From an uncultured Actinomycetota bacterium (lineage in GTDB: Bacteria > Actinomycetota > Actinomycetes > Propionibacteriales > Nocardioidaceae): a stretch of 64,000 nucleotides of DNA. The stretch is taken from contig CAWDUA010000012.1 in NCBI GenBank assembly GCA_963805345.1, positions 503 through 64,502 on the forward strand. Reading direction: 5' to 3'. Below the pieces are notes generated by a model that saw only the letters and a list, made by a program, of their open reading frames with translations, ran no database searches and had not been told where the DNA came from. The position numbers and the translations under genes are program-made. Below, piece after piece: positions 1 through 64,000 of this stretch (the stretch's first letter is position 1; every line of letters starts with the position of its first letter).

Positions 1-181
1 GTAGCGCAGGGTGCCTTCGGGGATCGCGGAGGAAGGTGCAGGCTTCCTGGAGGGTGAGCATCTCGTCGCCGAGGCTCGTCGAAGGGCGCCGGTTGCGGTC
101 GGGGTTGGACTGTGGTGCGGTCATGGTGGTGCTCCTGACTGGTCGATGAGGCCAAGCGGTTCTCGACCTCACCCAGTAGGT

Positions 182-838
182 GTGCAGGCCCCGCCAATCG
201 ATGATCAGCGATATCCTGTGGCCGTGGAGCCGCCAAAGACGGTCATCGAGTTGGCCCGTAGGGCCGCGGGCGCCTCGCAGCAGCAGTTGGCTTTGTGGGC
301 GGGGACCCAGCAGTCGTCGGTCTCGGAGTACGAGTGCCGCCGCAAGTCCCCGACCTTGGAGGTGGTGGAGCGGCTCTTGGAGGCCGCCGACTTCGAGCTC
401 GCGATCAAGCCGATCATCGACTTCGACGTACGGCAGGACCCCGACATCGGCCAGTACCTGGTGCCCGAGCGGCTGTGGTCGGTGCCGATGCCGGACTGCT
501 TCAGCAAGATCCAGGTGCTGGGCTATCTGTTCAAGTCCCGCACACCCCGGGTGTGGGACCTGTCGGTCGAGGCCGAACGCATCGACTACTACGAGTGGGT
601 CATCGTGCGCGGGACTGCCGAGCTGATGCAGGACTCGGTCGACGGGATCCTGTTGATGCAGGTCTGGGAGCGGCTGAACGTCCCGGAGGTGATCCGCGAA
701 ACCTGGCAGCCGATGATCGACGCAGCGACCGCCACTCAGGACATGCAGCCCCGCGACCCGGCCGGGTTCAGCGCCTGGCTCGCTCGCGAGATCGGCGTGG
801 AGTGGCGGCCGGTCCGCCGGCGCAAGCGGCGTCCCTGA
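182..838 (+). CDS. XRE-family HTH protein with conserved C-terminal domain (possibly antitoxin-like)
   Basis: ARRAAGASQQQLALWAGTQQSSVSEYECRRKSPTLEVVERLL is an XRE HTH; GTG at 182 chosen as start within ORF 11..838. Confidence 0.7.
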   Translation: MQAPPIDDQRYPVAVEPPKTVIELARRAAGASQQQLALWAGTQQSSVSEYECRRKSPTLEVVERLLEAADFELAIKPIIDFDVRQDPDIGQYLVPERLWSVPMPDCFSKIQVLGYLFKSRTPRVWDLSVEAERIDYYEWVIVRGTAELMQDSVDGILLMQVWERLNVPEVIRETWQPMIDAATATQDMQPRDPAGFSAWLAREIGVEWRPVRRRKRRP

Positions 839-840
839 CT

Positions 841-3457
841 TCAGATGCCGATCCCGCCGCCGGATGCCGGGATCGGTCGACGCGGCTCCTCCACCGGCCG
901 AGGATGCTTCTGGATGCCGTACCGATCGACAGCCTCGATCGCCTGCCGCTTCGCGTGGGCTGGGCCGAGGTCGGCGCGGTCACGGGCGAAGACCTCGACC
1001 CACTGCTTCCGGGCCTCTTCGATGGACTCGGCCACCAGGTGCGCGGTGTTGCCGTTCCGGCCTCGGGTCATCGCGACGTACGCTGCGGCGGCGCCGGTGG
1101 TGTCTCCGATCGCGACGTGCGCCCGGTCGACGGTCTCGCCTTGGGCCCCGTGGACGGTCGTGGCGTAGGCGAGCTCGACAAACCGGTCGGCGTAGTCCGC
1201 CGGGAGCACCCGGTCACGTCCCCGTCCCCGGAGGGTGAGGCTGCTGTCGTCGCCGACTCTGGTGACGGTCCAGGTCTGCCGGTTCGCGACCCGAGGTCGG
1301 GGTCGTTGCGGCGGGTGGCGACGCGGTCCCCGAGCCCGATCAGTTCGCCTCGAGCGAGTCACCACGACGGGTATGCGTCGCCGGCTCTCTCGACTGGGGT
1401 CGGCTGCGACGCTGGTCGCGGATTGCGGCGTTGAGGTGGGCGACCTGCTCGCGGGTGTCGGCGACGACGAGGTCTCCGCTGGCACCGACCTGGGCGAGTG
1501 CGACTGTCACGCTCGATGTCGCTGGGGTGGATGACGACCTGGCCGCGATGTTGGAGCGAGTCGAAGACCGCGGCGGGGTCCTCGCCGGTGCGCATCTTCA
1601 GGCTGAGTGCGGCGTAGGCGGGGTCAGTGAACCGATGCACCGTCTCCAGGCTCAACACGGCCGTTGGGTGCGCCCACGCGACCGCGTGGTCGAGGACTCC
1701 GCCGCGGCCCACGGCGGGGAGCTGGTGTCGGTCGCCGACCAGCGCGATCCGTGCGCCGGTCTCGTCGGCGATGGTGAGCAGGGCGCGGGCGGTGTCCTGG
1801 TCGAGCATCCCCGCCTCGTCGACCAGCAGCAGGTCACCGCCCCGGAGCCGGGCGCCGGGACCGGGAGCGGGGACTGGCTGCCGGGTCCAGTGGCCGTCGG
1901 CGTCCCACCGCCAGCCGTGCTGATAGATCAGCCACGCGGCGGAGTGCCCGTCCGCGCCGGTCTCGCCGGCGGCGACCTCGGCAGCCTTCAACGTCGGGGT
2001 CACGACCATCAGCCGATGGCCCCGCTGGGTCAGCAGTTGTTGGACCGACCGCAGGGCGGTGGTCTTCCCGGCACCCGCGGCGCCTTCGACCACCATGAAG
2101 CGCCCGTCGCCGGCCAGGGCGCCGACCATGGCGGCTTGGGTCGGGTCGATCCGGACAAGGCCGCGCCCACCGATGCGTACCTTGCGGGCTGGTTGAGCTG
2201 CGCGTCGCGCGATCCGGGCGATGAGGTCGACCTCGACGTCGAGCACGTGCGGCGAGCTCAGGGACCGGACATGCTCGGGCACATCGGGCGAGGTGAGCAG
2301 CCGGGTGCACCGGTCGGCTGCTCGGGCGGTGATGTCCTCGGCGAGCTCGGCCCGGGCGGCGGTATCGGCGAGCAGGCAGGTCTGGGCGAGGAGGACCTCG
2401 GTCTTCCCACGGATGTCGGCGGTGTTCCACGCCGACCGCTTCGCACCCAGGATGGACACAACCAGCTCGGCTGCTGCTTCCCGGTCGATCCAACCCGGCC
2501 GCGTCCCCGCCAGCGCCACGGCGCCTGTCGGGTCGCGGTAGCCGAGCTCGCGCAGCTCGTCGTTCCAGCGGGCCACGAGCTCGCGCCGTCGGTCGGGACG
2601 ACCTTGTCGGGACGTGCTTGGGCCCACGCACGCCGGTCCCACCCCTGCCGTAGCCGCGGCCCGGGCTCATCGCCGGGATGCTCGGCCCGCCAGGCGGCCT
2701 CGTAGCGGTCGACGTTGCGGCGGATCTGCGCGGTCCGGGCACTGAACGCACCCACGTAGGGGGCCAGCTCGCGGATCTCGCTGGACTCCGGGTCCAGCGT
2801 CATCCCGTGCGCTGCGAGCACCGCACGGAACTCCGGGTCGGTCGCGACCGCGGCGTGGCCGATCCCGTTGATCGCCTCGATTGAGTCCCGCACCCCGACC
2901 GAGTGCAGGCCGCGCCACCCGCCGGCCGCCCAGACCCGGGCGTTGATCTGGAGGTGCAGGTGCCGGTGCGGGTCCCCGGCTCGGGAGGTGTAGTGCCGGA
3001 TCACCGCGGCCTCGACCTGCTCGACCGGGACCTGGACCTGTCGCCCGCGGGGCCCTACTCGGGTTGTCGCGTGCTGGGCGACCCAGCCGACGATCTCGGC
3101 GGCGGCCTTGTCCTGAGCTTCATCCAGCGCGGCCGAGATCTCCGGATGCAGCGCCGCGGCCAGCGACCAGGTCTTCGGTCCGTTGACGACCACCTCGACG
3201 AACCGCAACGCGTTTGCGTCGTCGCGGACCCGACCCTTCTTCAGGCCGGTGTCGACGTCGGTGCCGGCGACCCACTGCTCGTAGGTCTCCCCGTCCATCG
3301 GCCCCGCCCGCGCGACACCGTTAGGAGTAGCGGTCAGTCTGGCCGCGACGCCGGCGCCCTCGGCCAGGTAGTAGTCGTCGGCACGCGAGCGGTCCCGCTC
3401 GACGTAAGCACGGGCAGCCTTCGCTGCACCGCGGTAGAACTTCACCCCACCATGCAT
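841..3457 (-). pseudogene. MobF (TrwC/TraI-like) relaxase-helicase, split by several frameshifts
   Basis: N-terminal MHGGVKFYRG..RADDYY and HYTSRAGDPHRHLHLQ (HUH) in ORF 2258..3481. Walker A GAAGAGKTT, LLLVDEAGM and LVGDRHQL in ORF 1359..2642. LAYATTVHGAQGETVD in ORF 841..1485. Confidence 0.9.
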
Positions 3458-3541
3458 GTCAGCCCCCGAGCACCCGCACACCTCGAATCAGCCGGTCCAC
3501 GACGTCCGTCGACAACCAACGGACCCCTAGAAATCACCGCG

Positions 3542-3567
3542 TGGGCCGCCCCAGGAGGGGCGGCCCA
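3542..3567. other. Perfect 11-bp hairpin upstream of the relaxase; candidate oriT element
   Basis: TGGGCCGCCCC-AGGA-GGGGCGGCCCA, 85 bp upstream of the relaxase ATG. Confidence 0.4.
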
Positions 3568-3751
3568 TCTACGGACCTTCGTAGCATGCGTGCCGGAAGG
3601 TATGGAAGGCGAGAAGTGGTAGATCGGAGCCTGATCTGGAGAGGATTCTGGTGACCGTGGAGGGTCAACGATTGCCGGTGGAGGCGGGCTAGGAGCACGG
3701 GCGATGTGGGTGAAGGGCGCGCGACGTGATGGAGCCTCAGAGGAGGGGAAC

Positions 3752-4225
3752 GTGCTGGACCTGAACCGGGTCGACATCGAGGTCATCGCAACGGCGTTGG
3801 CCGACCAGGCCGACGGCGAGCACCAATGGCTGATCGACCCCACCACCGGAGAACTGGTGATCTGGACCAGTGACACCGGCATCGACGGTCACAACCCCGT
3901 CGAGCTCGACGACTTGGACCCCCACCTCATCGCGATCGACCCCATCCCCTCCTACATCTGGTACCAGGACATGGTCGACTTCGCCGACCGGCTCAGCGAC
4001 CGAGCGATGGGTGGGCGCCTGTCCCGGACCCTGGAGGGGCGAGGGGCATTCGGTCGATTCAAGAACCAGATCTACCAACATCCCGAGCTCATCGAGCCCT
4101 GGCACACCATGCGCGACACCCGCGCCCGACTCCGAGCCGTCCGCTGGCTCCTCGACCAAGAACTCATCACCCCTCAAGCGGCAGAGGAGTACGACGACAA
4201 CCACCCCGACCCACAGCTCCCATGA
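3752..4225 (+). CDS. UPF0158 family protein
   Basis: WLIDPTTGEL, YQDMVDFA, GRGAFGRFKNQI, RAVRWL pattern; RBS GAGGAGG before GTG 3752. Confidence 0.8.
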   Translation: MLDLNRVDIEVIATALADQADGEHQWLIDPTTGELVIWTSDTGIDGHNPVELDDLDPHLIAIDPIPSYIWYQDMVDFADRLSDRAMGGRLSRTLEGRGAFGRFKNQIYQHPELIEPWHTMRDTRARLRAVRWLLDQELITPQAAEEYDDNHPDPQLP

Positions 4226-4280
4226 ACTCCAGCACACACCACGCGAGGCGATCCGCCGGCACGTGATCGGACGCCCCGAG

Positions 4281-4340
4281 AGCAACGTCCCGAGAAGTTC
4301 GAGCCAGCTTCCGAAGCACTCTCATGCCGATGAGCGGAAG
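4281..4340 (-). repeat. Island spacer site R1 (reverse orientation)
   Basis: Reverse complement reads CCGCTCATCGGCATGAGAG...GGACGTT; 18/19 identical to the left arm of R4. Confidence 0.75.
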
Positions 4341-4352
4341 GCACGGCACTAG

Positions 4353-5042
4353 GTGGAGACTGCTCCGGTGACGGAGCAGCGTCTTCTGGCGGCAATCGCC
4401 GCGAGCCGCCGCTGGTACGACGACATCTTCGACCTGCATGGGATCGCAGTCGGATCCGACGGGGCTCTTTGGTGGGCCGAGGGCTCACCGCCGCGCTGGC
4501 ACTCGGCCGTGAAGACGTTGGTCCCGACGACAGATTCCGCGGGAGCGCTGCTGCGGATGGAGCGGCACCCGCACGGGACGATCGCGGACTCGTTCGGTCT
4601 CCTCGACCTGGCCGCGCAAGGGTTCGACCTGCTGTTCGCCGCGACGTGGCTCCACCACCGTGGCGTCGCAGCGGCCGCTCCAACGCTGGGCTGGAGTCGC
4701 GTCCTCGACTCCGATCTGATGGCTCGGTGGAACCAGCGCCACGACACGGTGGGCGCGTTGCCGTCAGACCTGTGGGCGCACCCTCGTTTTACGGTCCTGG
4801 CCCGCCACGACGGCGATGACCTCACGGGCGGGGCTATCCTGCACGACGCTGGGACCGTCGTAGGACTCTCCAACACTTGGTCGTCCGAGGGCGATCCGGT
4901 CGATCCGCGCGTGCTGCTCGACATCGCGGCGGAGACCCACCCCGGTCGAGCCGTCGTCGACTACGCCTGGGGTCCGGACCTCGAGACCATGCTCGGCGCA
5001 GGGTTCGAGCCGCTAGGTCCGCAGCACGTTTGGATCCGGTAG
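4353..5042 (+). CDS. Hypothetical protein
   Basis: 229-aa ORF with protein-like composition; no family recognised. Confidence 0.7.
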   Translation: METAPVTEQRLLAAIAASRRWYDDIFDLHGIAVGSDGALWWAEGSPPRWHSAVKTLVPTTDSAGALLRMERHPHGTIADSFGLLDLAAQGFDLLFAATWLHHRGVAAAAPTLGWSRVLDSDLMARWNQRHDTVGALPSDLWAHPRFTVLARHDGDDLTGGAILHDAGTVVGLSNTWSSEGDPVDPRVLLDIAAETHPGRAVVDYAWGPDLETMLGAGFEPLGPQHVWIR

Positions 5043-5110
5043 CGGCGAGGTCCTAAGGGCGAAGCCGACTCTAATGCGCCTCAGCAAGGCAGTGCTTCGG
5101 GGCGGCACGC

Positions 5111-6250
5111 TCACTGGGCGGGGTTGTCGTCGGCGATCGCTTTGGTGAGGATCATGTCGCCGAAGTCGTGGCGAGCCTGTGCAACGAAGTCCGGCATGCC
5201 TTCCCGGCCGATTCTCATAGCCCATTCACGGTTGCTCGTGAAGCCGTACCAAAGGTGGAGATCTTGGGCAGTGACCAGCCATCGATGGTCCGTGATCCTC
5301 TCCACGTTCCAGTTGGACAGGTCCCGGGCGTGCTCGAGGTGTTGATCTGTGAGGAGCTGGATGCCGTAGGCGTCGTGGACACGAGATGACCACAGGTGTC
5401 GGTTCCAAACCCAGAGCGAACCGCCACCCGGAATGTTAGTGGTGGTGACCGGGCCAAGCGTCAGCACCGGGAGGATCATGGCGACCTCTATCTGTTCTGC
5501 TTCGGCTCGGATCACGTCCCTGAGATTCATGGCCTGGTTCATGACGCCTGGGCCGGCGTTGTCGTCGATCTCGGTATAGGTCACGGTTCCGAACCCGCTG
5601 GCTCCGATGGTGCGGGCAGTCCCCAACTCTTCGTCGCGGAACGTGAGTCCGACGTAGTGCTGTTCAGCCTCGAGCCGTAGGCGGACCAGCTCCGCGCCGT
5701 CCTCGGCCGAGGCCGGGATGATGGGTCCCCCGCCACCGGTTTGCCCCACGGGACCGCCCTGGCTGACCCAGCTGGTGGCGATATCGAGGAGCCGTTCGGT
5801 ATCTGTTCGGGAGACACCCCACTGGTTAATGGCGATGCCGTAAGGGTTGCGTGGAATCTCGGAGAACGGCATCTCCATTGGGTAGGCCATCATCGCGGTC
5901 AGCGAGCGCATGGTGAGGGTGTTGCCCGTCCACAGCTCCCGTGCCGGTGGCGCTGTGACGACGGCTGCTTGGCGGAGTTCGGTGAGCCCGTCGACCAACT
6001 GATCGACGAGAACCGGCCACGAGCGGCCCTCGGAGATGAAGACGTAGGTGCCGATCGTGGTCGGGTAAACGAAGTCGACCTCGGCGTGGTCGTTCAACAC
6101 TGCGGAGACCAAATCGGCGGCCCGGTGTCGCTCCAGCCCGGGAACCTCGACGATGAGGTCCACACAGGGGCTCTCCCACATACGCCGCATGTAGGCACGG
6201 TGAGACTCGATCAGGGATCGATGCACCGTCACGACATCGGGCTCCGCCAA
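5111..6250 (-). CDS. Hypothetical protein
   Basis: 379-aa ORF with globular-protein composition; start overlaps the end of the upstream ORF. Confidence 0.7.
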   Translation of the reverse strand: MAEPDVVTVHRSLIESHRAYMRRMWESPCVDLIVEVPGLERHRAADLVSAVLNDHAEVDFVYPTTIGTYVFISEGRSWPVLVDQLVDGLTELRQAAVVTAPPARELWTGNTLTMRSLTAMMAYPMEMPFSEIPRNPYGIAINQWGVSRTDTERLLDIATSWVSQGGPVGQTGGGGPIIPASAEDGAELVRLRLEAEQHYVGLTFRDEELGTARTIGASGFGTVTYTEIDDNAGPGVMNQAMNLRDVIRAEAEQIEVAMILPVLTLGPVTTTNIPGGGSLWVWNRHLWSSRVHDAYGIQLLTDQHLEHARDLSNWNVERITDHRWLVTAQDLHLWYGFTSNREWAMRIGREGMPDFVAQARHDFGDMILTKAIADDNPAQ

Positions 6251-6849
6251 AGATTCAGCCGGCCGCGGCGACGGTGGCGACGTGGGGGACGGGGGACGGG
6301 GGGACGGGGGGGACGGGGGGACGGGGGGGACGGGGCTGTCTGGGGCTCGTCAGGCTGCTCGTCGTCCAACCACAGCGAGAAGGTGCGGTGCACCCACTCG
6401 TCGTCGGCGAGTTTCTCGCTGGCGCCCGGGAGGTCCATCTCTTCGTGATGAGCCATGAAGCACTTCATCAGCGGTCCATCTGCGGGGCGATTGGTGTAGT
6501 GCACGACCAGCATGTTCAGGTCGTTGACGTCGCCCTTCGACCTGGGCCGTGTCGAGATCGCCTTGTGGAAGAGGTCCAGGTTCACCACATCGTCGGTGTA
6601 GGGCGACACCCTGATCCAATCGTTGTCGCCCCTGGTCGAGTGATGCACGGCCCGGAAGGGTCGATCCCGATCCGCAGTCGGGCCGATCAAGATCACATGA
6701 TGTTCGATCGTCCGCTGGGTGGGCGACGCGTCCGGCTGGGTGCTCGGATACATCACGGCTAGGAACAGGGCATCGGTCAGCCAGTCAAGGCCATCCATGC
6801 GACGCGCAAAGTCTCTGGCAAACGCGCTCAACTCGGGGGTCTGCACCAC
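6229..6849 (-). CDS. Hypothetical protein with Pro-rich repeat tail
   Basis: ORF 6229..6909 with likely GTG start at 6849; C-terminus crosses the G-run repeat. Confidence 0.6.
   Translation of the reverse strand: MVQTPELSAFARDFARRMDGLDWLTDALFLAVMYPSTQPDASPTQRTIEHHVILIGPTADRDRPFRAVHHSTRGDNDWIRVSPYTDDVVNLDLFHKAISTRPRSKGDVNDLNMLVVHYTNRPADGPLMKCFMAHHEEMDLPGASEKLADDEWVHRTFSLWLDDEQPDEPQTAPSPPSPRPPRPPVPRPPRRHRRRGRLNLWRSPMS
6284..6335. repeat. Irregular tandem (G5-7)AC repeat
   Basis: G-run lengths 5,5,6,7,6,7,4 separated by AC. Confidence 0.95.
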
Positions 6850-6953
6850 CGGAGGATCCTCACACGCCGGGCAGCCGCGGCGGCGACGATTGCGTGAGAC
6901 TGGGGCCACCTGCGGGTGGTTGAGCCTCTATGGACTTGACCCTCGACTGACAA

Positions 6954-7010
6954 CCGCTCACGACATGAAGCGTCCTCAGCCGAGCGCGGACAGCGGCATG
7001 TGCGGACGTC
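6954..7010 (+). repeat. Island spacer site R2
   Basis: CCGCTCA...GAGCGCGGACAGCGGCATGTGCGGACGTC. Confidence 0.85.
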
Positions 7011-7058
7011 TGAATGTGGCTCGCACCGGCGTGGGGAAGCAGCCAGACTGTGGCGGTG

Positions 7059-7322
7059 ATGGTGATCCGGTTCATGGGTGAGCACACCGTCGACGTTCCG
7101 CTCTGGGACGACGAGGGGCTCATGTTCGCTACGCCCGAGGAGGCGCTGGAGGCACTTGGCCCGGTCGGGCTGAGCGATGGGTTGGTCTCGGAGATGGTGA
7201 CGTGGGCTCAGGATTGGCAGACCCGCTCGGGCAAGCCCGATCACGATGCCGAGGCTGCGCGTTTGGTCCGCCGCCTGAAGGGCGAGCTGGGCCACGGGGT
7301 CGGCGTCGTCTACCAGCTCTGA
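7059..7322 (+). CDS. Small hypothetical protein
   Basis: MVIRFMGEHTVDVPLWD...; sits between R2 and R3. Confidence 0.7.
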   Translation: MVIRFMGEHTVDVPLWDDEGLMFATPEEALEALGPVGLSDGLVSEMVTWAQDWQTRSGKPDHDAEAARLVRRLKGELGHGVGVVYQL

Positions 7323-7326
7323 GGGA

Positions 7327-7370
7327 ACCGCCGGGCTCGGCACGAGCGGGAGCGCGGACAGCGGCATGGA
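7327..7370 (+). repeat. Island spacer site R3
   Basis: GAGCGCGGACAGCGGCATG (7350-7368) is a 19-bp exact match to R2; left part CTCGGCACGAGC. Confidence 0.85.
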
Positions 7371-7462
7371 GTGCGCTGCGCGGATGCTGCGCGGCAACCA
7401 ATAGGTGCGTGGTCGGTCATAGTTGTGACTTCATCGGCGGCGCGCAGCGGAAGGTGGGTGGC

Positions 7463-8581
7463 GTGTTCATTCGGAACGCGGTTGTCGCTGCTTGCCTAGT
7501 CCTGGTCTGTGGCTGTGACTCGTCGCCCGAATCGGCTAGCTCCGCTCCAAGGAACGCCCCCAACGCGAACGGCGAGAGCCACCCGATCCATCCCAACGTT
7601 CCGGTCTCGGCGCCCGAGGTACAGCGGTTGCCTGGCCGCTGGAGTTCCGTGCCCTGGCAAGGGACACCCACAGCCATTCACGCCCCTCGCCCAGACACGG
7701 TGCTGCCGATGGTCCTCGGCCGCCCGGGTCCCCCCGCAAGCCTCGCCTACCACCCCCTGGAACGCCTGACAGATCCTGTGGGCTGGGCCGGCGAGCGGAT
7801 CATCTTCCTGGGACGCGATGGGCGTTGGCGTGAACTCAACCTGGGCGACCTCGGTCTGCCAGAGGCGTGGTGGCCGGGTGCCGACACGTTCGGGGCAGGA
7901 AGCCTGTCGGACGATGGCCGCATGTGGGTGGCGCACACGAACGCTGGTGTCGTGTTCGTCAACCTCACCACCGGCACACACCGTCACGTTGCATTCCCGC
8001 GCACGAGCCCGGTGGTGCGTGCGGTGACGTTCATCCCCGGCAGGGATGTGGTGTCGGCCTACGCCCGCCTGCCCGAAGGCTTGCGGTACTCGACCTTCCA
8101 CGTCTGGCCCGGAGGGAGACTGACCCGGGTGTCATACGACGGGAGGCGAACGCGTTTCGACGTGGATGGGACCCCGGTCGAGGTCAGCTCGAAAGGTCGC
8201 ACGCTGATCCTGACGAGGAGTGTCCCAGGCGGGCACACCATCACGAGATGGCGTGCGCCGCGTGGTGTCGTTGGAACGCCCTACGGAGTGTTCGGAGAGG
8301 ACCAGGTCGCCATCCAACCCACCCTCTCCGACGACCGCTCCATGATCGTCTGGGTCTTCGAGAAGCACTCGGGGCAGATTCAGGCACGGCTGCGCATCCC
8401 ACCCGGGACAACCATCGAACGCTGGACTGATAGGGGACGGCTCACTCTGTATCTCAACAGCCGACGATTGGTCACCTGGGACCCACAATCCGGACGAGTT
8501 AGGCGACTCCTTGAAGTGCCCGGCCCCTACCCAGGGCGCCTCGAGTCGGCAGCAAGCACCGTCTCGTTGGCCAGGTCATAA
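7463..8581 (+). CDS. Putative lipoprotein, beta-propeller-like
   Basis: Signal peptide with lipobox-like LVCGC; beta-rich repeats (GSLSDDGRMWVAH, LVTWDP). Confidence 0.7.
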   Translation: MFIRNAVVAACLVLVCGCDSSPESASSAPRNAPNANGESHPIHPNVPVSAPEVQRLPGRWSSVPWQGTPTAIHAPRPDTVLPMVLGRPGPPASLAYHPLERLTDPVGWAGERIIFLGRDGRWRELNLGDLGLPEAWWPGADTFGAGSLSDDGRMWVAHTNAGVVFVNLTTGTHRHVAFPRTSPVVRAVTFIPGRDVVSAYARLPEGLRYSTFHVWPGGRLTRVSYDGRRTRFDVDGTPVEVSSKGRTLILTRSVPGGHTITRWRAPRGVVGTPYGVFGEDQVAIQPTLSDDRSMIVWVFEKHSGQIQARLRIPPGTTIERWTDRGRLTLYLNSRRLVTWDPQSGRVRRLLEVPGPYPGRLESAASTVSLARS

Positions 8582-8605
8582 GTCCCCGGGAACGTCGAAT
8601 GCGAC

Positions 8606-8650
8606 ATCCGCTCATCGGCATGAGCGCGCCCTCACAGCGGTATGAGCGGA
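8606..8650 (+). repeat. Island spacer site R4
   Basis: TCCGCTCATCGGCATGAGCGCGCCCTCACAGCGGTATGAGCGGA; perfect outer inverted repeat TCCGCTCAT/ATGAGCGGA. Confidence 0.85.
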
Positions 8651-8681
8651 CGATTCGCAATGTCGGGAGTAGCCTTTCGAT

Positions 8682-8870
8682 ATGTTCATCCTTCGCAGGA
8701 AGCAGGTCGCTGCACCCTCGAAGGAACAGGCGCTGGCAGACGCGCGGAAGGCGACCGGCCGGCTCCGCCGAACCTTCGCCAAAACCCGGCGCTACCAAAG
8801 CGGGAAGCAGGAGAACCCGGCTGATCAGATCAGCCCCAACACGTACCTCGGCGGCGGTGGCGTCGGCTAG
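8682..8870 (+). CDS. Putative 62-aa small protein
   Basis: ATG start with GGGAG upstream; fills the R4-R5 interval. Confidence 0.4.
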   Translation: MFILRRKQVAAPSKEQALADARKATGRLRRTFAKTRRYQSGKQENPADQISPNTYLGGGGVG

Positions 8871-8907
8871 GTCCGCTTCGCCAAGTGGGAGTTCCGACCA
8901 GGGCCAA

Positions 8908-8947
8908 CCATCGTCGGCGGGTTGCGCTCACAGCGGCATAGGACGTT
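8908..8947 (+). repeat. Island spacer site R5
   Basis: CATCGTCGGCGGGTTGCGCTCACAGCGGCATAGGACGTT. Confidence 0.75.
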
Positions 8948-9038
8948 GAACCGAGGGCGTCGCGTGGAACGCGAGGGCAGCCGTTCCCTTTGGTGTATCG
9001 TTTCTCGATAACATCGAATAACGATACAGCGAGGCGAC

Positions 9039-9737
9039 ATGACGGTAGCAAGCATCTCCCGTGGAAGCACTCGACTCGTTGCCACGGAGGTAGCGATCCT
9101 CGTCGGGCTGCTCGTGAGTCTGGGCGCAGGACTGTCGATCCTCCTCGGGCCGAACGGTGTGCGGGTACTCAACTTCGAGCCGCAGTGGCCCGTGGTGGGT
9201 GCAAGCCAGAGCGAGATGTCGCTACAGACCAAGTTGTCAGCTGACGCTGGGGTGTCGGTGCAGAACGCTCCCACATGGCGGGACACCGACACGGGCACGA
9301 TTGATGCACGGACCGGTGGCAGACCCGTGGAGGTGACGGGGCCCTACTTCGGGTCGGTGGGCTTCCCGGACCCCTCAGTGAAACAACGGGTGTTGTGGGT
9401 GTCGTGGCGTGCATCGATCCCTCTGCTTGCAGCGGCGGTCCTGTGGCTCGTTCTGCTCATCGTGCGCTCGGTGCGAGACGCAGACCCGTTCACAGCAACA
9501 AATGCGCGCCGACTCCGGGTGCTGGCGGCGCTGGTGGGTGTAGGCGGCACACTCATCTCGGTGTGGGGGACGGTGCTGCGCCGATGGCTCCTCGATTCCT
9601 CGGGCGCTTCGGACATCGTGGTCCGTGACTGGTCGTTCACGTGGCTGCCGCTGCTCGTTGGACTGGTGATCGCTGTCCTGGCGCAAGTCTGGAGCCACGG
9701 CGTCGACATGAGGAACGACCTCGAGGACGTGGTCTAG
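9039..9737 (+). CDS. DUF2975 family membrane protein
   Basis: DPFTATNARRLRVLA and AQVWSHGVDMRNDLEDVV; followed by the typical HTH partner. Confidence 0.85.
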   Translation: MTVASISRGSTRLVATEVAILVGLLVSLGAGLSILLGPNGVRVLNFEPQWPVVGASQSEMSLQTKLSADAGVSVQNAPTWRDTDTGTIDARTGGRPVEVTGPYFGSVGFPDPSVKQRVLWVSWRASIPLLAAAVLWLVLLIVRSVRDADPFTATNARRLRVLAALVGVGGTLISVWGTVLRRWLLDSSGASDIVVRDWSFTWLPLLVGLVIAVLAQVWSHGVDMRNDLEDVV

Positions 9738-9739
9738 CG

Positions 9740-9961
9740 GTGCCCGTCGAGGAACCACATCACATCGTGTGTCATCTCGATGACCTCTTGGAGACCCACG
9801 ACATGACGCTCACCGAACTTGCCCGCAGGGTGGACGTGACACTCGCAAACTTGTCGAAACTCAAAAACAACCGAGCGAAGGCCGTGCGCTTCTCAACCCT
9901 CACCGCCCTATGCCGCGAACTGCAATGTCAACCCGGAGACCTCTTCACCCTCGCCGACTGA
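9740..9961 (+). CDS. XRE/HTH_26 transcriptional regulator
   Basis: LTELARRVDVTLANLSKLKNNRAKAVRFSTLTALCRELQCQPGDL. Confidence 0.9.
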   Translation: MPVEEPHHIVCHLDDLLETHDMTLTELARRVDVTLANLSKLKNNRAKAVRFSTLTALCRELQCQPGDLFTLAD

Positions 9962-9984
9962 TCCACAGGTCAACGTGTCACACG

Positions 9985-10026
9985 CCCGCTCATCGGCAGA
10001 TCCGCGCGGACAGCGGCATGTGCGGA
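9985..10026 (+). repeat. Island spacer site R6
   Basis: CCCGCTCATCGGCAGATCCGCGCGGACAGCGGCATGTGCGGA. Confidence 0.9.
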
Positions 10027-10096
10027 GGTTGGTCGGGGCCTTTCGGGTTCGGCTGTCGGCTGCTTGGAATGTTGTGAAGCCCGAGGTCAGCCAGGC

Positions 10097-10288
10097 TTAG
10101 ATCCCGCCGCCCATGGGTGGGAAGCGATCGGAACCCGAGCGCGCTCGGTCCAAGTCCTCTGCCGCCCGGGCGTCTCGTCGGGCGGCGCTGGTCCGCCTGC
10201 GTTGTTCACGGGCGACCCGCCACTGCCGGAACAGTTCGTAGGTTCTAGCCCGCAAGGTGCGCACAGCCAGAAGGCTACTCCGCGCCAA
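10097..10288 (-). CDS. Putative 63-aa small protein
   Basis: Only plausible ORF filling the R6-R7 interval. Confidence 0.3.
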   Translation of the reverse strand: MARSSLLAVRTLRARTYELFRQWRVAREQRRRTSAARRDARAAEDLDRARSGSDRFPPMGGGI

Positions 10289-10297
10289 CCTGAGTCA

Positions 10298-10346
10298 CCC
10301 GCTCATCGGCAGATCCGTGCGCGGACAGCGGCATAGGAGGACGTTC
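10298..10346 (+). repeat. Island spacer site R7
   Basis: CCCGCTCATCGGCAGATCCGTGCGCGGACAGCGGCATAGGAGGACGTT; nearly identical to R6. Confidence 0.9.
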
Positions 10347-10574
10347 GGGCGGCACCGTCAGCCTTCGGGCGCTGGCTCCGAATCGGGGTTGTCACGCCGC
10401 AAGGCGGCAGCGATGACCGACTACACGAGTTTGGCCGCGAGACCGACCGGGACGGTGAGCGCATCGGGGGCCAAGTCGTCGTCGGTCGGATGCGACTCGC
10501 TCGCCCAGAGCCCGGGACCATGTAACGCTCGGACATGTAGAGGTGAAGCTGACCTCAACCCGCTGGAGGACCCC

Positions 10575-11402
10575 ATGCGCGCGACATCGTGGACCGAAGT
10601 GCACGATCGGCTGATCGCCGACGCTGCACCGCCCGTGCCTGAGTTGTCCGACATCGTGCTGGACGAGGTCTGGATCCGGGTAGCGGCGGCGATGGAGGTC
10701 GAGGGCAAACCGCGTCGCAGGCGGGCTCGCCTCGTCGTCGGGGGGCTGGTCGGCGCCCTGGTTCTCGGCACCTCCGGCATCGCGGCCGCGGAGCTCTACA
10801 CGTCCCACACCGGAAACGGGCCATTGGACGCCGAAGACCTCAGGCTGGGCGGTCCCGGCGAGCGCCTCGATCCCGCAGCGCCCGACTTCGGGAACGTCGT
10901 CGCGAAGGAGACTGCGGACATCCCGTTCCCCAGTCGCGGATCTCGGGAGTTCGCGGTGCAGGACCAGGTCCACGACGAACGCTTCGCCGTGCCCGGCGCC
11001 GAGCTGGTTTCGGTCGGAGCCATCCGGGCGTGGGTGGCCGACGCAGCGCTGTGCTCGTGGTCGAACCAGTGGGCGGTCGCAACCCGGGACGGTGACGAAG
11101 CCGCCCGCGCCGAGGCGATCGGCATGATCCAGGCCGCGCCCCGGTGGCCGGCCGTCGTCGCCATCGATCCGAAGCCGTACAGCCGGACAGAGACCCAGGA
11201 GGTCAACGACGGCAACGGCAACACTCACACGGTGACCGTTCCGGACGAGAGCCAGTTCTACTACCTAGGTGCCCTCGGTGTGGCTGTGCAGGGACGCGAC
11301 CTGGATGCCGTGGCCCGGGTGCTAGCCGAGAACAACGGCTACTGCAGGCCCCAACTCGTCCCGGACCTGCCGAACGCCAACCCGCTTCATGCGGAGCGGT
11401 GA
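10575..11402 (+). CDS. Single-TM protein, possible anti-sigma partner
   Basis: RBS GGAGG before ATG 10575; RRRRAR followed by one hydrophobic helix; directly upstream of an ECF sigma. Confidence 0.7.
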   Translation: MRATSWTEVHDRLIADAAPPVPELSDIVLDEVWIRVAAAMEVEGKPRRRRARLVVGGLVGALVLGTSGIAAAELYTSHTGNGPLDAEDLRLGGPGERLDPAAPDFGNVVAKETADIPFPSRGSREFAVQDQVHDERFAVPGAELVSVGAIRAWVADAALCSWSNQWAVATRDGDEAARAEAIGMIQAAPRWPAVVAIDPKPYSRTETQEVNDGNGNTHTVTVPDESQFYYLGALGVAVQGRDLDAVARVLAENNGYCRPQLVPDLPNANPLHAER

Positions 11403-11403
11403 C

Positions 11404-11937
11404 ATGGGGCGCGCCTTGACTGCCCAGGAGTTCGAGACCCTCTACCGCGCGACCGTCCGCGATGTCCTCGCCTATGTACGACGGCGCACCTCCGGGGATG
11501 CCGAGGACATCGTCGCCGAGACGTACGCCGTGGCCTGGCGCCGGCGCTCGGAGCTGCCGAACCCCACGCTGCGGCGGGCGTGGCTCTTCGGTGTCGCCCG
11601 CAACCTACTCATAGCCGACGGTCGCCAGCAACAACGTGAGGGCAAACTGGTCAGCCAGCTCGCTGCCGGTCCCGGGCCAACTGTCAGCCCGACAGCAAAC
11701 CAGCGGACCGTACGGGTCGTGGCGGCTGCCCTCGGACGCCTCGCGCCGAACGACAAGGAGATCCTGCGTCTGGTTTCATGGGAGGGCCTGACCCCGGCAG
11801 AACTGGCCGTCGCTCTCGGCGTCCGCCCCGGAACCGCGCGGGTGCGCCTCCACCGCGCCCGACAGGCTCTCGCATCGGACCCGGAGATCAAGACACTCCT
11901 CGACAAGTTCGATCCAGCGATCCTGACAATGGGTTGA
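11404..11937 (+). CDS. ECF sigma-70 factor
   Basis: AEDIVAETYAVAWRRR..WLFGVARN (region 2); EILRLVSWEGLTPAELAVALG..GTARVRLHRAR (region 4). Confidence 0.92.
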   Translation: MGRALTAQEFETLYRATVRDVLAYVRRRTSGDAEDIVAETYAVAWRRRSELPNPTLRRAWLFGVARNLLIADGRQQQREGKLVSQLAAGPGPTVSPTANQRTVRVVAAALGRLAPNDKEILRLVSWEGLTPAELAVALGVRPGTARVRLHRARQALASDPEIKTLLDKFDPAILTMG

Positions 11938-11971
11938 TGCGCAACGAGGCGGCGCCGCCTTCGCTGAACTC

Positions 11972-11985
11972 GACCGCTCATCCGG
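11972..11985 (+). repeat. Spacer site R8, left half (abuts IS30)
   Basis: GACCGCTCATCCGG directly before the IS30 left TIR. Confidence 0.65.
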
Positions 11986-13208
11986 GTGGTCTCAATGGGT
12001 CAGCGCAACACTTCCTGACTTTGAGGAGGTTGCGATGGTGCGTGGGTATCGGAGGTTCTCGCCGGCGGATGAGGATGAGATCTGGCGGTGGATGCGGGCT
12101 GGTCATTCGATGAAGCCGGCAGCTCGTGCGTTGGGTCTTCCGACCAGCGCGGTGCGGTCGTATCTGGTGCGGTGTGGCGGGATCCGACCGGCGCCGCGGC
12201 GGCGGTCGCCGGGCCGGTTGAGCTTGCTCGAGCGGGAGGAGATCTCCCGTGGTCTGGCTGCCGGGTCTGTCGTTGCGGACGATCGCGGCCGGGCTGGGCA
12301 GGTCGGCCTCGACGGTCAGTCGGGAGGTCGCCGGGCACGGTGGCCGAGGTGGTTATCGGGCAGCGCGGGCTGATCAGCTGGCCTGGGCGCGGGCCCGGCG
12401 TCCCCAGGCGTGCAAGCTGGCAACCCATGCCGGTGTTGCGTGCGATCGTGGCCGAGAAGCTCCAGCAGGAGCAGTGGTCACCTCAGCAGATCGCTGGCTG
12501 GCTGAAGACCACCTATCCCGACGAGGCGGAGATGCAGGTGTCGCACGAGACGATCTACCGCACCCTGTTCATCCAGTCCCGCGGTGCGTTACGCAAGGAG
12601 CTGACCGCTCATCTGCGCACCGGGCGGGTGATCCGACGCCCGGCGGGGACCCGGCTCCCGGACGGTCGTGGTGGCCGGCCCGGGATCCTCAACATCTCCG
12701 AACGACCAGCCGAGGCTGTCGACCGGGCCGTGCCCGGGCATTGGGAAGGCGACCTGGTCTTCGGCAAACGGATGAGTCCCGGTGGCCACGCTTGGTGGAA
12801 CGCTCGACCCGGTTCGTGATGCTGGTCGCGCTGCCCGAGCGGGCACAAGGCCGACCTGGTCGCCGAGGCGTTGGCCGCGAAGATCACCACCCTGCCCGCC
12901 GCACTGACCCGGACGCTGACCTGGGACCAGGGCCACGAGATGGCCGAGCACATCCGGTTCACCGAGGAGACCGGTGATCGAGGTCTACTTCTGTGACCCC
13001 AGGAGTCGCCGTGGCAGCGCGGGAGCAACGAGAACACCAACGGACTGCTGCGCCAATACCTACCCCGAACCCTCGACTTCCGGACCCTGACCCAAGCCGA
13101 CTTCGACGCCATCGCCGACAAGCTCAACGGACGCCCTCGACAGACACTCGGCTTCAAGACACCATCACAAGTACTGGCCGAGGTGTTGCGTTGACGGCCT
13201 GAGCCCGC
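11986..13208 (+). mobile_element. IS30-family insertion sequence
   Basis: 26-bp imperfect TIRs (11986-12011 and 13183-13208, 19/26 match) around an IS30 transposase. Confidence 0.9.
12035..13194 (+). pseudogene. IS30 transposase with multiple frameshifts
   Basis: LSLLEREEISRGLA, WSPQQIAGWL, VSHETIY, GHWEGDL, LTWDQGHEM and GSNENTNGLLRQYLP spread over alternating frames. Confidence 0.9.
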
Positions 13209-13226
13209 AGGCATGTGAGGTCGATG
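13209..13226 (+). repeat. Spacer site R8, right half
   Basis: AGGCATGTGAGGTCGATG; completes the palindrome GACCGCTCAT/ATGTGAGGTC. Confidence 0.65.
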
Positions 13227-13482
13227 CTTATGCTGCCGCGCCGGAGGGTGCGGGGTGCGAGAACGTGGGCTCGAGCTCAGCGGGCCACGCTGGCTAGAGT
13301 GGGGCGGACCGCCGCCGGCCGGCACGCATGACGGTCCGCGAGCGGTCGCGCGGCTCGTCGGCGGGTGCAACTTTGCACTCTCCCTATCGCATGTTGTCCG
13401 GCGATTCCTACCCGGTTGGTTCAGGCGTGAAGTTGCACGTTGCCCCTGTTGGTGGTGCCCGAACACGACTCGACGGTCATAG

Positions 13483-13497
13483 CCGGCGGAGTGACGC
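13483..13497 (+). repeat. Variant spacer site (class II) R9
   Basis: CCGGCGGAGTGACGC. Confidence 0.6.
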
Positions 13498-13540
13498 AAC
13501 TGCCGGCGCCTCTCGGACTACTGGTTTCCTGTCGCACAGG

Positions 13541-14440
13541 CTATTGACCAGGAGGGTGCGTCTGCGAGATCTCGGATGATGACAGGGCAGGCCCGCCTGG
13601 GACGTCACCGTAGTGATGGTCACACAGGGGGATCGTTGTGACATCACTTCCGTGGTGCTCTAAGAACTCATCCGGCGTCCAGCCAGTCGCAGACATAATC
13701 CATAGGCCATCTGGCATTTGGATCCTGCAGAACGGAACGAGTACGCCACCATGGGCCAGAGTCGGATCTCCGCCGTCCGTGCGAGATGTCGATGGCCCGC
13801 CGTATTGACGCATCTTGAAGGTCGGATCCCCAACAAGGGTCTGGACGCGCGGGTATGGCCAACCCGTGTAGGTCGTCGGCCTAGCGGCTGGATCCACCTC
13901 CGAAATGTTTGTCCCGGATCCCGTGCTGACGATCTGGAGTACTTGGGTGTACGAGTTCACGTTGGGGTCGGGTCTTTCGTTCACCTCGCCCCGAAACACG
14001 TAGTAGTTCACTCGAAACTGGTTGATAGCGCCGGAGTCCCGGACACGCGCGATCGGTCCGACCCGCTCCGACCACAGGACTCCGTCGAAGGAGTGCGTGA
14101 AACGGTCGATCGAGCCGCCCCAAGACTGCTGCGCTCTTGGTGTCAAGGATGTCCACTCGTCCTGAGGCGACGCTCCCGACGTGCGACCAAGGTAGTGGTC
14201 GATGGCGACAGAAGCCTCCTCGAGGGTGATCTGTTGGTGAGCTCGCTTGCAACCCCATATGTGCAAACCTGCTGGGACGTGGTCACAGGCCGCATTCCGT
14301 GTCGCGTCTGTCTTTACGAACGCCGTAAGAAAGGCGACAACGAGCACCCCGAGGACCCCGAGGACCTTCACCGACGACTTTTGTAGGAAGGATTTCGGTT
14401 GCGTAACCGGACCATCCGTGGGACCGAGGCTTTGTGACAT
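13541..14440 (-). CDS. Membrane-anchored hypothetical protein
   Basis: ATG 14440, N-terminal hydrophobic helix VLGVLGVLVVAFLTAF; visibly more AT-rich than the backbone. Confidence 0.7.
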   Translation of the reverse strand: MSQSLGPTDGPVTQPKSFLQKSSVKVLGVLGVLVVAFLTAFVKTDATRNAACDHVPAGLHIWGCKRAHQQITLEEASVAIDHYLGRTSGASPQDEWTSLTPRAQQSWGGSIDRFTHSFDGVLWSERVGPIARVRDSGAINQFRVNYYVFRGEVNERPDPNVNSYTQVLQIVSTGSGTNISEVDPAARPTTYTGWPYPRVQTLVGDPTFKMRQYGGPSTSRTDGGDPTLAHGGVLVPFCRIQMPDGLWIMSATGWTPDEFLEHHGSDVTTIPLCDHHYGDVPGGPALSSSEISQTHPPGQ

Positions 14441-14626
14441 TGGTATACCCCCGCGGAGCAGTAGAGCAGGGGCCGTCGGTGACTTACAAGCCTCAACCAA
14501 TGTCCGCGGGTTCTCGGCCTGCCAAGCCCCGGCCAGCTCGGGCGGACAATCCTTAGCAGGCGCGACACCACCATCGGTCAAGTTCGGGTGGGAGGCCATC
14601 CATGCCTCGCCGCGTGGTCAGCGAAC

Positions 14627-14641
14627 CCGGCGAAGTGACGC
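14627..14641 (+). repeat. Variant spacer site (class II) R10
   Basis: CCGGCGAAGTGACGC. Confidence 0.6.
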
Positions 14642-14702
14642 GACGGCGGTCGGCCTCTGCCGGCGCCGGACCTCAGCGTGGTGCGACGAATACGCTGGCC
14701 GA

Positions 14703-15341
14703 GTGAAGAAGCTAGGCTTCGACGCCCGGGAGCGTTCCAGCCTGTGCGACCTCCTCGACGAGCTCGGCCCGGATGCCGCAACGCTCTTGACGCCGTGGAC
14801 CACCCGGGACATCGCGGTGCACCTGTACCTACGCGAGCACGATCCGGTGGCGGGACCCGGACTGGTGATACCGGGCGCGTGGGCGCGCCTCGCCGAGAGG
14901 CATCACAGGCGAGCGGCATGCCGGGACTTCTCAGAGCTTGTGGCAGCGGTTCGCTCCGGACCGCGTGGAGTGTTCCGTCTTGGCTGGCTCAGGAAGGTTC
15001 CGAACCTCAATGAGTTCTTCGTGCACCACGAGGATGTGCGCCGTGCGAACGGTGGCGCACCTCGAGACTTCGACCCGGCTATGGATCAGGCGCTATGGGC
15101 GAACATCCGGAGTGGAGCGCGGATCCTGGCGCGTCGGCTACGTGGTTGCGGGCTGGAGGTGCATGATCCGTCGACGGGGGAGACCGTCCGCGCCCGCGCC
15201 GGTGAGCCCATGATTCGCATCTCTGGCCAGCCAGGTGAGTTGTTGCTCTTTCTCTTCGGGCGGCAGGACGCTGCAGTCGTCGCTGTTGACGGCCCACCGG
15301 GGACCATCGACAAGGTGAGATCAGCACGCTTGGGAGTCTGA
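14703..15341 (+). CDS. TIGR03085-like metal-binding protein (MDMPI/DinB superfamily)
   Basis: ERSSLCDLL..WTTRDIAVHLYLRE, NLNEFFVHHEDVRRAN, GELLLFLFGR. Confidence 0.85.
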   Translation: MKKLGFDARERSSLCDLLDELGPDAATLLTPWTTRDIAVHLYLREHDPVAGPGLVIPGAWARLAERHHRRAACRDFSELVAAVRSGPRGVFRLGWLRKVPNLNEFFVHHEDVRRANGGAPRDFDPAMDQALWANIRSGARILARRLRGCGLEVHDPSTGETVRARAGEPMIRISGQPGELLLFLFGRQDAAVVAVDGPPGTIDKVRSARLGV

Positions 15342-15377
15342 AACGCCCCCCTTGCCGTCTGGGTCAAGGTCCACTGG

Positions 15378-15391
15378 CGGCGGAGTGACGC
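15378..15391 (+). repeat. Variant spacer site (class II) R11
   Basis: CGGCGGAGTGACGC. Confidence 0.6.
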
Positions 15392-15449
15392 GGTCCACGG
15401 AGACGGTTCAGCTCGAGATGCCACCCAGCCCCGCCGCTACCGTGATCAC

Positions 15450-16598
15450 ATGAGTCGCAGACGGGAAGCGCGGGTTCAGGATCAGGGGGACGGCACCTGG
15501 TGCGTCTTGCTCGGCGACGCACCGATTCGCTCCGGCTTGTCGCGGGCTGAAGCCGAGGAGTGGGCTACGAAGACTCCGAGCGAGCTCGTCAAGGGAACCC
15601 AATGGTCTCGGCAGTGGTTCAGCCGCGGCGTGTCGGCAGAACGGATCGCGGCGATCCGGGCTGAAGATGTCTGCGACCCGATCCGGTCCGGCGAGTACGT
15701 CTTGGACCTCTTCGACCTCTACCACCGAATGTGGGAAATTGGACAGGACGAGCGCGACGGAACGCGACTCTTCCGGCCTCGCCCGGGTACCCGGGAGGCT
15801 CTCAAGTGGCTCATCGAGGACCTATCCGGAACACCCGCAGATCCGGTGAAGACGATGCCGGACAACAACAACATCCGAAGAGCCGTGCACGCCAGACTTC
15901 AGGAGCGGGGCTGGGCTGATCGAATTAACCAGGTCTCGTTCCGGCTTCTCCGCGATCCTGCGGTGCAAGTGCTGCCCGAGGAACCCTCGCTTGAGGAGCT
16001 TTCCAGGACGCACAGTGCGGGCCAGCCGCAGGACCTCGCTTGGAACACCGACCTCTCGACGCAACCTCCGGAGAGCGACGAACTGCTCAGCGAGGATGGA
16101 GAACTGATTGTCGACGTGACCACCAGCGAGATCACCGGCGCGAACGGAGCACCGCGTTTGGGTGGTCTGCGCTGGAGCGATTGGCATCCGTTAGACGTGG
16201 CCGCACGCGAGGCGACGACCGACCCAGGGGTGTACATCGCTCGGAGTGGTTCGCAAGTCGTGTACGTCGGGATGGCTGGTGAGCGCCGCGGGATGGGCGT
16301 GCGGGGGCGCCTCCAGATCTACGCTCGGGGACGGGGTGCCGTCTCTGGCCTCGGGGAGGCTGCCCTCGATCGGGCCTTGGCAGACCAAGCGTGGTTATCC
16401 GATCGGCTGCACCGCCTGCACCCGGAGGGCCCATCGCGAGCCAAGCAGTGGGCTGCCGACGCCATGGAGCACGCCCACCTGCATATCTGCTGGACATCCG
16501 CTCCGACCGCTGAGGCAGCCAGGGAGACTGAGACCGCGGTGCTGCTGGAGCTGGAAGACGTCGCGCTCTGGAACCGGGCTAGACCTCACAGGCCATGA
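15450..16598 (+). CDS. Two-domain protein with C-terminal GIY-YIG-like nuclease
   Basis: PGVY..VVYVGMAG..GRL..E..LWN signature in the C-terminal third. Confidence 0.7.
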   Translation: MSRRREARVQDQGDGTWCVLLGDAPIRSGLSRAEAEEWATKTPSELVKGTQWSRQWFSRGVSAERIAAIRAEDVCDPIRSGEYVLDLFDLYHRMWEIGQDERDGTRLFRPRPGTREALKWLIEDLSGTPADPVKTMPDNNNIRRAVHARLQERGWADRINQVSFRLLRDPAVQVLPEEPSLEELSRTHSAGQPQDLAWNTDLSTQPPESDELLSEDGELIVDVTTSEITGANGAPRLGGLRWSDWHPLDVAAREATTDPGVYIARSGSQVVYVGMAGERRGMGVRGRLQIYARGRGAVSGLGEAALDRALADQAWLSDRLHRLHPEGPSRAKQWAADAMEHAHLHICWTSAPTAEAARETETAVLLELEDVALWNRARPHRP

Positions 16599-16772
16599 GT
16601 GTGGCCCTGGCCGGCCCTAGACGGACGGATAGCGCGCCGCACCGACAGCCGGCGATATGGGCTACGCGGGTTGGCCCGTGAACAGTCACGGCTGGGCAGT
16701 TGCGCAAGACGTACCGTCTGAACTCGTTGAAGCCGTCCGGCTTGTGCTGTTAGGCGCGTGAGGGCGCTTGGG

Positions 16773-17393
16773 TTAGACCGGTTCGGGGAGTCGGGCGGTG
16801 CCGATGATCATGGGTCGCTCGATGGTGGGGGCTTTGGGTACTTCGCCGTGTCGGAGGTCGTCGAGGTGCAGGGGAGAGGCGGTGATGGTTTGCAGGGTGT
16901 CGCGGTTGGGGTGGCAGCCCATGAGCGGGTAGGGGAAGGGCTGGCGGTCCTGTTTGGCTGCGATTGCTGGGTCTGTGGAGCGGACGTGCTCGGCGAACAG
17001 CAGGCGGCCGCCGGGGCGTAGCACCCGGGCGATCTCGCTCAACGCGTCGGCGGGGTCGGGGACGCTGCACAGCACGAAGGTGATCACGGCGGTGTCGAAG
17101 GAGTCCTCGGGGAACGGGAGTCGAGCTGCGGTCGCGTCGATGACCTCGGCGTCGGGTCGGGTCGTGGCGACGCGGCGACGGAGCCGCCGTGTCATGTGCG
17201 GGTCGGGCTCGACCAGGACCAGGCGGGTGACGGTGTGGCTGTAGTGAGGCAGGTTGAGGCCGGTGCCGGCGCCGACCTCGATGGTGGCTCCGGTGGCCTG
17301 CGCGAGCAGCTGGTGTCGCTGGTCGCTCATCCCGGCGGTCTCCGAGGACCTGCCGATCGTGTCGTACATCGCGGCGTAGAACCGCTTGAACAT
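16773..17393 (-). CDS. Class I SAM-dependent methyltransferase
   Basis: IEVGAGTG, LPFPEDSFD, RVLRPGGRLLFAEH. Confidence 0.92.
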   Translation of the reverse strand: MFKRFYAAMYDTIGRSSETAGMSDQRHQLLAQATGATIEVGAGTGLNLPHYSHTVTRLVLVEPDPHMTRRLRRRVATTRPDAEVIDATAARLPFPEDSFDTAVITFVLCSVPDPADALSEIARVLRPGGRLLFAEHVRSTDPAIAAKQDRQPFPYPLMGCHPNRDTLQTITASPLHLDDLRHGEVPKAPTIERPMIIGTARLPEPV

Positions 17394-17403
17394 GGCGTTC
17401 CTC

Positions 17404-18420
17404 CTACCCTCCTGGCTGGTACTCCTGGTCGGCGGCTGCCTGGTGGGTTGCTTCGGTGTCCGGGCGCTGGGAGAAGTACCCGTACAGGCGGCGTACCTCG
17501 TCGCGCCCGTCGTGGACCAGCACCTGCGTCGCGGCTGGTGGACAGTGGGTCGGGTGGTCGGCGGGGTTGACGAACTCGGCCTCGATGATCGCCAGGCCCG
17601 CCCCGGCGACCACGTCGCCGAGTCGGTAGCCGACTCGGTCGTTCAGGTCCTGCTCACAGAAGCGACGCAGCTCGTCCCTGCCGGAGGCCTGTGCCCCTTG
17701 TGAGGAGGTCACTAGCACCTCTGGGGTGAAGATCTGTGCGTATGGCTCCGGATCGCTGTGGTCGTTGAACGCCTCGAAGGCCTCCGCCATCCGCCGGGTC
17801 CACTCCTCGGTGGCCTGACCGACATCGGGATGGCTGCCGGCGGCCAGGGACAGCAGTCGGCCCCCCAGGTCGGCCCTGGCCTGGTGCAGCCTGCTGCGTA
17901 CCGTGCCCACGGGCACCCCACAGGTCTCTGCTATCTCCTGGTAGGAGCAGTGCCGGCCGAAGTAGCGCAGGGTCGCGGTCAGCCTCACCGGCTCGGGCAG
18001 CTCGCCAAGCGCCGCCCACACCCAGTCGCGCAGGCACATCTCCTCCACCTGCTGCTCGACCGAGGACACCCCGCCGGCACGGTCGACCTCCCGAGTCATG
18101 TCCGGGGTCGGGACCTCGCGGTTGCCGCGCCGCAGCTGCATCGCGCAGACACTGCGAACGATGGCATGCAGCCAGGCACCAACCTTCGCTGGGTCACGGA
18201 GCTGATCGAGGCGCCGCAGCGCGATCACAAACGTCTCCTGCACCGCGTCGGCCGCGGCCTCACGTTCCCCCACACGACCAAGCGCGCTCGCGTAGAGCCC
18301 AGCACGATGGCGCTCCAACAAGACGCCGAACGCGGCCGCGTCTCCGCCACGGGCCAGCCACACCAACTCGGCATCCACGGGCTGATCGATACCGGACGCG
18401 GCAGCACTCTCGACCCTCAT
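17404..18420 (-). CDS. ECF sigma factor with C-terminal SnoaL-like extension
   Basis: AADAVQETF..GAWLHAIVR; SYQEIAETCGVPVGTVRSRLHQAR; about 120-aa C-terminal extension. Confidence 0.88.
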   Translation of the reverse strand: MRVESAAASGIDQPVDAELVWLARGGDAAAFGVLLERHRAGLYASALGRVGEREAAADAVQETFVIALRRLDQLRDPAKVGAWLHAIVRSVCAMQLRRGNREVPTPDMTREVDRAGGVSSVEQQVEEMCLRDWVWAALGELPEPVRLTATLRYFGRHCSYQEIAETCGVPVGTVRSRLHQARADLGGRLLSLAAGSHPDVGQATEEWTRRMAEAFEAFNDHSDPEPYAQIFTPEVLVTSSQGAQASGRDELRRFCEQDLNDRVGYRLGDVVAGAGLAIIEAEFVNPADHPTHCPPAATQVLVHDGRDEVRRLYGYFSQRPDTEATHQAAADQEYQPGG

Positions 18421-18800
18421 GAACTAAAGATGCCCCCGCACCCGCGAAAGTTCGACCACCCACCACCCGCGCACCATCCGCGGTCCACCTCTCCACTGGT
18501 ATTCGGGTATTGCCCGCAGCGGCCGCCCCAAAATCGCCAGAGCCACCCGCCCGGGTGCGGTCAGCCTCAGACCTCTCCACCTCGTCGGCTCCGAGCACGT
18601 CACCGACCGCGACCACGTCGCGCGCCGAAGACACCTGGCTGGCGCGCCCCACAGGGCGCAACAGAGCGCAACAGGGCGCACCTGGACCGGCAGCGGGAGG
18701 CCCGGGCCCACCAACCGGCGCCCGAGTGCCAGCCCGCGTCCTCGCCGCACACCACGTCTCCAAACACGGGCCGCGGCATCGATTGCACTCCAAGAGGGCC

Positions 18801-18927
18801 GACAGCCGGCGGAAGGACGCATGCTGCTTGGTGGTGTGCCGGGCAACGGACGTGCCTCAACTCGTGCCACCTTCGCCCGGACAACGGCTACGGACGTCTG
18901 CCGCAAAGGCAGGCGGCGGAAGGAAGC
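18801..18927 (+). repeat. Cluster of three partial spacer sites
   Basis: GACAGCCGGCGGAAGGACGC (18801-18820), CCCGGACAACGGCTACGGACGTC (18876-18898), CGGCGGAAGGAAGC (18914-18927). Confidence 0.55.
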
Positions 18928-19375
18928 ACCATGCCGACGGGATGGCCCGCAGGGTGGTCCCGCGATTCGGGCAGTTCGGGTCCCCGCGTGCTGGAATGCC
19001 AGCCAAGGAAGTACGCGGTACCTCGGATGAACCGAACCATGAGCAACCGTGCAGCGAACTGACCGGATCCTCACGACTCGACTGAACTGCGTTACTGGGA
19101 CGCGAGCAGCGGACTGGGCATACGGCTCTCGTCAGCCACAGCGCCAACCAGCAAACAAGTGACGTACCGGGGGCATCGTTCGCCTTGGTCGGCTCGGGAG
19201 TGCGGGGACTCCCCGACGGTGCGCACCGTGGTCCGCCGTGCACGTGGACGGAGCAGCTGTGGGGTTGGGTGGACCGTTGCGCGGTCGCCGACTCGGTGGC
19301 CTGAACCGGTTGCGTCGATGCCAACCTTTCCTTCGTTGGGGCTCCAGGTCGCCGCGCACCCCGCGGCCGCGATGG

Positions 19376-20212
19376 TCACCTCACCCAGCCGCCGAGGCCG
19401 CCGATGGCCGAGAGGATGACTCGTTCGCGCTGCATGTCGCTTGTGGCCCGGGCCATCGCCATACTCAGGATGATCGGGAATCGGTCGTCGGACATGGTGA
19501 CCTCCATGACGACGACGACGTTCTGGCGTCGTGCGATCAGGAGCGAGTACGTGGCTACCGGCGGGGCGGTATTCCGCAGCTGTCGGGTGTCGCTGAGCGT
19601 GGCGATCCGGTCACGCTGGTTGGCGTAGTACTCGTTCAGATGCCATTGAGGTCCCCACAGCGGCAGACCCCATCGGGCGGTCTCCACGTTCCGCGGGGTG
19701 GGGCAGTCGTGGAGCAGGCGCCATGCGTCGGTGACTGCGCGGTGTGCGGCGGTGATGGTGTCGTAGCGAAGCACGAACTCGTTGCCGAACCGCGGCTGAC
19801 CTGGACGACCGTAGGTCGCTGCGTCGGACTCGGCGGCACCCCAGGTCAGTGGAGTGCTCACGCATGGGGAAAGTGGGGCCGGCGCGGCCCCGGGGTTGAC
19901 CGGGTTTCCCTCCTCTACGGTCAGGAGCGGGTGGGTTGCGAGTGTGAGGAGACCGCTGGCTGGGGGCGGGCCGGGCGTTGCCGGCGAGGGAGGGGCGGCG
20001 GAGTCGCGCCGGTTCCCCGCTGCGGTGCAGCCCACGATCAGTGTCGCGAGTACCGCAGGTGTGACCAACGCAGCGATACGACGGTGTCGGCGGTGGGCGG
20101 GGTGGCCCCGATCGCGAACCTGGTCGGCTCGTTCCGGTCGTTGGCGGTAGGTGGCTGCGGGACCCGTGTCTCCCGACGTGGGCTGTGGTGGCTGTGAGTT
20201 GAATGTAGTCAT
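19376..20212 (-). CDS. Putative lipoprotein / sensor-like extracellular protein
   Basis: Hydrophobic helix ending LIVGC, Pro-rich linker, Cys-containing domain. Confidence 0.65.
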   Translation of the reverse strand: MTTFNSQPPQPTSGDTGPAATYRQRPERADQVRDRGHPAHRRHRRIAALVTPAVLATLIVGCTAAGNRRDSAAPPSPATPGPPPASGLLTLATHPLLTVEEGNPVNPGAAPAPLSPCVSTPLTWGAAESDAATYGRPGQPRFGNEFVLRYDTITAAHRAVTDAWRLLHDCPTPRNVETARWGLPLWGPQWHLNEYYANQRDRIATLSDTRQLRNTAPPVATYSLLIARRQNVVVVMEVTMSDDRFPIILSMAMARATSDMQRERVILSAIGGLGGWVR

Positions 20213-20218
20213 GACGGG

Positions 20219-20494
20219 TCAGGGGACGTAGGTGTAGCAGACCGGCATGGGTCCGGCGAGTTCGTCGTTCCAGGTGTGGGGCGTGATGAAGCAGCCGTGC
20301 CCTACGTAGTGGCCGTGGGTGTGCACGGCGGGAGCCGGGGCCGATGGTGGGTCGCCGCGTCCGGGCATGGCAGAGGCGCCGCCGAGCGTGACGGCGAGCA
20401 GGACGCCGGCCAATCCGGTAGCTGCGGCGGCGGAGAGGGCGCGACGGTGGCGGGTCGATGAGGCTGGGCGATGGAGGTTCGACAACGTGGTCAT
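20219..20494 (-). CDS. Small secreted protein
   Basis: RR-containing signal peptide; short mature part with two Cys. Confidence 0.65.
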   Translation of the reverse strand: MTTLSNLHRPASSTRHRRALSAAAATGLAGVLLAVTLGGASAMPGRGDPPSAPAPAVHTHGHYVGHGCFITPHTWNDELAGPMPVCYTYVP

Positions 20495-20818
20495 GAGGGT
20501 TTCCCTTGTTCGGTAGCCGGGATGTGCGGCTGTAGAACCCTCACGTTCGCGCTAAGGACCGGCTCCCACATTGGGAGGACAACCCGTCTTGGGCGACCAA
20601 CCGGCTGGCGAACCTAAGGGGTACAGGTCGACCGCCCCGGCTCGTCCCTTGGTCCGGCATGCCGCCGCCGCGATTCCCAACCGGGCGGATCGGCCGCCGG
20701 CTCCGGTTGGGCGGGGTGCCCGACCGCTGTGATCCCGGTCTCCACGGGGCCTCGGGGGCGCCTAGCATGGATGATCTCAAGACCTTTCGTTTTCCTCAGG
20801 CCGGGGGCGGTGGACCAC

Positions 20819-23668
20819 ATGCCGGTAGCGAGCGGGACACCGCTGATGCTGGGCCGCGAGCGGGACGTCGCGGAGCTGGATGAAGCTCTCGGGTTGGCCT
20901 CACAGAGGACCCCGCAGATCGTGCTTGTCGGGGGCGACGCCGGAATCGGGAAGACCACCCTCGTCGCGGCCCTTGAACGCCGGGCCTCTGAGTTGGGGTT
21001 CACCGTGGCGACGGGGCACTGTCTCGACCTGGAGGCGGGTATCTCGTTCGCCCCGGTGGTCGAGGGGGTGCGGTCGCTGCTCGCCGGGGTGGAGGACCTC
21101 GAGTCGCGGCCGTCGGCGCGTCGGATGCTCACGCTGCTGGATCCGGATGCACCGCGCAGTCGGGAGACTTTTCAGGTGTTGGAAGACCTGACCGCGGTCG
21201 TTCTCGAGGCGGCGGCGGCCGGTCCGGTGCTGATGGTGCTGGAGGACATGCACTGGGCGGACCGCTCCACCCAGGACTTCGCGGCCGCGCTGTCTCGGAC
21301 CGCCCGTGGGTGTCTATTGCTGGGGCTGACCTTCCGCAGCGACGAGCTCCACCGCCGGCACCCCTTCCGGAGGACCTTGACCGAGATCAGCCGGACCCCC
21401 GGGGCCCGGCGCATCGATCTGGGCGGGTTGGACCGGGCCGACATTAGTGGCATCGTCGCCGCCCACACGGACGGACCGCCTGACCCGTCGCTGGTCGACT
21501 CTGTGCTGGCGCGGACCGAGGGCAACCCGCTGTACGCCGCAGAAATCCTGGCCGTCAACCGGGCCGGCAACCAGGAAGGGGTCCCCGACCACCTCTCGGA
21601 TCTGCTGTTGGCCCGGATCGACGCCCTCGACGAGGGTCCGCGGGCCATGCTTCGCCTGGCCTCGGTCAACGGGACCCGTCTTGACACCGAGACGCTCGCC
21701 GAGCTGGCGGGCCTCGACCAGGCTCAGATGGAGGGCTATCTGCGGGAGGCTCTGGACGCCAACGTCCTGCGCCAGACCGCCGGGTCCCTGGAGTTCCGGC
21801 ACCCGCTGCTGCGCGAGGCAGCCTACGACGACCTGCTGCCCGACGAGCGGACCCGGATCCACGGCCGTTTGGCCGAGATCCTCCAGACCAGGATCGACGT
21901 CGAGCCCGAGTCCGGGGTGGCGGCACTGAGCCGGCTCGCCTTCCACTGGAACGCCGCCCACGACCTGCCACGCACCCTGGCCGCGTCGGTGCGCGCCGGA
22001 TTGGCGGCGAAGCGACTGGGAGCGGCCGAGGCTCTCACCCAGCTCGAACGCGCACTGTCGCTGTGGGACCGAGTCCCCGGCGCCGAGACCGTCGCCGGCC
22101 ACCCGCAGGCCGAGCTCGTCGTCCTCCTGGGCGAGGCGGCAGTCGGGCAAGGCGATGATGAGCGCGCATACACCCTGGTCCGCACAGCGGTAGAGATGCT
22201 CGGACCCGACCCCGACCGGTTGCTCGCCTCTCGTGCCTACTCCGCGCTCGGCATCAGTGACGTACCCGGGGCGACCGTCGGAAGGCAGGAGGCGATCCGG
22301 CTCGCGGTCGAGTACGCCGGCGGCCCCCTCACCGAGGAGCTGGCACGTGCCCTGAGCGCCCAGTCACTGTTCCTGTGGACACATGGCCGCTTCGCCGACA
22401 GTGCCGAAGCCGCAGCACGGGCCGTCGACGCCGCCAGGAGCGCGGGCTACGTCGAAGTCGAACTGGATGCCCTCTTGTGGGGATCCATCCCGGAGTTCTA
22501 CCTCGGCCACGTCGGCGACGCGCTCGCGGGGCTGGAGCGAGCCGTGGCCGTGGCCCGGACAGCGGGCATGGTCGCCCATGTGGTCGGGAACACCGGCGCA
22601 CTTGCCATGAGGTACAACATGGCCGGACAGGTCGGGCGTGGCCTGGCCCTCGCGCGCGAGGGCTTCGAGGAGGGCCTGGCCCAGGGGCTCCCGGTCCCAG
22701 CCTCCCTTTGCGGGGCCCCTGCGCTGCAAGCACTCGTTTGGTTTGGCCGCTTCGATGAGGCGGAACAGGTGCTAGAGGAGCTCGGTGAGCCCAGGGCATC
22801 GGAGTCTCGCGCGGCGCTTCTCCTGGCCCGTGGTGACCCAGATGCAGCGATGCCCCACGTTCGCGAGAGCACGGCCTCCAGGCCAGCGGACTGGCGGAGC
22901 CCGGGCGCCCTGGATGTTCTGACCGATCTCCAGCTCGCGGCGATGCTCGACGACCAGCTCGGCGCCCTCGAGATCGCGAGGACCTACTTGGCCGACATGG
23001 CGGACACCGACTCCCCACTGCGCGCGGCCGCGGTCGCACGAATCGGCTTCCAGGCCCTATCCCTGAGCACCTCGACACCCGGTGCCGGGGCAGACGAGCT
23101 ACGAGGCCTGTCAGCGCGGCAGTTGGCGTCGGGACAAGGCGGACTCACCGACGAGTGGCGGCCGACCTACCCCGGGGTCCAGCTCGCACTCGCCGAGGCC
23201 TACGCAGCCAGGGACGCCGGAGAAGCAGCCGTCGACCAGTTCCGAAAGGCCACAGACCTGGCCGAGCCGTTCGGCGCCTACTTCGCCCTCGAGCCGCGCC
23301 TGAACCTCGCCACCGAGCTGCTCGCCCACGGCAGCCGCGACGAGGGCCGCGAGCTGCTCGTCGAGTGCTGGAGCACCGCACGCGACATGGGTGCACGCGA
23401 CCTCGAGCGCAGCGCAGTCCGCCTGGCCACCCGCACCCGGGTCTCGCTGCCCCAGGCGGCATCACGCGAGGGACCGTTGAGCCGGCTCACACCCCGAGAG
23501 CGCGAAGCCCTCGACCTCCTCGCCACCGGCGCCACCAACAAGACGATCGCGACCACTCTGTTCATCACCGAGAAGACCGCGAGCGTGCACGTGTCCAACA
23601 TCCTCGCCAAGCTCGGCGTCACCAACCGCGGCGAGGCCGCCGCCCTCGCCCGACATCTCGTCGGCTGA
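20819..23668 (+). CDS. LuxR-family regulator with N-terminal AAA ATPase
   Basis: GDAGIGKT Walker A, VLEDMHWAD, C-terminal LTPREREALDLLATGATNKTIATTLFITEKTASVHVSNILAKLG. Confidence 0.93.
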   Translation: MPVASGTPLMLGRERDVAELDEALGLASQRTPQIVLVGGDAGIGKTTLVAALERRASELGFTVATGHCLDLEAGISFAPVVEGVRSLLAGVEDLESRPSARRMLTLLDPDAPRSRETFQVLEDLTAVVLEAAAAGPVLMVLEDMHWADRSTQDFAAALSRTARGCLLLGLTFRSDELHRRHPFRRTLTEISRTPGARRIDLGGLDRADISGIVAAHTDGPPDPSLVDSVLARTEGNPLYAAEILAVNRAGNQEGVPDHLSDLLLARIDALDEGPRAMLRLASVNGTRLDTETLAELAGLDQAQMEGYLREALDANVLRQTAGSLEFRHPLLREAAYDDLLPDERTRIHGRLAEILQTRIDVEPESGVAALSRLAFHWNAAHDLPRTLAASVRAGLAAKRLGAAEALTQLERALSLWDRVPGAETVAGHPQAELVVLLGEAAVGQGDDERAYTLVRTAVEMLGPDPDRLLASRAYSALGISDVPGATVGRQEAIRLAVEYAGGPLTEELARALSAQSLFLWTHGRFADSAEAAARAVDAARSAGYVEVELDALLWGSIPEFYLGHVGDALAGLERAVAVARTAGMVAHVVGNTGALAMRYNMAGQVGRGLALAREGFEEGLAQGLPVPASLCGAPALQALVWFGRFDEAEQVLEELGEPRASESRAALLLARGDPDAAMPHVRESTASRPADWRSPGALDVLTDLQLAAMLDDQLGALEIARTYLADMADTDSPLRAAAVARIGFQALSLSTSTPGAGADELRGLSARQLASGQGGLTDEWRPTYPGVQLALAEAYAARDAGEAAVDQFRKATDLAEPFGAYFALEPRLNLATELLAHGSRDEGRELLVECWSTARDMGARDLERSAVRLATRTRVSLPQAASREGPLSRLTPREREALDLLATGATNKTIATTLFITEKTASVHVSNILAKLGVTNRGEAAALARHLVG

Positions 23669-23691
23669 CCGCTACGCGACCCCCACAAAGG

Positions 23692-23741
23692 CCCGCGTCA
23701 TAGTGGGCGCTATGACGCACCCGGACAGCGGCATGTGCGGG
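23692..23741 (+). repeat. Island spacer site R14
   Basis: CCCGCGTCATAG..CTATGACGCACCCGGACAGCGGCATGTGCGGG, 24 bp after the LuxR stop. Confidence 0.8.
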
Positions 23742-23744
23742 CGG

Positions 23745-23798
23745 ATCGGTTGTCATGCAGGAAGGGCGTGCGTATCGGTTGTCATGCAGGAAGGGCGT
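23745..23798. repeat. 25-bp direct duplication (29-bp period)
   Basis: ATCGGTTGTCATGCAGGAAGGGCGT at 23745-23769 and 23774-23798. Confidence 0.95.
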
Positions 23799-24207
23799 CG
23801 CGCAATGTCACAGCCAAGTCGGCCAGCCGCTCAGGCGCTGTTGGAGCCGGTAGCCCATTCGGATAGAGGTGCCACATGCCGTCGTCGGTTCGCCGGGGAT
23901 GGACGTGGAGATGGACGTGGTCGACCTCCTGCCCAGCCACCGCACCATTCGACTGCCACAGGTTCATGCCCTCCGGCTCAAGCACGTCACGAACGGCTCG
24001 TGCCACCCGCACAGCTAGCGACATCAGCGCCGCACCATCTTCGGGCGACAGCTCATAGATCGTTGGAGTGTGCCGTCTCGGGACAACCAGGACATGCCCT
24101 GAGACCGCCTGACGGATGTCCAGGAAAGCGATCGCCGCGTCGTCCTCGGCCACTAAGGCCGACGGCCGGGCACCCGAGATGATGCCGCAGAAAACGCAGT
24201 CGCTCAT
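23782..24207 (-). CDS. HIT family nucleotide hydrolase
   Basis: MSDCVFCGII, GHVLVVPRRH, AGQEVDHVHLHVHP. Confidence 0.93.
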   Translation of the reverse strand: MSDCVFCGIISGARPSALVAEDDAAIAFLDIRQAVSGHVLVVPRRHTPTIYELSPEDGAALMSLAVRVARAVRDVLEPEGMNLWQSNGAVAGQEVDHVHLHVHPRRTDDGMWHLYPNGLPAPTAPERLADLAVTLRDALPA

Positions 24208-24250
24208 GCCTCCATCATTCCGCACGCGGGCGGGTAGGGGGTGTTGTGGA

Positions 24251-24278
24251 GCGCCCTCACATCGGTGCGAGGTCGATG
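24251..24278 (+). repeat. Partial spacer site R15
   Basis: GCGCCCTCACATCGGT is 15/16 identical to 8626-8641; GAGGTCGATG is shared with the R8 right half. Confidence 0.6.
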
Positions 24279-24521
24279 GGATCGCGGCGTGGCGCAGCAC
24301 TGTTCGGGTCATGTAAAGCGATCCAAGTGCCCACGAAGGCAACCTTGGCGATGGATCGGCAAACACTCGATCCTGGTGCTTTGGGCGGGCTTCATCGCCC
24401 CATCGGTGCCTGACGCCCCTGGTAGCGCGACTTGTCCACAGCCGAGCAGCCTGAACGTGGCTCCATTCGTTCCGGCAGGTCTGATGGTCGCGTCATTTCG
24501 GCGCTGAGCCAGGAGGTCTTC

Positions 24522-24899
24522 ATGTCGATCAGGGTGGTCGCCGCGGGTCGTGTGACAGCTGGGCCGAGCCGGCTGCTGGGCGAGGACTCGTGGGAGGTGT
24601 TCGTCCTCGATCCGTTCCCCGGCTCGGCGGGAGCTCGACTTGTGCATGCGTGCGAGGTCGTGTGCGGCAGCCAGGACCTGGCCTCGTCGGCCCTCACGCG
24701 CATCCGGCGCGGCGATCTCGTAGAGGTGACAGGTGAGTTGGTTATGGAAAGGATCCAAGGCCCCATGGAGGACGACCTGAGCGGCGCTCGTGTGTGGATC
24801 AAGGCGACCGACCCGGTCCGGAAGAGCGGCACACACGGCGACGAGGGGCGGGCCCGAACGCTGCCAGGGGCCGCGCTGGGGCCGCGAGAGAACCAATGA
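24522..24899 (+). CDS. OB-fold / SSB-like protein
   Basis: RBS AGGAGG; IRRGDLVEVTGEL resembles the SSB KGDxVxVxGxL motif. Confidence 0.5.
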   Translation: MSIRVVAAGRVTAGPSRLLGEDSWEVFVLDPFPGSAGARLVHACEVVCGSQDLASSALTRIRRGDLVEVTGELVMERIQGPMEDDLSGARVWIKATDPVRKSGTHGDEGRARTLPGAALGPRENQ

Positions 24900-24994
24900 C
24901 AGCCCGAAATAGCCGACGATCGCCAACGGTCGAAAGGCTCGCTGACCTGCATGTTCATCGATCCTCAACCAGGACCCACGCTCCGTCGGTCGTA

Positions 24995-25036
24995 CTCTCA
25001 AGGCGGTAGCGCCGGTTCGAATCCGGTCGGGGGTAC
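24995..25036 (+). other. Displaced 3' half of tRNA-Glu(CTC); att site
   Basis: CTCTCAA anticodon loop, GGCGG, TAGC, GCCGG-TTCGAAT-CCGGT T arm, CGGGGGTAC; upstream sequence cannot form a D arm or 5' acceptor strand. Confidence 0.88.
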
Positions 25037-25144
25037 TCATCCGAAAGACCTCTGGTCTGCGCCAGCGCGGCCGGAGAGGAACCGCCCCGGGTCGGCGCCC
25101 CGTCATCGGGACACTGCTGCGGACCCGGGACCGTGTGGTCGCCC

Positions 25145-27673
25145 TCAGACGAGGTGCAGCCGCGGGGAGAGAGCGAGCTTCGAGTTCTCCCTCAGGCCGC
25201 GCCTGCGGAGCCCGTCGTCCGCGACCCGGCGGGCCTTCGTCTTCTGAACCCCGTAGGCGATGCCGGCCTTGACCCACGCCGGGCTGCCGAAGCAGCTGGT
25301 GGGGATGGACACGGTGAGGCGGCCCCGGCGCCGCGCGATGTCCCCAGCGATGTCGCAGGCGACCTTGTCGCCGTCGGAGTTCCGGAGGGTGAACGCGACC
25401 CCGGACCCGTGGTGGTTCCTTCCGGACCAGGAGTACTCCTCGCCGCCCGCGACGTGCAGCCGGCCACCGGCGATCCAGCGGTCGGCGATCGAACCGCTCC
25501 TGACGGTGACCCTCGACGTGAGCTGGTCGCTGGTGTAGTGCAGGCGGGTCTGGACGATGTCGGCGGCCCTGCTGCCGTCGGCTCGCGAGACGTGCCCGTT
25601 GGCGGGATCGTAGTTCTGGGCGTCGTGACTGTCGTCGCGGTGCCGGAAGGACGCCCTGCCCGGCTGCTGGACGCCTTCTTCCACGGTTCCCTGGTAGATG
25701 AACATCGCCCGTGAGGCCCAGCCGGTCCCGGCGGAGGTCAGCTGGGTCACGGTCCCCGCCACCGGTGCGTTCGCCGACTGCCTCCAGGTCGCCGAGAACA
25801 GCGCGCCGGCGGTGGTGGCGTAGTACAGCTTGTCGCCCACCACGAACGCGCCACGCACGGTCGACCAGTTGATGTCACTCGTGGTGGTCGAGAACCGCTG
25901 CTGACCGACGACGTCGTCCTCGACCTCGAAGCCGCGACGGTAGAGCGCGTTCGAACCCGACTTGGTGTAGTAGATCCGACCATTGGCGTAGAAGATGCTG
26001 GTCAGCGTCCTCGCGTCGGTGTGCCAGTCTCTCTGGACGACCAGCGCGTCTGCGGCGTTCACCGGTGACGGGGCGCCATAGGTGCTGCCGTCGAAGGACA
26101 TCTTCGCGACCGCGCCGTCCGAGTCCACCTTGTAGACCAGGCCGTTGACCATGAACGCGCCGGTGGCGCTGCCCCAGCCCGGACCCGTGGGCGCGCTCGC
26201 GGGCGTGTCTGCCGTCGTTCCGGTGAAGCTCAGCCGGGTCAGCTGCGACGCCCCCGAGGCGACCCGGAAGACGGTGGCCGGCAGCGCGCTGGTCTGCAGC
26301 GGCGGCAGAGTCTTGCCTCCCGTGAGAGGCATGAAGGCGATCCGGGGGTGGTAGGTGTTGCCGGGCGTGTGGCCGATCAGCTCGGTGTCGGACCCGACGT
26401 AGAGCCCGTCGGCCGTCGCCAGCATGTCCTGGATCCCGACGCCGCGGGCGCGGGTCGGGTTCCACGAGTACGGCATCCCGTTGACCGTGTTGAGCGCGGC
26501 GATGCCAGTCCGGGCTACCGCGCCGGGGCCCGGCACGTTGTTGCCGCCAGGGTTGTTCTGGTACTTCTGGTGGCCGCCGGCATAGATGACGTTGTCGGTG
26601 ACCTCGACGGTCCACGTCGTGTCGCTGCCCGTGTACGCCGTCCAGCTCGGGGTGGACCTTGCCGTGGTGTCGTCCTCGAACCGGGCGACCACGTCGCACC
26701 CCGACGTGCCGGCGTTGCTCGCCGCGGCGCCGCCGTAGGCGCCGGTGGTGGAGACGACGAAGAAGGTCCCGTTCGGTGCGTACTCGACGTCGGTCATGTA
26801 GGTGTCGAACCGCGCGGCACACGCGGAGGTGTAGAGGGTCGTCGACCAGGGCGACACGCTCGAGTGTGCGCTCGAGCTGGTGCCGCTGGGGATGTTCGCG
26901 ATGTCCAACCGAGCGATCTGCCAGCGGGTCTGGCTGTCGACGCTGGTGAAGTTGCCCACCGCCATCAGCGCGGTGTTCTGGGGGTTGACCGAGATCTGGA
27001 GGACGTCGGTGACCGCGGCCGGGTGAGAGTTGCGCACCCCCGCGAACACGTTGTCGACGTAGGGGTCGCGCTGGCCGGTGTCCGCGTACAGCGTGCCCAG
27101 CGCCTTCTGGTCGACGCCGCCGATGTGGCTGAACTTGCCGGCGACGAACAGGTGGTTTCCGACGACCTCCAGGTCGCGGATCTTGCCGTCGATCTTCGGA
27201 GCGACGAACGAGGAGCTGATCGCCCCGGTGGTCACGTTGATCTTGAACACCTTGCCCGGCACCGACTTTCCGGCGGCGGAGGTGAACTGTCCCCCGACGT
27301 AGACCGACTTGCCGTCGGCGGCCGGCAGCACCTTGTAGACCGTGCCCGTCGGGTTGGGCGCGAATGACGTCAGCAGCTCGCCCGTCGTGGCGTCGAAGGC
27401 CAGCACGTTGTTGCGGGTGACCACGGTGGAGGTGCCGTGGTTCTGCGCGCGGGTGAACTGGCCACCGACGACGATCGTGTTGCCGACCTTGGTGATCGAG
27501 TAGACCGTCCCGTCGAGGATGTTCGGTGCGTTGTTGCCGGGCTCGTCGCTGACGATCCTGCCCGTCTGTGGTGCCGGGTTTCCGGTGTCGGCGGCCCGCG
27601 CGGTGGCGAGCCAGACACTCAGGCCGGAGGACACCACAGCAGCGAGCAACAACGGATACAGCAGTCTGCGCAC
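25145..27673 (-). CDS. Large secreted beta-propeller-rich protein
   Basis: Signal peptide; repeated VGGxF / YVGGQF blades; distinct C-terminal domain after MFIYQG. Confidence 0.85.
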   Translation of the reverse strand: MRRLLYPLLLAAVVSSGLSVWLATARAADTGNPAPQTGRIVSDEPGNNAPNILDGTVYSITKVGNTIVVGGQFTRAQNHGTSTVVTRNNVLAFDATTGELLTSFAPNPTGTVYKVLPAADGKSVYVGGQFTSAAGKSVPGKVFKINVTTGAISSSFVAPKIDGKIRDLEVVGNHLFVAGKFSHIGGVDQKALGTLYADTGQRDPYVDNVFAGVRNSHPAAVTDVLQISVNPQNTALMAVGNFTSVDSQTRWQIARLDIANIPSGTSSSAHSSVSPWSTTLYTSACAARFDTYMTDVEYAPNGTFFVVSTTGAYGGAAASNAGTSGCDVVARFEDDTTARSTPSWTAYTGSDTTWTVEVTDNVIYAGGHQKYQNNPGGNNVPGPGAVARTGIAALNTVNGMPYSWNPTRARGVGIQDMLATADGLYVGSDTELIGHTPGNTYHPRIAFMPLTGGKTLPPLQTSALPATVFRVASGASQLTRLSFTGTTADTPASAPTGPGWGSATGAFMVNGLVYKVDSDGAVAKMSFDGSTYGAPSPVNAADALVVQRDWHTDARTLTSIFYANGRIYYTKSGSNALYRRGFEVEDDVVGQQRFSTTTSDINWSTVRGAFVVGDKLYYATTAGALFSATWRQSANAPVAGTVTQLTSAGTGWASRAMFIYQGTVEEGVQQPGRASFRHRDDSHDAQNYDPANGHVSRADGSRAADIVQTRLHYTSDQLTSRVTVRSGSIADRWIAGGRLHVAGGEEYSWSGRNHHGSGVAFTLRNSDGDKVACDIAGDIARRRGRLTVSIPTSCFGSPAWVKAGIAYGVQKTKARRVADDGLRRRGLRENSKLALSPRLHLV

Positions 27674-28167
27674 GTCGACGGTCCCCCCGTGAGAGGGCAG
27701 ACCGGCACCACGCACCGGTCGCCCTTGCATCCGCAGGCTAACCCCGAACGGGACGTTGTCCTAGTGCGCGTTTCTACGTTCGTTCGCGAGATCGTCGACC
27801 CCTGGTCCCACTGGGCCACGGAGAAGATCGCCCTGGGCCTGGTCGCATGTCGCCACCACCGGTGTCGACTGGCAGGAGTACCTGACCCTTCCCCTGATCT
27901 CGGCTGCGAGCACCTGTCGATGCCGGGCTGCCGCGCATCCCGTGAGGCAGCCCGCGGCCCGCGCACGCAATGCCCTGCGACCCGACCTTCAGGAACCGCG
28001 ACACCGGGTGAGAGAGCCGACCTCGGTGAGGTCAACCGAGCAGCAAATGTGGCCATCCCAACAGTTGCACCCGACAAACTAATTTGGTTCAAGTCGTTGA
28101 CATGAGCGCGCTCGCGAGGTCTAGACCGGTCTGCGGGGCTTCTTGGTGGCAGCCCCTGGGGGTTGTG

Positions 28168-28833
28168 ATGAGACGCTTACTGGGCCCTGCGATGACCGTT
28201 CTGCTGGGGGCCGGCTTCGTTGCCCTGATGGGCTTCCTGCTCCATCAGCAACCCGCGCCCGCCCTCGCTGCGTCGGCGAAGACGGGATCCGCGACTCCCC
28301 ATCACGTGTACCTCCACCTGTCGACGTACCCCGACAGCATGGCGGGCGAGCACGGCAAGGACGGCGGTCCCGAGCCCGACTGGGTGAGCTACGGTCCGAC
28401 GACGACCTTGGAGGTGCCACGGAACTCCCTGGTCACCGTCACGATCAGCCAGTACGACGGCGGCGAGGCGATCACCAACCCATGGTTCGCGCGTGTCCAC
28501 GGCACGATCGACGGGACAGAGACGGTCGACGGCAAGCCAGTGACCGAGGTGGATCCGGCGGCGGTCGGTCACACGTTCACGATCCATGCCGCGCCGACGG
28601 CTCAGGATCCGCTCTTCGTGAGCGCACCGTTGCCTGCGGTTCCAGACGATGCACCGTTGGCGCCGGGGAGCGCCTACCCGAAGCCGATCGAGGTCACCTT
28701 CTCGTTCCGGACCAAGGGTCCGGGCAAGTACGTGTGGAACTGCGAGTTCCCGTGCGGAGACGGCACCTACGCGAAGTTCGGCGGGCCGATGTCCACCCGG
28801 GGCTGGATGTCCGGCACGTTGACGGTCACGTGA
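28168..28833 (+). CDS. Membrane-anchored cupredoxin-like protein
   Basis: N-terminal TM; GHTFT; FSFRTKGPGKYVWNCEFPCG..GPM..WMSGTLTV cupredoxin-type C-terminus. Confidence 0.7.
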   Translation: MRRLLGPAMTVLLGAGFVALMGFLLHQQPAPALAASAKTGSATPHHVYLHLSTYPDSMAGEHGKDGGPEPDWVSYGPTTTLEVPRNSLVTVTISQYDGGEAITNPWFARVHGTIDGTETVDGKPVTEVDPAAVGHTFTIHAAPTAQDPLFVSAPLPAVPDDAPLAPGSAYPKPIEVTFSFRTKGPGKYVWNCEFPCGDGTYAKFGGPMSTRGWMSGTLTVT

Positions 28834-28883
28834 CGTGGTTCGCCACGGTGTGTGTTCGAGACGGGTGTGAGGGAGGCTGAGCC

Positions 28884-29654
28884 GTGTCAGAGACAGAGGT
28901 CGCCGAGAGACGCACTCCCTGGTGGCAGAGCGAGGACGCGCGGGTCCTCGGCGTACTGTGGGCCGCATTCACGGTCCTCGGCGTGGTCTTCGCCCTGATC
29001 GTGCCCCATCACCTGATGGGACCCTCGGCTTCCAACACGATGACCGAGGTGGAGCGCACGTTCACCGTCTTCTCGGTCGCGTCGGCGCCCGTGGCGGCAG
29101 TGGTGTGGGCCTTGCTGGTCTACAGCCTGTGGAAGTGGCGCCGCCGTGGCGACTGGTCACCCGACGACCCCGACGGACCGCCCCTCCGCGGCCACGGGTG
29201 GACGACCGGGCTGTGGATGTTCGCCTCCTCTGCTCTGTGTCTTTTCCTGCTGATCTGGGGTCTGGCAGCCCTCAGCAGTGTCGACTCCGCGACCGCCGCG
29301 ACCCCGCTGGAGATCGAGGTCACGGGGCAACAGTGGATCTGGACGTTCACGTATCCGGACAACGGGAACGTCGAGAGCGACCAGCTCTACCTGCCGATCG
29401 ACCGGCCGGTCGTCTTCCGGGTGACGAGTGACGACGTCATCCATTCCTTCTGGGTCCCCGCGATGGGGATCAAGGTCGATGCGAACCCAGGCATGACGAC
29501 CACCACGCAGACCACGCCCGACCGTCTGGGCACCTACCACGTGAAATGCGCAGAGCTGTGCGGGCTTCTGCACGCCGACATGGAGACCAACGCCCATGTG
29601 GTCTCGGCCGACGACTTCGCCACGTGGGCCGCTTCCCAGGGGGGTAGCCGATGA
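28884..29654 (+). CDS. ctaC: Cytochrome c oxidase subunit II
   Basis: GQQWIW, DVIHSFW, CAELCGLLHADM (CuA). Confidence 0.95.
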   Translation: MSETEVAERRTPWWQSEDARVLGVLWAAFTVLGVVFALIVPHHLMGPSASNTMTEVERTFTVFSVASAPVAAVVWALLVYSLWKWRRRGDWSPDDPDGPPLRGHGWTTGLWMFASSALCLFLLIWGLAALSSVDSATAATPLEIEVTGQQWIWTFTYPDNGNVESDQLYLPIDRPVVFRVTSDDVIHSFWVPAMGIKVDANPGMTTTTQTTPDRLGTYHVKCAELCGLLHADMETNAHVVSADDFATWAASQGGSR

Positions 29655-31582
29655 CCGTCGCCGACTCGTACACGACCGACCCGGTCAAAGGAGGCCCGGA
29701 CGGTGGTGTGATGCGCCGTCTCAACATGGGCACCGGTCTGGTGGGCGGCATCGTCCTCGCCCTGGTCTTCAACCTGGTCGCCAAGTCGCTCGCCGACGAC
29801 GCCGTGCACGAGGTGGACGTCCGCGCGACCGCGACCATGGTCGGCTGGGCGATCGGCTTCATGGCCGGTCTGGGGGCGTTCACCGGCCCGTTCCGGTGGC
29901 TGGTCGGGCGCGACCTGACCCACGCCGACGAGCTCTTCCTGGCCGGGAAGGACCAAGGCGTCGGCCGCTACTTCCGGTTCACGACCGACCACAAGGTCGT
30001 CGGGATCCAGTACCTCGTGCTCACCATGGTCATGCTCGGTGCCGGCGGCACCATGGCGATGCTCATCCGTACCGACCTGATCTCACCGAACTCGGGGTTC
30101 CTCGGCCCGCAGACCTACAACTCGCTGGTCGGTCTGCACGGCCTGACGATGATCCTGGCGACGATCATCATGGTCACGGGACCCTTCGGGAACTTCGTGG
30201 TCCCGTTGATGATCGGTGCCCGGGACATGGCGTTCCCTCGGCTCAACGCCTTGAGCCTCTGGCTCCTGGTGGCCATGTTGCCGGTGCTGTACTCGGCCGC
30301 CTTCCTCGGGGGCATCCCGATGGGCTGGGTCGGTTACACGCCGATCGCGGACCAAGGGCCCGCCGGCGTCGACTCCTACATGGTGGCCATCTTGATCTTC
30401 GCGGTCTCGACGGCGGTGGCCGGCTCGAACATCACGACGACGATCCTGACCATGCGGGCGCGCGGGATGACCTGGACGCGCACCCCGATCTTCGTGTACG
30501 GCGTCCTGGCCAGCGTCGTGCTGGCTCTGCCCGCCTTCCCCATGTTCATGGGGGCCGAGATCCTGCTCCTGGTCGACCGGCTGATGGGTGGCGGGTTCTA
30601 CGTTCCCAGCCTCGGAGGCCAGCCCTGGCTCTACCAGAACCTGTTCTGGCTGATGGGGCATCCCGAGGTCTACGTCATCCTGATCCCCGCCGTCGCGGCG
30701 CTGATGGAGCTGACGGCGGTGTTCGCGCGCAAGCCCCTCTACAGCTTCCGGATCGCCGTCCTGTCGATCATCGCGATCGTGGGCCTCAGCGTCACCGTCT
30801 GGGCGCACCACATGTTCGCCTCCGGCTGGGCGCCGGACCTCAACGGTCCGTTCATGCTCACGACAGAGATGATCTCGATCCCCACCGGTGGTCTGTTCCT
30901 GGTCATCCTCGGCACCCTGTGGCGTGGTCGCATCTGGACGACGCTGCCGCTGATGTGCACCTACGCCATGCTCTGGAACTTCATCATCGGCGGGATCACC
31001 GGGATCTACCTGTCGGACGTTCCGCTCGACTACCAGCTGCACGGCTCCATGTTCGTGACAGCTCACTTCCACTACACGCTGATGGGTGCGGGACTCACGG
31101 GCGCCATCGGCGCGATGGCCTACTGGTTCCCCAAGATGACGGGCCGGATGCTGGGCACGACGTCGGGCTTCGTCTCCTTCTGGGTGGTCCAGATCGGGTT
31201 CAACGTGACGTTCCTCGGGATGTTCATGGTCGGACTGGAGGGTCAGCCTCGTCGAGTCGTCCACTACGAAGCCGCCTACCACGCGGGAAACCTGATCTCC
31301 ACGATCGGCGCCTACTTCATCGGGGTCGGCATGCTCATCTTGTTGTACGACGTGATCGCGTCGTGGCGACACGGTGAGGTCGCGCCGATGAACCCCTGGG
31401 GCGCCAAGACGCTGGAGTGGACGGTCCCGAACCCGATCCCCTTGGAGAACTTCGCCGTTCTGCCCGTGGTCACCGAGGACGCCTACGGATACGGCGAACC
31501 GGCTGAGCCCGAACGGGTGCCGGTATCGGTCTCTGCGGGCGCCGATACGGGTCCGGAACAGGGCGAAGGGGCGATGACATGA
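29651..31582 (+). CDS. ctaD: Heme-copper oxidase subunit I (A-type, atypical)
   Basis: TTDHK, LHG, DMAFPRLN, GHPEVY, WAHH, AHFHY, PRR. Confidence 0.97.
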   Translation: MTVADSYTTDPVKGGPDGGVMRRLNMGTGLVGGIVLALVFNLVAKSLADDAVHEVDVRATATMVGWAIGFMAGLGAFTGPFRWLVGRDLTHADELFLAGKDQGVGRYFRFTTDHKVVGIQYLVLTMVMLGAGGTMAMLIRTDLISPNSGFLGPQTYNSLVGLHGLTMILATIIMVTGPFGNFVVPLMIGARDMAFPRLNALSLWLLVAMLPVLYSAAFLGGIPMGWVGYTPIADQGPAGVDSYMVAILIFAVSTAVAGSNITTTILTMRARGMTWTRTPIFVYGVLASVVLALPAFPMFMGAEILLLVDRLMGGGFYVPSLGGQPWLYQNLFWLMGHPEVYVILIPAVAALMELTAVFARKPLYSFRIAVLSIIAIVGLSVTVWAHHMFASGWAPDLNGPFMLTTEMISIPTGGLFLVILGTLWRGRIWTTLPLMCTYAMLWNFIIGGITGIYLSDVPLDYQLHGSMFVTAHFHYTLMGAGLTGAIGAMAYWFPKMTGRMLGTTSGFVSFWVVQIGFNVTFLGMFMVGLEGQPRRVVHYEAAYHAGNLISTIGAYFIGVGMLILLYDVIASWRHGEVAPMNPWGAKTLEWTVPNPIPLENFAVLPVVTEDAYGYGEPAEPERVPVSVSAGADTGPEQGEGAMT

Positions 31583-32268
31583 GCACCGAGTCGCTCGTCA
31601 ACAAGGAGGCCTTCGCACCCGAGGAGCCGGAGGACTTCGGCGATCGCTGGCGCACCGGCGTCCTGCTCCTGATCGTGGCGGACGCCTCGTTCGTGGCGGC
31701 GCTGTCCTTCGCGTTCCTCTACCTGCGAGGCATCAACACCCAGTCGTCGTTCCACCCGGGAGGCACCGGTGTGGCCTCGCTGTGGTGGCCCTGGCTGGTG
31801 ACGGCGGTGATGATCGCCTCCTTCCTCGCCTATCGCCTCGGGCTGGAGGCACACGAGCCGGGACGGCGACACTTCCTCAACGGCGGCGTCGTGGCCCTGG
31901 TCGGCATGTGCGTCGCATTGGTGCTCAACATCGTCGAGATGGCCGAGTTCCCCTTCCACGTCAGCGACAACGCGTACTCGTCGGCGGTCTGGGTCCTCGC
32001 GGCGGGGAACGTCTTCCACCTGCTGATCACGGTGTTCCTCGGGCTCGGCATCGTCATCCGGGTGCAGCGGCGGGTCACGCGCGGCGCCCGGGACTGGCAC
32101 GTGCGCCTCGTCGGCATCTGGTTCGCGTGGGTGTGCGTCGCAGCACTCATCGGAGCACTCACGGTCACTGTCGCCAATGGGACCGTGGGCTGCCCGCTAC
32201 CTGCGGATCAGCCGGATCCCGGGGCCCGGTCAGTAGTGGCGCCGTCGTGTCCCAGCGCGTCGAGGTAG
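31579..32268 (+). CDS. ctaE: Cytochrome c oxidase subunit III (short form)
   Basis: ATGA overlap with ctaD; about 5 TM helices; NAYSSAVW..GNVFHLL; 3' end uncertain. Confidence 0.75.
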   Translation: MSTESLVNKEAFAPEEPEDFGDRWRTGVLLLIVADASFVAALSFAFLYLRGINTQSSFHPGGTGVASLWWPWLVTAVMIASFLAYRLGLEAHEPGRRHFLNGGVVALVGMCVALVLNIVEMAEFPFHVSDNAYSSAVWVLAAGNVFHLLITVFLGLGIVIRVQRRVTRGARDWHVRLVGIWFAWVCVAALIGALTVTVANGTVGCPLPADQPDPGARSVVAPSCPSASR

Positions 32269-32588
32269 TCCTGCCACGCCCGCAGGCCCGGATCGTCCTC
32301 GGGGATGTCGCGGTCGTCGGGCCTGCGCGGAGGGCTCGGCCGGCGTGTCTCGCGCTCGGTGACCAGTCGCCACCACATCCAGCCGAACAGCACGGCGAAC
32401 AGCGGCCACTCGAAGACGTACACCCACGCGATGGTGTGACCGTCGCGCGCCCGGGTCAGCTCGAACCATCCCGCCGCGAAGCAGAAGCAGACGGCCGGCA
32501 GGAAGACAGCGTGGTAGCGCAGGTTCTGCCTCGTCCAGACCCTCGGCCTGGACGTTGCATCGCGCGCAGCACTCCTCGGACGGCTCAT
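32208..32588 (-). CDS. Small membrane protein resembling mycobacterial LprD
   Basis: GWFELTRA..WVYVFEWPLFA..DPGLRAWQDYL pattern; similarity recalled, not searched. Confidence 0.6.
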   Translation of the reverse strand: MSRPRSAARDATSRPRVWTRQNLRYHAVFLPAVCFCFAAGWFELTRARDGHTIAWVYVFEWPLFAVLFGWMWWRLVTERETRRPSPPRRPDDRDIPEDDPGLRAWQDYLDALGHDGATTDRAPGSG

Positions 32589-33439
32589 CCGCGGGCCCTC
32601 GACGCCAGGGGGCCGGTGCCCCGCTCCTGGCGGCGGGTGCGGCGTTCCTCGTCCTCCAGCCACTGGTATCCGGCGACCACGAGCCAGACCACCCCCAGCG
32701 CCATGGACGTCGACCACATCAAGATGCCTGCGAGGTGCTGGTCGGCGAGCGGGTCCGGGCCGAACGGGCGTGCGACGTGTGCGTAGTAGGGATAGCCGAG
32801 GTGGGGCTCGGCGAAGATGGCGAAGCCCAACATGGCCATCGGGACCATCACCGTGAACAGCGAGACCATGCGCACGCCGTGGGGCACATGCCGGGTCCCG
32901 GTCGACGGGACCAGGAGCGGCTGGAAGTACACCACCGCGCTGACCAGATAGAGCGTGTGCTCGAGGTAGTCGTGCAGGAGCGGATGGGTCAGGAAGCCGT
33001 CGTACACGGCAGGGAGGTGGGTGATACCCATGACGCCCACGAAGAACACCCAGCCGAAGACGGGGTTGGTCAGCACCAGCACGACACGGCTGCGCAGGAC
33101 GGGCACCCACAGCCGTCGCCGGGTGTCAGCGTCACTGGCCCGAAGCACCAGCAGCACCGGCTCGCCGAGGACCAGCAGGGGAGCAGCCAGCATGGTGAGC
33201 AGGATGTGCTGGGTCATGTGGGCGTAGAAGAAGACGTCGTCGTAGGCTCCCGGAGGTCCGACCAGGGCGAACGCCGTGACGACCAGCCCGGAGACGAAGC
33301 ACACCGTGCGGGACGCCTGCCACGGCTGCGAAGGCGAACGCCGTGTGACCCGGGACGTCGCCACGACGTACCACGTTCCGCAGGCGAGCACCGCCAGCCA
33401 GGGGACCGGAGAGAGCTCCCAGGCCCCCAGCAGCCGCAT
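32585..33439 (-). CDS. CtaG (Caa3_CtaG)-family oxidase assembly protein
   Basis: HMTQHILLTMLAAP, WVFFVGVMGITH, EHTLYL, DQHLAGILMW; start approximate. Confidence 0.88.
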   Translation of the reverse strand: MRLLGAWELSPVPWLAVLACGTWYVVATSRVTRRSPSQPWQASRTVCFVSGLVVTAFALVGPPGAYDDVFFYAHMTQHILLTMLAAPLLVLGEPVLLVLRASDADTRRRLWVPVLRSRVVLVLTNPVFGWVFFVGVMGITHLPAVYDGFLTHPLLHDYLEHTLYLVSAVVYFQPLLVPSTGTRHVPHGVRMVSLFTVMVPMAMLGFAIFAEPHLGYPYYAHVARPFGPDPLADQHLAGILMWSTSMALGVVWLVVAGYQWLEDEERRTRRQERGTGPLASRARG

Positions 33440-33465
33440 GGCTTCGGTCACGTCCACGCACGGTA

Positions 33466-33485
33466 CGCGCCTTCCGGCAGGCGCG
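33466..33485. promoter_or_regulatory. 7-6-7 palindrome between the divergent ctaG-like and sco genes
   Basis: CGCGCCT-TCCGGC-AGGCGCG. Confidence 0.35.
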
Positions 33486-34238
33486 GAATACTCTTCGCCA
33501 CTGCAATTCTCGTGCTGCTCGTCGTCGCGTCGGGGTGCGGTACGCGCGGGTCCGCGGCCGACGCCGGGCCCGCCGCGCCGGAGATCGGGACATCCCTCGA
33601 CGCCCCGGTGCCCGACAGCGTTCTCACCGCGCCGCTCATCGACAGCCACGGGCACCCCACCACGCTGGGAGCCCTTCAGGGCAAGGTGATCGTGCTCTCC
33701 GATGTGATGACCCTGTGTGCCGAGTCCTGCCCGATCATCACCGCGAGCATGGTGGCCGCTGCGCGCGACATCGACCGCACCCCTCTGGGTCGACATGTCG
33801 AGTTCGTCAGCCTCACCATCGACCCGACCCGCGACGACGGCCAACACCTGCGCGCCTACCAGCGGCAGTTCGGGAGGCTGCCCAACTGGACCGTGCTGAC
33901 GGGGAGCCCACGGGTCGTCAACGGGGTGTGGCACACGCTGGGGGTCTGGCGACACCTCACCCATCTGAAGCCGCCGTTCTCCCGCGACTGGGTCACCGGC
34001 GCACCCTTGACGACGGACATCGCCCACACCGACGAGCTGATCTTCATCAGTGGCGCGCAGAACTTCCGCTACGAGCTCGAGGGCTATGGGAACGTGTCAC
34101 CGTCCGCGATCCCCAAGCGGATCTACGACTTCATGGACCGGCTCGGCCACCGCAACGTCTCGACGCCGGACCCCGGTTCCTGGACCCCCGCTGAGGTGAC
34201 CCAGGTGCTCCGACTGGGTCCTCGGGAGCACCCAGTGA
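33480..34238 (+). CDS. SCO family copper chaperone (lipoprotein); start not found, 3' end possibly frameshifted
   Basis: VVASGC lipobox, CAESCP (CxxxC), [13 protein letters not shown]. Confidence 0.85.
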
Positions 34239-34771
34239 GGGCGGCCCTGCTTTCCTTCGCGCTCGCCCTCGTCTGCGCGTCCTGCTCGTCGATGCACCGC
34301 GCGCCCGCGACTCCCGCTCTGGGGTCCGGCCTGCAGGTGTTCCCGGCCGCCACCCGCACGTCCGCCCCGAGCATCAGCGGCACCACGATCAACGGCGACT
34401 CGCTCGACCTCGCCGACGAGATGGGGCACGGCGTGGTCGCCCTGAACGTCTGGGCCTCCTGGTGCGGCCCGTGCCGCAAGGAGATGCCGGTGCTGGCTCG
34501 CGCCGCGGGGAAGCGGCTGCGGGTGATCGGGATCGACGAGCGCGACAGCAGCCGTTCGGCCCGGTCCTTCGCAACCTCGCGCGGCGTGTCCTACCCGAGC
34601 CTGTCGGACCCACAGGGAGAGCTCCTCGCGGACCTTCCCATGCTGCCCCAGACCGGTGTGCCCAGCACGCTCTTCCTCGACGCCCGGGGCCGCGTGGCCG
34701 CACGCGTCATCGGGCCCGTCGACGCACGTGGCCTCCGTCGCATCCTCCGACAGCTAGGAGCATCCCGATGA
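34235..34771 (+). CDS. TlpA/ResA-like thiol-disulfide redoxin
   Basis: [24 protein letters not shown]; own signal peptide from GTG 34235. Confidence 0.9.
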
Positions 34772-35691
34772 CCGCGCCCCTGGTGACGACGACGCCCGGT
34801 CTGACCGCCACGCGCGAGCTGGTCTCGGCGTACGTCGCGTTGACCAAGCCGCGCATCATCGAGCTCCTGCTCTTGACGACCCTCCCTGTGATGTTCCTGG
34901 CCAGTGACGGTGTGCCACCGCTCGGCCTGGTCGTGGCGACCCTCGTGGGCGGAACGCTGTCGGCGGGCAGCGCCAACGTCCTCAACTGCGTCGTCGACGC
35001 CGACATCGACGCCCGGATGAGGCGCACTCGTCGCCGACCGCTCGCGCGCGACCTCGTGTCCCGACGCTCTGCGCTCGTGTTCGGCCTGGTACTCGGAGCA
35101 GTCTCCACCGTCGGCCTCGGGGTCCTCGTGAACTGGTTGTCGGCGTGCCTGGCGCTGGCCGCCAACGTCTTCTACGTCGTGGGCTACACGATCTGGCTGA
35201 AGCCTCGGACGAGTCAGAACATCGTCTGGGGTGGCGCCGCCGGCTGCTTCCCCACCCTCATCGGCTGGACCGCCGTCCAGGACGGCCTGGCCTGGCCCCC
35301 GGTCGTGCTCTTCCTCGTCGTCTTCTTGTGGACCCCGCCACACTTCTGGGCGCTGGCCATGCGCTACCGCGAGGACTATGCAGCCGCCGACGTGCCGATG
35401 CTGCCCGTGGTCGCGCCGACCCAGGTCGTGGCACGTCAGATCCTCCGGTACGCACTGGCGACCGTGGCCATGTCGCTGGTCTTGTGGCCGGCCGCGCACA
35501 CGGGCCTCGTCTATCCCGCCTTCGCGGCGGTGCTCGGTGCAGCCTTCATCGGCGAGTCGGCGCTCCTGCTGAGCCGTGCTCGCGGCTCCGACGATCTGTC
35601 GGTGCTCCAGCCGATGAGACTCTTCCACCTCTCGAACCTCTACCTGAGCCTTCTGTTCCTGGCCGTGGCCCTGGTGCCGTTCGCACGCTGA
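34768..35691 (+). CDS. ctaB: Heme o synthase (protoheme IX farnesyltransferase)
   Basis: [49 protein letters not shown]. Confidence 0.95.
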
Positions 35692-35702
35692 CGCCGCGGG
35701 CC

Positions 35703-36086
35703 TCAGTCCACCAGCGCGTCGTCGAGCTCCGAGAACTCGCTGGCAACCGAGAACCAGACAGAGCGCCACTCGCCTGCGATCGGCGAGAGTCGCCACGCCG
35801 GTGCCTCCGGGCCGTTCGCGAGCAGGAGATAGCTGCGCACCGTGACCAGCTCACGGAACGGCGCGAGCTGGTCATCGGGCAGGTCGTCGCGACGAACGGC
35901 GTGCAGGAACCACCCCGTGGGGTGGCGGACGGCCACCAGAACGCCGTCGACCGTCGCGCCGCCCGCGGCCTCGCCCTCGTTCGCCAAGGCGGTCACGGTC
36001 CTCGGATCGGCGACGAGGACCTGGGTTGCGGACGCCACGTCCCACAGCGGGTCGACGGGTCGTTCGCGATCGCGGAAGAAGTGCAT
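35703..36086 (-). CDS. Hypothetical protein
   Basis: ATG 36086 after GAGGAG; protein-like sequence. Confidence 0.65.
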   Translation of the reverse strand: MHFFRDRERPVDPLWDVASATQVLVADPRTVTALANEGEAAGGATVDGVLVAVRHPTGWFLHAVRRDDLPDDQLAPFRELVTVRSYLLLANGPEAPAWRLSPIAGEWRSVWFSVASEFSELDDALVD

Positions 36087-36300
36087 CGGCGTCTCCTCGG
36101 GTGTGCGGTTGACACTGCTCAGGCAACGGCACGTACCCATGTCTTTGCTGTGTGTTACGCACGAGTGGTCTGTGCGGTTCACCGTGCGGCGGGGAGGTCC
36201 TCGTCGTACGCCCTCGACCGTCGAGGACCCGCACGGCGGGGGCGGACACGGGGACGATGACGGCCGTGCCCCTCGTGCGGGTTCGGCTAGTTTGCGAGGT

Positions 36301-36546
36301 GTGACAGATCCCGAACCGGTTCGGGGCAGCCCGCTCAAGCCATGGCAGTGGGCGGAGCTGTCGGTGTTCGTCGGCGTCATCGTGATCCAGCTCTGGCTCT
36401 ACCAGGTCTCGGTGCCGGCTGCCGCCGCGTGGGGGCTGCTCGTACCCGCGCTCGCGCTCCACATCTACTTCTGGATGGCGCCGCTCATCCGCGAGCAGGG
36501 GGCTGTGCGTCGCGGTACGGACTCGGGTCGTGGGCGTGAGGACTAG
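36301..36546 (+). CDS. Small two-TM membrane protein
   Basis: Two hydrophobic helices. Confidence 0.55.
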   Translation: MTDPEPVRGSPLKPWQWAELSVFVGVIVIQLWLYQVSVPAAAAWGLLVPALALHIYFWMAPLIREQGAVRRGTDSGRGRED

Positions 36547-36766
36547 GCCGGCTCACGCCAGGTCCGGGTCGTGAGCGTCTGGAGGACGTGCTCCGCCGCC
36601 ACCGGCTACGCCGCAGGCCGTGAGATGACGACACAGCGCCGGCCCCCGCCGTCCGCGGGTCGTAGGTCCCCACGCCCGGACCCTTTGGCCCCCGGCCTAT
36701 CTCGCAGGGCGCGGTGTTCCCTAGGATCATCGTGTCGCACCTGCCCGTTCCGGAAAGGGTCCTCCC

Positions 36767-37363
36767 GTGTCCTCCACCGCGCTCGTCCCGTCGCTCGTCC
36801 ACCCGCGCAGTCGCGCCGTCAGCCTGGTGGCCGACGCGGTGCTCGTCGCCCTGGGCGTCGCGCTGATCGCAACCTCGGCGCAGGTCGTGTTCCATCTGCC
36901 CTGGACCCCCGTCCCGATCACCGGGCAGACCTTCGGCGTGCTGCTCGTCGGCGGCGCCTACGGCGCGACCAGGGGCTTCGCGACCATGGCGGCGTACCTC
37001 GTGGTCGGCGGCCTCGGTGTCGGCGTGTTCGCGGCGAACACCTCGGGCTGGGACGTGCTCCGGCTCTCGTCGGCCACCGGCGGCTATCTCGTCGGGATGC
37101 TCGTCGCCGCCTCCGTCGTGGGCTGGCTGGCCGACCGTGGCTGGGACCGGCACGCCGTCCGCTCGGTTCCGGCGATGGTTCTCGGCAACGTCGTGATCTA
37201 CGCGTTCGGCGCCACCTGGCTCGCCCACGCGCTCGGTCTCTCGGCGTCGCAGGCCTGGCACCTCGGCGTGCAGCCCTTCCTGTGGGGAGACGGCGTCAAG
37301 ATCCTGCTGGCCGCAGGCCTCCTCCCGCTGGCGTGGAAGGTCGTCGACGCGATCCGTCGGTGA
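36767..37363 (+). CDS. bioY: Biotin transporter BioY
   Basis: LPWTPVPITGQT, TGGYLVG, PFLWGDGVK. Confidence 0.93.
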   Translation: MSSTALVPSLVHPRSRAVSLVADAVLVALGVALIATSAQVVFHLPWTPVPITGQTFGVLLVGGAYGATRGFATMAAYLVVGGLGVGVFAANTSGWDVLRLSSATGGYLVGMLVAASVVGWLADRGWDRHAVRSVPAMVLGNVVIYAFGATWLAHALGLSASQAWHLGVQPFLWGDGVKILLAAGLLPLAWKVVDAIRR

Positions 37364-37435
37364 ACCGTCGGGCACGACCGACGTCGTGTCCGATTCCCGC
37401 GAGTAACTGTCGGCGCCCTCGGCCATGATGGGCTC

Positions 37436-38971
37436 ATGACCTCCTCGATGCACCAGGACGCCGAGTCCTGCTACCGGGCGGTGAAGAGTCGCGACCGGAG
37501 GTTCGACGGAGTCTTCTTCATCGCGGTCCGCACGACCGGCATCTACTGCCGCCCGTCCTGCCCGGCTCGCACCCCGGCGTACGAGAACGTCACCTTCCAC
37601 CCCACCGCTGCGGCCGCTCAGGCGGCCGGCTACCGGGCCTGCAAGCGCTGCCTCCCGGACGCCACGCCCGGCAGCCCCGACTGGGACGTCGCCGCCGACG
37701 TCGCCGGACGCGCGATGCGCCTCATCGCCGACGGGGTCGTCGACCGCGACGGCGTCCAAGGGCTGGCCGGACGGATCGGCTACACCCCCCGCCACCTGAC
37801 CCGGATCCTGACCCAGCAGCTCGGGGCCGGCCCGCTGGCCCTGGCCCGGGCCAAGCGGGCCCAGACCGCTCGCATCCTGCTCGAGACCACCGAGCTCGGA
37901 GCGGCCGACGTCGCCTTCGCCGCGGGCTTCAGCAGCGTGCGCCAGTTCAACGACACCGTTCGCGAGGTCTACGCGTCGACTCCGACCGAGCTGCGTGGGC
38001 GGCGCGCCCACGGCTCCTCAGGGGGCACCATCCAGCTGCGTCTGGCCGTGCGGACGCCCTTCGCCGGTGCCGCCCTGCTGGGCTTCCTCGCGGTCCGGGC
38101 CGTGCCCGGTGTCGAGGGCGTCGCCGGCACGACGTACCGCCGCACGCTGCGACTTCCCCACGGCGCCGGCACCGTCGCGCTCGAGCTCGCGGACCAGCCC
38201 GAGGCCCGCACGACAGCGTTCGTGCCGGCGACCTTCCGACTCGACGACGTGCGCGACCTCTCGGCCGCCGTGGAGCGCGTACGCCGCCTCCTCGACGCCG
38301 ACTGTGATCCCGTGGCGGTCGCCGACTCGTTCGCCGGCGATCCGGTGCTCGGCGCCCTGACCCGGGCCGCGCCCGGCCTTCGCGTGCCTGGTCACGTCGA
38401 CGGCGACGAGCTGGCCGTGCGCGCGGTGCTCGGGCAGCAGGTGACAGTCGCGGCGGCCCGCACCGCCGCCGCACGGCTGACCCTCGCCCACGGCTCGCCC
38501 CTTCGGCGGCCCGAGCAGCCGGGCGAGCCGACGGCACTCACCCACCTCTTCCCGACGGCCGAGCGGCTGAGCGAGCTCGACCCGGAGTCGTTGCCCATGC
38601 CACGCGCCCGAGGGCGTGCGCTGGTGTCCCTGTGCCGTGCGCTGGCGGCCGGCGACGTACGCCTCGACCGGGGCGCCGACCGCGACGCCGTGCGGGTCGC
38701 CCTGCTCGAGATCCCCGGGATCGGACCGTGGACTGCCGACTACATCGCACTGCGGGCGCTCGGCCATCCCGACGTGTTCCTTCCCCACGACATCGGCATC
38801 CGCGATGCCCTGCGACATCTCGGTCGCGACCCCGGCGAGGCGGCGCGGCTCGCGGCCGGATGGAGCCCCTGGCGCTCCTACGCCCAGCTGCACCTCTGGC
38901 ACACCCTCACCCCACCGGTGGCCGAGGAGGCCGCACCGCGGCCGCCTCGAGACCACGCGAAAGGACACTGA
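37436..38971 (+). CDS. alkA: Ada-AlkA fusion (methylphosphotriester repair / 3-methyladenine glycosylase)
   Basis: RFDG..TTGIYCRPSC..RACKRC, AraC HTH, GIGPWTA..GHPD, WSPWRSYA. Confidence 0.95.
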   Translation: MTSSMHQDAESCYRAVKSRDRRFDGVFFIAVRTTGIYCRPSCPARTPAYENVTFHPTAAAAQAAGYRACKRCLPDATPGSPDWDVAADVAGRAMRLIADGVVDRDGVQGLAGRIGYTPRHLTRILTQQLGAGPLALARAKRAQTARILLETTELGAADVAFAAGFSSVRQFNDTVREVYASTPTELRGRRAHGSSGGTIQLRLAVRTPFAGAALLGFLAVRAVPGVEGVAGTTYRRTLRLPHGAGTVALELADQPEARTTAFVPATFRLDDVRDLSAAVERVRRLLDADCDPVAVADSFAGDPVLGALTRAAPGLRVPGHVDGDELAVRAVLGQQVTVAAARTAAARLTLAHGSPLRRPEQPGEPTALTHLFPTAERLSELDPESLPMPRARGRALVSLCRALAAGDVRLDRGADRDAVRVALLEIPGIGPWTADYIALRALGHPDVFLPHDIGIRDALRHLGRDPGEAARLAAGWSPWRSYAQLHLWHTLTPPVAEEAAPRPPRDHAKGH

Positions 38972-38972
38972 C

Positions 38973-39452
38973 ATGTGGACCCTGATGGACTCGCCCGTCG
39001 GCGAGCTGCGGATCGTCGAGCAGGACGGCGCGATCACCGCGATCGAGTTCAGCCCGTTCCGCGACCACGACGGCCGCCCGCGCGGTGACCGTGACGACGC
39101 GTCCCCCGTACTGGCGGAGACCGTGCGCCAGCTGCGGGCGTACTTCGACCGCGACCTCAAGGAGTTCGACCTGCCTCTGGCACCCGCCGGGTCGGTGTTC
39201 CAGCAGTCGGTGTGGGAGCAGCTGCGCCTCATCGGCTACGGCGACACCGCGTCGTACGGCCAGATCGCGCACCGACTCGGACGCACCAACGCCGCGTCGC
39301 GCGCCGTCGGCCTGGCCAACGGCAGCAACCCGATCCCGATCGTCATCCCGTGCCACCGCGTGATCGGTGCCGACGGGACCCTCACCGGCTACGCCGGAGG
39401 GATCGAGCGCAAGCAGACGTTGCTCGAGCTCGAGCAGGACGCCCTGTTCTGA
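38973..39452 (+). CDS. ogt: O6-methylguanine-DNA methyltransferase
   Basis: RAVGLANGSNP..IPCHRVIG. Confidence 0.96.
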   Translation: MWTLMDSPVGELRIVEQDGAITAIEFSPFRDHDGRPRGDRDDASPVLAETVRQLRAYFDRDLKEFDLPLAPAGSVFQQSVWEQLRLIGYGDTASYGQIAHRLGRTNAASRAVGLANGSNPIPIVIPCHRVIGADGTLTGYAGGIERKQTLLELEQDALF

Positions 39453-39838
39453 TGGTGTTCTCCAGCCCGATGGTCAACGTGTACGTGCGCGAGCTGCCGG
39501 CCGCGTTGGACTTCTACTCCCGGCTCGGCTTCGAGGAGACGTTCCGGGCGCCGACCCGGGAGTCTCCCGACCATGTCGAGCTGCGGCTCGACGGGGTGAC
39601 CATCGCCCTGTCGACGGTCGCGGCGGCCGAGCGGGTGCACGGTCTGCGCGCCGTCCCCGGCGCGCACGGCTTCCAGCTGGTGGTCTGGTGCGACGACGTC
39701 GACGAGGCGTACGACGCGCTGGTCGCAGCCGGCGTACCCGCGCACACCCCGCCCCACGACACGGGCAACGACAACCGCAATGCGGTCGTCCGCGATCCCG
39801 ACGGCAACCTCGTCGAGCTGGTGGCCCGGCAGCGCTGA
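39452..39838 (+). CDS. VOC/glyoxalase family protein
   Basis: FYSRLGF..VRDPDGNLVEL; TGATG coupling to ogt. Confidence 0.9.
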   Translation: MVFSSPMVNVYVRELPAALDFYSRLGFEETFRAPTRESPDHVELRLDGVTIALSTVAAAERVHGLRAVPGAHGFQLVVWCDDVDEAYDALVAAGVPAHTPPHDTGNDNRNAVVRDPDGNLVELVARQR

Positions 39839-39850
39839 GATCGCGCGTCA

Positions 39851-39942
39851 CAGCTTCATCATGTGAAGGTGTCGAACCACCGCTTCACACGGTGAGCTCA
39901 CCATGAGAACCAGCGCTGCACCAGGTGACCATGGTGAAGCTG
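39851..39942. repeat. REP-like palindromic intergenic element, copy 1
   Basis: CAGCTTCATCATG...CATGGTGAAGCTG; core homologous to 50648-50737. Confidence 0.8.
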
Positions 39943-39979
39943 TTCGCTCGTGACCGAGGCTCCCGGCCGAGCGGAGCGG

Positions 39980-40702
39980 TCATTCAGCCGCAGCCCGGCG
40001 CAGCGACTCCGAGAGCCGCTCGGCGGCGGCGACGACCGCGGGGGCGTGCATCCGGCCGGGCTGGCGCGACAGCCGCTCGAGCGGGCCGCTGACCGACACC
40101 GCGGCCACGATCTTGCCGCTGGGGGAGCGCACCGGGGCCGACACCGAGGCCACGCCCTGCTCGCGCTCGCCGACCGACTGCGCCCAGCCGCGACGACGGA
40201 TGCCGGACAACGCGGCCGCCGAGAAGGCGGCGTTCTGCAGGCCACGGTGGATGCGCTCGGGGTCCTCCCAGGCGAGCAGCACCTGCGCGGCCGAGCCCGC
40301 ACGCATGGTCAGCTGCGAGCCCACCGGGATGGTGTCGCGCAGGCCGGACGGCCGCTCGGCGGCGGCGACGCACACGCGGTAGTCGCCCTGACGACGCCAC
40401 AGCTGCGACGACTCACCGGTGATGTCGCGCAGCCGAGCGAGCACCGGTCCGGCGGTGGCGAGCAGGCGGTCCTCGCCGGCCGCCACCGACAGCTCGGCGA
40501 GGCGCGGACCGAGCACGAAGCGGCCCTGGAGGTCGCGTGCCACGAGCCGGTGGTGCTCGAGCGCCACGGCGAGACGGTGGGCCGTGGGCCGAGCGAGGCC
40601 GGTCGCGGTGACCAGACCGGCCAGCGTGGCAGGCCCGGACTCGAGCGCCGTGAGCACGAGAGCGGCCTTGTCGAGCACCCCGACGCCGCTGGTGGTGTCC
40701 AT
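39980..40702 (-). CDS. IclR family regulator (NdgR/LtbR-like)
   Basis: [34 protein letters not shown]; divergent from leuC. Confidence 0.95.
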
Positions 40703-40716
40703 ATGGCAATACTGCC

Positions 40717-40733
40717 GTCTCAGATCCTGGGAC
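40717..40733. promoter_or_regulatory. Candidate IclR operator
   Basis: GTCTCA-GATCC-TGGGAC imperfect palindrome between the IclR gene and leuC. Confidence 0.45.
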
Positions 40734-40795
40734 GCAAGTTGTAGAGTCGAGGGCACGACGGGCAGCACCATCGGAGGACGCGAGGAGGAGGAGCC

Positions 40796-42250
40796 ATGGG
40801 CAGGACCCTGGCCGAGAAGGTCTGGGACGAGCACCTGGTACGGACGGCACCACCAGGGAGCGGAGAGCCGGACCTCCTCTACATCGACCTCCACCTGATC
40901 CACGAGGTGACCTCTCCGCAGGCGTTCGACGGCCTGCGGCTGGCCGGACGCACCGTACGACGACCGGATCTGACGCTGGCGACCGAGGACCACAACGTCC
41001 CGACGCTCGACTGGGACCAGCCGATCAAGGACCCCGTCAGTCGGACCCAGGTCGAGACCCTGCGCCGCAACGCCGAGGAGTTCGGTGTGCGTCTGCATCC
41101 GCTCGGCGACCTCGACCAAGGCATCGTCCACGTCGTCGGACCGCAGCTGGGGCTGACCCAGCCGGGCATGACGATCGTCTGCGGCGACTCCCACACCTCG
41201 ACCCATGGCGCGTTCGGCGCCTTGGCGTTCGGCATCGGCACCTCCGAGGTCGAGCACGTGCTCGCCACCCAGACCCTGCCGCAGGCACGCCCGAAGACGA
41301 TGGCCGTCACCGTCACCGGCACGCTGCAGGACGGCGTGACGGCCAAGGACCTCGTCTTGAGCCTGATCACCCACACCGGCACCGGCGGAGGCCAGGGCTA
41401 CGTCGTGGAGTACCGCGGGCCTGCCATCGAGTCGCTCTCGATGGAGGCGCGCATGACGGTGTGCAACATGAGCATCGAATGGGGCGCGAAGGCCGGTCTG
41501 ATCGCACCCGACCAGACCACCTTCGACTACCTGGAAGGACGACCCGAGGCGCCGACCGGCGCCGCGTGGGACGCGGCGGTGGCGCACTGGAAGACCTTGG
41601 TCACCGACGAGGACGCGACGTACGACGAGGAGATCGTGCTCGACGCGAGCGCCGTGACACCCTTCGTCACGTGGGGCACCAACCCGGGGCAGGGCGTGCC
41701 GTTGGCCGGCTCGGTCCCGCAGCCCGACGACTTCGCCGAGGAGAGCGACCGCGTCGGCGCACGCAAGGCGCTGGAGTACATGGGGCTCGAGGCCGGGACC
41801 CCCATGCGGGACATCCACGTCGACACCGTGTTCGTCGGCTCGTGCACCAACGGGCGGATCGAGGACCTGCGTGCCGCGGCGGAGATCCTTGCCGGTCGCT
41901 CGGTCGCCGAGGGGACGCGCCTCCTCGTCGTACCGGGCTCGGTCCGGGTCCGGCTGCAGGCCGAGGAGGAGGGCCTCGACGTCGTCGTCAAGGAAGCCGG
42001 CGGCGAGTGGCGTGGCGCAGGCTGTTCGATGTGTCTGGGGATGAACCCCGACCAGCTCGCACCGCAGGAGCGCAGCGCCTCGACGTCCAACCGCAACTTC
42101 GAAGGACGACAGGGCAAGGGTGGTCGCACCCATCTGGTCTCCGTCCCGGTCGCCGCCGCGACCGCGATCCGCGGCACGCTCAGCTCGCCTGCGGACCTGG
42201 GACCCGCGGCGGCCGAGCCCGTCGAGACGACGACCACCGGAGGTCAGTGA
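40796..42250 (+). CDS. leuC: 3-isopropylmalate dehydratase large subunit
   Basis: [38 protein letters not shown]. Confidence 0.98.
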
Positions 42251-42849
42251 TGGACGCGTTCACCCACCACACCGGCGTCGGCGTACCGCTCAGGCGCAGC
42301 AACGTCGACACCGACCAGATCATCCCCGCGGTCTACCTCAAGCGGGTGACGCGCACGGGATTCGAGGACGGGCTCTTCGCGGCCTGGCGCAACGACCCGG
42401 GCTTCGTGCTCAACCAGCCGGCGTACGCCGCCGGCTCGGTGCTCGTGGCCGGCCCCGACTTCGGCACCGGCTCGTCTCGCGAACACGCCGTGTGGGCCCT
42501 GCAGAACTACGGCTTCCGCGTCGTGCTGTCGCCCCGCTTCGGCGACATCTTCCGCGGCAACGCCGGCAAGGCCGGGCTGCTCGCCGCGCAGGTCGACGAC
42601 AAGGTGGTGCTCCGGTTGTGGGACCTGCTCGAGGCCGAGCCCGGTACGACGGTCAGCGTCGACCTCGTCGCCCGAACGGTGCGCGCGGGCTCCGGGCCTG
42701 ACGCCGTCGAGGACTCCTTCGACATCGACGACTACACCCGATGGCGTCTCCTCGAGGGTCTCGACGACATCTCGCTGACATTGGCCCATGAGGCCGACAT
42801 CTCTGCCTACGAAGCAGATCGTCCGAGCTGGAAGCCCGCCACGCTCTGA
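42250..42849 (+). CDS. leuD: 3-isopropylmalate dehydratase small subunit
   Basis: [19 protein letters not shown]. Confidence 0.98.
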
Positions 42850-43118
42850 CCCGACGGTCCACCGAGTACCTGGTCGGAACGCAGAAAGCCCGCAGAACAA
42901 GGGGATTCTCCTCGGATGTGTCTCGAGGTGCGTGCGGTCCTTCGGGTTCACGCAGGCCACGACGGAGGCGAGAAAGGCTAGGTTGAGCCAGATTCTCCGG
43001 AAAAAACACGTCGCGAAACCGGCCGAGGTGATTGTGGCCCGCGCTGTGAGTACATAGCGTTCACAACAAGTCGTCGGGCAACGGCCCGACCACGTCGTAC
43101 TTTTGCGAAAGGGAAGCC

Positions 43119-43757
43119 GTGAACAAGTCTCAGCTCATCGACGCGCTGGCTGCGCGTTACGAGGGGAACCGCAAGCAGGCCCAGCACGCGCTGGACTCCG
43201 TCCTCGACACGATCACCCGTGAGGTGGCCAAGGGCGAGAAGGTCGCGATCACGGGCTTCGGGTCGTTCGAGAAGCGCGTCCGGGAGGCCCGCTGGGTGCG
43301 CAACCCGCAGACCGGTGCGCGGATCAAGGCCAAGAAGACGGCGGTACCGAAGTTCACCGCCGGCGCGGACCTGAAGAACGTCGTGTCCGGCGCCAAGAAG
43401 CTGCCGAAGCTGACCCTGGCTGCCGGCAGCGCCGCCGCGAAGAAGACCACCGCGGCCGCCAAGAAGGCGACCCCGGCGAAGAAGACCACCGCCAAGAAGG
43501 CCGCACCGGCCAAGAAGGCCGCCCCCGCCGCGAAGAAGGCCGCACCGGCGAAGAAGACGACGGCCAAGAAGGCTCCGGCCAAGAAGGCTCCGGCGAAGAA
43601 GGCTCCGGCGAAGAAGGCTCCGGCCGCGAAGAAGGCTCCGGCCAAGAAGACGGTGGCGAAGAAGGCCCCGGCCAAGAAGGCCCCGGCCAAGAAGACCACC
43701 GCGAAGAAGACCACCGCGAAGAAGGCTCCGGCGAAGAAGACCGCCAAGAAGTCCTGA
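43119..43757 (+). CDS. hup: HU protein with Lys/Ala-rich PAKK tail
   Basis: MNKSQLID..GFGSFE..RNPQTG..PKF; (PAKKA)n tail. Confidence 0.97.
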
Positions 43758-43762
43758 GCAAC

Positions 43763-43798
43763 ACGAAGGGGGCCGTCCGCGAGGACGGCCCCCTTCGT
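43763..43798. terminator. Bidirectional hairpin terminator between hup and cofC
   Basis: Perfect 16-bp stem ACGAAGGGGGCCGTCC-GCGA-GGACGGCCCCCTTCGT. Confidence 0.85.
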
Positions 43799-43808
43799 CA
43801 TGCCCGAG

Positions 43809-44431
43809 TCAGGCGAGCAGAGCCAGCCGGGTGTGGGCGCCCACACCCAGCTCCACGGCCGCGGCGAGGGCGGCCCGATCGTCGACGTCCATCCGCAACG
43901 AGGGGACGGGAAGGGTGATCTCGCGGGCGCCCGCATGCAGGTGCGCCTGTCGCGAGCCCGTCCGAAGTGCGGTGCGAAGCCGTCGTACGCCGCGGTGTAG
44001 AGCGTGGTGCCGACGCCGTCGTGGTCGGCGACGAAGGAGGCGCGCGAGCCGGTCGTCGCCACGTCGTCGAGCACCGCGTCGAGGTCCGCGGGCAGCAGCG
44101 CCGGCAGGTCGGCGCAGACCGCCAGGGGTACGGCGTCCGGCCAACGACGCGCCGCCTCCGCGGCCGCCTGTCGGAGAGACTCGTTGAGGTCGCCGGTCAC
44201 CCCGTCGGGAATGGGCTCGCACCCGGCCGAGCGCAGGTCGTCGGCGAAGTGGGCGTCGTCGGTGACGGCGAGCACCGCCGTCACGCCCGCCGCCGCGAGG
44301 CAGGCACGGCCCGTGTCGAGGGCGAACGCGGCCGCCAGTGCACGACGGCGTGACGGGTCGACATCGAGGCGTGACTTCCCGCGTGCCGGTGGCTTCACGG
44401 GGAGCAGCACGACGTAGGTGGATCCGGTCAT
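43809..44431 (-). CDS. cofC: 2-phospho-L-lactate guanylyltransferase (F420 synthesis), 1-nt frameshift near 43960
   Basis: VLLPVK..GKSRL, ADLPAL, GVGTTLY; the C-terminus LRMDVDD..LGVG lies in another frame. Confidence 0.88.
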
Positions 44432-44546
44432 CGGGTCGATCCTGTCAGGACGTGGTCACGGATGCGTGACCGAGTAGCGTGACCCCCGCACACCGGTGCT
44501 CGGGGCCGACCGGACCCAGGGCCGACCACGGCCAGACCGAGGGAGG

Positions 44547-45329
44547 ATGCAGGTGACGGTGCGACCCGTCCGGCGGTTGCAGGAGAAACGCGGTTGGGCG
44601 TTCAACCTCGCCGTGCCGATCCTCAAGCCGACCCTGCTGGCCACCACGCGTCGTACCTGGATCGACGGGGAGAAGATCCCGGCGACCGGTGGCTGCATCC
44701 TGGTCTTCAACCACGTGTCCCACGTCGACCCCCTCACCGCCGCCCACATCGTCTACGACCACGGACGCAAGCCCCGCTACCTCGCGAAGTCGGGCCTGTT
44801 CAAGAACCCCGCTCTCGGCTACTTCCTGCGCTCGGCCGGGCAGATCCCGGTCGAGCGACTCACCAAGAACGCCAAGGGCGCCTTCGACGCCGCGGTCGCG
44901 GCAGTCGAGTCGGGGGAGTGCGTGGTCGTCTACCCCGAGGGCACGCTGACCCGCGACCCCGACCTGTGGCCCATGGTCGGCAAGTCGGGTGCCGCACGGA
45001 TCGCCCTGGAGACCGGTTGCCCGGTGGTCCCGATCGGCCAGTGGGGTGCCCACGACCTGCTCTACCCCTATGCCAAGAGACCGCACCTCGTGCCTCGCGC
45101 CAAGATCACGATGAAGGTCGGTGATCCGGTGCCACTCGACGACCTGAGGGCGTTGCCCCATACCCAGGACGTGATCAACCAGGCGACGGCCCGGATCATG
45201 GAGGCGTTGACCCATCTCGTGGAGGACCTGCGCGGCCAGAAGGCACCGGCCGAGCGGTTCGACCCGCGGAAGAAGGGGCTGAGCGAGACCGGTGACTTCC
45301 GCAAGCCACCCCGTGAGCAGCAGCCATGA
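44547..45329 (+). CDS. Lysophospholipid acyltransferase (PlsC family)
   Basis: NHVSHVD, YPEGT. Confidence 0.93.
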   Translation: MQVTVRPVRRLQEKRGWAFNLAVPILKPTLLATTRRTWIDGEKIPATGGCILVFNHVSHVDPLTAAHIVYDHGRKPRYLAKSGLFKNPALGYFLRSAGQIPVERLTKNAKGAFDAAVAAVESGECVVVYPEGTLTRDPDLWPMVGKSGAARIALETGCPVVPIGQWGAHDLLYPYAKRPHLVPRAKITMKVGDPVPLDDLRALPHTQDVINQATARIMEALTHLVEDLRGQKAPAERFDPRKKGLSETGDFRKPPREQQP

Positions 45330-46327
45330 CGCGCATCTGCGTGCTGGGGGCCGGCTCCTGGGGTACGGCGTTCTCGCTCGTGCTCGCGGACGCCGGCAAC
45401 GACGTCACGTTGTGGGCCCGTCGCGAGGAGGTGTGCGACACCATCAACCGGCGCCGGGAGAACACCGACTACCTCCCGGGCGTGGAGCTGCCGGCGAAGG
45501 TCACGGCGACCCACGACACCGAGCGGGCGCTGGCCGACGCCGAAGTGGTCGTGTTCGCGGTGCCGTCGCAGACCTTCCGGGCCAACCTCGAGGAGTGGGC
45601 GCCGTACGTACCCACCTCGGCGGTGATGGTCTCGCTGATGAAGGGCGTCGAGCTCGGCACGCTCAAGCGGATGAGCGAGGTCATCGGGGAGGTGGCTGAC
45701 GCCGGGCCGGAGCGCATCGCCGTGATCAGCGGACCCAACCTCTCCCACGAGATCTCGCAGCGTGAGCCCGCCGCCTCGGTCGTCGCGTGCGCCGACGAGT
45801 CCGTTGCGCAGGGGCTCCAGCGCCTCGTGCACTCGCCGGCGTTCCGGCCCTACACGAGTGTCGACGTGGTCGGCTGCGAGCTCGGTGGGGCCTACAAGAA
45901 CGTGGTGGCGCTGTCGGTCGGGATGGCGGTCGGTCTCGGCTTCGGCGACAACACCACGGCCTCCGTGATCACCCGCGGTCTGGCCGAGACGGCCCGCCTC
46001 GCGATGGCGATGGACGCCAACCCGCTGACCCTCATGGGACTGGCCGGTCTCGGCGACCTCGTCGCCACCTGCTCGTCACCGCTCTCGCGCAACCGGACGT
46101 TCGGCGAGAAGCTCGGACTCGGCATGACCACCGAGGAGATCGTCGCCTCGACCCGTCAGGTCGCCGAGGGCGCGAAGTCGTGCTCGTCGTTGCTGGCGCT
46201 GGCCGCCAAGGTCGGCGTGGACGCCCCGATCGCCGAGCACGTCGAAGCCGTCGTCGCAGGGCGGATGACCGCACCGGAGATGATGGAGGCCTTCATCGCC
46301 CGCGACACCAAGGCGGAGAGGGACTGA
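45326..46327 (+). CDS. gpsA: NAD(P)H-dependent glycerol-3-phosphate dehydrogenase
   Basis: GAGSWGTA, GAYKNVVA, GLGDLVATC..SRN. Confidence 0.97.
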   Translation: MTRICVLGAGSWGTAFSLVLADAGNDVTLWARREEVCDTINRRRENTDYLPGVELPAKVTATHDTERALADAEVVVFAVPSQTFRANLEEWAPYVPTSAVMVSLMKGVELGTLKRMSEVIGEVADAGPERIAVISGPNLSHEISQREPAASVVACADESVAQGLQRLVHSPAFRPYTSVDVVGCELGGAYKNVVALSVGMAVGLGFGDNTTASVITRGLAETARLAMAMDANPLTLMGLAGLGDLVATCSSPLSRNRTFGEKLGLGMTTEEIVASTRQVAEGAKSCSSLLALAAKVGVDAPIAEHVEAVVAGRMTAPEMMEAFIARDTKAERD

Positions 46328-46400
46328 CGGACGAGTCGAGACCGGCGTGATCGGCGGCCGGTGCGTGGGACGAGGTCTCGACCGACTCGACGGACGGAGG

Positions 46401-47465
46401 TCAGTGGCCGTCCAGGGCCTGCGACAGATCGGCCCAGAGATCCTCGACGTCCTCGACGCCGACGCTGAGCCGGACCAGGCCCTCGGGAATGGTGGCGGGC
46501 TCGGTCTTCCACCGACGCCGTCGCTCGAGAGTCGACTCGACCCCGCCGAGCGAGGTCGCGTGCACCCACAGCGCGGTCGAGCGGGTGAGGACGTCGGCAG
46601 CGTCGGCGCCGCCGGCGAGGACGACCGACACGATCCCACCGAAACCCGGGTAGCGGACCTCGGCCACCGCAGGGTGACCACCCAGCCGTCGCGCGAGCTC
46701 GGTGGCGTTGCGCTCGGCTCGGTCCACCCGCAGGTGCAGGGTCCGCAGGCCGCGCAGGGCCAGCCAGGACTCCAGCGTGCCGGGGATCGCGCCGACGAGG
46801 TCGCGCCGGCCCTTCAGCACGTCGTACAGCTGGTCGTCGGTGGTCACGAGCGCTCCGAGCACCGCGTCGGCGTGCCCGGAGAGGTACTTCGTCGCCGAGT
46901 GGACGACGAGGTCGGCGCCCATCGTCAACGGGCGCTGGCGCAGCGGGGTGGCGAAGGTGTTGTCCACGACGACGTGCGCGCCGGCTTCGTGGGCGGCGGC
47001 TGCGATGGTCTCGATGTCGGCGATCTCGAGGGCGGGGTTGGTGGGCGACTCGACCCAGACCAGGGCCGCGTCGTCGCAGGCCTTGACCACCGCGTCGGTG
47101 TCGGTGATGTCGACCAGCCGTGCGGTCACCCGGCCCCGTGCCTCGAGGTCGGCCAGCTGCATGACGGTGCCGTTGTAGGCGTGCCGGGGGGCGACGACCG
47201 TCGCTCCCTGTCCCACCAGGTCGAGCACGGTGGAGACGGTGGCGAGGCCGGAGGCGAAGGCCAGGCAGCGCCCTCCCTCCAACGCGCCGAGGGCCTCCTC
47301 GAAGGCCGACCACGTCGGGTTGCCGTAGCGGCCGTACTCCAGGTCGCCGGTGGCGACGTACGTCGAGGCCATGGTGATCGGCGCGTTGAGGGGCGCGTCG
47401 GGACGGTGCTCGGGGCGCCCGGCTGTCACGGCGATGGTGTCCGGGGACCACGTGCGGTCGCTCAT
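46401..47465 (-). CDS. PLP-dependent trans-sulfuration enzyme (cystathionine gamma-synthase/lyase family)
   Basis: YGRYGNPT, ESPTNP, DNTFATP, HSATKYLSGH. Confidence 0.93.
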   Translation of the reverse strand: MSDRTWSPDTIAVTAGRPEHRPDAPLNAPITMASTYVATGDLEYGRYGNPTWSAFEEALGALEGGRCLAFASGLATVSTVLDLVGQGATVVAPRHAYNGTVMQLADLEARGRVTARLVDITDTDAVVKACDDAALVWVESPTNPALEIADIETIAAAAHEAGAHVVVDNTFATPLRQRPLTMGADLVVHSATKYLSGHADAVLGALVTTDDQLYDVLKGRRDLVGAIPGTLESWLALRGLRTLHLRVDRAERNATELARRLGGHPAVAEVRYPGFGGIVSVVLAGGADAADVLTRSTALWVHATSLGGVESTLERRRRWKTEPATIPEGLVRLSVGVEDVEDLWADLSQALDGH

Positions 47466-47497
47466 GTGGCGAGCCTACGGCCGGTAGGGTCGGCGCG

Positions 47498-48628
47498 ATG
47501 ACCGAGCCCGCCAGCCAGCACCGCAAGCCCCGCGTCGCGATCGTCTTCGGCGGGCGATCCAGCGAGCACGCCATCAGCTGCGTCACGGCCGGCAGCGTGC
47601 TCGACGCCATCGACCGCACCACCTACGACGTCGTGCCCGTCGGGATCGCGACCGACGGCCGATGGGTCCTGGAGTCCGGCGATACCGAGCGGCTGCGCAT
47701 CACCGGCCCCGACGACCTGCCGAGTGTCGACGGCGACCGCGCGTCGATCACGCTGCTGCGCGAGTCTGCGAGCGCCGACCTCGTCGTCCACGAGCCGTCC
47801 CAGCCGCCGCAGACACTGGGCGAGGTCGACGTCGTCTTCCCGCTGCTCCACGGCCCCTGGGGCGAGGACGGCACGATCCAGGGCATGTTCGAGATGGCGG
47901 GCGTGCGCTACGTCGGCGCCGGGGTGCTGGCGAGTGCGGTGGGCATGGACAAGGCCTATGCGAAGGTGGTCCTCGAGGCGGCCGGTCTTCCGGTGATGCC
48001 GGCGGTGACGGTGACCGCGCGTGAGTGGTACCGCGACCCCGACGGCGTACGGCACCGGGTCGCCGACCTCGGCTTCCCCCTGTTCGTCAAGCCCGCGCGC
48101 GCCGGGTCGAGCATGGGCATCAGCAAGGTGCACGACGCCTCCGAGCTCGACGTCGCGATCGAGGAGGCGCACCGGCACGACCCGAAGGCGCTGGTGGAGC
48201 AGGCCGCCGTGGGTGCCCGCGAGGTCGAGTGCGGGGTGCTCGAGGCGCTGGACGGCACGCCGGAGACCAGCGTGCCGGCGGAGATCCGGATCGGCGGCGA
48301 GCACGAGTTCTACGACTTCGCCGCCAAGTACCTGCCCGAGGAGCACACCCAGCTCGACGTACCGGCCGACCTTCCCGACGACGTGGCCACCGAGCTGCGC
48401 GAGATGGCGGCGCGGGCCTTCGAGGCGATCGGCTGCGAGGGGCTGGCCCGCGTGGACTTCTTCGTGATGCCGAACGGCGCGGTGGTGATCAACGAGATCA
48501 ACACCATGCCGGGCTTCACCCCGACCTCGATGTTCCCCCGCATGTGGGCGGCCACCGGACTCGACTATCCAGCCCTGGTCGACCGACTGCTCCGCCTCGC
48601 GCTCCGGCGCGGCACGGGTCTGCGCTGA
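47498..48628 (+). CDS. ddl: D-alanine--D-alanine ligase
   Basis: FGGRSSEH, LHGPWGEDG, GSSMG, NEINTMPGFT. Confidence 0.97.
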   Translation: MTEPASQHRKPRVAIVFGGRSSEHAISCVTAGSVLDAIDRTTYDVVPVGIATDGRWVLESGDTERLRITGPDDLPSVDGDRASITLLRESASADLVVHEPSQPPQTLGEVDVVFPLLHGPWGEDGTIQGMFEMAGVRYVGAGVLASAVGMDKAYAKVVLEAAGLPVMPAVTVTAREWYRDPDGVRHRVADLGFPLFVKPARAGSSMGISKVHDASELDVAIEEAHRHDPKALVEQAAVGAREVECGVLEALDGTPETSVPAEIRIGGEHEFYDFAAKYLPEEHTQLDVPADLPDDVATELREMAARAFEAIGCEGLARVDFFVMPNGAVVINEINTMPGFTPTSMFPRMWAATGLDYPALVDRLLRLALRRGTGLR

Positions 48629-48713
48629 GGGCCGTAGGGATACCCGGCGGGCCGGGGATCCCTGCACTTGTCGGGGGTTGCAACACCTGAGAAGTGCCAG
48701 GAGTGCCTCGCCC

Positions 48714-48782
48714 GTGGGGCAAGTGGGGCCAGTGGGGCCAGTGGGGCCAGTGGGGCCAGTGGGGCAAGTGGGGCCTAGTGGG
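48714..48782. repeat. 9-bp VNTR (GTGGGGCMA) x7
   Basis: Seven tandem units in the ddl / DUF3515 intergenic region. Confidence 0.95.
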
Positions 48783-48802
48783 TCGGTGGTGGCCGGTCGA
48801 CC

Positions 48803-49327
48803 TCAGTGACAGGGCTGGACGAGCTTCGCGTACTCCTTGACCATCGGCCCGAGCTCGACCATGACCGCCGCCAGTCCGCTCGGACGGTACGACGCGGGGA
48901 CGGTCACCTGCAGCACCGGACGGTAGCCCGCGGTCGACATCACCACGTCGGACGACTGGTCGTCGATCTGGGACCGGGGGACGAACCAGCCGACGCCATC
49001 GGCCACCGTGCACGCCGAGGTCCGTGAGAACTCCGCGGGCACGCCGGTCCCGCACTGCGCCACGATCGCCGGGTCGCCCCACGCGCCGCCCAGGGCGGCG
49101 GCGGGCTGGGTCTTGCGCCGGTCCTGGCCGGCCACGGTGTCGGGCAGCGCGTCCACGAGCCGCTGGCAGACGGCCTGGTCGGCCGGGGTGAGGCGGAGGG
49201 TGGGGATGCTGACCGGCTCCTTGCCGCAGGCCGTGAGCACCAGCCCCAGCGCGACGAGGGCGCAGGACACACGCGCGCCCCGGGCCGCGGACGGCCTGGG
49301 GCGCGGGCGCCGGTGGGATCCGGCCAA
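48803..49327 (-). CDS. DUF3515-like lipoprotein
   Basis: LTAC lipobox, CQRLVDALP, AWGDP..QCG, DGVGWF. Confidence 0.8.
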   Translation of the reverse strand: MAGSHRRPRPRPSAARGARVSCALVALGLVLTACGKEPVSIPTLRLTPADQAVCQRLVDALPDTVAGQDRRKTQPAAALGGAWGDPAIVAQCGTGVPAEFSRTSACTVADGVGWFVPRSQIDDQSSDVVMSTAGYRPVLQVTVPASYRPSGLAAVMVELGPMVKEYAKLVQPCH

Positions 49328-49328
49328 G

Positions 49329-49565
49329 TCAGATGTGGACGACGGGGCAGGTCAGGGTCCGGGTGATGCCGTCGAGGTTCTGCACCTTGGAGACCACGAG
49401 CTTGCCGAGCTCGTCGACGTTGCGGGCCTCGGCGCGCACGATCACGTCGTACGGGCCGGTCACGTCCTCTGCGAGAGTCACGCCCTTCACCTGGGCGATC
49501 GCACGGGCCACCTCGGCGGCCTTGCCCACGTCGGTCTGGATCAGGATGTACGCCTGGACGACCAT
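49329..49565 (-). CDS. Lrp/AsnC ligand-binding domain protein
   Basis: MVQAYILIQT..VTGPYDVIV..ITRTLTCPVV. Confidence 0.92.
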   Translation of the reverse strand: MVVQAYILIQTDVGKAAEVARAIAQVKGVTLAEDVTGPYDVIVRAEARNVDELGKLVVSKVQNLDGITRTLTCPVVHI

Positions 49566-49688
49566 GGTGTGTCTCCTCCGGAGTCGGATCACGATGCCGC
49601 GCACAACCTACCGCGCGCCCTCCGGGCTCGACAGGTCGCCCGCCCGGGGGAGCGGCCGCCGGCGGTGCCCATCTGGTGGGATGGCCCC

Positions 49689-50633
49689 ATGTCCTTCCCA
49701 GCTGACGCGACCGTGTCCGAGGCCGGCGAGTTCCCGTTGATCGACCGACTCCGCGACCTGTTCCCGCAGGGGGAGCAGGTACTGGTCGGCCCCGGGGACG
49801 ACGCCGCAGTGCTGCGGATCCGCAACGGGCACGTCGTGGTGTCCACCGACGTGCTCGTCGAGGGGCGCCACTTCCGGCGCGAGTGGGCCTCCGCCGAGGA
49901 CATCGGCCACCGGGCCGCGGCCGCGAACCTCTCCGATGTCAACGCCATGGGCGGCCGCGCCCACTCGCTCACCATCGGGCTGGCAGCGCCGCGTGACCTG
50001 CCCGCCCAGTGGGCGCTGGACTTCGCTCGGGGGTTCGCCGAGGAGTGTGCGCTCGTGGATGCCAGTGTCGTGGGGGGAGACCTGACCTCGGCCGACCAGG
50101 TGGTCGTCGCGGTGACGGTCCTCGGGTCGTGCCTGCAGTCGCCCGTGCTCCGGTCCGGTGCGGAGCCGGGCGACGTGCTCGCGCTGACCGGCCGCCAGGG
50201 CTGGGCCGCGGGCGGGCTGGCGGTCCTCGGCCGCGGGTTCCGGTCGCCCCGCGTCCTCGTCGAGGCCTACCGCCGTCCCGAGCCGCCGTACGACGCGGGT
50301 CCGGCCGCTGCTGAGGCCGGCGCCCACGCGATGATCGACGTCTCCGACGGGCTGCTGGCCGAGGCTCGGCACCTGGCCGAGGCATCAGGTGTCGCGATCG
50401 ACGTACGCCGCGACGCCTTCGAGATCGCCGAGCCGCTGCAGGCCGTCGGCGCGGCTCTGGGCGCCGACCCGATCCAGTTCATCCTGGGCGGGGGAGACGA
50501 CCATGCACTGCTGGCGGCCTTCCCCGATGCGGCGCCCGACGGCTGGCAGGTGATCGGCTCCGTCAGCGACGGGACGGGCGTCACCGTCGACGGCGCGCCG
50601 TACGACGGGCCGACGGGCTGGACGCACTTCTGA
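49689..50633 (+). CDS. thiL: Thiamine-monophosphate kinase
   Basis: GEFPLI, GPGDDAA, NLSDVNAMG, MIDVSDGL, GGDDH. Confidence 0.96.
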   Translation: MSFPADATVSEAGEFPLIDRLRDLFPQGEQVLVGPGDDAAVLRIRNGHVVVSTDVLVEGRHFRREWASAEDIGHRAAAANLSDVNAMGGRAHSLTIGLAAPRDLPAQWALDFARGFAEECALVDASVVGGDLTSADQVVVAVTVLGSCLQSPVLRSGAEPGDVLALTGRQGWAAGGLAVLGRGFRSPRVLVEAYRRPEPPYDAGPAAAEAGAHAMIDVSDGLLAEARHLAEASGVAIDVRRDAFEIAEPLQAVGAALGADPIQFILGGGDDHALLAAFPDAAPDGWQVIGSVSDGTGVTVDGAPYDGPTGWTHF

Positions 50634-50647
50634 GCCACAGGCGCCCC

Positions 50648-50737
50648 GGGTTCACCATGTGAACATGGTGAACCCCGGCTTCACACGGCGAACTCACCAT
50701 GAGAAGCCCGGTTTCACCATGTGACCATGGTGAAGCA
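50648..50737. repeat. REP-like palindromic intergenic element, copy 2
   Basis: GGGTTCACCATG..CATGGTGAACCC; CTTCACACGG.GA.CTCACCATGAGAA shared with 39851-39942. Confidence 0.8.
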
Positions 50738-50761
50738 GTGACGGAACCCCACGCAGCACGA

Positions 50762-50790
50762 AGCCCCGGACACCAGCGGCGTCCGGGGCT
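50762..50790 (-). terminator. Hairpin downstream of rpmB
   Basis: AGCCCCGGAC-N9-GTCCGGGGCT. Confidence 0.7.
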
Positions 50791-50803
50791 CGGTCGGATC
50801 GGA

Positions 50804-50989
50804 TCAGCGGGTGACCTTGCCGGCCTTCAGGCAGCCGGTGCACACGTTGAGGCGCGTGCGGGTGCCGTTGACCGTGGCGCGGACCCGCTGGATGTTGGGG
50901 TCGAAGCGGCGCTTGGTGATCTTCTTCGACCACGGCCGGTTGTTGCCGAAGCCCGGCTTCTTGGCGCAGATGTCGCAGACGGCAGCCAC
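50804..50989 (-). CDS. rpmB: 50S ribosomal protein L28
   Basis: AAVCDICAKKPGFGNN..KRRFDPNIQRV..CTGCLKAGKV. Confidence 0.97.
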   Translation of the reverse strand: MAAVCDICAKKPGFGNNRPWSKKITKRRFDPNIQRVRATVNGTRTRLNVCTGCLKAGKVTR

Positions 50990-51171
50990 GGGAGCACTCC
51001 TGGAGTCGAGGGTGGAACGGGCCCGCTGGTGTGAGTGTCGAAGCGGGCAACCGGAAGAGAATATCCGACGCAGCCGCTCGGGCACGAATCGAGCGGCCGC
51101 CGGCACCACTACCCTGGCACCCCGGCGGTCGGGACCAGGCGCCGGCACCCCACGACAGCGCTAGGCAGGCC

Positions 51172-52809
51172 ATGGAAGCACCGACCGGCAGCGGCATCGA
51201 GCTCGCCGTCGTACGGCGCTTCGTGGACGTCGCCGTCGATGCCCTCGCCGACGCGCGCGAGGAGATCGACGCCCTCAACGTCTATCCGGTGCCCGATGGC
51301 GACACCGGCACGAACATGTACCTCACGATGAGCGCCGCCCGCGACTCCATCCACGAGGCCGCGGCGCAGGACGCAGACCTCCACGTCGCGCTGACGGCGT
51401 TCCGCCGGGGCGCGCTGCTCGGCGCCCGCGGCAACAGCGGCGTCATCCTCAGCCAGATGCTCGGCGCCATCGCGCTCCGGATCGCCCGCGCCACCCCCGA
51501 GGAGCAGCACGCCACCGTGATGGCCGAGGCGATGGCCGAGGCCACGGAGGCCAGCTACGCCGCCGTCGGTACGCCGGTCGAGGGCACGATCCTGACCGTC
51601 GCGGGCGCCGCCTCCGACGCCGCCGTACGACGTGCGGCACAGTCCCGCGCCCGGGCTCGCGACGTCTTCACGGCCGCCGCCGAGGCGGCGCGGGAGGCGC
51701 TCCTCCGCACGCCCCAGCAGCTCCGCCAGCTCCGCGAGGCGGGCGTCGTCGACGCAGGCGGGCGCGGCCTCTGCGTCGTCCTCGACGCGGCCGAGTCGGT
51801 GCTCACGGGGCGGCGCCGGATCGCCTGGCACCATCCGCTCGGCGTACCGACGATCCCGGTGACCACCGACGTCGCCGACCTGACCGAGGGCGGCCCCTCG
51901 TACGAGGTCATGTATCTCCTCGACAGCGACGACCGGGCCGCCGTCGAGCGGCTCAAGCGCGACCTGGCACCCCTCGGCGACTCGCTCGTCGTCGTCGGCG
52001 GCGAGGGCCTGTGGAACGTCCACGTCCACGTCGACGACGTCGGGGCCGCCATCGAGGCCGGCATCACCGCCGGCCGGCCGCACCGGATCCGGGTGACGCA
52101 CTTCGCCGAGCAGGTCGAGGCGGCCGCCCAGCGAGCCGAGGAACGTGCGGGCCGCCGGATCGTCGCGGTGGCGGCCGGGCCGGGTCTCGCGCGTCTCTTC
52201 GGTGACGCGGGTGCGATCGTGATCGAGGGTGCCCCGGGACGGCGTCCCTCGACCGGCATGCTGCTGGAAGCCGTCGTGGGCTCGGGTGCGGCCGAGGTCG
52301 TGATCCTGCCCAACGACCCGGACTCCGTGCGCGCCGCCCAGATCGCGGCCCGCACCGCGGAGGAGGACCACGCCGTCCGGGTCGCGGTGATCCCGACGGA
52401 GGCACAGGTGCAGGGCCTCGCCGCCCTCGCCGTGCACGAGCCGGCCCGCACCTTCGACGCCGACGTGCTCGAGATGACCGCGACCGCGCGCCACACCCGC
52501 CACGGCGCGGTGACCGTCGCGGCCAAGCAGGCGATGACGATGGCCGGCCCGTGCGAGCCCGGGGACGTGCTCGGTGTCGTCGCCGGTGACTTCGCCGTCG
52601 TCGGCGACGACCTGGCGGGCGTCGCCGTCGAGGTCCTGGAACGTCTGCTGGGCGGCGGCGGCGAGCTCGTCACTCTGGTCGGCGGCGCCGGCGGCAACGG
52701 CCTGGCACAGCACTGCGAGGACTACATCGCCCGCCGCCACGCCCATGTCGACGTCGTGGTGTACGACGGTGGGCAGGACCGCTACCCCCTCCTGATGTCC
52801 GTGGAGTGA
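51172..52809 (+). CDS. DAK2 domain / fatty acid kinase-like protein
   Basis: LNVYPVPDGDTGTNM, ARGNSGVILSQ, EGTILTV, DAGG. Confidence 0.95.
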   Translation: MEAPTGSGIELAVVRRFVDVAVDALADAREEIDALNVYPVPDGDTGTNMYLTMSAARDSIHEAAAQDADLHVALTAFRRGALLGARGNSGVILSQMLGAIALRIARATPEEQHATVMAEAMAEATEASYAAVGTPVEGTILTVAGAASDAAVRRAAQSRARARDVFTAAAEAAREALLRTPQQLRQLREAGVVDAGGRGLCVVLDAAESVLTGRRRIAWHHPLGVPTIPVTTDVADLTEGGPSYEVMYLLDSDDRAAVERLKRDLAPLGDSLVVVGGEGLWNVHVHVDDVGAAIEAGITAGRPHRIRVTHFAEQVEAAAQRAEERAGRRIVAVAAGPGLARLFGDAGAIVIEGAPGRRPSTGMLLEAVVGSGAAEVVILPNDPDSVRAAQIAARTAEEDHAVRVAVIPTEAQVQGLAALAVHEPARTFDADVLEMTATARHTRHGAVTVAAKQAMTMAGPCEPGDVLGVVAGDFAVVGDDLAGVAVEVLERLLGGGGELVTLVGGAGGNGLAQHCEDYIARRHAHVDVVVYDGGQDRYPLLMSVE

Positions 52810-52816
52810 CCGCTCG

Positions 52817-55060
52817 ATGATCGATCTCGACTCACCCGTCGCCTCGGTGCTCGGTGCCCAGACCAAGCAGGGCAAGGCCAAGAAGATCACCGACGGTCTC
52901 GGGCTCCGCACGGTGGGCGACCTGCTCCACCACTTCCCCCGCCGCTACGTGCCCACCGGCGAGCTGACCAAGGTCGAGGAGCTCCACGACGGCGAGATGC
53001 TGACCGTGGTCGGCGAGATCGTCGAGAGCGAGGTGCACCAGTACCACGACCGACGTACGCATCGGCAGGCCTACCGCCTCGACACCACCCTCTCGACCGA
53101 CGGGCCTTCGCTCCGGATGTCGTTCTTCGCCAAGGCCAAGCACGTCAGTGACTGGCACGCCCGGCGCCTGCCGGTCGGCAGGCGCGGCATCTTCATCGGC
53201 CAGGTCAGCAGCTTCCGCGGCAGGTGGCAGCTGACCAACCCGACCATGGCGCTGTTCGGCCCAGGGGACGCCGACGACGCCGACGAGACGTTCGGAGCAG
53301 CGGTGGCGTCCATCAAGGCGCTGTTCCCGCTCTACCCCCAGACCAAGGGCGTCGACTCGTGGGACCTGCAGCGCGCGATCGCCTTCGCCCTCACGGTCGT
53401 CGACGACGTCGTCGACCCGCTGCCGGCCGACGTGCGCGACGAGCACGATCTGCCCGACCTGGTGACAGCCTTCCGGCACGTCCACTCGCCCGACTCGTGG
53501 GCGCAGGTCACGGCAGCCCAGCGCCGCTTCCGCTTCGACGAGGCACTGGTGACCCAGCTGGTGCTGGCTCGGCGCAGGGCGGAGCTGGCCGAGCTCGGCG
53601 GCCAGGCCCGCACCGGGGGAGGCGGCCTGCTCGCGGCCTTCGACGAGCGGCTGCCGTTCACCCTCACCCGCGGTCAGCAGGCGGTGTCGGCCGAGATCGA
53701 GGCCGACCTCGCGCGTCCCCACCCGATGAACCGCCTGCTCCAGGGTGAGGTCGGGTCCGGCAAGACCCTCGTCGCGCTCCGTGCGATGCTCCGGGTGGTC
53801 GACTCCGGTGGCCAGTCCGCGCTCCTCGCGCCGACCGAGGTGCTCGCCCAGCAGCACCTCCGGTCGATCACCGCGATGCTCGGCGACCTCGCTGCCGGAG
53901 GCATGCTCGGCGGCCACGCCGAGGCGACGACGGTCGTCCTGCTGACCGGCTCGATGCCGAAGTCGGCGCGGTCCGAGGCGATGCTCCGGGCGGCCAGCGG
54001 CGAGGCCGGGATCGTGATCGGCACCCACGCCCTCCTGCAGGAGCACGTGCAGTTCGCCGACCTCGGCCTCGTCGTCGTGGACGAGCAGCATCGCTTCGGG
54101 GTCGAGCAGCGCGCAGCGCTCACCGACAAGGCCGGCACCCCGCCCCACGTCCTCGTGATGACCGCGACCCCGATCCCGCGCACCGTCGCGATGACCGTGT
54201 TCGGCGACCTCGAGGTCTCCACGCTGACCGAGCTGCCGGCGGGCCGCGCGGCCATCCAGACGAACGTCGTACCCCTCGCCGACCAGCCCCACTGGGTCGA
54301 CCGGGTGTGGGGCCGCGTGCGCGAGGAGGCCGAGCGAGGCCACCAGGTGTACGTCGTGTGCCCGCGCATCGCGGGCGACGAGCTCGAGCAGGGCGAGTCC
54401 GACCTGCCGGACGACCTGGAGGAGGGAGGCAACCGAGCAGCCCCGATCCGCCTCAGTGCTGCCGAGGAGGTCGTCGAGGAGCTCCGTGCCGGACCACTCG
54501 CCGGGCTGCGGCTCGGCCTGCTCCACGGCCGGCTGTCCCCCGACGACAAGGACCGCACGATGCGGGCGTTCGCCGCCGGAGAGATCGACGTCCTGGTGTC
54601 GACGACCGTGATCGAGGTCGGGGTCGACGTCGCCAACGCCACGACCATGGTCCTGCTGGACGCAGACCGCTTCGGGATCTCCCAGCTCCACCAGCTGCGT
54701 GGCCGGGTGGGCCGAGGTGGCCTGCCCGGACTGTGCCTGCTGGTGACCAGGGCACCGGCCGACACCCCCGCGCGCGAGCGCCTCGACGCGGTCGCCGCGA
54801 CGACCGACGGGTTCGAGCTCAGCCGGGTCGACCTGGAGCAGCGCCGCGAGGGCGACGTCCTCGGCCGCGCGCAGTCCGGCTTCCGCAGCTCCCTGCAGAA
54901 CCTCCGCGTCCTGCGCGACGAGCGGACGATCGTGGAGGCGCGCGGGGTCGCGATCGCACTGCTGGCGGCCGATCCCGCGCTCGATCAGGCTCCCGAGCTG
55001 CGGCGGCGGGTGACAGAACTGCAGGAGTCACGGCAGTCTGACTACATGGAGAAGTCATGA
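52817..55060 (+). CDS. recG: ATP-dependent DNA helicase RecG
   Basis: RLLQGEVGSGKT, DEQHRFG, QLHQLRGRVGR. Confidence 0.98.
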   Translation: MIDLDSPVASVLGAQTKQGKAKKITDGLGLRTVGDLLHHFPRRYVPTGELTKVEELHDGEMLTVVGEIVESEVHQYHDRRTHRQAYRLDTTLSTDGPSLRMSFFAKAKHVSDWHARRLPVGRRGIFIGQVSSFRGRWQLTNPTMALFGPGDADDADETFGAAVASIKALFPLYPQTKGVDSWDLQRAIAFALTVVDDVVDPLPADVRDEHDLPDLVTAFRHVHSPDSWAQVTAAQRRFRFDEALVTQLVLARRRAELAELGGQARTGGGGLLAAFDERLPFTLTRGQQAVSAEIEADLARPHPMNRLLQGEVGSGKTLVALRAMLRVVDSGGQSALLAPTEVLAQQHLRSITAMLGDLAAGGMLGGHAEATTVVLLTGSMPKSARSEAMLRAASGEAGIVIGTHALLQEHVQFADLGLVVVDEQHRFGVEQRAALTDKAGTPPHVLVMTATPIPRTVAMTVFGDLEVSTLTELPAGRAAIQTNVVPLADQPHWVDRVWGRVREEAERGHQVYVVCPRIAGDELEQGESDLPDDLEEGGNRAAPIRLSAAEEVVEELRAGPLAGLRLGLLHGRLSPDDKDRTMRAFAAGEIDVLVSTTVIEVGVDVANATTMVLLDADRFGISQLHQLRGRVGRGGLPGLCLLVTRAPADTPARERLDAVAATTDGFELSRVDLEQRREGDVLGRAQSGFRSSLQNLRVLRDERTIVEARGVAIALLAADPALDQAPELRRRVTELQESRQSDYMEKS

Positions 55061-55097
55061 CGGCCTGCTCCACGTCTCTCGGGGTCACGACGAGACC

Positions 55098-55664
55098 ATG
55101 ACGCGGATCATCGGGGGATCGGCGGGCGGGCGGCGGATCTCGACGCCGCGCGGCGCCCACACACGTCCCACGAGTGACCGCGTCCGCGAAGCGCTCTTCT
55201 CCGCCGTCGAGTCGTGGTGCGGCTCGCTGTCGGGGCTCCGGTTCCTCGACCTCTACGCCGGGTCCGGCGCTGTCGGCCTCGAAGCGTGGTCTCGTGGGGC
55301 GGGGGTGGTCACGCTCGTCGAGCACGACCGCCGTACCGCGACGTTGATCGCCGGCAACGCCCGCTCCCTGGGCTACACCCGGGCCCAGGTGGTGGCGTCC
55401 CCGGTCGCCACGGCGCTGCTCCGCCCGCCCTCGGCGCCCTACGACGTGGTGTTCCTCGACCCGCCGTACGCCCATCCGAGCTCCTCGGTCGTCGCCGACC
55501 TGGTCGCGCTGCGCGACCAGGGTTGGCTCGTCCCGGGCGCGATGGTGGTCGTCGAGCGGGGGTCCCGCGCCGCCGAGCCGCTGTGGCCGGAGGGCTTCGA
55601 CGGCAGCCGGCAGAAGAAGTACGGCGAGACCATGCTCTGGTACGTTCACGCCGCCCCCCTGTAA
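55098..55664 (+). CDS. rsmD: 16S rRNA m2G966 methyltransferase
   Basis: TRPTSDRVREALF, DLYAGSG, FLDPPY. Confidence 0.96.
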   Translation: MTRIIGGSAGGRRISTPRGAHTRPTSDRVREALFSAVESWCGSLSGLRFLDLYAGSGAVGLEAWSRGAGVVTLVEHDRRTATLIAGNARSLGYTRAQVVASPVATALLRPPSAPYDVVFLDPPYAHPSSSVVADLVALRDQGWLVPGAMVVVERGSRAAEPLWPEGFDGSRQKKYGETMLWYVHAAPL

Positions 55665-55704
55665 CCGGACCCAGCCGTCCCCGGACGGACCCGAGGAGGC
55701 CTTC

Positions 55705-56196
55705 GTGCGCCGCGCCGTCTGCCCCGGGTCGTTCGACCCGGTCACCAACGGGCACCTCGACATCGTCCAGCGGGCCGCGTCGCTCTTCGACGAGGTCGTG
55801 GTCGCAGTCGGGGTCAACCAGTCCAAACATCGCCTGTTCACCGCCGACGAGCGGCTGGCCATGCTCCGGCGCGCGGTCGGCCACCTTCCGAACGTGTCGG
55901 TCGAGGGCTTCACCGGCCTGCTCACCACGTTCTGCGCCGAGCGCGACATCCAGGCGATCGTGAAGGGCCTGCGAGCGGTCAGCGACTTCGACTACGAGCT
56001 CCAGATGGCTCAGATGAACGCGTCGCTCACCGACGTGGAGACCGTGTTCGTCCCGACCAGTCCCGAGTGGTCGTTCCTGGCCTCCTCGCTGGTCAAGGAG
56101 GTCGCGTCGTACGGCGGCGACGTCTCGGGCCTGGTCCCCGACTTCGTCCACGAGGCGCTGGTCGCGCGCGTGCAGGAGGCACACCCCCAGGGGTGA
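55705..56196 (+). CDS. coaD: Phosphopantetheine adenylyltransferase
   Basis: PGSFDPVTNGH, KGLRAVSDFDYE. Confidence 0.98.
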   Translation: MRRAVCPGSFDPVTNGHLDIVQRAASLFDEVVVAVGVNQSKHRLFTADERLAMLRRAVGHLPNVSVEGFTGLLTTFCAERDIQAIVKGLRAVSDFDYELQMAQMNASLTDVETVFVPTSPEWSFLASSLVKEVASYGGDVSGLVPDFVHEALVARVQEAHPQG

Positions 56197-56256
56197 GCAT
56201 CGCGCTGCGTTTTGCCGCTGCGACACGCGGGTGGATACGATGACCGCTGATCTGTT

Positions 56257-56832
56257 GTGCCCGAAACCGGAAGTGGACCCCTGAGCAAACTGGACCCGAG
56301 AGCGCCGCTCGTGCTCGATACACGCGAGCTCGGTCGCCGCCCGGGGTCCCAGCGCGAAGTGGTGCGGTCGGTGCCGGCTCCAGCAGATCTGGGCATCGAG
56401 GTTCTCCGTGTCCCCGAAGGTACGCCGGTCGAGCTCGACCTGCGCACCGAGGCGGTCATGGAGGGCGTCCTGGTCACGGGCACGGCGCGAGCCGTGCTCG
56501 AGGGTGAGTGCGCGCGGTGCCTGGAGCCGATCTCCGACGAGATCGAGGTGAGGTTCCAGGAGCTGTTCGTGTACGACGACCGCGAGGTCGACCCTGACGA
56601 GGAGCTCGAGGTCAGCAAGCTCCAGGACGACCTGGTCGACCTGGAGCCACTGCTGCGGGACGCGGTGGTGCTCGCACTGCCGTTCCAGCCGCTGTGCCGA
56701 GACGACTGTCCCGGGTTGTGCGCCGAGTGCGGTGCGCGGCTCGCGGACGACCCGGACCACACGCACGGCGAGCCGGTGGACCCGCGGTGGGCGGCCCTGG
56801 CCACGCTGACCGAGCCCGAGCAGGACGAGTAG
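56257..56832 (+). CDS. YceD/DUF177 family protein
   Basis: [27 protein letters not shown]. Confidence 0.93.
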
Positions 56833-56877
56833 TCCGGAAAACCCCGGTCCCCTGGGCCGATCGACGAGGAGAGAACA

Positions 56878-57063
56878 GTGGCAGTCCCGAAGCGGAAGAT
56901 GTCGCGCAGCAACACGCGCCACCGGCGTTCGCAGTGGAAGGCCGTCGCGCCGACCCTGGTGACCTGCGCCAACCCCGCGTGCGGTGCCAAGCACCTGCCC
57001 CACCGCGCCTGCGGCACGTGCGGCCAGTACGGCGCGCGCGGCGCCCGTCGCCAGGTCCTCTGA
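56878..57063 (+). CDS. rpmF: 50S ribosomal protein L32
   Basis: [17 protein letters not shown]. Confidence 0.97.
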
Positions 57064-57074
57064 CACCCGGTCCG

Positions 57075-57788
57075 CTGAACTACGGCCCGCTCCGTAGCGC
57101 GCTCGGCGATCCCACACTCGACGCCGAGCTGCTCGAGCGCGCCCTGACCCACCGCTCCTACGCCTACGAGCACGGCGGACTGCCGACCAACGAGCGGCTG
57201 GAGTTCCTCGGGGACTCGGTCCTCGGCGTGGTCGTCACCGAGACGCTCTACCGCACGCACCCCGATCTCTCCGAGGGCCACCTGGCCAAGCTCCGGGCGG
57301 CCGTCGTCAACGCGCGTGCGCTGGCCGGGGTCGGGCGTGCCATCAAGCTCGGCGACTACATCAAGCTGGGCCGTGGGGAAGACACCACCGGCGGCCGGGA
57401 GAAGGCCTCGATCCTCTCCGACACCGTCGAGGCCGTGATCGGCGCCGTCCACCTCTCCGGCGGCCTGGAGAGCTCCGCCCAGGTCGTCCACCTGCTCTTC
57501 GACCCGCTGATCGTGGCGGCGTCGGCGATGGGCGCCGGGCTCGACTGGAAGACCTCGCTCCAGGAGCTCTCCGCCGAGCACGGCCTCGGGGTGCCCGAGT
57601 ACCTCATCCAGGACGAGGGCCCCGACCACATGAAGACCTTCACCGCTCAGGTGCGGGTCGGGGAGAACCGCTACGGCAACGGCGTCGGCCGCTCCAAGAA
57701 GGAGGCCGAGCAGGCCGCCGCGGAGACGGCGTACGGCGAGCTGGCGGTGACCCTCGGCGTCGATGCCGACCTGCCCCTGTCCGACTGA
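57075..57788 (+). CDS. rnc: Ribonuclease III (start codon uncertain)
   Basis: [37 protein letters not shown]. Confidence 0.96.
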
Positions 57789-57791
57789 CGC

Positions 57792-58652
57792 GTGCCGGAG
57801 CTGCCCGAGGTCGAGACCGTCCGCGACGGTCTCGAGCGTCATGTCGTCGGCCGCACCGTCGAGGCGGTCACCGTGCTCCACCCGCGCCCCGTGCGCCGTG
57901 ACCCTCGCGGACCGGCCGGCTTCGCGTCCGCGCTCACCGGCCGCCGGTTCCTGGCCGCGCGTCGTCGTGGCAAGTACCTCTGGCTCCCGCTCGACAACGG
58001 CGACGCGCTGCTGGGCCACCTCGGCATGAGCGGTCAGCTCGTCGTCCAGCCACCTGAGGCGCCAGTCGAGCGCCACCTGCGGGTCTGCTTCGAGCTGGGC
58101 GACCGACAGCTGCGGTTCGTCGACCAGCGGATGTTCGGCGGCCTGTCCGTCTCCGACGGGGGAGCGGAGCTGCCGCCGGAGATCGCCCACATCGCTCGCG
58201 ACCCGTTCGACCCCGACTTCGACGACGACCGGTTCGTCGGGCGCGTGCGCCGACGGACCGCCGGCATCAAGCGGCTGCTGCTCGACCAGACCCTCATCTC
58301 GGGCGTCGGCAACATCTACGCCGACGAGGCACTGTGGCGGGCCGAGCTGCACGGCGAACGGCCGGGCGACCGGCTCCGCCCGATCGAGATCCGCCGGGTC
58401 CTGGCCGAGGCGCGGGCGGTGATGGGGGCTGCCCTGGTGCAGGGCGGGACGAGCTTCGACGCCCTCTACGTCAACGTGAACGGGGAGTCGGGCTACTTCG
58501 ACCGGTCGCTGCACGCCTACGGTCGCGAGGGCCTGCCGTGCGACCGCTGCGGGACGCCGATCCGACGGGTCGAGTTCATGAACCGCTCGTCGTTCTTCTG
58601 CCCCCGCTGTCAACCGGCCCCGCGGGCGCGCAGGGTGCCCGGGCGGGTTTGA
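57792..58652 (+). CDS. mutM: Formamidopyrimidine-DNA glycosylase
   Basis: [24 protein letters not shown]-terminal zinc finger. Confidence 0.98.
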
Positions 58653-58747
58653 CGCGGGCGAGATTGACCGGGGCCGACCGAGGTGTCACTCTTGAAGACG
58701 GCCCCCTCGAACCTGGCGGGTTCCCCCACGTCGGAAGGCTCCTATCC

Positions 58748-58954
58748 ATGGCCAAGGCTCTGATCGGCCATCTGCAGCAAGATCGCGGCCTCCCCGCCCG
58801 GCTGGCCGCCGACAACGCCCAGCTGCGAGTCAGGGTCGCTGAGCTGGAAGCGTTGGTCACCCGGTTGATGGAAGAGAACGACCGGTTGGCTGTCGCCCAG
58901 GCGGCGCACGTGCTCGACCTCGAGCCCGACCAGCTGGAGATGCAACCGGCCTGA
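58748..58954 (+). CDS. Small coiled-coil hypothetical protein
   Basis: MAKALIGH..LRVRVAELEA..ENDRL. Confidence 0.75.
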   Translation: MAKALIGHLQQDRGLPARLAADNAQLRVRVAELEALVTRLMEENDRLAVAQAAHVLDLEPDQLEMQPA

Positions 58955-59071
58955 CCCGCGAGGGTCACCGGTCCGCCCACCCGGGCGCGCCCCGTCAGGA
59001 GCACGCGCCCGGACCCTGCGACCTCACCCGGTTGTGTCGTGGTGTCCGCGCCCGCCCGCTAGCGTGGCCCC

Positions 59072-59953
59072 GTGAGCAACCGATGGGGGATGGCGCGACC
59101 CGGACGCGGGTCTGACGACGGCTGGTTCCGGCTCGGCAGCGTCGACGTCACCACCACCGTCCTGGTGGTCGTGGTGGCCATCGCGTCGTTCGTGGTCTGG
59201 GCCCTCGAGCCACCGAGCAAGCCGATCCAGTCCGCCCTGCTGCTCAACCCCGACTCCTTCATCCACGGTCAGGTGTGGCGGGTCGTCACCTGGCCGATCG
59301 CCTACCCCAACGGGATGGGCATCTTCGACGTCATCGCCGTCGCCATCTTCTGGTACTTCGGGACCGAGATCGAGGGGTTGCTCGGCAGGAAGCGGATGGC
59401 CTGGTTCCTGGGCCTGGTGACGGTCGGGCTGGGCCTGCTGTGGGTCGCCGTCGCCGAGATCGGCTTCCGCTTCGGTCTCCTCTTCTCGCTGAACCAGCTC
59501 GAGCTGATGGTGCTGCTGGTCTTCATCGCCGAGTACCCCCGACGGCGTTTCTTCTTCAACATCCCGGGCTGGGTGATCGGCCTGGTCATCGTCGGGATCT
59601 CGGTGCTCGGCTACGTCGGCAACCGCGACTGGCTGCTCCTGCTGAACTTCGTCCTGGGTCTCGCCCTGACCGCTGTCATCGCCCGGTCGCTGGGGCTGAT
59701 GGCGGAGCTGACGTGGGTGCCCAACCTGGCCATCAAGAGGAAGCCGAAGAAGCAGAAGCGCTCCCGTCGTACGACGGGGGAGGGCACCGTGGTGACCGGC
59801 CCCTGGCAGCCGGCGCCGACGCCGCCTGTCTCGCGGGACCAGGCGGAGCTCGACGCCTTGCTCGACAAGATCCACGCCAGCGGCATGGACTCCCTGACCG
59901 ACCAGGAGCGGGAGCAGCTGCTCGTCCTGCGCGACCGGCTCCGCCGGCGCTGA
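59072..59953 (+). CDS. Rhomboid-like membrane protein with C-terminal DUF6576-like tail
   Basis: GQVWRVVTW, about 6 TM helices, ELDALLDKIHASGMDSLT..ER..L. Confidence 0.75.
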   Translation: MSNRWGMARPGRGSDDGWFRLGSVDVTTTVLVVVVAIASFVVWALEPPSKPIQSALLLNPDSFIHGQVWRVVTWPIAYPNGMGIFDVIAVAIFWYFGTEIEGLLGRKRMAWFLGLVTVGLGLLWVAVAEIGFRFGLLFSLNQLELMVLLVFIAEYPRRRFFFNIPGWVIGLVIVGISVLGYVGNRDWLLLLNFVLGLALTAVIARSLGLMAELTWVPNLAIKRKPKKQKRSRRTTGEGTVVTGPWQPAPTPPVSRDQAELDALLDKIHASGMDSLTDQEREQLLVLRDRLRRR

Positions 59954-60122
59954 GCCGACGCCGCGGGGTCACCGACCCGACACCGGCCCGGCTGCCGGGG
60001 ATCGGGGGTGCTGCTGGGTAGGGTGAGGGTCGCTGCACTTCCCCGCCGGCACCCGCTGCGCCTGCAGTCCGACCCCAGGAAATGCGACCCAGTCGCGCCG
60101 TGAACAGGACGAGGGAGCCCCG

Positions 60123-63100
60123 TTGTACCTGAAGAGCCTGACCCTCAAGGGGTTCAAGTCCTTCGCGTCGTCGACCACGCTGCAGCTGGAGCCGGGGATC
60201 ACCTGCATCGTCGGTCCCAACGGCTCGGGCAAGTCCAACGTCGTCGACGCGCTCGCCTGGGTGATGGGCGAGCAGGGCGCCAAGAGCCTGCGCGGCGGCA
60301 AGATGGAGGACGTCATCTTCGCCGGCACCTCGGGCCGACCACCGCTCGGTCGGGCCGAGGTCCTCCTCACCATCGACAACAGCGACGGCGCGCTCCCGAT
60401 CGAGTACGCCGAGGTCACGATCAGCCGCACCATGTTCCGCTCCGGGGGCTCGGAGTACGCCATCAACGGCACTCCCTGTCGTCTCCTCGACGTGCAGGAG
60501 CTGCTCAGCGACTCCGGCATCGGCCGCGAGATGCACGTGATCGTCGGCCAGGGCCAGCTCGACACCATCCTGCACGCCACTCCCGAGGACCGACGCGGCT
60601 TCATCGAGGAGGCTGCGGGTGTCCTCAAGCACCGCAAGCGCAAGGAGAAGGCGCTCCGCAAGCTCGACTCCACCGACGGCAACCTGACCCGGCTCGGTGA
60701 CCTGCTCAGCGAGATCCGGCGCCAGCTCAAGCCGCTCGGCCGGCAGGCCGAGGTGGCTCGCCGGGCGGCGGTGGTCCAGGCCGACGTCCGCGACGCCCGG
60801 GCGCGCCTGATCGCCGACGACCTGGTCGCCGCGCGCACGGCCCTCCAGCAGGAGCTGGCCGACGAGTCGATCCTGGTCGAGCGACGGGTGGAGGTCGAGG
60901 CGGCGGTCGCGCAGGCCCAGGCGGCCGAGGCCCGGCTCGAGGCGTCGCTGCGCGACGACCTGCCGGCGCTGGCCCGGGCACAGGAGACCTGGTTCGGGCT
61001 GTCCGGCATGCGTGAGCGTCTCCGTGGGACGGCCTCCCTCGCCGCCGAGCGGGTCCGCAACGCCGCCGGGTCCGAGCAGGAGACACTCGACCTCGGACGT
61101 GACCCGGACGAGCTCGAGGCGGAGGCCACGCGGATCCGCGACCAGGAGTCGGTGATCGCCGCCGAGGTCGAGACCCACCGGGCCGCGCTCGAGGCCGCGG
61201 TGACCACCCGCCGCACCTGCGAGGAGGAGGCGGCCGAGGAGGAGCGCCACGTCGCGGGCCTGCTCCGTGCCGCGGCAGACCGCCGCGAGGGGCTGGCCCG
61301 GCTCGCCGGCCAGGTGAACGCCCTCCAGTCGCGCGCCGCGGCGGCCGACGAGGAGATCGGACGCCTCGAGGCGTCCCGGGCCGCGGCGGTGGCCCGTGCG
61401 GACCGGGCCCAGCACGACTTCACCGCGCTCGAGACGCGGATCGCCGGCCTCGACGCCGGCGAGGAGGGCCTCGACACCGAGCACGAGGCCGCGCTGGCCG
61501 TCCTCGACGACCTGACCGAGCGGCTGGCCAAGTCACGCGAGGAGGCCGCCCAGGCCGACCGCGACCGCTCCGGCCTCCAGGCCCGCACCGAGGCACTGAG
61601 CCTCGGCCTCAACCGGAAGGACGGCGCCGGCGCGCTGCTGGCTGCGTCCGACTCGGTCTCGGGCCTGCTCGGGTCCGTGGCGGCGGTGCTGAGCGTCGAC
61701 CCCGGCTACGAGACCGCGATCGCCGCGGCGCTCGGCTCCGCAGCGGACGCCGTCGCGGTCGCCGACGGCGACGCGGCCGTGTCGGCGATCGACCATCTCA
61801 AGACCGGTGACCTCGGGCGCGCCGGGCTGCTGCTCGGCGGCGGTGTGACCGATCCTTCGACGACGCTCGCGACGAGCGACGCGTGGCCCGGGCTCCCCGG
61901 CCACGCGTCGTACGCCGTCGACGTCGTCTCGTGCCCCGACACCCTGCGCCCGGCGCTGGCGCGGCTGATGTTCAAGACCGCCGTCGTGGGCGACCTCGAG
62001 GCCGCCCGCGCGCTCGTCGCCGACCTGCCCGACGTGACCGCGGTCACGCGCGAGGGTGACGTCTTCGGCGCCCACTTCGCGGCCGGTGGGTCCGCCTCGC
62101 AGCCCAGCCTCCTGGAGATCCAGGCGGCCTACGACGAGGCCTCGGCGCAGCTCGCCGAGGCGATCTCCGCCTCCGAGCGGCTCGGCTTCGACATCGCCCG
62201 CCTCGACGCGGAGCGGCTCGACGCCCAACGCCGGGTCGACGTGGCACTGGCGAAGCTCCACGAGTCGGACGCCACCTTGGCGGCCGTGGCCGAAGAGCTC
62301 GGCCACTACGGCACGACCGCGCGCTCGGCCCGCGCCGAGGCCGAGCGGATCGCGACCGCGATGGCGGCCGCGCAGGAGGCGCGCGACCAGGACCTCGCCG
62401 GGCTCGCCGACCTCGAGGCCCGCCTGGCGGCGGCCCACGACGCGACCGACGAGGAGCCCGACACCACCCGGCGCGAGCAGCTGGCCGACGCGGCGCGGGC
62501 CGCCCGCCAGTCGGAGATGGACGCCCGGCTCGCCCTTCGCACGAGTGAGGAGCGGGCCCGGGCCCTCCACGGCCGCGCCGACTCCCTCCTCCGGGCGGCC
62601 GACGCCGAGCGCGAGGCCCGCGCCCGGGCGATCGAGCGCCGCGAGCGGCTGGTCCGCGAGGGCCGCGCCGCCCAGGCCGTCGGCGTCGCCGTGACCGTGG
62701 TCCTGGCCAAGCTCGAGGTGTCGATCCACCGGGCCGCCGAGCAGCGCGCCGCAGTGGAGGCGACCCGTGCCGACCGCGAGCAGGAGCTCCTGGCGGTGCG
62801 CTCCACCCTTCGCGACCTGGCCCGCGAGCACGACGAGCTCGTCAACTCGGTGCACCGCGACGAGATGGCCCGGACCCAGCAGCGGATGCGCATCGAGCAG
62901 CTGTCCGAGCGGGCCATGGACGAGCTCGGGCTCGACGAGGAGGCACTGGTCGCCGACTACGGGCCCGACCAGCTCGTCCCGCGTCTGTTCGCCGACGGTG
63001 ACCAGGACGCCGCTGAAGGGGAGCCGGGCGAACCGTACCCCTTCGAGCGCGAGGAGCAGACCAAGCGGCTGCGCGCCGCCGAGCGGGCGCTGGCCCTGCT

Positions 63101-63701
63101 GGGCAAGGTCAACCCGCTGGCGCTCGAGGAGTTCTCGGCGCTGGAGGAGCGCCACAAGTTCCTGACCGAGCAGCTCGAGGACCTCAAGGCCACGCGGAAG
63201 GACCTCCTCGACATCGTCCGCGAGGTCGACGCTCGCGTGCAGCAGGTCTTCACCGAGGCCTACGCCGACGTGGCCGCCGCCTTCGACGAGACCTTCTCGC
63301 GGCTGTTCCCCGGTGGCGAGGGCCGACTCGTGCTGACCGATCCCTCCGACATGCTCACGACCGGCGTCGAGGTCGAGGCCCGGCCGCCCGGCAAGAAGGT
63401 CAAGCGGCTGTCGCTGCTCTCCGGGGGAGAGCGGTCGCTGGTGGCCGTCGCCTTCCTGGTGGCGCTCTTCAAGGCCCGCCCCTCGCCGTTCTACATCCTC
63501 GACGAGGTCGAGGCTGCCCTCGACGACACCAACCTCGGCCGCCTGTTGCAGATCTACGAGGAGCTCCGCGCCCACAGCCAGCTGCTCGTGATCACCCACC
63601 AGAAGCGCACCATGGAGGTCGGCGACGCCCTCTACGGCGTCACCATGCGCGGCGACGGCGTCTCGACGGTGATCAGCCAGCGGCTGCGGGAGCACGCCTG
63701 A
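60123..63701 (+). CDS. smc: Chromosome segregation protein SMC
   Basis: GFKSF, GPNGSGKSN, LSGGE, LDEVEAALD. Confidence 0.98.
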   Translation: MYLKSLTLKGFKSFASSTTLQLEPGITCIVGPNGSGKSNVVDALAWVMGEQGAKSLRGGKMEDVIFAGTSGRPPLGRAEVLLTIDNSDGALPIEYAEVTISRTMFRSGGSEYAINGTPCRLLDVQELLSDSGIGREMHVIVGQGQLDTILHATPEDRRGFIEEAAGVLKHRKRKEKALRKLDSTDGNLTRLGDLLSEIRRQLKPLGRQAEVARRAAVVQADVRDARARLIADDLVAARTALQQELADESILVERRVEVEAAVAQAQAAEARLEASLRDDLPALARAQETWFGLSGMRERLRGTASLAAERVRNAAGSEQETLDLGRDPDELEAEATRIRDQESVIAAEVETHRAALEAAVTTRRTCEEEAAEEERHVAGLLRAAADRREGLARLAGQVNALQSRAAAADEEIGRLEASRAAAVARADRAQHDFTALETRIAGLDAGEEGLDTEHEAALAVLDDLTERLAKSREEAAQADRDRSGLQARTEALSLGLNRKDGAGALLAASDSVSGLLGSVAAVLSVDPGYETAIAAALGSAADAVAVADGDAAVSAIDHLKTGDLGRAGLLLGGGVTDPSTTLATSDAWPGLPGHASYAVDVVSCPDTLRPALARLMFKTAVVGDLEAARALVADLPDVTAVTREGDVFGAHFAAGGSASQPSLLEIQAAYDEASAQLAEAISASERLGFDIARLDAERLDAQRRVDVALAKLHESDATLAAVAEELGHYGTTARSARAEAERIATAMAAAQEARDQDLAGLADLEARLAAAHDATDEEPDTTRREQLADAARAARQSEMDARLALRTSEERARALHGRADSLLRAADAEREARARAIERRERLVREGRAAQAVGVAVTVVLAKLEVSIHRAAEQRAAVEATRADREQELLAVRSTLRDLAREHDELVNSVHRDEMARTQQRMRIEQLSERAMDELGLDEEALVADYGPDQLVPRLFADGDQDAAEGEPGEPYPFEREEQTKRLRAAERALALLGKVNPLALEEFSALEERHKFLTEQLEDLKATRKDLLDIVREVDARVQQVFTEAYADVAAAFDETFSRLFPGGEGRLVLTDPSDMLTTGVEVEARPPGKKVKRLSLLSGGERSLVAVAFLVALFKARPSPFYILDEVEAALDDTNLGRLLQIYEELRAHSQLLVITHQKRTMEVGDALYGVTMRGDGVSTVISQRLREHA

Positions 63702-63816
63702 GCCGTGGGCGGGGCGTGAGCCGGCACCGCGTCGCCGTGGTGTGCCGGCTGATGCACCGCCAGGCCGGACCGCGCCGCCCGGAGCCGCCATCCCACCTGT
63801 CCGCCACAATGACGTC

Positions 63817-64000
63817 GTGACCGATGGACAGCAGCGCCCGCCTCGTCCGACCCGCGCCGACTACCTGCACTGGTCGACCGCGACGACCCGGTGGGCCGAC
63901 CTCGACGGCTTCGGCCACATGAACAACGCCCGCTACTTCGAGCTGATCGACACCGCGATCGACACCCACCTCCAGGACGCGATCGGGGGAGCGGTCGACA
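63817..64000 (+). CDS. Acyl-CoA thioesterase (4HBT-like), partial
   Basis: TRWADLDGFGHMNNARYFELID; runs off the window. Confidence 0.85.
   Translation, partial: MTDGQQRPPRPTRADYLHWSTATTRWADLDGFGHMNNARYFELIDTAIDTHLQDAIGGAVD

What the first reader, a model, noticed from the sequence alone, without database searches (positions are those of the whole stretch)
4281..24278. About 15 related semi-palindromic sites punctuate the island genes: candidate non-canonical gene-cassette array
Seen: a family with consensus CCGCTCATCGGCA-(variable)-GACAGCGGCAT-(N)-GGACGT recurs at 4281-4340 (minus), 6954, 7327, 8606, 8908, 9985, 10298, 11972/13209, 23692 and 24251, plus variants at 13483, 14627, 15378, 16644 and 18801-18927. 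All but one share the same orientation. Several begin 5-45 bp after a stop codon. They separate functionally unrelated 1-2-gene units (lipoprotein; DUF2975+HTH; TM protein+ECF; TIGR03085; GIY-YIG; LuxR-AAA). The architecture is unusual: an outer inverted pair (CCGCTCAT/ATGWGCGG) overlaps an inner direct pair CAKCGGCA spaced 19-24 bp (e.g. 9991 and 10011), often with a small central palindrome. No full copy was found in 25-64 kb. Known: integron attC sites sit in this position but use RYYYAAC/GTTRRRY cores, which are absent here. Inference: these may be recombination or capture sites of an integron-like cassette system in Actinobacteria. The enzyme could be a tyrosine recombinase beyond the left edge, or the island's HUH relaxase.
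Basis: partly seen in the sequence, partly recalled or inferred. Interest (0 to 1): 0.88.

Follow-up and report, generated by a model that had tools for sequence, protein, structure and literature searches.

The report
Integron-like gene-cassette arrays in Actinomycetota
The repeated sites are real and mark the joints of exchangeable gene modules. They look like the recombination sites of a very abundant Xer-like tyrosine recombinase of soil Actinomycetota, that is, a cassette system that resembles the integron but uses a different enzyme and a different kind of site.

Summary
The site family is real, but the window holds about 9 copies, not 15. Eight copies are significant. A ninth is split by an IS30-family element. 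All lie between 4.3 and 23.8 kb, seven of the eight on the + strand. None lies in the housekeeping part from 25 to 64 kb.

The same site occurs in at least 117 genome loci, and only the Actinomycetota loci hold more than one copy. Some hold 13 to 19 per 8 kb. 180 of 186 copies share their array's orientation, small ORFs fill the gaps, and the cargo is very diverse.

Each site is two adjacent 7-6-7 cores, CCGSWCA-(T/G)CGGCA-TGWSCGG. Blocks shared by unrelated loci end inside the cores. A 3012-bp block is 100% identical between the window and another element.

A Xer-like tyrosine recombinase with the full RKHRHY set is itself a 1017-bp module. It recurs at 99.4-99.9% identity in at least five contexts, with joints inside CGGCA. 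Its family has at least 6231 clusters.

The sites are not attC and the enzyme is not IntI, XerC or XerD. Recombination activity is inferred, not shown. I found no description in the searchable literature. Interest is high.

The parts
4316..4340 (-). Site A. A single core, CCGCTCA-TCGGCA-TGAGAGT, in the orientation opposite to the array. It lies next to the UPF0158 gene and the relaxase gene.
   Evidence: nhmmer E=4e-5. Homology with L057 (83%) starts inside this core, and the left arms differ. A like site lies 270 bp upstream of the relaxase gene in L001.
6952..7011 (+). Site B. The left core is degenerate (CCGCTCACGACA). The right core is intact: CGGACAG-CGGCA-TGTGCGG at 6987-7009.
   Evidence: nhmmer E=3e-7. 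The 100%-identical 3012-bp block shared with L001 starts at 6987.
7014..7322 (+). Module gene 1, 102 aa, no family. Its ATG lies 4 nt after site B.
   Evidence: GC3 0.84. The identical protein is on ENA contig L001. No Pfam or NCBIfam hit.
7337..7376 (+). Site C (right core GCGCGGACAGCGGCATGGAGTGCG).
   Evidence: nhmmer E=7e-6. The same core occurs in another context in metagenome run X2.
7430..8581 (+). Module gene 2 (about 290 aa called in L001, no family).
   Evidence: Gene call in L001 at 10696-11568, which equals window 7709-8581. No Pfam hit.
8604..8655 (+). Site D, a full composite site: CCGCTCATCGGCATGAGCG-cgccct-CACAGCGGTATGAGCGGACGA.
   Evidence: nhmmer E=1e-14.
8682..8870 (+). Module gene 3 (62 aa).
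   Evidence: GC3 0.83. Called in L001.
8923..8947 (+). Site E. Right core CTCACAGCGGCATAGGACGTTG; the left core is degenerate.
   Evidence: nhmmer E=0.03. Exact ACAGCGG anchor.
9039..9961 (+). Two-gene module: a DUF2975 membrane protein and a Cro/C1-type HTH protein.
   Evidence: Pfam PF11188 at 1.4e-9 and PF13443 at 8.8e-20.
9982..10031 (+). Site F, a full composite site. The block shared with L001 ends at 9998, directly after CATCGGCA of the left core.
   Evidence: nhmmer E=9e-14. Junction alignment.
10295..10346 (+). Site G, a full composite site.
   Evidence: nhmmer E=8e-14. Three metagenome runs hold it with three different sequences before 10299-10304. One run holds a different sequence after 10334.
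10400..11937 (+). Module with a gene of unknown function and an ECF sigma factor gene (11389-11937).
   Evidence: Pfam Sigma70_r2 and Sigma70_r4_2.
11970..11982 (+). Left part (CCGCTCATC) of a core that the IS element splits.
   Evidence: In run X3 this position is followed by GGCATGAGCGG, that is, an uninterrupted core.
11983..13209 (+). IS30-family insertion sequence with terminal inverted repeats, inserted into the core. The transposase frame looks broken in this copy.
   Evidence: Copies in L025, L066, L114 and L039 at 80-90% identity. All of them sit inside cores at CGG^CATG. The L039 copy scores 257.6 bits on NF033563 transpos_IS30, cut-off 80. In the window the frame is split over two ORFs.
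13210..13226 (+). Right part (GGCATGTGAGGTCGATG) of the split core.
23695..23744 (+). Site H: hairpin GCGTCATAGTGGGCGCTATGACGC, then right core CCGGACAG-CGGCA-TGTGCGG. It lies 24 nt after the stop of the LuxR-AAA gene.
   Evidence: nhmmer E=2e-5. Fold -17.2 kcal/mol, z=-2.2. Homology with L092 stops at 23671.
916..3680 (-). TrwC/MOBF-type relaxase-helicase gene of the host island. This is context, not the proposed recombinase.
   Evidence: Pfam AAA_30 at 4.8e-46. 77-79% nucleotide identity to the TrwC gene of L001.

Best explanation
The sites are double-stranded core sites of a dedicated Xer-like ('simple') tyrosine recombinase, and they delimit exchangeable DNA modules.

Site anatomy:
- Each core is a 7-bp arm (CCGSWCA), a 6-bp asymmetric overlap ((T/G)CGGCA) and an inverted 7-bp arm (TGWSCGG).
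- A typical junction holds two such cores in direct orientation.
- The left core is CCGCTCA-TCGGCA-TGWSCG.
- The right core is CCGGACA-GCGGCA-TGAGCGG(ACGTT).
- 0 to 12 bp separate the two cores.

Proposed mechanism:
- Strand exchange happens inside the shared CGGCA overlap. A module therefore carries the inner arms, and the outer arms stay with the context.
- Cargo modules of one or two small genes, on either strand, run from a right core to the next left core. As circles they would carry the symmetric core CCGCTCA-TCGGCA-TGAGCGG.
- The short spacers run from a left core to a right core. In some arrays that position holds the integrase gene itself, on the strand opposite to the sites.
- Repeated excision, integration and exchange build same-orientation arrays. 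In the window and in L001, L057, L083 and L209 a TrwC relaxase gene lies next to the sites, which points to integrative mobilisable or conjugative elements. That would explain the spread across genera.
- In this window the array (4.3-23.8 kb) sits in a chromosomally integrated relaxase-bearing island. It has no integrase of this family within 64 kb, so any shuffling here would need the enzyme in trans.

Shown:
- Site family, arrays, orientation and tight packing of ORFs.
- Module boundaries inside the cores.
- The integrase as a discrete module between two cores, and its intact catalytic residues.

Inferred:
- That this integrase catalyses the exchanges.
- The 7-6-7 reading with cleavage at the overlap borders.
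- Circular intermediates.
For: 1. The family is real and clustered.
- All significant copies lie at 4.3-23.8 kb.
- The region 28-64 kb is housekeeping: COX1, aconitase-family protein, Ddl, RecG, SMC.

2. Distribution in genomes.
- The genome scan found at least 117 loci.
- 53 of the first 80 are Actinomycetota. 35 of those 53 hold at least 2 sites per 8 kb and 21 hold at least 4.
- None of the 27 hits in other phyla holds more than one site.
- L110 holds 13 sites in 8 kb and L077 holds 19.
- 180 of 186 copies share their array's orientation.
- Median spacing is 627 bp. ORFs fill the intervals on either strand.
- Cargo is hyper-diverse: 938 candidate ORFs, and the largest cluster spans only 7 loci.

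3. Whole-unit differences between loci.
- Window 6987-9998 equals L001 9974-12985 at 100% over 3012 bp. The flanks are unrelated or 77% identical.
- That block starts at the right core of site B and ends after CATCGGCA of site F.
- L001/L077, L026/L077 and L040/L110 share single modules that end in cores.
- 22 of 75 internal ends of homology blocks lie within 25 nt of a core, against 4.7% for random positions (p=3e-12).

4. Link to the integrase.
- A tyrosine recombinase with C-terminus HPNYILAAYMASGT occurs in 5 of 55 site loci.
- At least 549 metagenome contigs encode relatives.
- In 53 of 77 of the best contigs, TGCCGA lies within 130 nt after the stop codon, against 8% background. TGCCGA is the reverse complement of the left-core overlap, and it is usually followed by TGAGCGG.
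- 37 of 43 cores near the gene lie on the opposite strand.

5. The integrase is itself a module.
- The identical protein P0053 sits in at least 5 contexts.
- The shared unit is 1017 bp at 99.4-99.9% identity.
- Its joints are (context arm)CAT-CGGCA-CGACCGG...int...CCTAGGAG-CGGCA-TG(context arm). Only about 8-10 bp are shared at each joint.
- L199 and L201 differ by one whole 2.4-kb module plus a composite site, bounded CGGCA to CGGCA.

6. The enzyme looks active and is of the simple type.
- R, K, HxxR, H and Y all align to XerD, PDB entry 1a0p.
- It has Pfam Phage_integrase plus a SAM-like N-terminal domain.

7. Two unrelated IS families insert precisely into the cores.
Against: - No experiment or read-level evidence of excision, circles or integration. 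Only assembled contigs of the public runs were available, and the one apparent back-joint was a false lead.
- The window has no integrase of this family. Only 5 of 55 site loci (8 kb each) hold one.
- Conversely, only 23 of the 80 best integrase contigs hold a canonical site at E<0.01. L209 has the integrase but few canonical cores. The one-to-one link between array and integrase is therefore not established, and the sites may be more diverse than my profile.
- The inner arms are weakly conserved. The outer left arm was fixed by the search pattern, so its conservation is not independent evidence.
- Why nearly every junction carries two cores rather than one is not explained.
- Many boundaries show only the right core (64 right-to-right intervals).
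Confidence: 0.72

Rival explanations
1. The sites are oriT-like nick sites. The island's TrwC-type HUH relaxase (or another HUH enzyme) would drive recombination between them on single-stranded DNA, as TrwC of plasmid R388 does between two oriT copies.
For: - A single-core site lies just upstream of the relaxase gene in the window, L001 and L057.
- Relaxase genes occur in 4 of 55 site loci and in L209.
- All sites share one orientation, as a strand-specific enzyme would require.
- The left core can form a short hairpin, CGCTCAT-CGGC-ATGAGCG.
Against: - Most arrays show no relaxase gene within their 8 kb.
- The hairpin is not conserved: z is near 0 in 6 of 8 window copies, and the right arm varies.
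- The element that is itself bounded by the cores, and carries a core next to its stop codon in 53 of 77 contexts, is a tyrosine recombinase gene, not a relaxase gene.
- Inverted 7-bp arms around a 6-bp asymmetric spacer are the textbook layout of tyrosine-recombinase cores.
Confidence: 0.05
2. The motif is a conserved regulatory element between genes of mobile islands, such as a promoter, operator, 'stoperator' or terminator. The shared blocks would then end there only because homologous recombination uses these conserved patches.
For: - The sites lie in intergenic positions. In the window they lie upstream of co-oriented genes, and site B ends 4 nt before an ATG.
- ECF sigma factor genes recur near the sites, in 7 loci.
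Against: - In arrays the flanking genes lie on either strand in about equal numbers: 55 on the opposite strand and 47 on the same strand as the sites. The sites themselves keep one orientation.
- The identity shared at the joints is only about 8-10 bp, with different arms on either side. That is too short for RecA-type exchange.
- Joints fall at the same few bases in independent contexts.
- No Rfam family matches.
Confidence: 0.06
3. The composite site is a miniature, non-autonomous mobile element of REP or MITE type. It would be a stripped-down integrase module of 25-45 bp that inserts between genes. The genes themselves would not be mobile cassettes, and the integrase would be only one more parasite of these sites.
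For: - The integrase gene occupies exactly the position of the short spacer, between a left and a right core.
- The same spacer unit occurs with different genes on both sides (site G in run X4).
- The 29-bp right-core units are tandemly amplified 15 times in L058 and L074.
- IS30 and IS110 elements also target the cores.
Against: - Gene modules also recur in different contexts and orders at 91-100% identity, with joints in the cores.
- ORFs are packed from core to core.
- GC3 of the array genes in the window is lower than that of the neighbouring housekeeping genes, about 0.70-0.85 against about 0.90-0.95.
- This rival differs from the main explanation mainly in which unit is called the cassette. 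It needs the same enzyme and the same sites.
Confidence: 0.12

Closest known systems
Integrons (IntI integrase, attI, attC gene cassettes)
   Same: - A tyrosine recombinase and short recombination sites bound one- or two-gene promoter-poor modules.
- Same-orientation arrays with very diverse small accessory genes, including toxin-antitoxin pairs.
- Each site is built from two 'simple sites' separated by a variable spacer.
- Insertion sequences target the sites (compare the IS1111-attC elements; from my own knowledge).
   Different: - The enzyme is not IntI: TIGR02249 scores 49.5 bits against a cut-off of 265, and only the C-terminus aligns.
- The sites have no RYYYAAC/GTTRRRY boxes and do not fold as stable single-strand hairpins.
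- The two simple sites are direct repeats, not inverted, and both appear to recombine.
- The integrase gene is itself a module inside the array, on the opposite strand. It is not a fixed platform with attI and the Pc promoter.
- Cassette genes lie on both strands.
- The hosts are Actinomycetota.
pdif modules of Acinetobacter plasmids and dif-integrating elements (IMEX), both Xer-dependent (from my own knowledge)
   Same: Discrete gene modules bounded by short arm-spacer-arm sites for Xer-type simple tyrosine recombinases, exchanged between replicons.
   Different: - Those systems use the host's XerC/XerD and 28-bp dif-like sites (11-6-11), and the sites around a module alternate in orientation.
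- Here the recombinase is a dedicated, multi-copy, mobile gene. Its XerC and XerD model scores are 105-116 bits against cut-offs of 279-335.
- The cores read 7-6-7 with another sequence, and all are in direct orientation.
Simple arm-less integrases of mobile elements, for example mycobacteriophage Brujita Int (PDB 5vfz)
   Same: The protein has only a core-binding and a catalytic domain. It is related to Xer, and the site lies next to the gene.
   Different: Brujita Int integrates one phage at one attB. Here the about 1-kb integrase unit is the whole element, and the same cores bound many unrelated cargo modules in arrays.
Tycheposon islands of Prochlorococcus and other tandem accretions at one att site (from my own knowledge)
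   Same: Arrays of cargo modules separated by repeated att-site remnants, built by site-specific integrases.
   Different: Those use tRNA-gene att sites and larger elements. Here the unit is a single small gene, and the site is a dedicated 20-bp core doublet.
TrwC-mediated oriT-oriT site-specific recombination (plasmid R388; from my own knowledge)
   Same: A relaxase gene lies next to a single-core site in three related islands, and the sites are strand-oriented.
   Different: The hairpin and the nick-region features are not conserved. Most arrays lack a relaxase gene nearby. The associated mobile gene is a tyrosine recombinase.

Membership tests
Integron | Integrase of the IntI clade, with the IntI-specific insertion in the catalytic domain. 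| tested here: not met
   NCBIfam TIGR02249 scores 49.5 bits (cut-off 265) and PRK15417 scores 37.9 bits (cut-off 435). Both align only to the last 65-70 residues. IntI4 (PDB 2a3v) matches at E=2e-6 over the C-terminus only. No integrase of any kind was found in the window's island.
Integron | attC sites: R''/L''...L'/R' imperfect palindromes (RYYYAAC...GTTRRRY) that recombine as folded single strands. | tested here: not met
   The conserved boxes are CCGCTCA/TCGGCA/TGAGCGG. The two central boxes are direct repeats. Single-strand DNA folding gives z-scores of -0.65 to +0.24 for 6 of 8 window copies.
Integron | Arrays of short cassettes, each bounded by the recombination site, with all sites in one orientation. 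| tested here: met
   L110 holds 13 sites per 8 kb and L077 holds 19. 180 of 186 copies share the orientation. Median spacing is 627 bp. ORFs run from site to site.
Integron | A fixed platform: intI divergent from attI and Pc, with cassettes mostly co-oriented and promoterless. | tested here: not met
   The integrase is a 1017-bp module between two cores and is found in at least 5 contexts. Cassette ORFs lie on both strands, 55 against 47. Promoters were not tested.
Xer/dif and pdif modules | Recombination by the host's XerC/XerD orthologues. | tested here: not met
   XerD TIGR02225 scores 109.5 bits (cut-off 329.6). XerC TIGR02224 scores 105.6 bits (cut-off 335.15). The gene is multi-copy and mobile.
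Xer/dif and pdif modules | 28-bp dif-like sites (11-6-11) in alternating orientation around modules. | tested here: not met
   The cores read 7-6-7 with a different sequence, and they are in direct orientation.
Simple (Xer-like) tyrosine recombinases | A core-binding and a catalytic domain only, with the RKHRH pentad and the tyrosine nucleophile. | tested here: met
   Pfam PF00589 at 1.6e-27, plus SAM-like N-terminal domains. The best solved relatives are XerD 1a0p and the XerC-like protein 4a8e. R, K, HxxR, H and Y all align to XerD.
REP/BIME-type dispersed repeats | Genome-wide scatter after housekeeping genes, and association with a RAYT (Y1 HUH) transposase. | tested here: not met
   No copy lies in the 36 kb of housekeeping DNA in the window. 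Copies are clustered in arrays. No HUH transposase is among the recurrent neighbours. Whole genomes could not be scanned.
Relaxase oriT-specific recombination | A conserved inverted repeat plus nick region recognised by the relaxase, with the relaxase present wherever the sites recombine. | tested here: inconclusive
   A single core lies upstream of the relaxase gene in the window, L001 and L057. But only 4 of 55 site loci hold a relaxase gene, and the hairpin is not conserved. Nicking cannot be tested here.

The most novel reading that the evidence does not exclude
Soil Actinomycetota carry an independently evolved counterpart of the integron. It would be a gene-capture and shuffling system built on double-stranded 7-6-7 core sites and a self-mobile Xer-like recombinase module. 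It would assemble arrays of single-gene cassettes, some of them next to TrwC relaxase genes on mobilisable islands. The phylum is thought to lack integrons.
Probability: 0.6. Interest if true: 0.9.

Novelty: new variant of a known kind. Interest (0 to 1): 0.86.

Why it matters
Integrons are the textbook device for stockpiling and shuffling single genes, and surveys find them essentially absent from Actinobacteria (from my own knowledge of the IntegronFinder surveys; I did not read them here).

A second, unrelated cassette system in the phylum that dominates soils and makes most antibiotics would matter in three ways:
- It would open a new reservoir of mobile accessory genes. The modules seen here encode glyoxalases, SnoaL and SRPBCC proteins, TetR, ArsR and LuxR regulators, ECF sigma factors and toxin-antitoxin pairs.
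- It would explain part of the assembly-breaking repeat content of soil metagenomes. Most contigs that carry this integrase are only 1-7 kb long.
- It would offer a compact new recombinase and 20-bp site pair for high-GC genome engineering.

It also gives a concrete, testable answer to how small cargo genes move between actinobacterial mobile elements.

Tried and rejected
1. Known RNA family. Rfam gave nothing at gathering thresholds, and only a spurious miRNA hit at E=0.87. No tRNA or tmRNA gene is present.

2. attC-like single-strand hairpin. Folding is not better than shuffled sequence for most copies.

3. Phage origin. The site pattern has 0 matches in the viral contig collection.

4. Circle junction. 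A 'goes back' joint (8627 to 6983) in run X2 looked like an excised two-cassette circle. It is only a 169-nt contig with a consensus composite site in another context.

5. A conserved partner gene for the integrase or the arrays. Clustering of neighbouring ORFs found none, apart from the integrase, IS elements, ECF sigma factors and the relaxase.

6. Fetching DNA to the left of the window through the UPF0158 protein. That product is not on record.

7. ECF-type or sigma-70-type promoter reading of the right core. The hexamer spacing does not fit, and gene orientation is mixed (reasoning).

8. Literature. Six full-text searches, including the site sequences themselves, found nothing that describes the sites or such a system. 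Subscription journals are not covered.

Full report

GACAGCGGCAT with at most one mismatch occurs 10 times against 2.0 expected, and no shuffle of 100 reached 10. Every clean copy is on the + strand between 6.9 and 23.8 kb. CCGCTCATCGGCA occurs exactly four times, three on + and one on -.

A profile built from relatives gives significant hits at these places:
- 4319-4340 on the - strand
- 6952-7011
- 7337-7375
- 8604-8655
- 8923-8941
- 9982-10031
- 10295-10346
- 23717-23744

In metagenome run X3 the same gene end is followed by an uninterrupted core.

- The copies at 13483, 14627 and 15378 are a different 13-nt motif, GGCGRAGTGACGC.
- The copies at 16644, 18801-18927 and 24251 are not supported.

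So there are about nine sites rather than fifteen. None lies in 25-64 kb. That part encodes cytochrome oxidase subunit I, an aconitase-family protein, D-Ala-D-Ala ligase, RecG and SMC, so it is ordinary chromosome.

The island itself has lower GC. It carries a TrwC/AAA_30 relaxase gene at its left end. In the related element L001 the relaxase gene is followed by an Xis-like HTH gene and a phage-type integrase gene. The island is therefore an integrated mobilisable or conjugative element.

**2. What the sites are not**

- No Rfam family matches.
- As single strands, six of the eight window copies fold no better than shuffled sequence.
- The classical attC boxes are absent.
- The pattern has no match in the viral contig collection.

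**3. Distribution**

I scanned 185,579 species genomes for CCGCTCATCGGCA-N(4-34)-CAGCGGYAT.

- Of the first 80 loci, 53 are Actinomycetota. Most are soil MAGs. Named genera include Nocardioides, Marmoricola, Pedococcus, Actinotalea, Lentzea, Amycolatopsis and Nocardia.
- The other 27 are single matches inside coding sequence of other phyla. None of them has a second copy.
- Among the 53 actinobacterial loci, 35 hold at least two sites per 8 kb and 21 hold at least four.
- Some loci are dense arrays: L110 has 13 sites in 8 kb, and L077 has 19 nhmmer hits at E below 1, 13 of them below 0.001.
- Where a locus holds three or more copies, 180 of 186 have the same orientation.
- Median spacing is 627 bp, with the 10th to 90th percentile at 305-1424 bp.
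- ORFs with coding-type GC bias fill the intervals almost from site to site. They lie on either strand, 55 against 47.
- Gene content is extremely diverse. Among 938 candidate ORFs the largest homology cluster spans only seven loci.

**4. The sites are module boundaries**

The protein of 7014-7322 is also encoded on metagenome contig L001. L001 9974-12985 equals window 6987-9998 at 100% identity over 3012 bp. The flanks are unrelated, or 77% identical in the relaxase gene.

- The block begins exactly at CGGACAGCGGCAT of site B.
- It ends exactly after CCGCTCATCGGCA of site F.
- In L001 both joints are again sites, but with other partner halves.

Single modules shared by L001/L077 (539 bp, 92%), L026/L077 (444 bp, 94%) and L040/L110 (617 bp, 98%) end in the same way.

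Over all pairs of site-bearing genome loci, 22 of 75 internal ends of homology blocks lie within 25 nt of a detected core. Random positions give 4.7% (binomial p=3e-12). Many of the remaining ends belong to IS elements whose flanking cores are disrupted.

Assembled contigs of four soil metagenome runs show the same picture. Three different sequences precede site G at 10299-10304, and another sequence follows it at 10334.

**5. Anatomy**

The consensus is CCGCTCATCGGCA-TGAGCG-(0-12 nt)-CGGACAGCGGCATG(A/T)G(C/A)G(G/T)(A/G)CGTT.

I read it as two cores.
- The left core is CCGCTCA | TCGGCA | TGWSCG.
- The right core is CCGGACA | GCGGCA | TGAGCGG.
- Each core has 7-bp inverted arms of consensus CCGSWCA around a 6-bp asymmetric centre.

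Separate profiles for the two cores show a regular grammar:
- A left core is followed by a right core within 60 nt in 83 of 97 cases.
- A right core is followed by a left core only after more than 200 nt in 88 of 90 cases.
- There are also 64 long right-to-right intervals, so the left core is often degenerate.

Single cores also exist. Site A of the window is one: CCGCTCA-TCGGCA-TGAGAGT. So are the IS targets in L114 and L025.

**6. The enzyme candidate**

Among recurrent neighbours of the sites is a tyrosine recombinase with Pfam Phage_integrase and a SAM-like N-terminal domain. It occurs in L056, L075, L088, L008 and L074. These copies are 58-72% identical to one another and share the C-terminus HPNYILAAYMASGT.

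It is a simple, Xer-like recombinase.
- Its best solved relatives are XerD (1a0p) and an archaeal XerC-like protein (4a8e).
- R, K, HxxR, H and Y all align with XerD.
- It scores far below the XerC, XerD and IntI model cut-offs.

The family is very large and mobile.
- At least 6231 clusters at 90% identity score E at most 1e-40. Sources name them only 'tyrosine-type recombinase' or 'XerD'.
- They occur in Kribbella, Nocardioidaceae, Jiangellaceae and Mycobacteriaceae.
- Most sit on contigs of 1-7 kb, as expected of a repeated element.

A metagenome scan found at least 549 contigs. In most of the best 80, the stop codon is followed by a GC-rich hairpin and then ...GGCAT-TGCCGA-TGAGCGG-GCGTTG. 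That sequence is the left core on the opposite strand.
- TGCCGA lies within 130 nt after the stop in 53 of 77 loci, against 8% of random windows.
- 37 of 43 cores near the gene are on the strand opposite to it.

**7. The integrase is itself a module, and the joints are at CGGCA**

The identical protein P0053 was found on 24 contigs, and ten were fetched.
- All ten share a unit of about 1017 bp at 99.4-99.9% identity. Their neighbours fall into at least five different contexts.
- In site orientation the unit reads CAT-CGGCA-CGACCGGGCGACC...(integrase on the reverse strand)...CCTAGGAG-CGGCA-TG.
- The bases to the left (CCGCT, GCGCA, CCTCT) change with the context.
- The bases to the right (TGCGG, AGCGC, AGCGG, ACCGT, ATCGG) also change with the context.
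- The sequence common to the partners at a joint is therefore only about 8-10 bp. That rules out ordinary homologous recombination. It places the crossover in the CGGCA centre, as expected for strand exchange in the overlap of a tyrosine-recombinase core.

Other modules behave alike.
- L199 and L201 differ by one 2.4-kb module (a cNMP-binding oxidoreductase and a glyoxalase) plus a composite site. The difference is bounded CGGCA to CGGCA.
- A glyoxalase module lies upstream of the integrase in L200 but downstream of it in L205.

**8. Model**

Cargo modules run from a right core to the next left core. If excised they would carry the symmetric core CCGCTCA-TCGGCA-TGAGCGG. The short spacers run from a left core to a right core, and in some arrays that interval holds the integrase gene. 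Any two cores share the same overlap and similar arms, so all can in principle recombine. This reading fits several observations:
- the direct orientation of the sites
- the exchange of single and multiple modules
- the single cores
- the tandem run of fifteen 29-bp right-core units in L058 and L074

The model does not explain why nearly every junction keeps two cores.

The window itself has no integrase of this family. Its array would be shuffled only in trans. The 100% identical block shared with L001 nevertheless shows very recent exchange.

**9. Rivals**

- A relaxase-driven (HUH) mechanism is suggested by the single core upstream of the relaxase gene in three islands. It lacks any general association with the arrays, and the hairpin is not conserved.
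- A regulatory element with homology-driven exchange is contradicted by the mixed gene orientation and by the 8-10-bp joints.
- A reading as a miniature mobile element is partly compatible with the model, but it does not account for the movement of gene modules.

**10. Comparison with known systems, and novelty**

Functionally this is closest to an integron. It fails the defining tests for one: an IntI-clade enzyme, attC structure and a fixed platform. It also differs from Xer-dependent pdif modules, which use host XerC/XerD, 28-bp sites and alternating orientation.

Six full-text searches, including the site sequences themselves, found no description. The library does not cover subscription journals, so prior description cannot be excluded.

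I rate it a new variant of a known kind: arrays of gene cassettes driven by a site-specific recombinase. Interest is high. Recombination activity remains to be shown.

Noticed in passing
window 11983-13209; L025 5100-6335, L066 706-1928, L114 1879-3102, L039 5587-6556: An IS30-family element of about 1.23 kb with terminal inverted repeats sits inside a core in every copy seen. In four of the five copies it is inserted after CGG of CGG^CATG, in the orientation opposite to the site. The window copy has the other orientation, and its transposase frame looks broken into two ORFs.
   Followed up: partly
L066 6814-7815, L107 3758-5282, L074 5940-7289, L209 6501-7842, 15057-16397 and 17584-18924: IS110-family (DEDD, RNA-guided) transposase genes recur in the arrays. 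In L066 the element abuts a right core at CAGCGG. This recalls the IS1111 elements that target attC sites in integrons.
   Followed up: partly
L058 6415-6850 and L074 5024-5430: A tandem run of fifteen 29-bp units, each a complete right core (CAGCGGCATGGTCGGACGCTACGCACCGA), directly follows a left core. Shorter versions, with a second GACAGC about 29 nt after a right core, occur in L003, L083, L084 and L097.
   Followed up: partly
window 13485-13497, 14629-14641, 15379-15391 (+): Three exact copies of GGCGRAGTGACGC lie on one strand in the part of the island that lacks canonical sites. In L158 the same motif lies directly in front of a left core. It may be a degenerate site or the site of a related system.
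   Followed up: partly
window 23745-23798: Directly after site H, a 25-nt sequence (ATCGGTTGTCATGCAGGAAGGGCGT) occurs twice with a period of 29 bp.
   Followed up: no
L119-L198, 10-60 nt after the integrase stop codon: Many integrase genes are followed by a GC-rich hairpin (for example GCGTCTCCCGCGG...CCGGGAGACGC) in front of the core. The stem sequence varies between loci while the two sides stay complementary. Its role is unknown; it could be a terminator or an accessory binding element.
   Followed up: no
L142, L144, L155, L174, L175, L184, L193 (directly after the integrase stop): In about seven loci the integrase is followed by repeats of GCATATAGCAT-like sequence and a small gene that begins M..LYEVEIEPEVR. 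It was not scanned against any family; by eye the start resembles a RelE/ParE-type toxin. The canonical hairpin and core are missing in these loci.
   Followed up: no
window 6261-6335: A G-rich short tandem repeat (GGACGGGGGG-like units) lies inside the overlapping ORFs 5741-6448 (+) and 6229-6909 (-).
   Followed up: no
window 1-4340 and L001 13082-17717: The island backbone is an integrated mobilisable or conjugative element. It carries a TrwC relaxase gene, 77-79% identical at the nucleotide level between the window and L001. In L001 an HTH regulator, an Xis-like HTH_17 gene and a phage-type integrase gene follow it. The corresponding integrase of the window would lie just beyond its left edge.
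   Followed up: partly
L209 (ENA ERZ25039483 contig_4600, 1.08 Mb): An integrase of the family lies among small genes, three IS110 copies and a TrwC relaxase gene, but few canonical cores are detected. The sites of some sub-families may differ from the profile used here.
   Followed up: partly

What the first reader, a model, noticed from the sequence alone, without database searches (positions are those of the whole stretch)
28168..28833. Unusual cupredoxin-like protein (His, CxxxC, Met, Met) heads the oxidase operon
Seen: a TM anchor, GHTFT, then WNCEFPCG..GPM..WM. It has two Cys like a CuA loop but no second His, unlike type-1 sites (C..H..M) or CuA (CxExCxxxHxxM). No cytochrome c or qcr gene is in the cluster. 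Inference: it may be a novel copper electron donor or chaperone dedicated to this oxidase, analogous in position to AcoP or sulfocyanin.
Basis: partly seen in the sequence, partly recalled or inferred. Interest (0 to 1): 0.65.

Follow-up and report, generated by a model that had tools for sequence, protein, structure and literature searches.

The report
Unnamed copper protein partnering an oxidase
The first gene of this second respiratory oxidase operon encodes a membrane-anchored copper-type (cupredoxin) protein from a large unnamed family with an undescribed set of likely copper ligands (one His, two Cys, two Met), and it most likely feeds electrons to the oxidase in place of a cytochrome c.

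Summary
ORF 28168-28833 (+) encodes a 221-aa protein with an N-terminal membrane helix and the motifs GHTFT, WNCEFPCG, GGPM and GWM. It matches no Pfam or NCBIfam model. The AlphaFold2 model (pLDDT 90) matches only cupredoxins: auracyanin, rusticyanin, ba3 subunit II and nitrite reductase.

Across 69 homologues down to 30% identity, the invariant residues are H135, C192, P195, C196, M208, M214 and G216. The motif H...C-x3-C-x10/11-M-x5-M appears in about 99% of full-length relatives, and the loop almost never contains a His. Weak profile matches align the His and both Cys with the CuA site of subunit II.

In 78 of 78 informative loci the gene directly precedes COX2-COX1-COX3. In 301 genomes of the order, it and this oxidase occur in the same two genomes. 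It evolves more slowly than COX2.

Distant relatives head Rieske/cytochrome b operons (archaea) or sit in NrfD/FeS clusters, where a cytochrome c would normally be. None of these clusters, including this one, has a haem-c motif.

Best reading (about 0.55): a dedicated copper electron-entry partner of the oxidase, with a CuA-derived site. Rival readings are a copper chaperone and a non-redox subunit. The family is a new variant of a known kind and has not been characterised experimentally.

The parts
28168..28833 (+). Gene for the 221-aa membrane-anchored cupredoxin ('CUP'), first gene of the oxidase operon
   Evidence: Translation. No Pfam or NCBIfam hit. 1179 homologues within word-search reach and 414 representatives at 50% identity. 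Cupredoxin fold.
28171..28245 (+). N-terminal membrane anchor (residues 2-26, preceded by RR). It places the domain outside the cytoplasm. G14 and G22 are conserved.
   Evidence: The AF2 model gives a helix at 2-26. G14 and G22 are invariant among close relatives. Some distant homologues carry lipoprotein-type signals instead.
28570..28572 (+). H135 (GHTFT), the candidate N-terminal His copper ligand
   Evidence: Invariant in 69 diverse homologues. Aligned with the first CuA His of subunit II by hhalign.
28741..28755 (+). C192-E-F-P-C196, a C-x3-C pair in the ligand loop
   Evidence: Both Cys and P195 are invariant. They align with the two bridging Cys of CuA (CAELC). C192 aligns with the type-1 Cys of auracyanin B.
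28789..28809 (+). M208 (GGPM) and M214 (GWM-S-G-T), candidate thioether ligands. By pattern, M214 matches the axial Met and M208 sits where the C-terminal His normally is.
   Evidence: Both Met are invariant. M-[SK]-G-T matches the ...AGMKGT end of auracyanin B shown. The assignment is an inference.
28884..29654 (+). Oxidase subunit II with an intact CuA motif (CAELCGLLHADM) and no cytochrome c domain
   Evidence: PF00116 at 7.5e-22 and TIGR02866 at 1.5e-51. No CxxCH motif.
29651..31582 (+). Oxidase subunit I of the divergent A-type lineage, with an N-terminal extension of about 110 aa
   Evidence: PF00115 at 1e-118, starting at residue 117. Below the NCBIfam cut-offs for canonical types. It is the second COX1 of the genome. 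Canonical CtaD proteins align only from residue 110, at 38-41% identity.
31579..32268 (+). Subunit III-like membrane protein
   Evidence: Weak PF00510 hit. Always follows COX1 in related loci.
32585..34027 (-). Caa3-type CtaG assembly factor. The ORF as listed is probably over-extended at its 5' end.
   Evidence: PF09678 at 6.8e-59, residues 218-457.
33401..34771 (+). Sco1/SenC-like (CAESC) and TlpA-like thioredoxin (WCGPC) in one open frame; CuA assembly factors
   Evidence: PF02630 and PF00578/PF08534 hits. No stop codon between them.
34462..35691 (+). Haem O synthase (CtaB, UbiA family)
   Evidence: PF01040 at 4e-64.

Best explanation
The gene encodes a membrane-anchored cupredoxin that faces outward. 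Its copper site derives from the CuA type: H135, the C192-x3-C196 pair, M208 in the place of the usual C-terminal His, and M214 as the axial Met. It most likely acts as the dedicated redox partner, that is the electron-entry protein or accessory redox subunit, of the divergent A-type haem-copper oxidase encoded directly downstream. In that role it would pass electrons to the CuA centre of subunit II where other organisms use a cytochrome c. Shown here: the fold, the invariant ligand set, the strict genetic coupling to the oxidase, and the placement of distant relatives in quinol-oxidising complexes that lack cytochrome c. Inferred: copper binding, whether the site holds one or two copper atoms, the direction of electron flow, and physical association with the oxidase.
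For: Fold: the AF2 model has pLDDT 90.4. The best Foldseek hits are auracyanin, rusticyanin, ba3 subunit II and Cu nitrite reductase, all at probability 1.0. A family profile hits auracyanin B at 5e-5.

Site: only H135, C192, P195, C196, M208, M214 and G216 are invariant over 69 sequences down to 30% identity. The motif is present in about 99% of full-length relatives.

CuA ancestry: hhalign aligns H135 and both Cys with the CuA His and Cys of the adjacent subunit II (E 1e-4 and 2.5e-4). The best sub-threshold NCBIfam and Pfam hits of distant members are to CoxB and to NosZ CuA domains.

Coupling to the oxidase:
- CUP-COX2-COX1-COX3 is found in 78/78 informative loci out of 454 places in one-genome-per-species data, while the assembly genes move around.
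- In 301 genomes of the order, CUP and this COX1 type occur in exactly the same two genomes.
- Both are absent from 24 same-genus genomes in one sample, and this COX1 type is absent from a further 25 same-genus genomes.
- Mean pairwise distance is 0.39 for CUP, 0.45 for COX2 and 0.55 for COX3. CUP distances correlate with those of the subunits at r 0.84-0.91.

Electron-carrier context:
- Relatives with the same motif head Rieske-cyt b operons in Nitrososphaerota- and Thermoplasmata-type contigs. In two of these the relative is a tandem di-cupredoxin, mirroring the qcrC-qcrA-qcrB order.
- Other relatives sit in Fer4_11-NrfD clusters alongside other cupredoxins.
- Published work posits such a BCP upstream of Rieske as the complex III electron carrier in archaea that lack cytochrome c (PMC9038741).
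- No CxxCH motif occurs in the cluster. The only PF13442 cytochrome c in five CUP-bearing genomes is the dihaem QcrC next to the canonical ctaD.
- Small freshwater actinobacterial genomes of 1.1-1.3 Mb that carry CUP also keep this second oxidase.
Against: There is no experimental evidence of copper binding or electron transfer for any member. A His-to-Met change with two thiolates also resembles Cu(I)-trafficking sites (Sco: CxxxC+His; PCuAC: His/Met). The genome lacks PCuAC. Four distant homologues stand alone with no respiratory neighbours. The upstream donor to CUP is unknown. The hhalign probabilities are only 43-57%.
Confidence: 0.55

Rival explanations
1. Copper chaperone or assembly factor. 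The His/Cys2/Met2 site binds Cu(I) and delivers it to the CuA (or CuB) site of this oxidase, standing in functionally for PCuAC.
For: The ligand chemistry resembles Sco (CxxxC + His) and PCuAC (His/Met) by established knowledge. PCuAC (PF04314) is absent from the window's genome and from 7 of 8 other CUP-bearing genomes. The window cluster also holds CtaG, Sco, TlpA and CtaB.
Against: PCuAC is equally absent from 20 of 25 same-genus genomes that lack CUP yet have a canonical CuA oxidase. In related loci the true assembly genes move or are absent, while CUP stays fixed in front of COX2. CUP is more conserved than COX2 itself, which is unusual for an assembly factor. Homologues with the same motif sit in Rieske/cyt b and NrfD/FeS operons that contain no oxidase.
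Confidence: 0.2
2. Non-redox accessory subunit. The cupredoxin domain and its helix only stabilise or shield the oxidase (the 'protective' role first reported for AcoP). The Cys pair would be a structural disulfide, or the site an evolutionary relic.
For: The synteny is strict and the conservation is at subunit level. Conserved Gly in the membrane helix suggests helix packing. AcoP is reported to keep cytochrome c oxidase activity optimal (PMC4059628).
Against: His, two Cys and two Met at canonical ligand positions stay invariant down to 30% identity, across bacteria and archaea and across three different genomic contexts. That is hard to explain without a metal. Relic CuA domains such as that of quinol oxidase CyoA lose their ligands (established knowledge).
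Confidence: 0.15
3. Catalytic copper protein. In this reading it oxidises an external substrate such as Fe(II) or a small reductant and passes the electrons to the oxidase, instead of relaying them from another respiratory complex.
For: The oxidase lineage is the one discussed for iron oxidisers (PMC8239418). Distant CUP relatives occur in Sulfobacillus, Alicyclobacillaceae and Acidimicrobiales MAGs. The oxidase-linked clade has extra invariant H46, H62, H140, E193 and D198 that could form a second site.
Against: The carriers here are neutral soil and freshwater Actinomycetota. No substrate-related genes are linked. The extra residues could not be placed in space.
Confidence: 0.07

Closest known systems
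CuA domain of haem-copper oxidase subunit II (COX2, PF00116) and of nitrous-oxide reductase
   Same: Cupredoxin fold, membrane-anchored and facing outward. An N-terminal His on a 'H-[ST]-F' strand followed by 'P-x-L-G', a C-x3-C-G ligand loop and a following Met. These are the best (weak) profile matches.
   Different: The His of C-x3-C-x3-H-x2-M is missing. The loop is 8-9 residues longer and Gly-rich, and carries two invariant Met (C-x3-C-x10/11-M-x5-M). The Glu at C+2 is not conserved. P0001 gets no PF00116 hit. It is encoded in addition to a normal subunit II.
AcoP ('cup'), the cupredoxin encoded just before coxB in the Acidithiobacillus ferrooxidans rus operon
   Same: A membrane-associated single-domain cupredoxin whose gene directly precedes subunit II of an A-type oxidase (10.1101/2020.03.01.968255). 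An unusually long Cys-to-Met loop. Interacts with the oxidase and is a proposed electron-transfer partner (PMC4059628).
   Different: AcoP has 'classical copper ligands' and a green mononuclear site (PMC4059628). CUP lacks the second His and has a second Cys. No sequence relationship was detected or tested. AcoP works with cytochrome c, and none is linked here.
Type-1 blue copper carriers (auracyanin, rusticyanin, plastocyanin-like BCPs of archaeal complex III, sulfocyanin)
   Same: They share the fold and give the best structural matches. Auracyanin is likewise membrane-anchored (established knowledge). Archaeal BCP genes upstream of Rieske/cyt b are posited as electron carriers replacing cytochrome c (PMC9038741), and CUP relatives occupy exactly that position.
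   Different: The type-1 set His-Cys-His-Met is not met. The sulfocyanin model TIGR03094 gives only a weak N-terminal match to one archaeal relative, far below its cut-off.
Sco1/SenC and PCuAC copper chaperones
   Same: CxxxC plus His (Sco) or His/Met (PCuAC) ligands, outward-facing and membrane-tethered, and genetically linked to oxidases.
   Different: Sco has a thioredoxin fold and PCuAC a different beta fold. PF02630 and PF04314 do not match CUP. A genuine Sco is encoded separately in the cluster.

Membership tests
Cupredoxin fold superfamily | Greek-key beta-sandwich with the metal site at one end, formed by a His on an inner strand and a Cys-to-Met loop before the last strand | tested here: met
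   The AF2 model has pLDDT 90.4. Its strands place H135 in strand 133-140, C192 just after strand 186-191 and M214 just before strand 215-220. All top Foldseek hits are cupredoxins. Profile hit to auracyanin B at 5e-5.
Type-1 blue copper proteins | Ligand set His, Cys, His, Met (or Gln/Leu), with the second His 2-5 residues after the Cys in the loop | tested here: not met
   No His lies between C192 and M214. A His occurs in this loop in 2 of about 425 relatives. A second invariant Cys is present instead.
CuA domain (PF00116 / TIGR02866) | H ... C-x-E-x-C-x3-H-x2-M motif binding two copper atoms | tested here: not met
   The first His and the C-x3-C are present and align with CuA. The second His is absent and the Met spacing differs.
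CuA domain (PF00116 / TIGR02866) | Score above the curated family threshold | tested here: not met
   P0001 has no hit at E<=1. Only the archaeal tandem relative P0224 passes PF00116 (35.5 bits against a cut-off of 22).
CuA domain (PF00116 / TIGR02866) | Mixed-valence binuclear copper centre (purple, 7-line EPR) | not testable with these tools
   Needs the purified protein.
AcoP-like oxidase partners | Gene directly upstream of coxB in an A-type oxidase operon | tested here: met
   78/78 informative loci.
AcoP-like oxidase partners | Classical His-Cys-His-Met ligands giving a green site; sequence homology to AcoP | tested here: not met
   The ligand set differs. Homology to AcoP itself was not tested because no AcoP sequence was on hand. 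No AcoP entry appeared among the listed PDB profile or fold hits.
Sco1/SenC | Thioredoxin fold with CxxxC + His (PF02630) | tested here: not met
   No PF02630 hit. The fold is a cupredoxin.
PCuAC | PF04314 domain with H(M)x10Mx21HxM | tested here: not met
   No PF04314 hit.
Sulfocyanin (TIGR03094) | Score above the curated threshold | tested here: not met
   No hit for P0001. For the archaeal relative P0450 the score is 20.5 bits against a cut-off of 168.

The most novel reading that the evidence does not exclude
The family carries a natural binuclear, CuA-type copper centre in which the C-terminal His ligand is replaced by Met: His + axial Met on one copper, and Met + a backbone carbonyl on the other, bridged by the two Cys. 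That would be a new class of biological copper centre, probably of high potential. It would form a cytochrome-free 'copper wire' between quinol-oxidising complexes and terminal oxidases in Actinomycetota (including the abundant freshwater Nanopelagicales), Firmicutes, Nitrososphaerota and Thermoplasmata.
Probability: 0.3. Interest if true: 0.85.

Novelty: new variant of a known kind. Interest (0 to 1): 0.62.

Why it matters
Cupredoxin copper sites are textbook models in bioinorganic chemistry, and only a few natural ligand sets are known: type 1, green, red and CuA. A widespread, strictly conserved His-Cys2-Met2 set would add a new one, and it can be tested directly by expressing a domain of about 180 aa.

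Biologically, it offers an answer to how a divergent second oxidase is supplied with electrons. That oxidase is widely spread among soil and freshwater Actinomycetota and has no linked cytochrome c. In the five CUP-bearing genomes tested, the only cytochrome c of the Pfam type searched (PF13442) is the QcrC of the canonical supercomplex.

It also links that oxidase to the copper-based, cytochrome-free respiratory chains posited for Nitrososphaerota and Thermoplasmata. The family has no Pfam or NCBIfam model and is annotated 'hypothetical protein' almost everywhere, so a family definition would improve the annotation of at least several hundred genomes.

Tried and rejected
- Pfam, NCBIfam and PDB sequence searches with the single protein gave nothing useful. 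The only PDB hits were two S-layer proteins at E 0.1-0.3, which I dismissed as compositional.
- The search for related loci with the diverse alignment A2 failed because it had no conserved 7-10 column stretch. I repeated it with A3.
- The promoter scan found no sigma-70-like site upstream of the gene. The small hairpin at 28834-28847 just after the stop is no more than the shuffled controls give.
- I considered and rejected PCuAC replacement as a general explanation, because most same-genus genomes lack both PCuAC and CUP.
- I considered H140 or H62 as the 'missing' second His. This is unlikely, because they are lost in the wider family and lie outside the ligand loop. It could not be excluded for this clade without coordinates.
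- Structure prediction returns no coordinates, so distances between ligands could not be measured.
- Three context look-ups (P0161, P0177, P0232) landed on contigs too short to be informative.

Full report
**Observation.** The ORF at 28168-28833 (+) encodes 221 aa. The longest ORF starts at a TTG at 28084. Close homologues are 217-230 aa and begin at the same MRR, so 28168 is the real start.
- a hydrophobic N-terminal helix after two Arg (residues 2-26);
- GHTFT (134-138);
- WNCEFPCG (190-197);
- GGPM (205-208);
- GWM (212-214).

The gene ends 50 bp before the GTG of subunit II. No gene of the cluster has a C-x-x-C-H haem-c motif.

**Surroundings.**
- Downstream on the same strand lie subunit II with an intact CuA motif (28884-29654), subunit I (29651-31582) and a subunit III-like protein (31579-32268).
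- After those come a Caa3-type CtaG on the other strand, a Sco1-like and a TlpA-like protein in one frame, and CtaB.
- Subunit I has an extension of about 110 aa and scores below the NCBIfam cut-offs for canonical types.
- The genome has a second, canonical COX1 on another contig.
I confirmed the extension and the divergence: canonical CtaD proteins align only from residue 110, at 38-41% identity. I did not re-test the K channel.

**What the protein is.**
- It matches no Pfam or NCBIfam model, even at E<=1, and no PDB sequence.
- It is not an orphan. There are 1179 homologues within reach of the word search, almost all named 'hypothetical protein'. The exhaustive search found 414 cluster representatives at 50% identity.
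- AlphaFold2 on a 69-sequence alignment gives a confident model (pLDDT 90.4, pTM 0.77): one N-terminal helix and a beta-sandwich.
- Foldseek against the PDB returns only cupredoxins at the top: auracyanin, rusticyanin, ba3 subunit II, copper nitrite reductase and laccase domains.
- A profile of the family hits auracyanin B at E 5e-5, followed by nitrite reductases and ba3 subunit II.

The cupredoxin fold is therefore established as far as prediction allows.

**The site.**
- In the 69-sequence alignment (down to 30% identity, mean column identity 20%), the only invariant columns are H135, C192, P195, C196, M208, M214 and G216.
- Counted over everything retrieved, C-x3-C-x(10 or 11)-M-x5-M-x-G with an upstream H[TS][FW][TS] is present in 118/119 close relatives, 107/109 relatives of a distant bacterial member and 118/118 archaeal relatives. 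A His inside the loop occurs in 2 of about 425.
- In the model's secondary structure, H135 lies on an inner strand, C192 directly follows the penultimate strand and M214 directly precedes the last strand. These are the canonical cupredoxin ligand positions.
- hhalign aligns H135 with the first CuA His, and C192/C196 with the two CuA Cys of the adjacent subunit II. E is 1e-4 against the single sequence and 2.5e-4 against an alignment of 77 subunit II sequences, with probabilities of 57% and 43%.
- The best sub-threshold family hits of distant members are to CoxB and to the CuA domains of NosZ. One archaeal tandem member passes the PF00116 threshold, and its loop reads CETICGSG.
- By pattern, M214-S-G-T matches the M-K-G-T at the axial Met of auracyanin B, and M208 lies six residues before it, where the C-terminal His ligand normally is. 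This last assignment is my inference.

I read the site as CuA-derived, with Met replacing the second His and a longer Gly-rich loop. Whether it holds one copper atom or two cannot be decided here.

**A caveat on the clade.** Within the oxidase-linked clade (51 loci), H62 (51/51), H140 (50/51), H46 (49/51), E193 (51/51) and D198 (49/51) are also conserved. They are not conserved in the wider family. H62 and H140 sit in clade-specific insertions. They could form a docking surface or a second site. I could not place them in space because the model's coordinates are not returned.

**Linkage to the oxidase.**
- A scan of one genome per species found 454 places encoding a relative.
- In the best 80 loci (48-87% identity), every locus whose contig continues has COX2 directly after the gene (78/78), followed by COX1 and COX3 on the same strand. 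CtaG, Sco/TlpA and CtaB are upstream, downstream, inverted or absent. One freshwater locus (L069) has the whole four-gene unit duplicated in tandem.
- The carriers are Actinomycetota: Nocardioidaceae, Pseudonocardiales, Frankiales, Streptosporangiales, Dermatophilaceae and Nanopelagicales.
- The eight carrier genomes tested, including two small freshwater genomes of 1.1-1.3 Mb, hold both the canonical COX1 and this one.
- Within the window's own genus the gene is absent from 24 other species, and this COX1 type is absent from a further 25 same-genus genomes.
- In 301 genomes of the order, the gene and this COX1 type occur in exactly the same two genomes, adjacent to each other.
- Over 50 loci, mean pairwise distance is 0.39 for this protein, 0.45 for COX2, 0.29 for COX1 and 0.55 for COX3. 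Its distances correlate with those of the three subunits at r 0.84-0.91.

The protein behaves like a structural component of the oxidase unit, not like the movable assembly genes.

**Distant relatives.** This is the evidence that best separates electron carrier from chaperone.

| Relative(s) | Context |
|---|---|
| P0224, P0229 (tandem di-cupredoxins, 29-32% identity, both domains with the full motif) | Directly upstream of Rieske, and of cytochrome b where the contig continues. Same order as actinobacterial qcrC (dihaem)-qcrA-qcrB. |
| P0450 (single domain, Nitrososphaerota type) | Heads a cluster ending in Rieske-cytochrome b |
| P0193, P0325 (bacterial members from acid-mine-type Actinomycetota) | In Fer4_11-NrfD clusters with further cupredoxins and no cytochrome |
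| P0184, P0321, P0331, P0340 | Stand alone |
| P0161, P0177, P0232 | Contigs too short to be informative |

The archaeal branch is large and named from Nitrososphaerales, Nitrososphaerota and Thermoplasmataceae MAGs. Diamond et al. [quoted passage not shown] Angelarchaeales with no cytochrome c. They posited it as the electron carrier, as in ammonia-oxidising archaea. Rieske/cyt b and NrfD/FeS modules oxidise quinol and need an outward-facing acceptor. A copper chaperone specific to oxidases has no reason to be there.

In five CUP-bearing genomes, the only PF13442 cytochrome c is one dihaem protein next to the canonical ctaD, which is QcrC. This second oxidase therefore has no cytochrome c of that type of its own.

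**Chaperone rival.** The ligand chemistry (thiolates, thioethers, one His) also fits Cu(I) trafficking. PCuAC is absent from the window's genome and from 7 of 8 other carriers. But 20 of 25 same-genus genomes without this gene also lack PCuAC while having a CuA oxidase. The absence therefore says little. I keep this rival at 0.2.

**Other rivals.** A non-redox stabilising subunit gets 0.15. A substrate-oxidising copper protein gets 0.07.

**Comparison with the known.** The protein works most like AcoP, auracyanin or the archaeal complex III BCPs: a tethered cupredoxin in a respiratory chain. In sequence and motif it is closest to CuA domains. It fails the defining ligand tests of type-1 sites and of CuA (no second His), and it fails the thresholds of every curated family tested. 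I found no paper describing this family or this ligand set. That is limited to the open-access library searched.

Other notes of this scan saw the same motif in other genomes, and one follow-up (e1-5224676) reached the same reading. That is not independent evidence. I re-derived the fold, motif and synteny here, and added the order-level co-occurrence, the rate comparison and the Rieske/cyt b and NrfD contexts.

**Verdict.** The protein is a member of a large, unnamed cupredoxin family with an undescribed conserved ligand set, and is most probably the dedicated electron-entry partner of a divergent A-type oxidase (0.55). In novelty terms it is a new variant of a known kind. Everything about metal content and electron transfer remains inference until the domain is purified.

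Noticed in passing
L084:6001-11027 and L099:2211-7657: Fer4_11 + NrfD (quinol-dehydrogenase-like) genes flanked by two or three cupredoxins: one from this family, one Cupredoxin_1 and one weak COX2-like. No cytochrome is present. It looks like a haem-free ACIII/Psr-like quinol:cupredoxin oxidoreductase in acid-mine-type Actinomycetota.
   Followed up: partly
L090:1077-4523 and L094:1401-3392: A tandem di-cupredoxin (two full copies of the H/CxxxC/M/M domain), then Rieske, then cytochrome b where the contig continues (L090). The order is the same as actinobacterial qcrC (dihaem)-qcrA-qcrB, as if copper domains replace the two haems.
   Followed up: partly
L069:314-8376: The whole CUP-COX2-COX1-COX3 unit is duplicated in tandem in a freshwater actinobacterial MAG.
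   Followed up: no
window 28168-28833 (residues 46, 62, 140, 193, 198): H46, H62, H140, E193 and D198 are (nearly) invariant only in the oxidase-linked clade, and H62 and H140 sit in clade-specific insertions. They may form a second metal site or a docking surface. This is unexplained.
   Followed up: partly
window 33401-34771 (+): A Sco1-like lipoprotein (CAESC) and a TlpA-like thioredoxin (WCGPC) lie in one open frame without a stop, with a second lipobox-like stretch between them. This is either a fusion or an internal start. In some related loci the two match as one continuous segment.
   Followed up: partly
window 32208-32600 (-): A small ORF with two hydrophobic stretches lies between COX3 and CtaG and has no Pfam match. 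It may be an unannotated small membrane protein of the cluster.
   Followed up: no
window 24900-36000: The oxidase cluster, including this gene, is present in only 2 of 301 genomes of the order.
   Followed up: partly
window 25145-27730 (-): An 861-aa secreted protein with weak beta-propeller matches (Rax2, DUF5122) is encoded divergently upstream of the operon.
   Followed up: no

Follow-up and report, generated by a model that had tools for sequence, protein, structure and literature searches.

The window analysed here, a 64-kb stretch of DNA from a soil metagenome, carries an oxidase operon in the order ORF249-coxB-coxA-coxC, next to putative maturation genes. The genes and features are listed below.

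28168-28833, + strand: ORF249, conserved uncharacterised membrane-anchored protein, 221 aa from the likely start ATG at 28168
28884-29654, + strand: coxB, subunit II, 256 aa (PF00116; TIGR02866, 174.9 bits against a cut-off of 147.7)
29651-31582, + strand: coxA, A-family subunit I, 643 aa, 14 predicted TM helices (PF00115, E 1e-118)
29726-29872, + strand: pair of additional TM helices at the CoxA N terminus (residues 26-47 and 54-74 in the AlphaFold2 model)
30860-30895, + strand: helix VIII signature TTEMISIPTGGL, with T404, T405, E406, S409, T412 and L415
31040-31045, + strand: H464-G465 of the LHG motif of CoxA
31579-32268, + strand: subunit III of coxC-like type, in a short form with five helices, 229 aa (weak PF00510, E 4.7e-4, under the gathering score)
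32208-32588, - strand: small conserved membrane protein, ~126 aa, with homologs beside the operon in related loci L001-L003, L005 and L007-L009
32585-33439, - strand: caa3-type CtaG, copper-insertion assembly factor (PF09678, E 1.5e-59 for the trimmed ORF)
33452-34771, + strand: SCO1/SenC (CAESCP) and TlpA/redoxin-like domain (WCGPC) in a single reading frame (PF02630; PF08534/PF00578)
34768-35691, + strand: ctaB, heme O synthase (NF003349, 422.6 bits against a cut-off of 246)

The coxC-like gene, whose start overlaps the stop of coxA, encodes five hydrophobic segments in a hydropathy scan and is kept 3' of coxA in L001-L012 and L014, the majority of the related loci. The ATG of the small membrane protein, as read from the sequence, overlaps the ctaG stop; no Pfam family matched this protein, and CtaG is also found in related loci. 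In the SCO-TlpA frame (33515-34771, with an approximate start codon position), PF02630 covers residues 41-144 and PF08534/PF00578 residues 283-403, with TlpA/DsbE NCBIfam scores under cut-off; the predicted functions of these domains are in CuA maturation. The ctaB ATG, again read from the sequence, overlaps the stop of this gene. Judged by these families, the cluster encodes the maturation factors itself (CtaG, SCO-TlpA and CtaB). The window showed no ctaA, and we assume that the oxidase contains heme A. The 64-kb window holds no second COX1 gene, and no RNA runs containing the operon were found. Housekeeping genes flank the operon (gpsA, ddl, recG, smc and a member of the aconitase family); they indicate a chromosomal setting and are not lineage-specific.

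We located in CoxA each of the subunit I residues listed by the initial annotation: all six His ligands (H163, H337, H386, H387, H472 and H474), HPEVY at 337-341 with Y341 as the helix VI Tyr, and a complete D-channel comprising GN (N181), DMAFPRLN (D192 and N199) and E339. CoxA also has R534/R535. Its best sequence match among PDB chains, found by phmmer, is Thermus caa3 (E 1.5e-117), and its predicted fold is that of an A-family COX1, with target-normalised TM-scores of 0.8-0.86 to unfused 12-helix COX1 chains. It scores under the cut-offs of both TIGR02891 (527 bits; cut-off 670.75) and the actinobacterial aa3 model NF050116 (411 bits; cut-off 880), in keeping with its earlier description as a non-canonical oxidase. 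CoxB has three hydrophobic segments and a complete CuA site (HSFW...CAELCGLLHADM). Among the features of A-family membership, the His ligands, the Tyr, the D-channel and a CuA subunit II are present, and the K-channel residues are absent. On these features, the operon is predicted to encode a real respiratory oxidase without the usual Lys proton channel, and its putative function is O2 reduction coupled to proton pumping.

The phmmer alignment of helix VIII sets CoxA 'ttemisiptggl' against 'ftaliavptgvk' of Thermus caa3 and 'mtfliavptgik' of M. smegmatis, and L415 (codon CTG at 30893) therefore takes the place of the K-channel Lys. The conserved Thr is T412, and E406 (codon GAG at 30866), nine residues before L415, stands where solved oxidases have a hydrophobic residue, so that the alignment bears out the first reading of a Leu at the Lys site and a Glu at 406. 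A misalignment hiding a Lys was rejected: the same register was obtained with several solved oxidases by phmmer and with >200 homologs by tblastn/blastp, and no Lys falls in the channel. The lower K-channel is fully hydrophobic; the equivalents of S299, K362 and S365 are all lost, with M352 and V418 replacing the Ser residues and L415 the Lys. The K-channel entry Glu of subunit II, which the initial annotation had also noted as lacking in CoxB, is indeed absent: the segment GHGWTTGLW, beginning at residue 103, contains no Glu, and T108 aligns with the Glu of 'gndrlevvw' in Thermus caa3 subunit II. Across 16 related loci this position is Q, L, I, T, V or A, with Glu in L001 only.

All 120 of the closest CoxA homologs (64-93% identity) keep TTE..S.PTG with Leu or Ile and no Lys, and the Glu and Ser occur without Lys in 118/118 acidophile-centred homologs. 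In a diverse sample of 71 Lys-bearing and 69 Lys-less sequences, the helix VIII Glu was found in 0/71 of the former and 29/69 of the latter (Fisher p = 2.7e-11, a value that overstates independence because the association is partly phylogenetic, involving one or two large clades). The pattern T-E-x-[IV]-S-[IV]-P-T-G without Lys is confined to the Lys-less enzymes of this sample, and the top group-specific positions are Glu406, Ser409 and the loss of the lower polar residues. Among the sequences of our neighbour-joining (NJ) tree, the Glu is not universal in the archaeal Lys-less cluster. The AlphaFold2 model places helix VIII at residues 400-425, with E406 six residues from the outer end and L415 mid-membrane, and has poor confidence at residues 397-407 (pLDDT below 50). 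On a simple helical wheel, E406 falls ~180 degrees away from the Lys position and may therefore not line the K-channel cavity.

Two further features had been pointed out in subunit I. The first is the reading of LHD as LHG: in the phmmer alignment, G465 replaces the canonical Mg/Mn-site Asp (HD). Gly occupies this position in 23/29 Glu-group sequences and Asp in 62/71 of the Lys group; loss of the Mg site as a general part of the Lys-less adaptation was rejected, as other Lys-less members retain HD or HN. The second is the N-terminal extension with two hydrophobic helices (2TM). AlphaFold2 shows both, with a block-mean pLDDT of 84-97 and the canonical helix I at 114-143, and a hydropathy scan (19-residue window, threshold 1.6) detects just the first, at 24-52. 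The linker that follows (residues 75-113) is conserved and probably cytoplasmic, and invariant residues in 41 clade members include G69, F70, G73, G75, A76, P80, W83, G86, D88 ... D113, H114 and K115. The GxGA motif of the second extra helix is present in Lys-bearing 2TM enzymes too, and the extension is unlikely to be a specific partner of Glu406, given the similar extension of the Lys-bearing sequences P0127-P0129.

The oxidase is a further member of a lineage already described by sequence comparison, not a new enzyme type. Degli Esposti et al. (2021, Front Microbiol, PMC8239418; bioRxiv 10.1101/2020.03.01.968255) list a "2TM Chloroflexi & Actinobacteria" subclade of the A family, for which Suppl. 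Table S1 and the table of Fig. S7 give the 2TM extension, a hydrophobic residue in place of the Lys and loss of the COX2 Glu, together with a retained HPEVY and a caa3-type CtaG in the cluster. Its hosts there are Actinobacteria, Acidimicrobiia and Ktedonobacteria-type Chloroflexi, and the authors see a relationship with the oxidases found in acidophilic iron oxidisers. CoxA shares the 2TM extension, the change of K354 to Leu/Ile/Phe, the replacement of S291 and COX2 E78, HPEVY and caa3_CtaG, and nothing essential differs in the features tabulated there; the K-channel residues of CoxA and CoxB match the published Pseudonocardiales row (K354=L, S291=M, T351=T, E292=E, COX2 E78=T). Beyond what these tables describe come Glu at K-9 and Ser at K-6, the Asp-to-Gly change at the Mg site and the conserved upstream protein.

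In the NJ tree, which is based on distance only, CoxA falls together with the COX1 sequences of Acidiferrobacter and Chloroflexi and is far removed from P0158, a sequence read as a canonical actinobacterial CtaD. Its grouping in the 2TM clade is also backed by identity ranking and by the helix VIII signature, which is common to CoxA, Acidithiobacillus, Acidiferrobacter and Sulfobacillus. The acidophile-like clade suggested from the sequence is thus upheld by the tree and the shared motif, and the TExxSIPTG resemblance noted at that stage is confirmed by Acidithiobacillus ferriphilus ('TLTETVSVPTGFIYLS'), Acidihalobacter and Sulfobacillus. The nearest homologs that carry a label come from MAGs assigned to Nocardioidaceae, Oryzihumus, Frankiales and Pseudonocardiales, in agreement with the proposed actinobacterial host; no CoxA relative above 65% identity was found among the GTDB species representatives scanned.

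We compared CoxA with other oxidases. The aa3 oxidase of the rus operon and its relatives in acidophilic iron oxidisers (Acidithiobacillus, Acidiferrobacter, Acidihalobacter and Sulfobacillus) have the same helix VIII signature without Lys, T-E-x-V/I-S-V/I-P-T-G, and retain PEVY in helix VI; their subunit I, ~620-650 aa long, extends well before helix I. However, they are just 35-43% identical to CoxA, have lost Asp and Asn from the D-channel (GARNVVYPKLL, where CoxA keeps GARDMAFPRLN) and read LHN or HD instead of LHG. An iron-oxidation oxidase of the rus-operon type would be encoded with cyc2, cyc1, AcoP and rusticyanin in an acidophile; here, no cytochrome c or rusticyanin family, and none of the cyc2, cyc1 and rusticyanin genes, was found among the window ORFs scanned, in which the stretch at ~7.3-16.7 kb is barely annotated. 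Canonical actinobacterial aa3 CtaD (bcc-aa3; M. smegmatis, M. tuberculosis and C. glutamicum) has the same fold and active site, with ~38-40% identity to CoxA over the 12-helix core, whereas it carries the PTGIK Lys, lacks the 2TM extension and matches NF050116, and CoxA differs in all three. B-family oxidases such as Thermus ba3 have no Lys and use a K-analogue lined by Ser/Thr/Tyr instead. A conserved Glu has been reported in the K-channel region of sNOR (PMC11214002). Thermus ba3 and sNOR are distant families without a D-channel, and CoxA matches ba3 with an E of just ~1e-6. Our PDB searches returned no structure of a Lys-less 2TM enzyme.

The mechanical ORF of ORF249 opens at 28084, and the likely later start at 28168 agrees with the homologs 220-230 aa long, which align over 88-90% of the query. 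The protein has one TM helix, at its N terminus, and an outer domain rich in beta structure. Its gene comes before coxB throughout this subclade; it lies directly 5' of coxB in L001-L015 and is missing from L016-L018. It has no Pfam or NCBIfam match; 957 homologs were found, and among the best 120 listed, every named one is hypothetical and none has a Pfam domain. Its invariant residues (numbered from 28084) are H163 (HTFT), C220-x3-C224-G, M236 and M242. By hhalign, the H/C/C set aligns with the H/C/C ligands of CuA in CoxB (E 0.007, probability 5.6%), and the second His of the cupredoxin pattern H...C-x3-C-x3-H-x2-M is missing. The AlphaFold2 model is beta-rich and weak (pLDDT 55, shallow alignment), its top Foldseek matches are to NosZ and likewise weak (E ~1e-3, TM ~0.3), and a profile search against PDB sequences gave a marginal auracyanin match alone (E 0.25). 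On these weak similarities, ORF249 is probably CuA-like and is a candidate new partner subunit of the oxidase. Its position is paralleled in A. ferrooxidans, where acoP lies just upstream of coxB. AcoP, a cupredoxin anchored in the membrane, is a partner of the oxidase in that organism (PMC10804444). On the PDB profile search, which gave no AcoP entry even at E up to 10, a homology between ORF249 and AcoP was rejected.

These results argue with good confidence for an A-family O2 reductase of the published 2TM lineage that has no canonical K-channel, and in which Glu406/Ser409 would substitute for the Lys. In the proposed scheme, electrons would enter at CuA, possibly via the putatively CuA-like membrane-anchored ORF249, and O2 would be reduced at heme a3-CuB. 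The D-channel would supply the pumped protons and most substrate protons. The invariant, buried Glu406/Ser409, placed on helix VIII near the depth of CuB, would take over the role of the Lys together with Thr405 and Thr412, namely internal proton donation and charge compensation on reducing the binuclear centre.

It is rather unlikely, in our estimate, that a cbb3-like 'KC' route via other helices replaces the K-channel and that Glu406 is structural or tunes CuB with no proton carriage. The tables of PMC8239418 do label relatives 'KC-channel' or 'hybrid', including the Pseudonocardiales entry that matches the K-channel residues of CoxA, and 28/29 Glu-group sequences have Glu or Asp at the position of E353 (foot of helix VI); however, the KC-like positions tabulated for the relatives are G/A/S/S, not the S/S/H/Y of true cbb3. 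Such a route would also leave the invariance of Glu406 and Ser409 unexplained.

We give a similarly low chance to a D-channel that delivers all protons, or to a low-efficiency non-pumping oxidase, where loss of the K-channel is tolerated and Glu406 does something else. The intact D-channel residues and the fully hydrophobic lower K-channel speak for this reading. However, K-channel Lys mutants of R. sphaeroides and P. denitrificans are almost inactive, with reduction of the binuclear centre stalled, and a working enzyme would therefore need some substitute for the Lys. Moreover, the acidophile enzymes have lost D132 and N139 and yet keep Glu406 and Ser409, which argues that this pair is the constant functional element.

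A sequencing or assembly error at the Leu codon, or a coxA that is a decaying ctaD pseudogene copy, has a negligible probability: the frame is intact with a GC3 of 0.91 matching the neighbouring genes, every catalytic residue is conserved, the motif persists in all 120 closest homologs, and independent soil-metagenome contigs from two separate studies that cover the L415 codon carry only the synonymous CTG and CTC, the one variant listed being G>C at 30895.

A broader and more doubtful possibility is that Glu406/Ser409 is the defining functional element of a whole Lys-less A-family superclade that takes in acidophilic iron oxidisers as well as soil Actinobacteria and Chloroflexi, with a distinct proton-delivery route to the binuclear centre. 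As part of this possibility, ORF249 would derive from CuA and form a new copper protein liganded by one His, two Cys and Met, acting as a dedicated electron-entry or stabilising subunit like AcoP.

In textbook A-type oxidases, the K-channel Lys is treated as essential. Here, a large natural lineage lacks it, and this lineage has so far been analysed by sequence comparison and phylogeny alone. The soil actinobacterial enzyme keeps its D-channel, while the acidophile enzymes have lost both channels, and it therefore offers a cleaner background for Lys-replacement tests, with Glu406/Ser409 as the specific residue pair to probe for replacement of the Lys.

As their residues show, CoxA (the 643-aa subunit I) and CoxB make up an A-family oxidase whose O2-reducing centre is complete and whose D-channel is intact, with a CuA entry site and no canonical K-channel. 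As the initial annotation had proposed, CoxA carries the six His ligands (H163, H337, H386, H387, H472, and H474), HPEVY at 337-341, and the D-channel residues N181, D192, and N199; E406 (GAG), L415 (CTG at 30893), and LHG at 463-465 were likewise found, and R534/R535 are also present. Comparison with PDB chains by phmmer aligned CoxA TTEMISIPTGGL with FTALIAVPTGVK of Thermus caa3 and with MTFLIAVPTGIK of M. smegmatis, which places L415 at the lysine position, T412 at the conserved Thr, and E406 at a normally hydrophobic position. CoxB has every CuA ligand, and the claimed loss of the K-channel entry Glu was confirmed by Thr108, which aligns with that Glu in Thermus subunit II. The predicted fold of CoxA corresponds to that of subunit I in solved A-family oxidases. 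In the AlphaFold2 model (mean pLDDT 69), helices I and VIII span 114-143 and 400-425, and the suspected N-terminal extension appears as two extra helices (26-47 and 54-74), modelled with some of the highest confidence in the prediction.

A sequencing error or pseudogene is excluded by the motif TTE-x-IS-x-PTG plus a hydrophobic residue, kept in each of the 120 nearest homologs (64-93% identity; soil and other metagenomes), by contigs of independent soil runs that cover the L415 codon, with synonymous CTG to CTC as the sole listed variant, and by a coxA GC3 equal to that of the neighbouring genes.

Four genes, from ORF249 to the coxC-like gene, lie head to tail on the plus strand, and further genes adjoin them:
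28084-28833 (likely start ATG 28168), plus strand, 249-aa ORF (ORF249)
28884-29654, plus strand, coxB
29651-31582, plus strand, coxA
31579-32268, plus strand, short coxC-like gene
32208-32588, minus strand, small membrane protein of ~126 aa, its ATG overlapping the ctaG stop
32585-33439, minus strand, ctaG of the caa3 type
about 33452-34771, plus strand, SCO1/SenC (CAESCP) and TlpA/redoxin-like (WCGPC) domains in a single frame
34768-35691, plus strand, ctaB, its start overlapping the stop of the preceding frame (ATGA)

Since ctaG, the SCO1/SenC-TlpA frame, and ctaB adjoin coxBAC, the oxidase cluster brings its own genes for copper and heme O maturation; within the window, ctaA (heme A synthase) was not seen. 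Two CuA-maturation proteins are apparently fused in the SCO1/SenC-TlpA frame, whose domains are separated by a second hydrophobic, lipoprotein-like segment. The small membrane protein matched no family, and its homologs adjoin the oxidase operon in seven related loci from other genomes (L001-L003, L005, and L007-L009). Divergent from the operon, an 861-aa ORF (25145-27730, minus strand, GC3 0.93) has a hydrophobic segment at its N-terminus and repetitive motifs rich in Gly/Thr, and it matched no Pfam family.

Regulators and a helicase occupy the left half of the window, and in the right half are housekeeping genes (an aconitase-family gene, plsC, gpsA, ddl, a thiL-like gene, recG, coaD, and smc). 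From 1 to 24000 the GC is lower and uneven (0.64-0.70), with few high-GC3 ORFs between about 7.3 and 16.7 kb and with genes for a helicase (AAA_30), an HTH protein, a sigma factor, and a LuxR-type regulator; from 36000 to 64000 the GC is 0.70-0.74 and the DNA is housekeeping chromosome. The boundary between these two parts is where the oxidase cluster lies, which would be consistent with acquisition by transfer. The runs containing the sequence come from soil metagenomes.

In acidophilic iron oxidisers, hydrophobic residues are reported in place of the COX1 K-channel Lys, and COX2 is without the entry Glu (Degli Esposti, bioRxiv 10.1101/2020.03.01.968255; PMC8239418). Related COX1 proteins are known from Actinobacteria (Acidithrix) and from Actinobacteria and Chloroflexi MAGs (10.1101/2020.03.01.968255; Front Microbiol 2021, PMC8239418). 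Table S1 of the latter has a row '2TM Chloroflexi & Actinobacteria' with two extra TM helices, K-channel 'no', caa3_CtaG 'yes', and the HPEVY motif, and its residue table gives Y, M, L, T, I, E, with COX2 Glu replaced by Thr, for a Pseudonocardiales MAG, which is exactly the pattern of CoxA and CoxB (PMC8239418). This row and this match make CoxA a further member of the described lineage. The initial interpretation of CoxA was essentially right, with its status as a second oxidase and its rewired proton path as possibilities. The 2TM Lys-less lineage has so far been characterised by sequence comparison only (PMC8239418).

When one genome per species was scanned, the CoxA-like helix VIII, HPEVY, and LHG were found in L001-L015, which come from Actinomycetota and Acidimicrobiales MAGs and from Ktedonobacteria, including Dictyobacter kobayashii. 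L016-L018 (Methylomirabilota, Limnocylindria, and Chloroflexi MAGs) share helix VIII with CoxA and have YSHPAVY in helix VI, and all other loci of the scan have PTG[IV]K. Among 150 cluster representatives, a Lys-less, Glu-containing helix VIII also occurs in Acidiferrobacter thiooxydans, Marsarchaeota, Thermoplasmata, other Euryarchaeota MAGs, and Hydrothermarchaeota. A search seeded with Acidiferrobacter COX1 gave 118 full-length alignable homologs, including Acidithiobacillus ferriphilus (TLTETVSVPTGFIYLS), Acidihalobacter, Sulfobacillus, and Ferroacidibacillus; all 118 have the Glu, a Ser three residues on, and no Lys, so the resemblance to an A. ferrooxidans-type helix VIII, named in the initial annotation, proved correct. 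The assignment to a non-canonical, acidophile-like clade also held, as an NJ tree groups CoxA with Acidiferrobacter, Chloroflexi, and Actinobacteria sequences, distant from the sequence read as canonical actinobacterial CtaD. CoxA falls short of the curated cut-offs for both TIGR02891 and the actinobacterial aa3 model. Within the Lys-less clade, coxB of L001 (6327-7046) keeps a canonical GNTRVETIW with the entry Glu; thus, the subunit II Glu and the subunit I Lys are not necessarily lost together.

In a set of 140 diverse COX1 sequences, Glu406 and Ser409 were the strongest group-specific positions. Glu at the former occurs in 0 of 71 Lys-bearing sequences versus 29 of 69 without Lys (Fisher p 2.7e-11, which overstates independence because shared descent within clades accounts for part of the association), and it is not universal in the archaeal Lys-less cluster. 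The Ser409 position is Ala in the Lys group (92% conserved). Glu-group COX1 proteins lose Ser (helix VI), Lys, and Ser/Asn (helix VIII) together, that is, all three lower K-channel polar residues, and keep both upper Thr residues. Equivalents of Glu406 and Ser409 are absent from the K-channel tables in the portion of the published work considered (PMC8239418). The D-channel Asp and Asn are kept in CoxA, whereas both have been lost from the proteobacterial and Firmicutes members among the acidophiles (GARNVVYPKLL or similar). Four COX1 sequences of acidophilic iron oxidisers (P0445, P0271, P0451, and P0488) are without the D-channel Asp/Asn and the K-channel Lys and retain the Glu/Ser pair. Two other changes in CoxA, Asp to Gly at the Mg site and His to Phe nine residues ahead of the Arg pair, are not common to all Lys-less members.

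In 15 of 15 HPEVY-subclade loci, ORF249 lies directly 5' of coxB, and the YSHPAVY loci lack it. A total of 957 homologs of ORF249 were detected, and every named one among the 120 matches listed is hypothetical; no Pfam or NCBIfam model covers the family, and those 120 include no Pfam domain. The protein combines a single TM helix at its N-terminus with a beta-rich domain and has an invariant His (HTFT), C-x3-C-G, and two Met. A profile-profile alignment of low probability matches the His and the Cys pair to the CuA His/Cys of CoxB, and a weak structure model has its best fold hits in nitrous-oxide reductase, which carries a CuA domain. We tentatively regard ORF249 as probably a CuA-derived cupredoxin-like protein without the second His ligand. 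In gene position and single-helix membrane anchor it recalls AcoP, an oxidase partner in A. ferrooxidans (PMC10804444); no sequence similarity between the two was detected.

How protons reach the binuclear centre of CoxA can be read in several ways. A cbb3-like route is suggested by the published classification (PMC8239418); alternatively, protons may move through the D-channel only, or the enzyme may not pump. In the mechanism that we propose, electrons would enter via CuA, perhaps by way of ORF249, and the D-channel would carry the pumped protons and most substrate protons. A buried Glu406/Ser409/Thr405/Thr412 cluster on helix VIII, roughly level with CuB, would provide proton and charge compensation in the place of lysine during reduction of the binuclear centre; the Thr adjoining E406 is the counterpart of the CuB-His-bonded Thr of canonical enzymes. 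In the R. sphaeroides oxidase, exchange of the lysine (K362M) blocks heme a3 reduction. The proposed mechanism is a hypothesis, and a rather doubtful one; by a helical-wheel count, Glu406 falls on about the opposite side of helix VIII from the lysine position. Modest, testable leads are the Glu/Ser signature, the D-channel that CoxA retains, and ORF249 as a conserved upstream protein.
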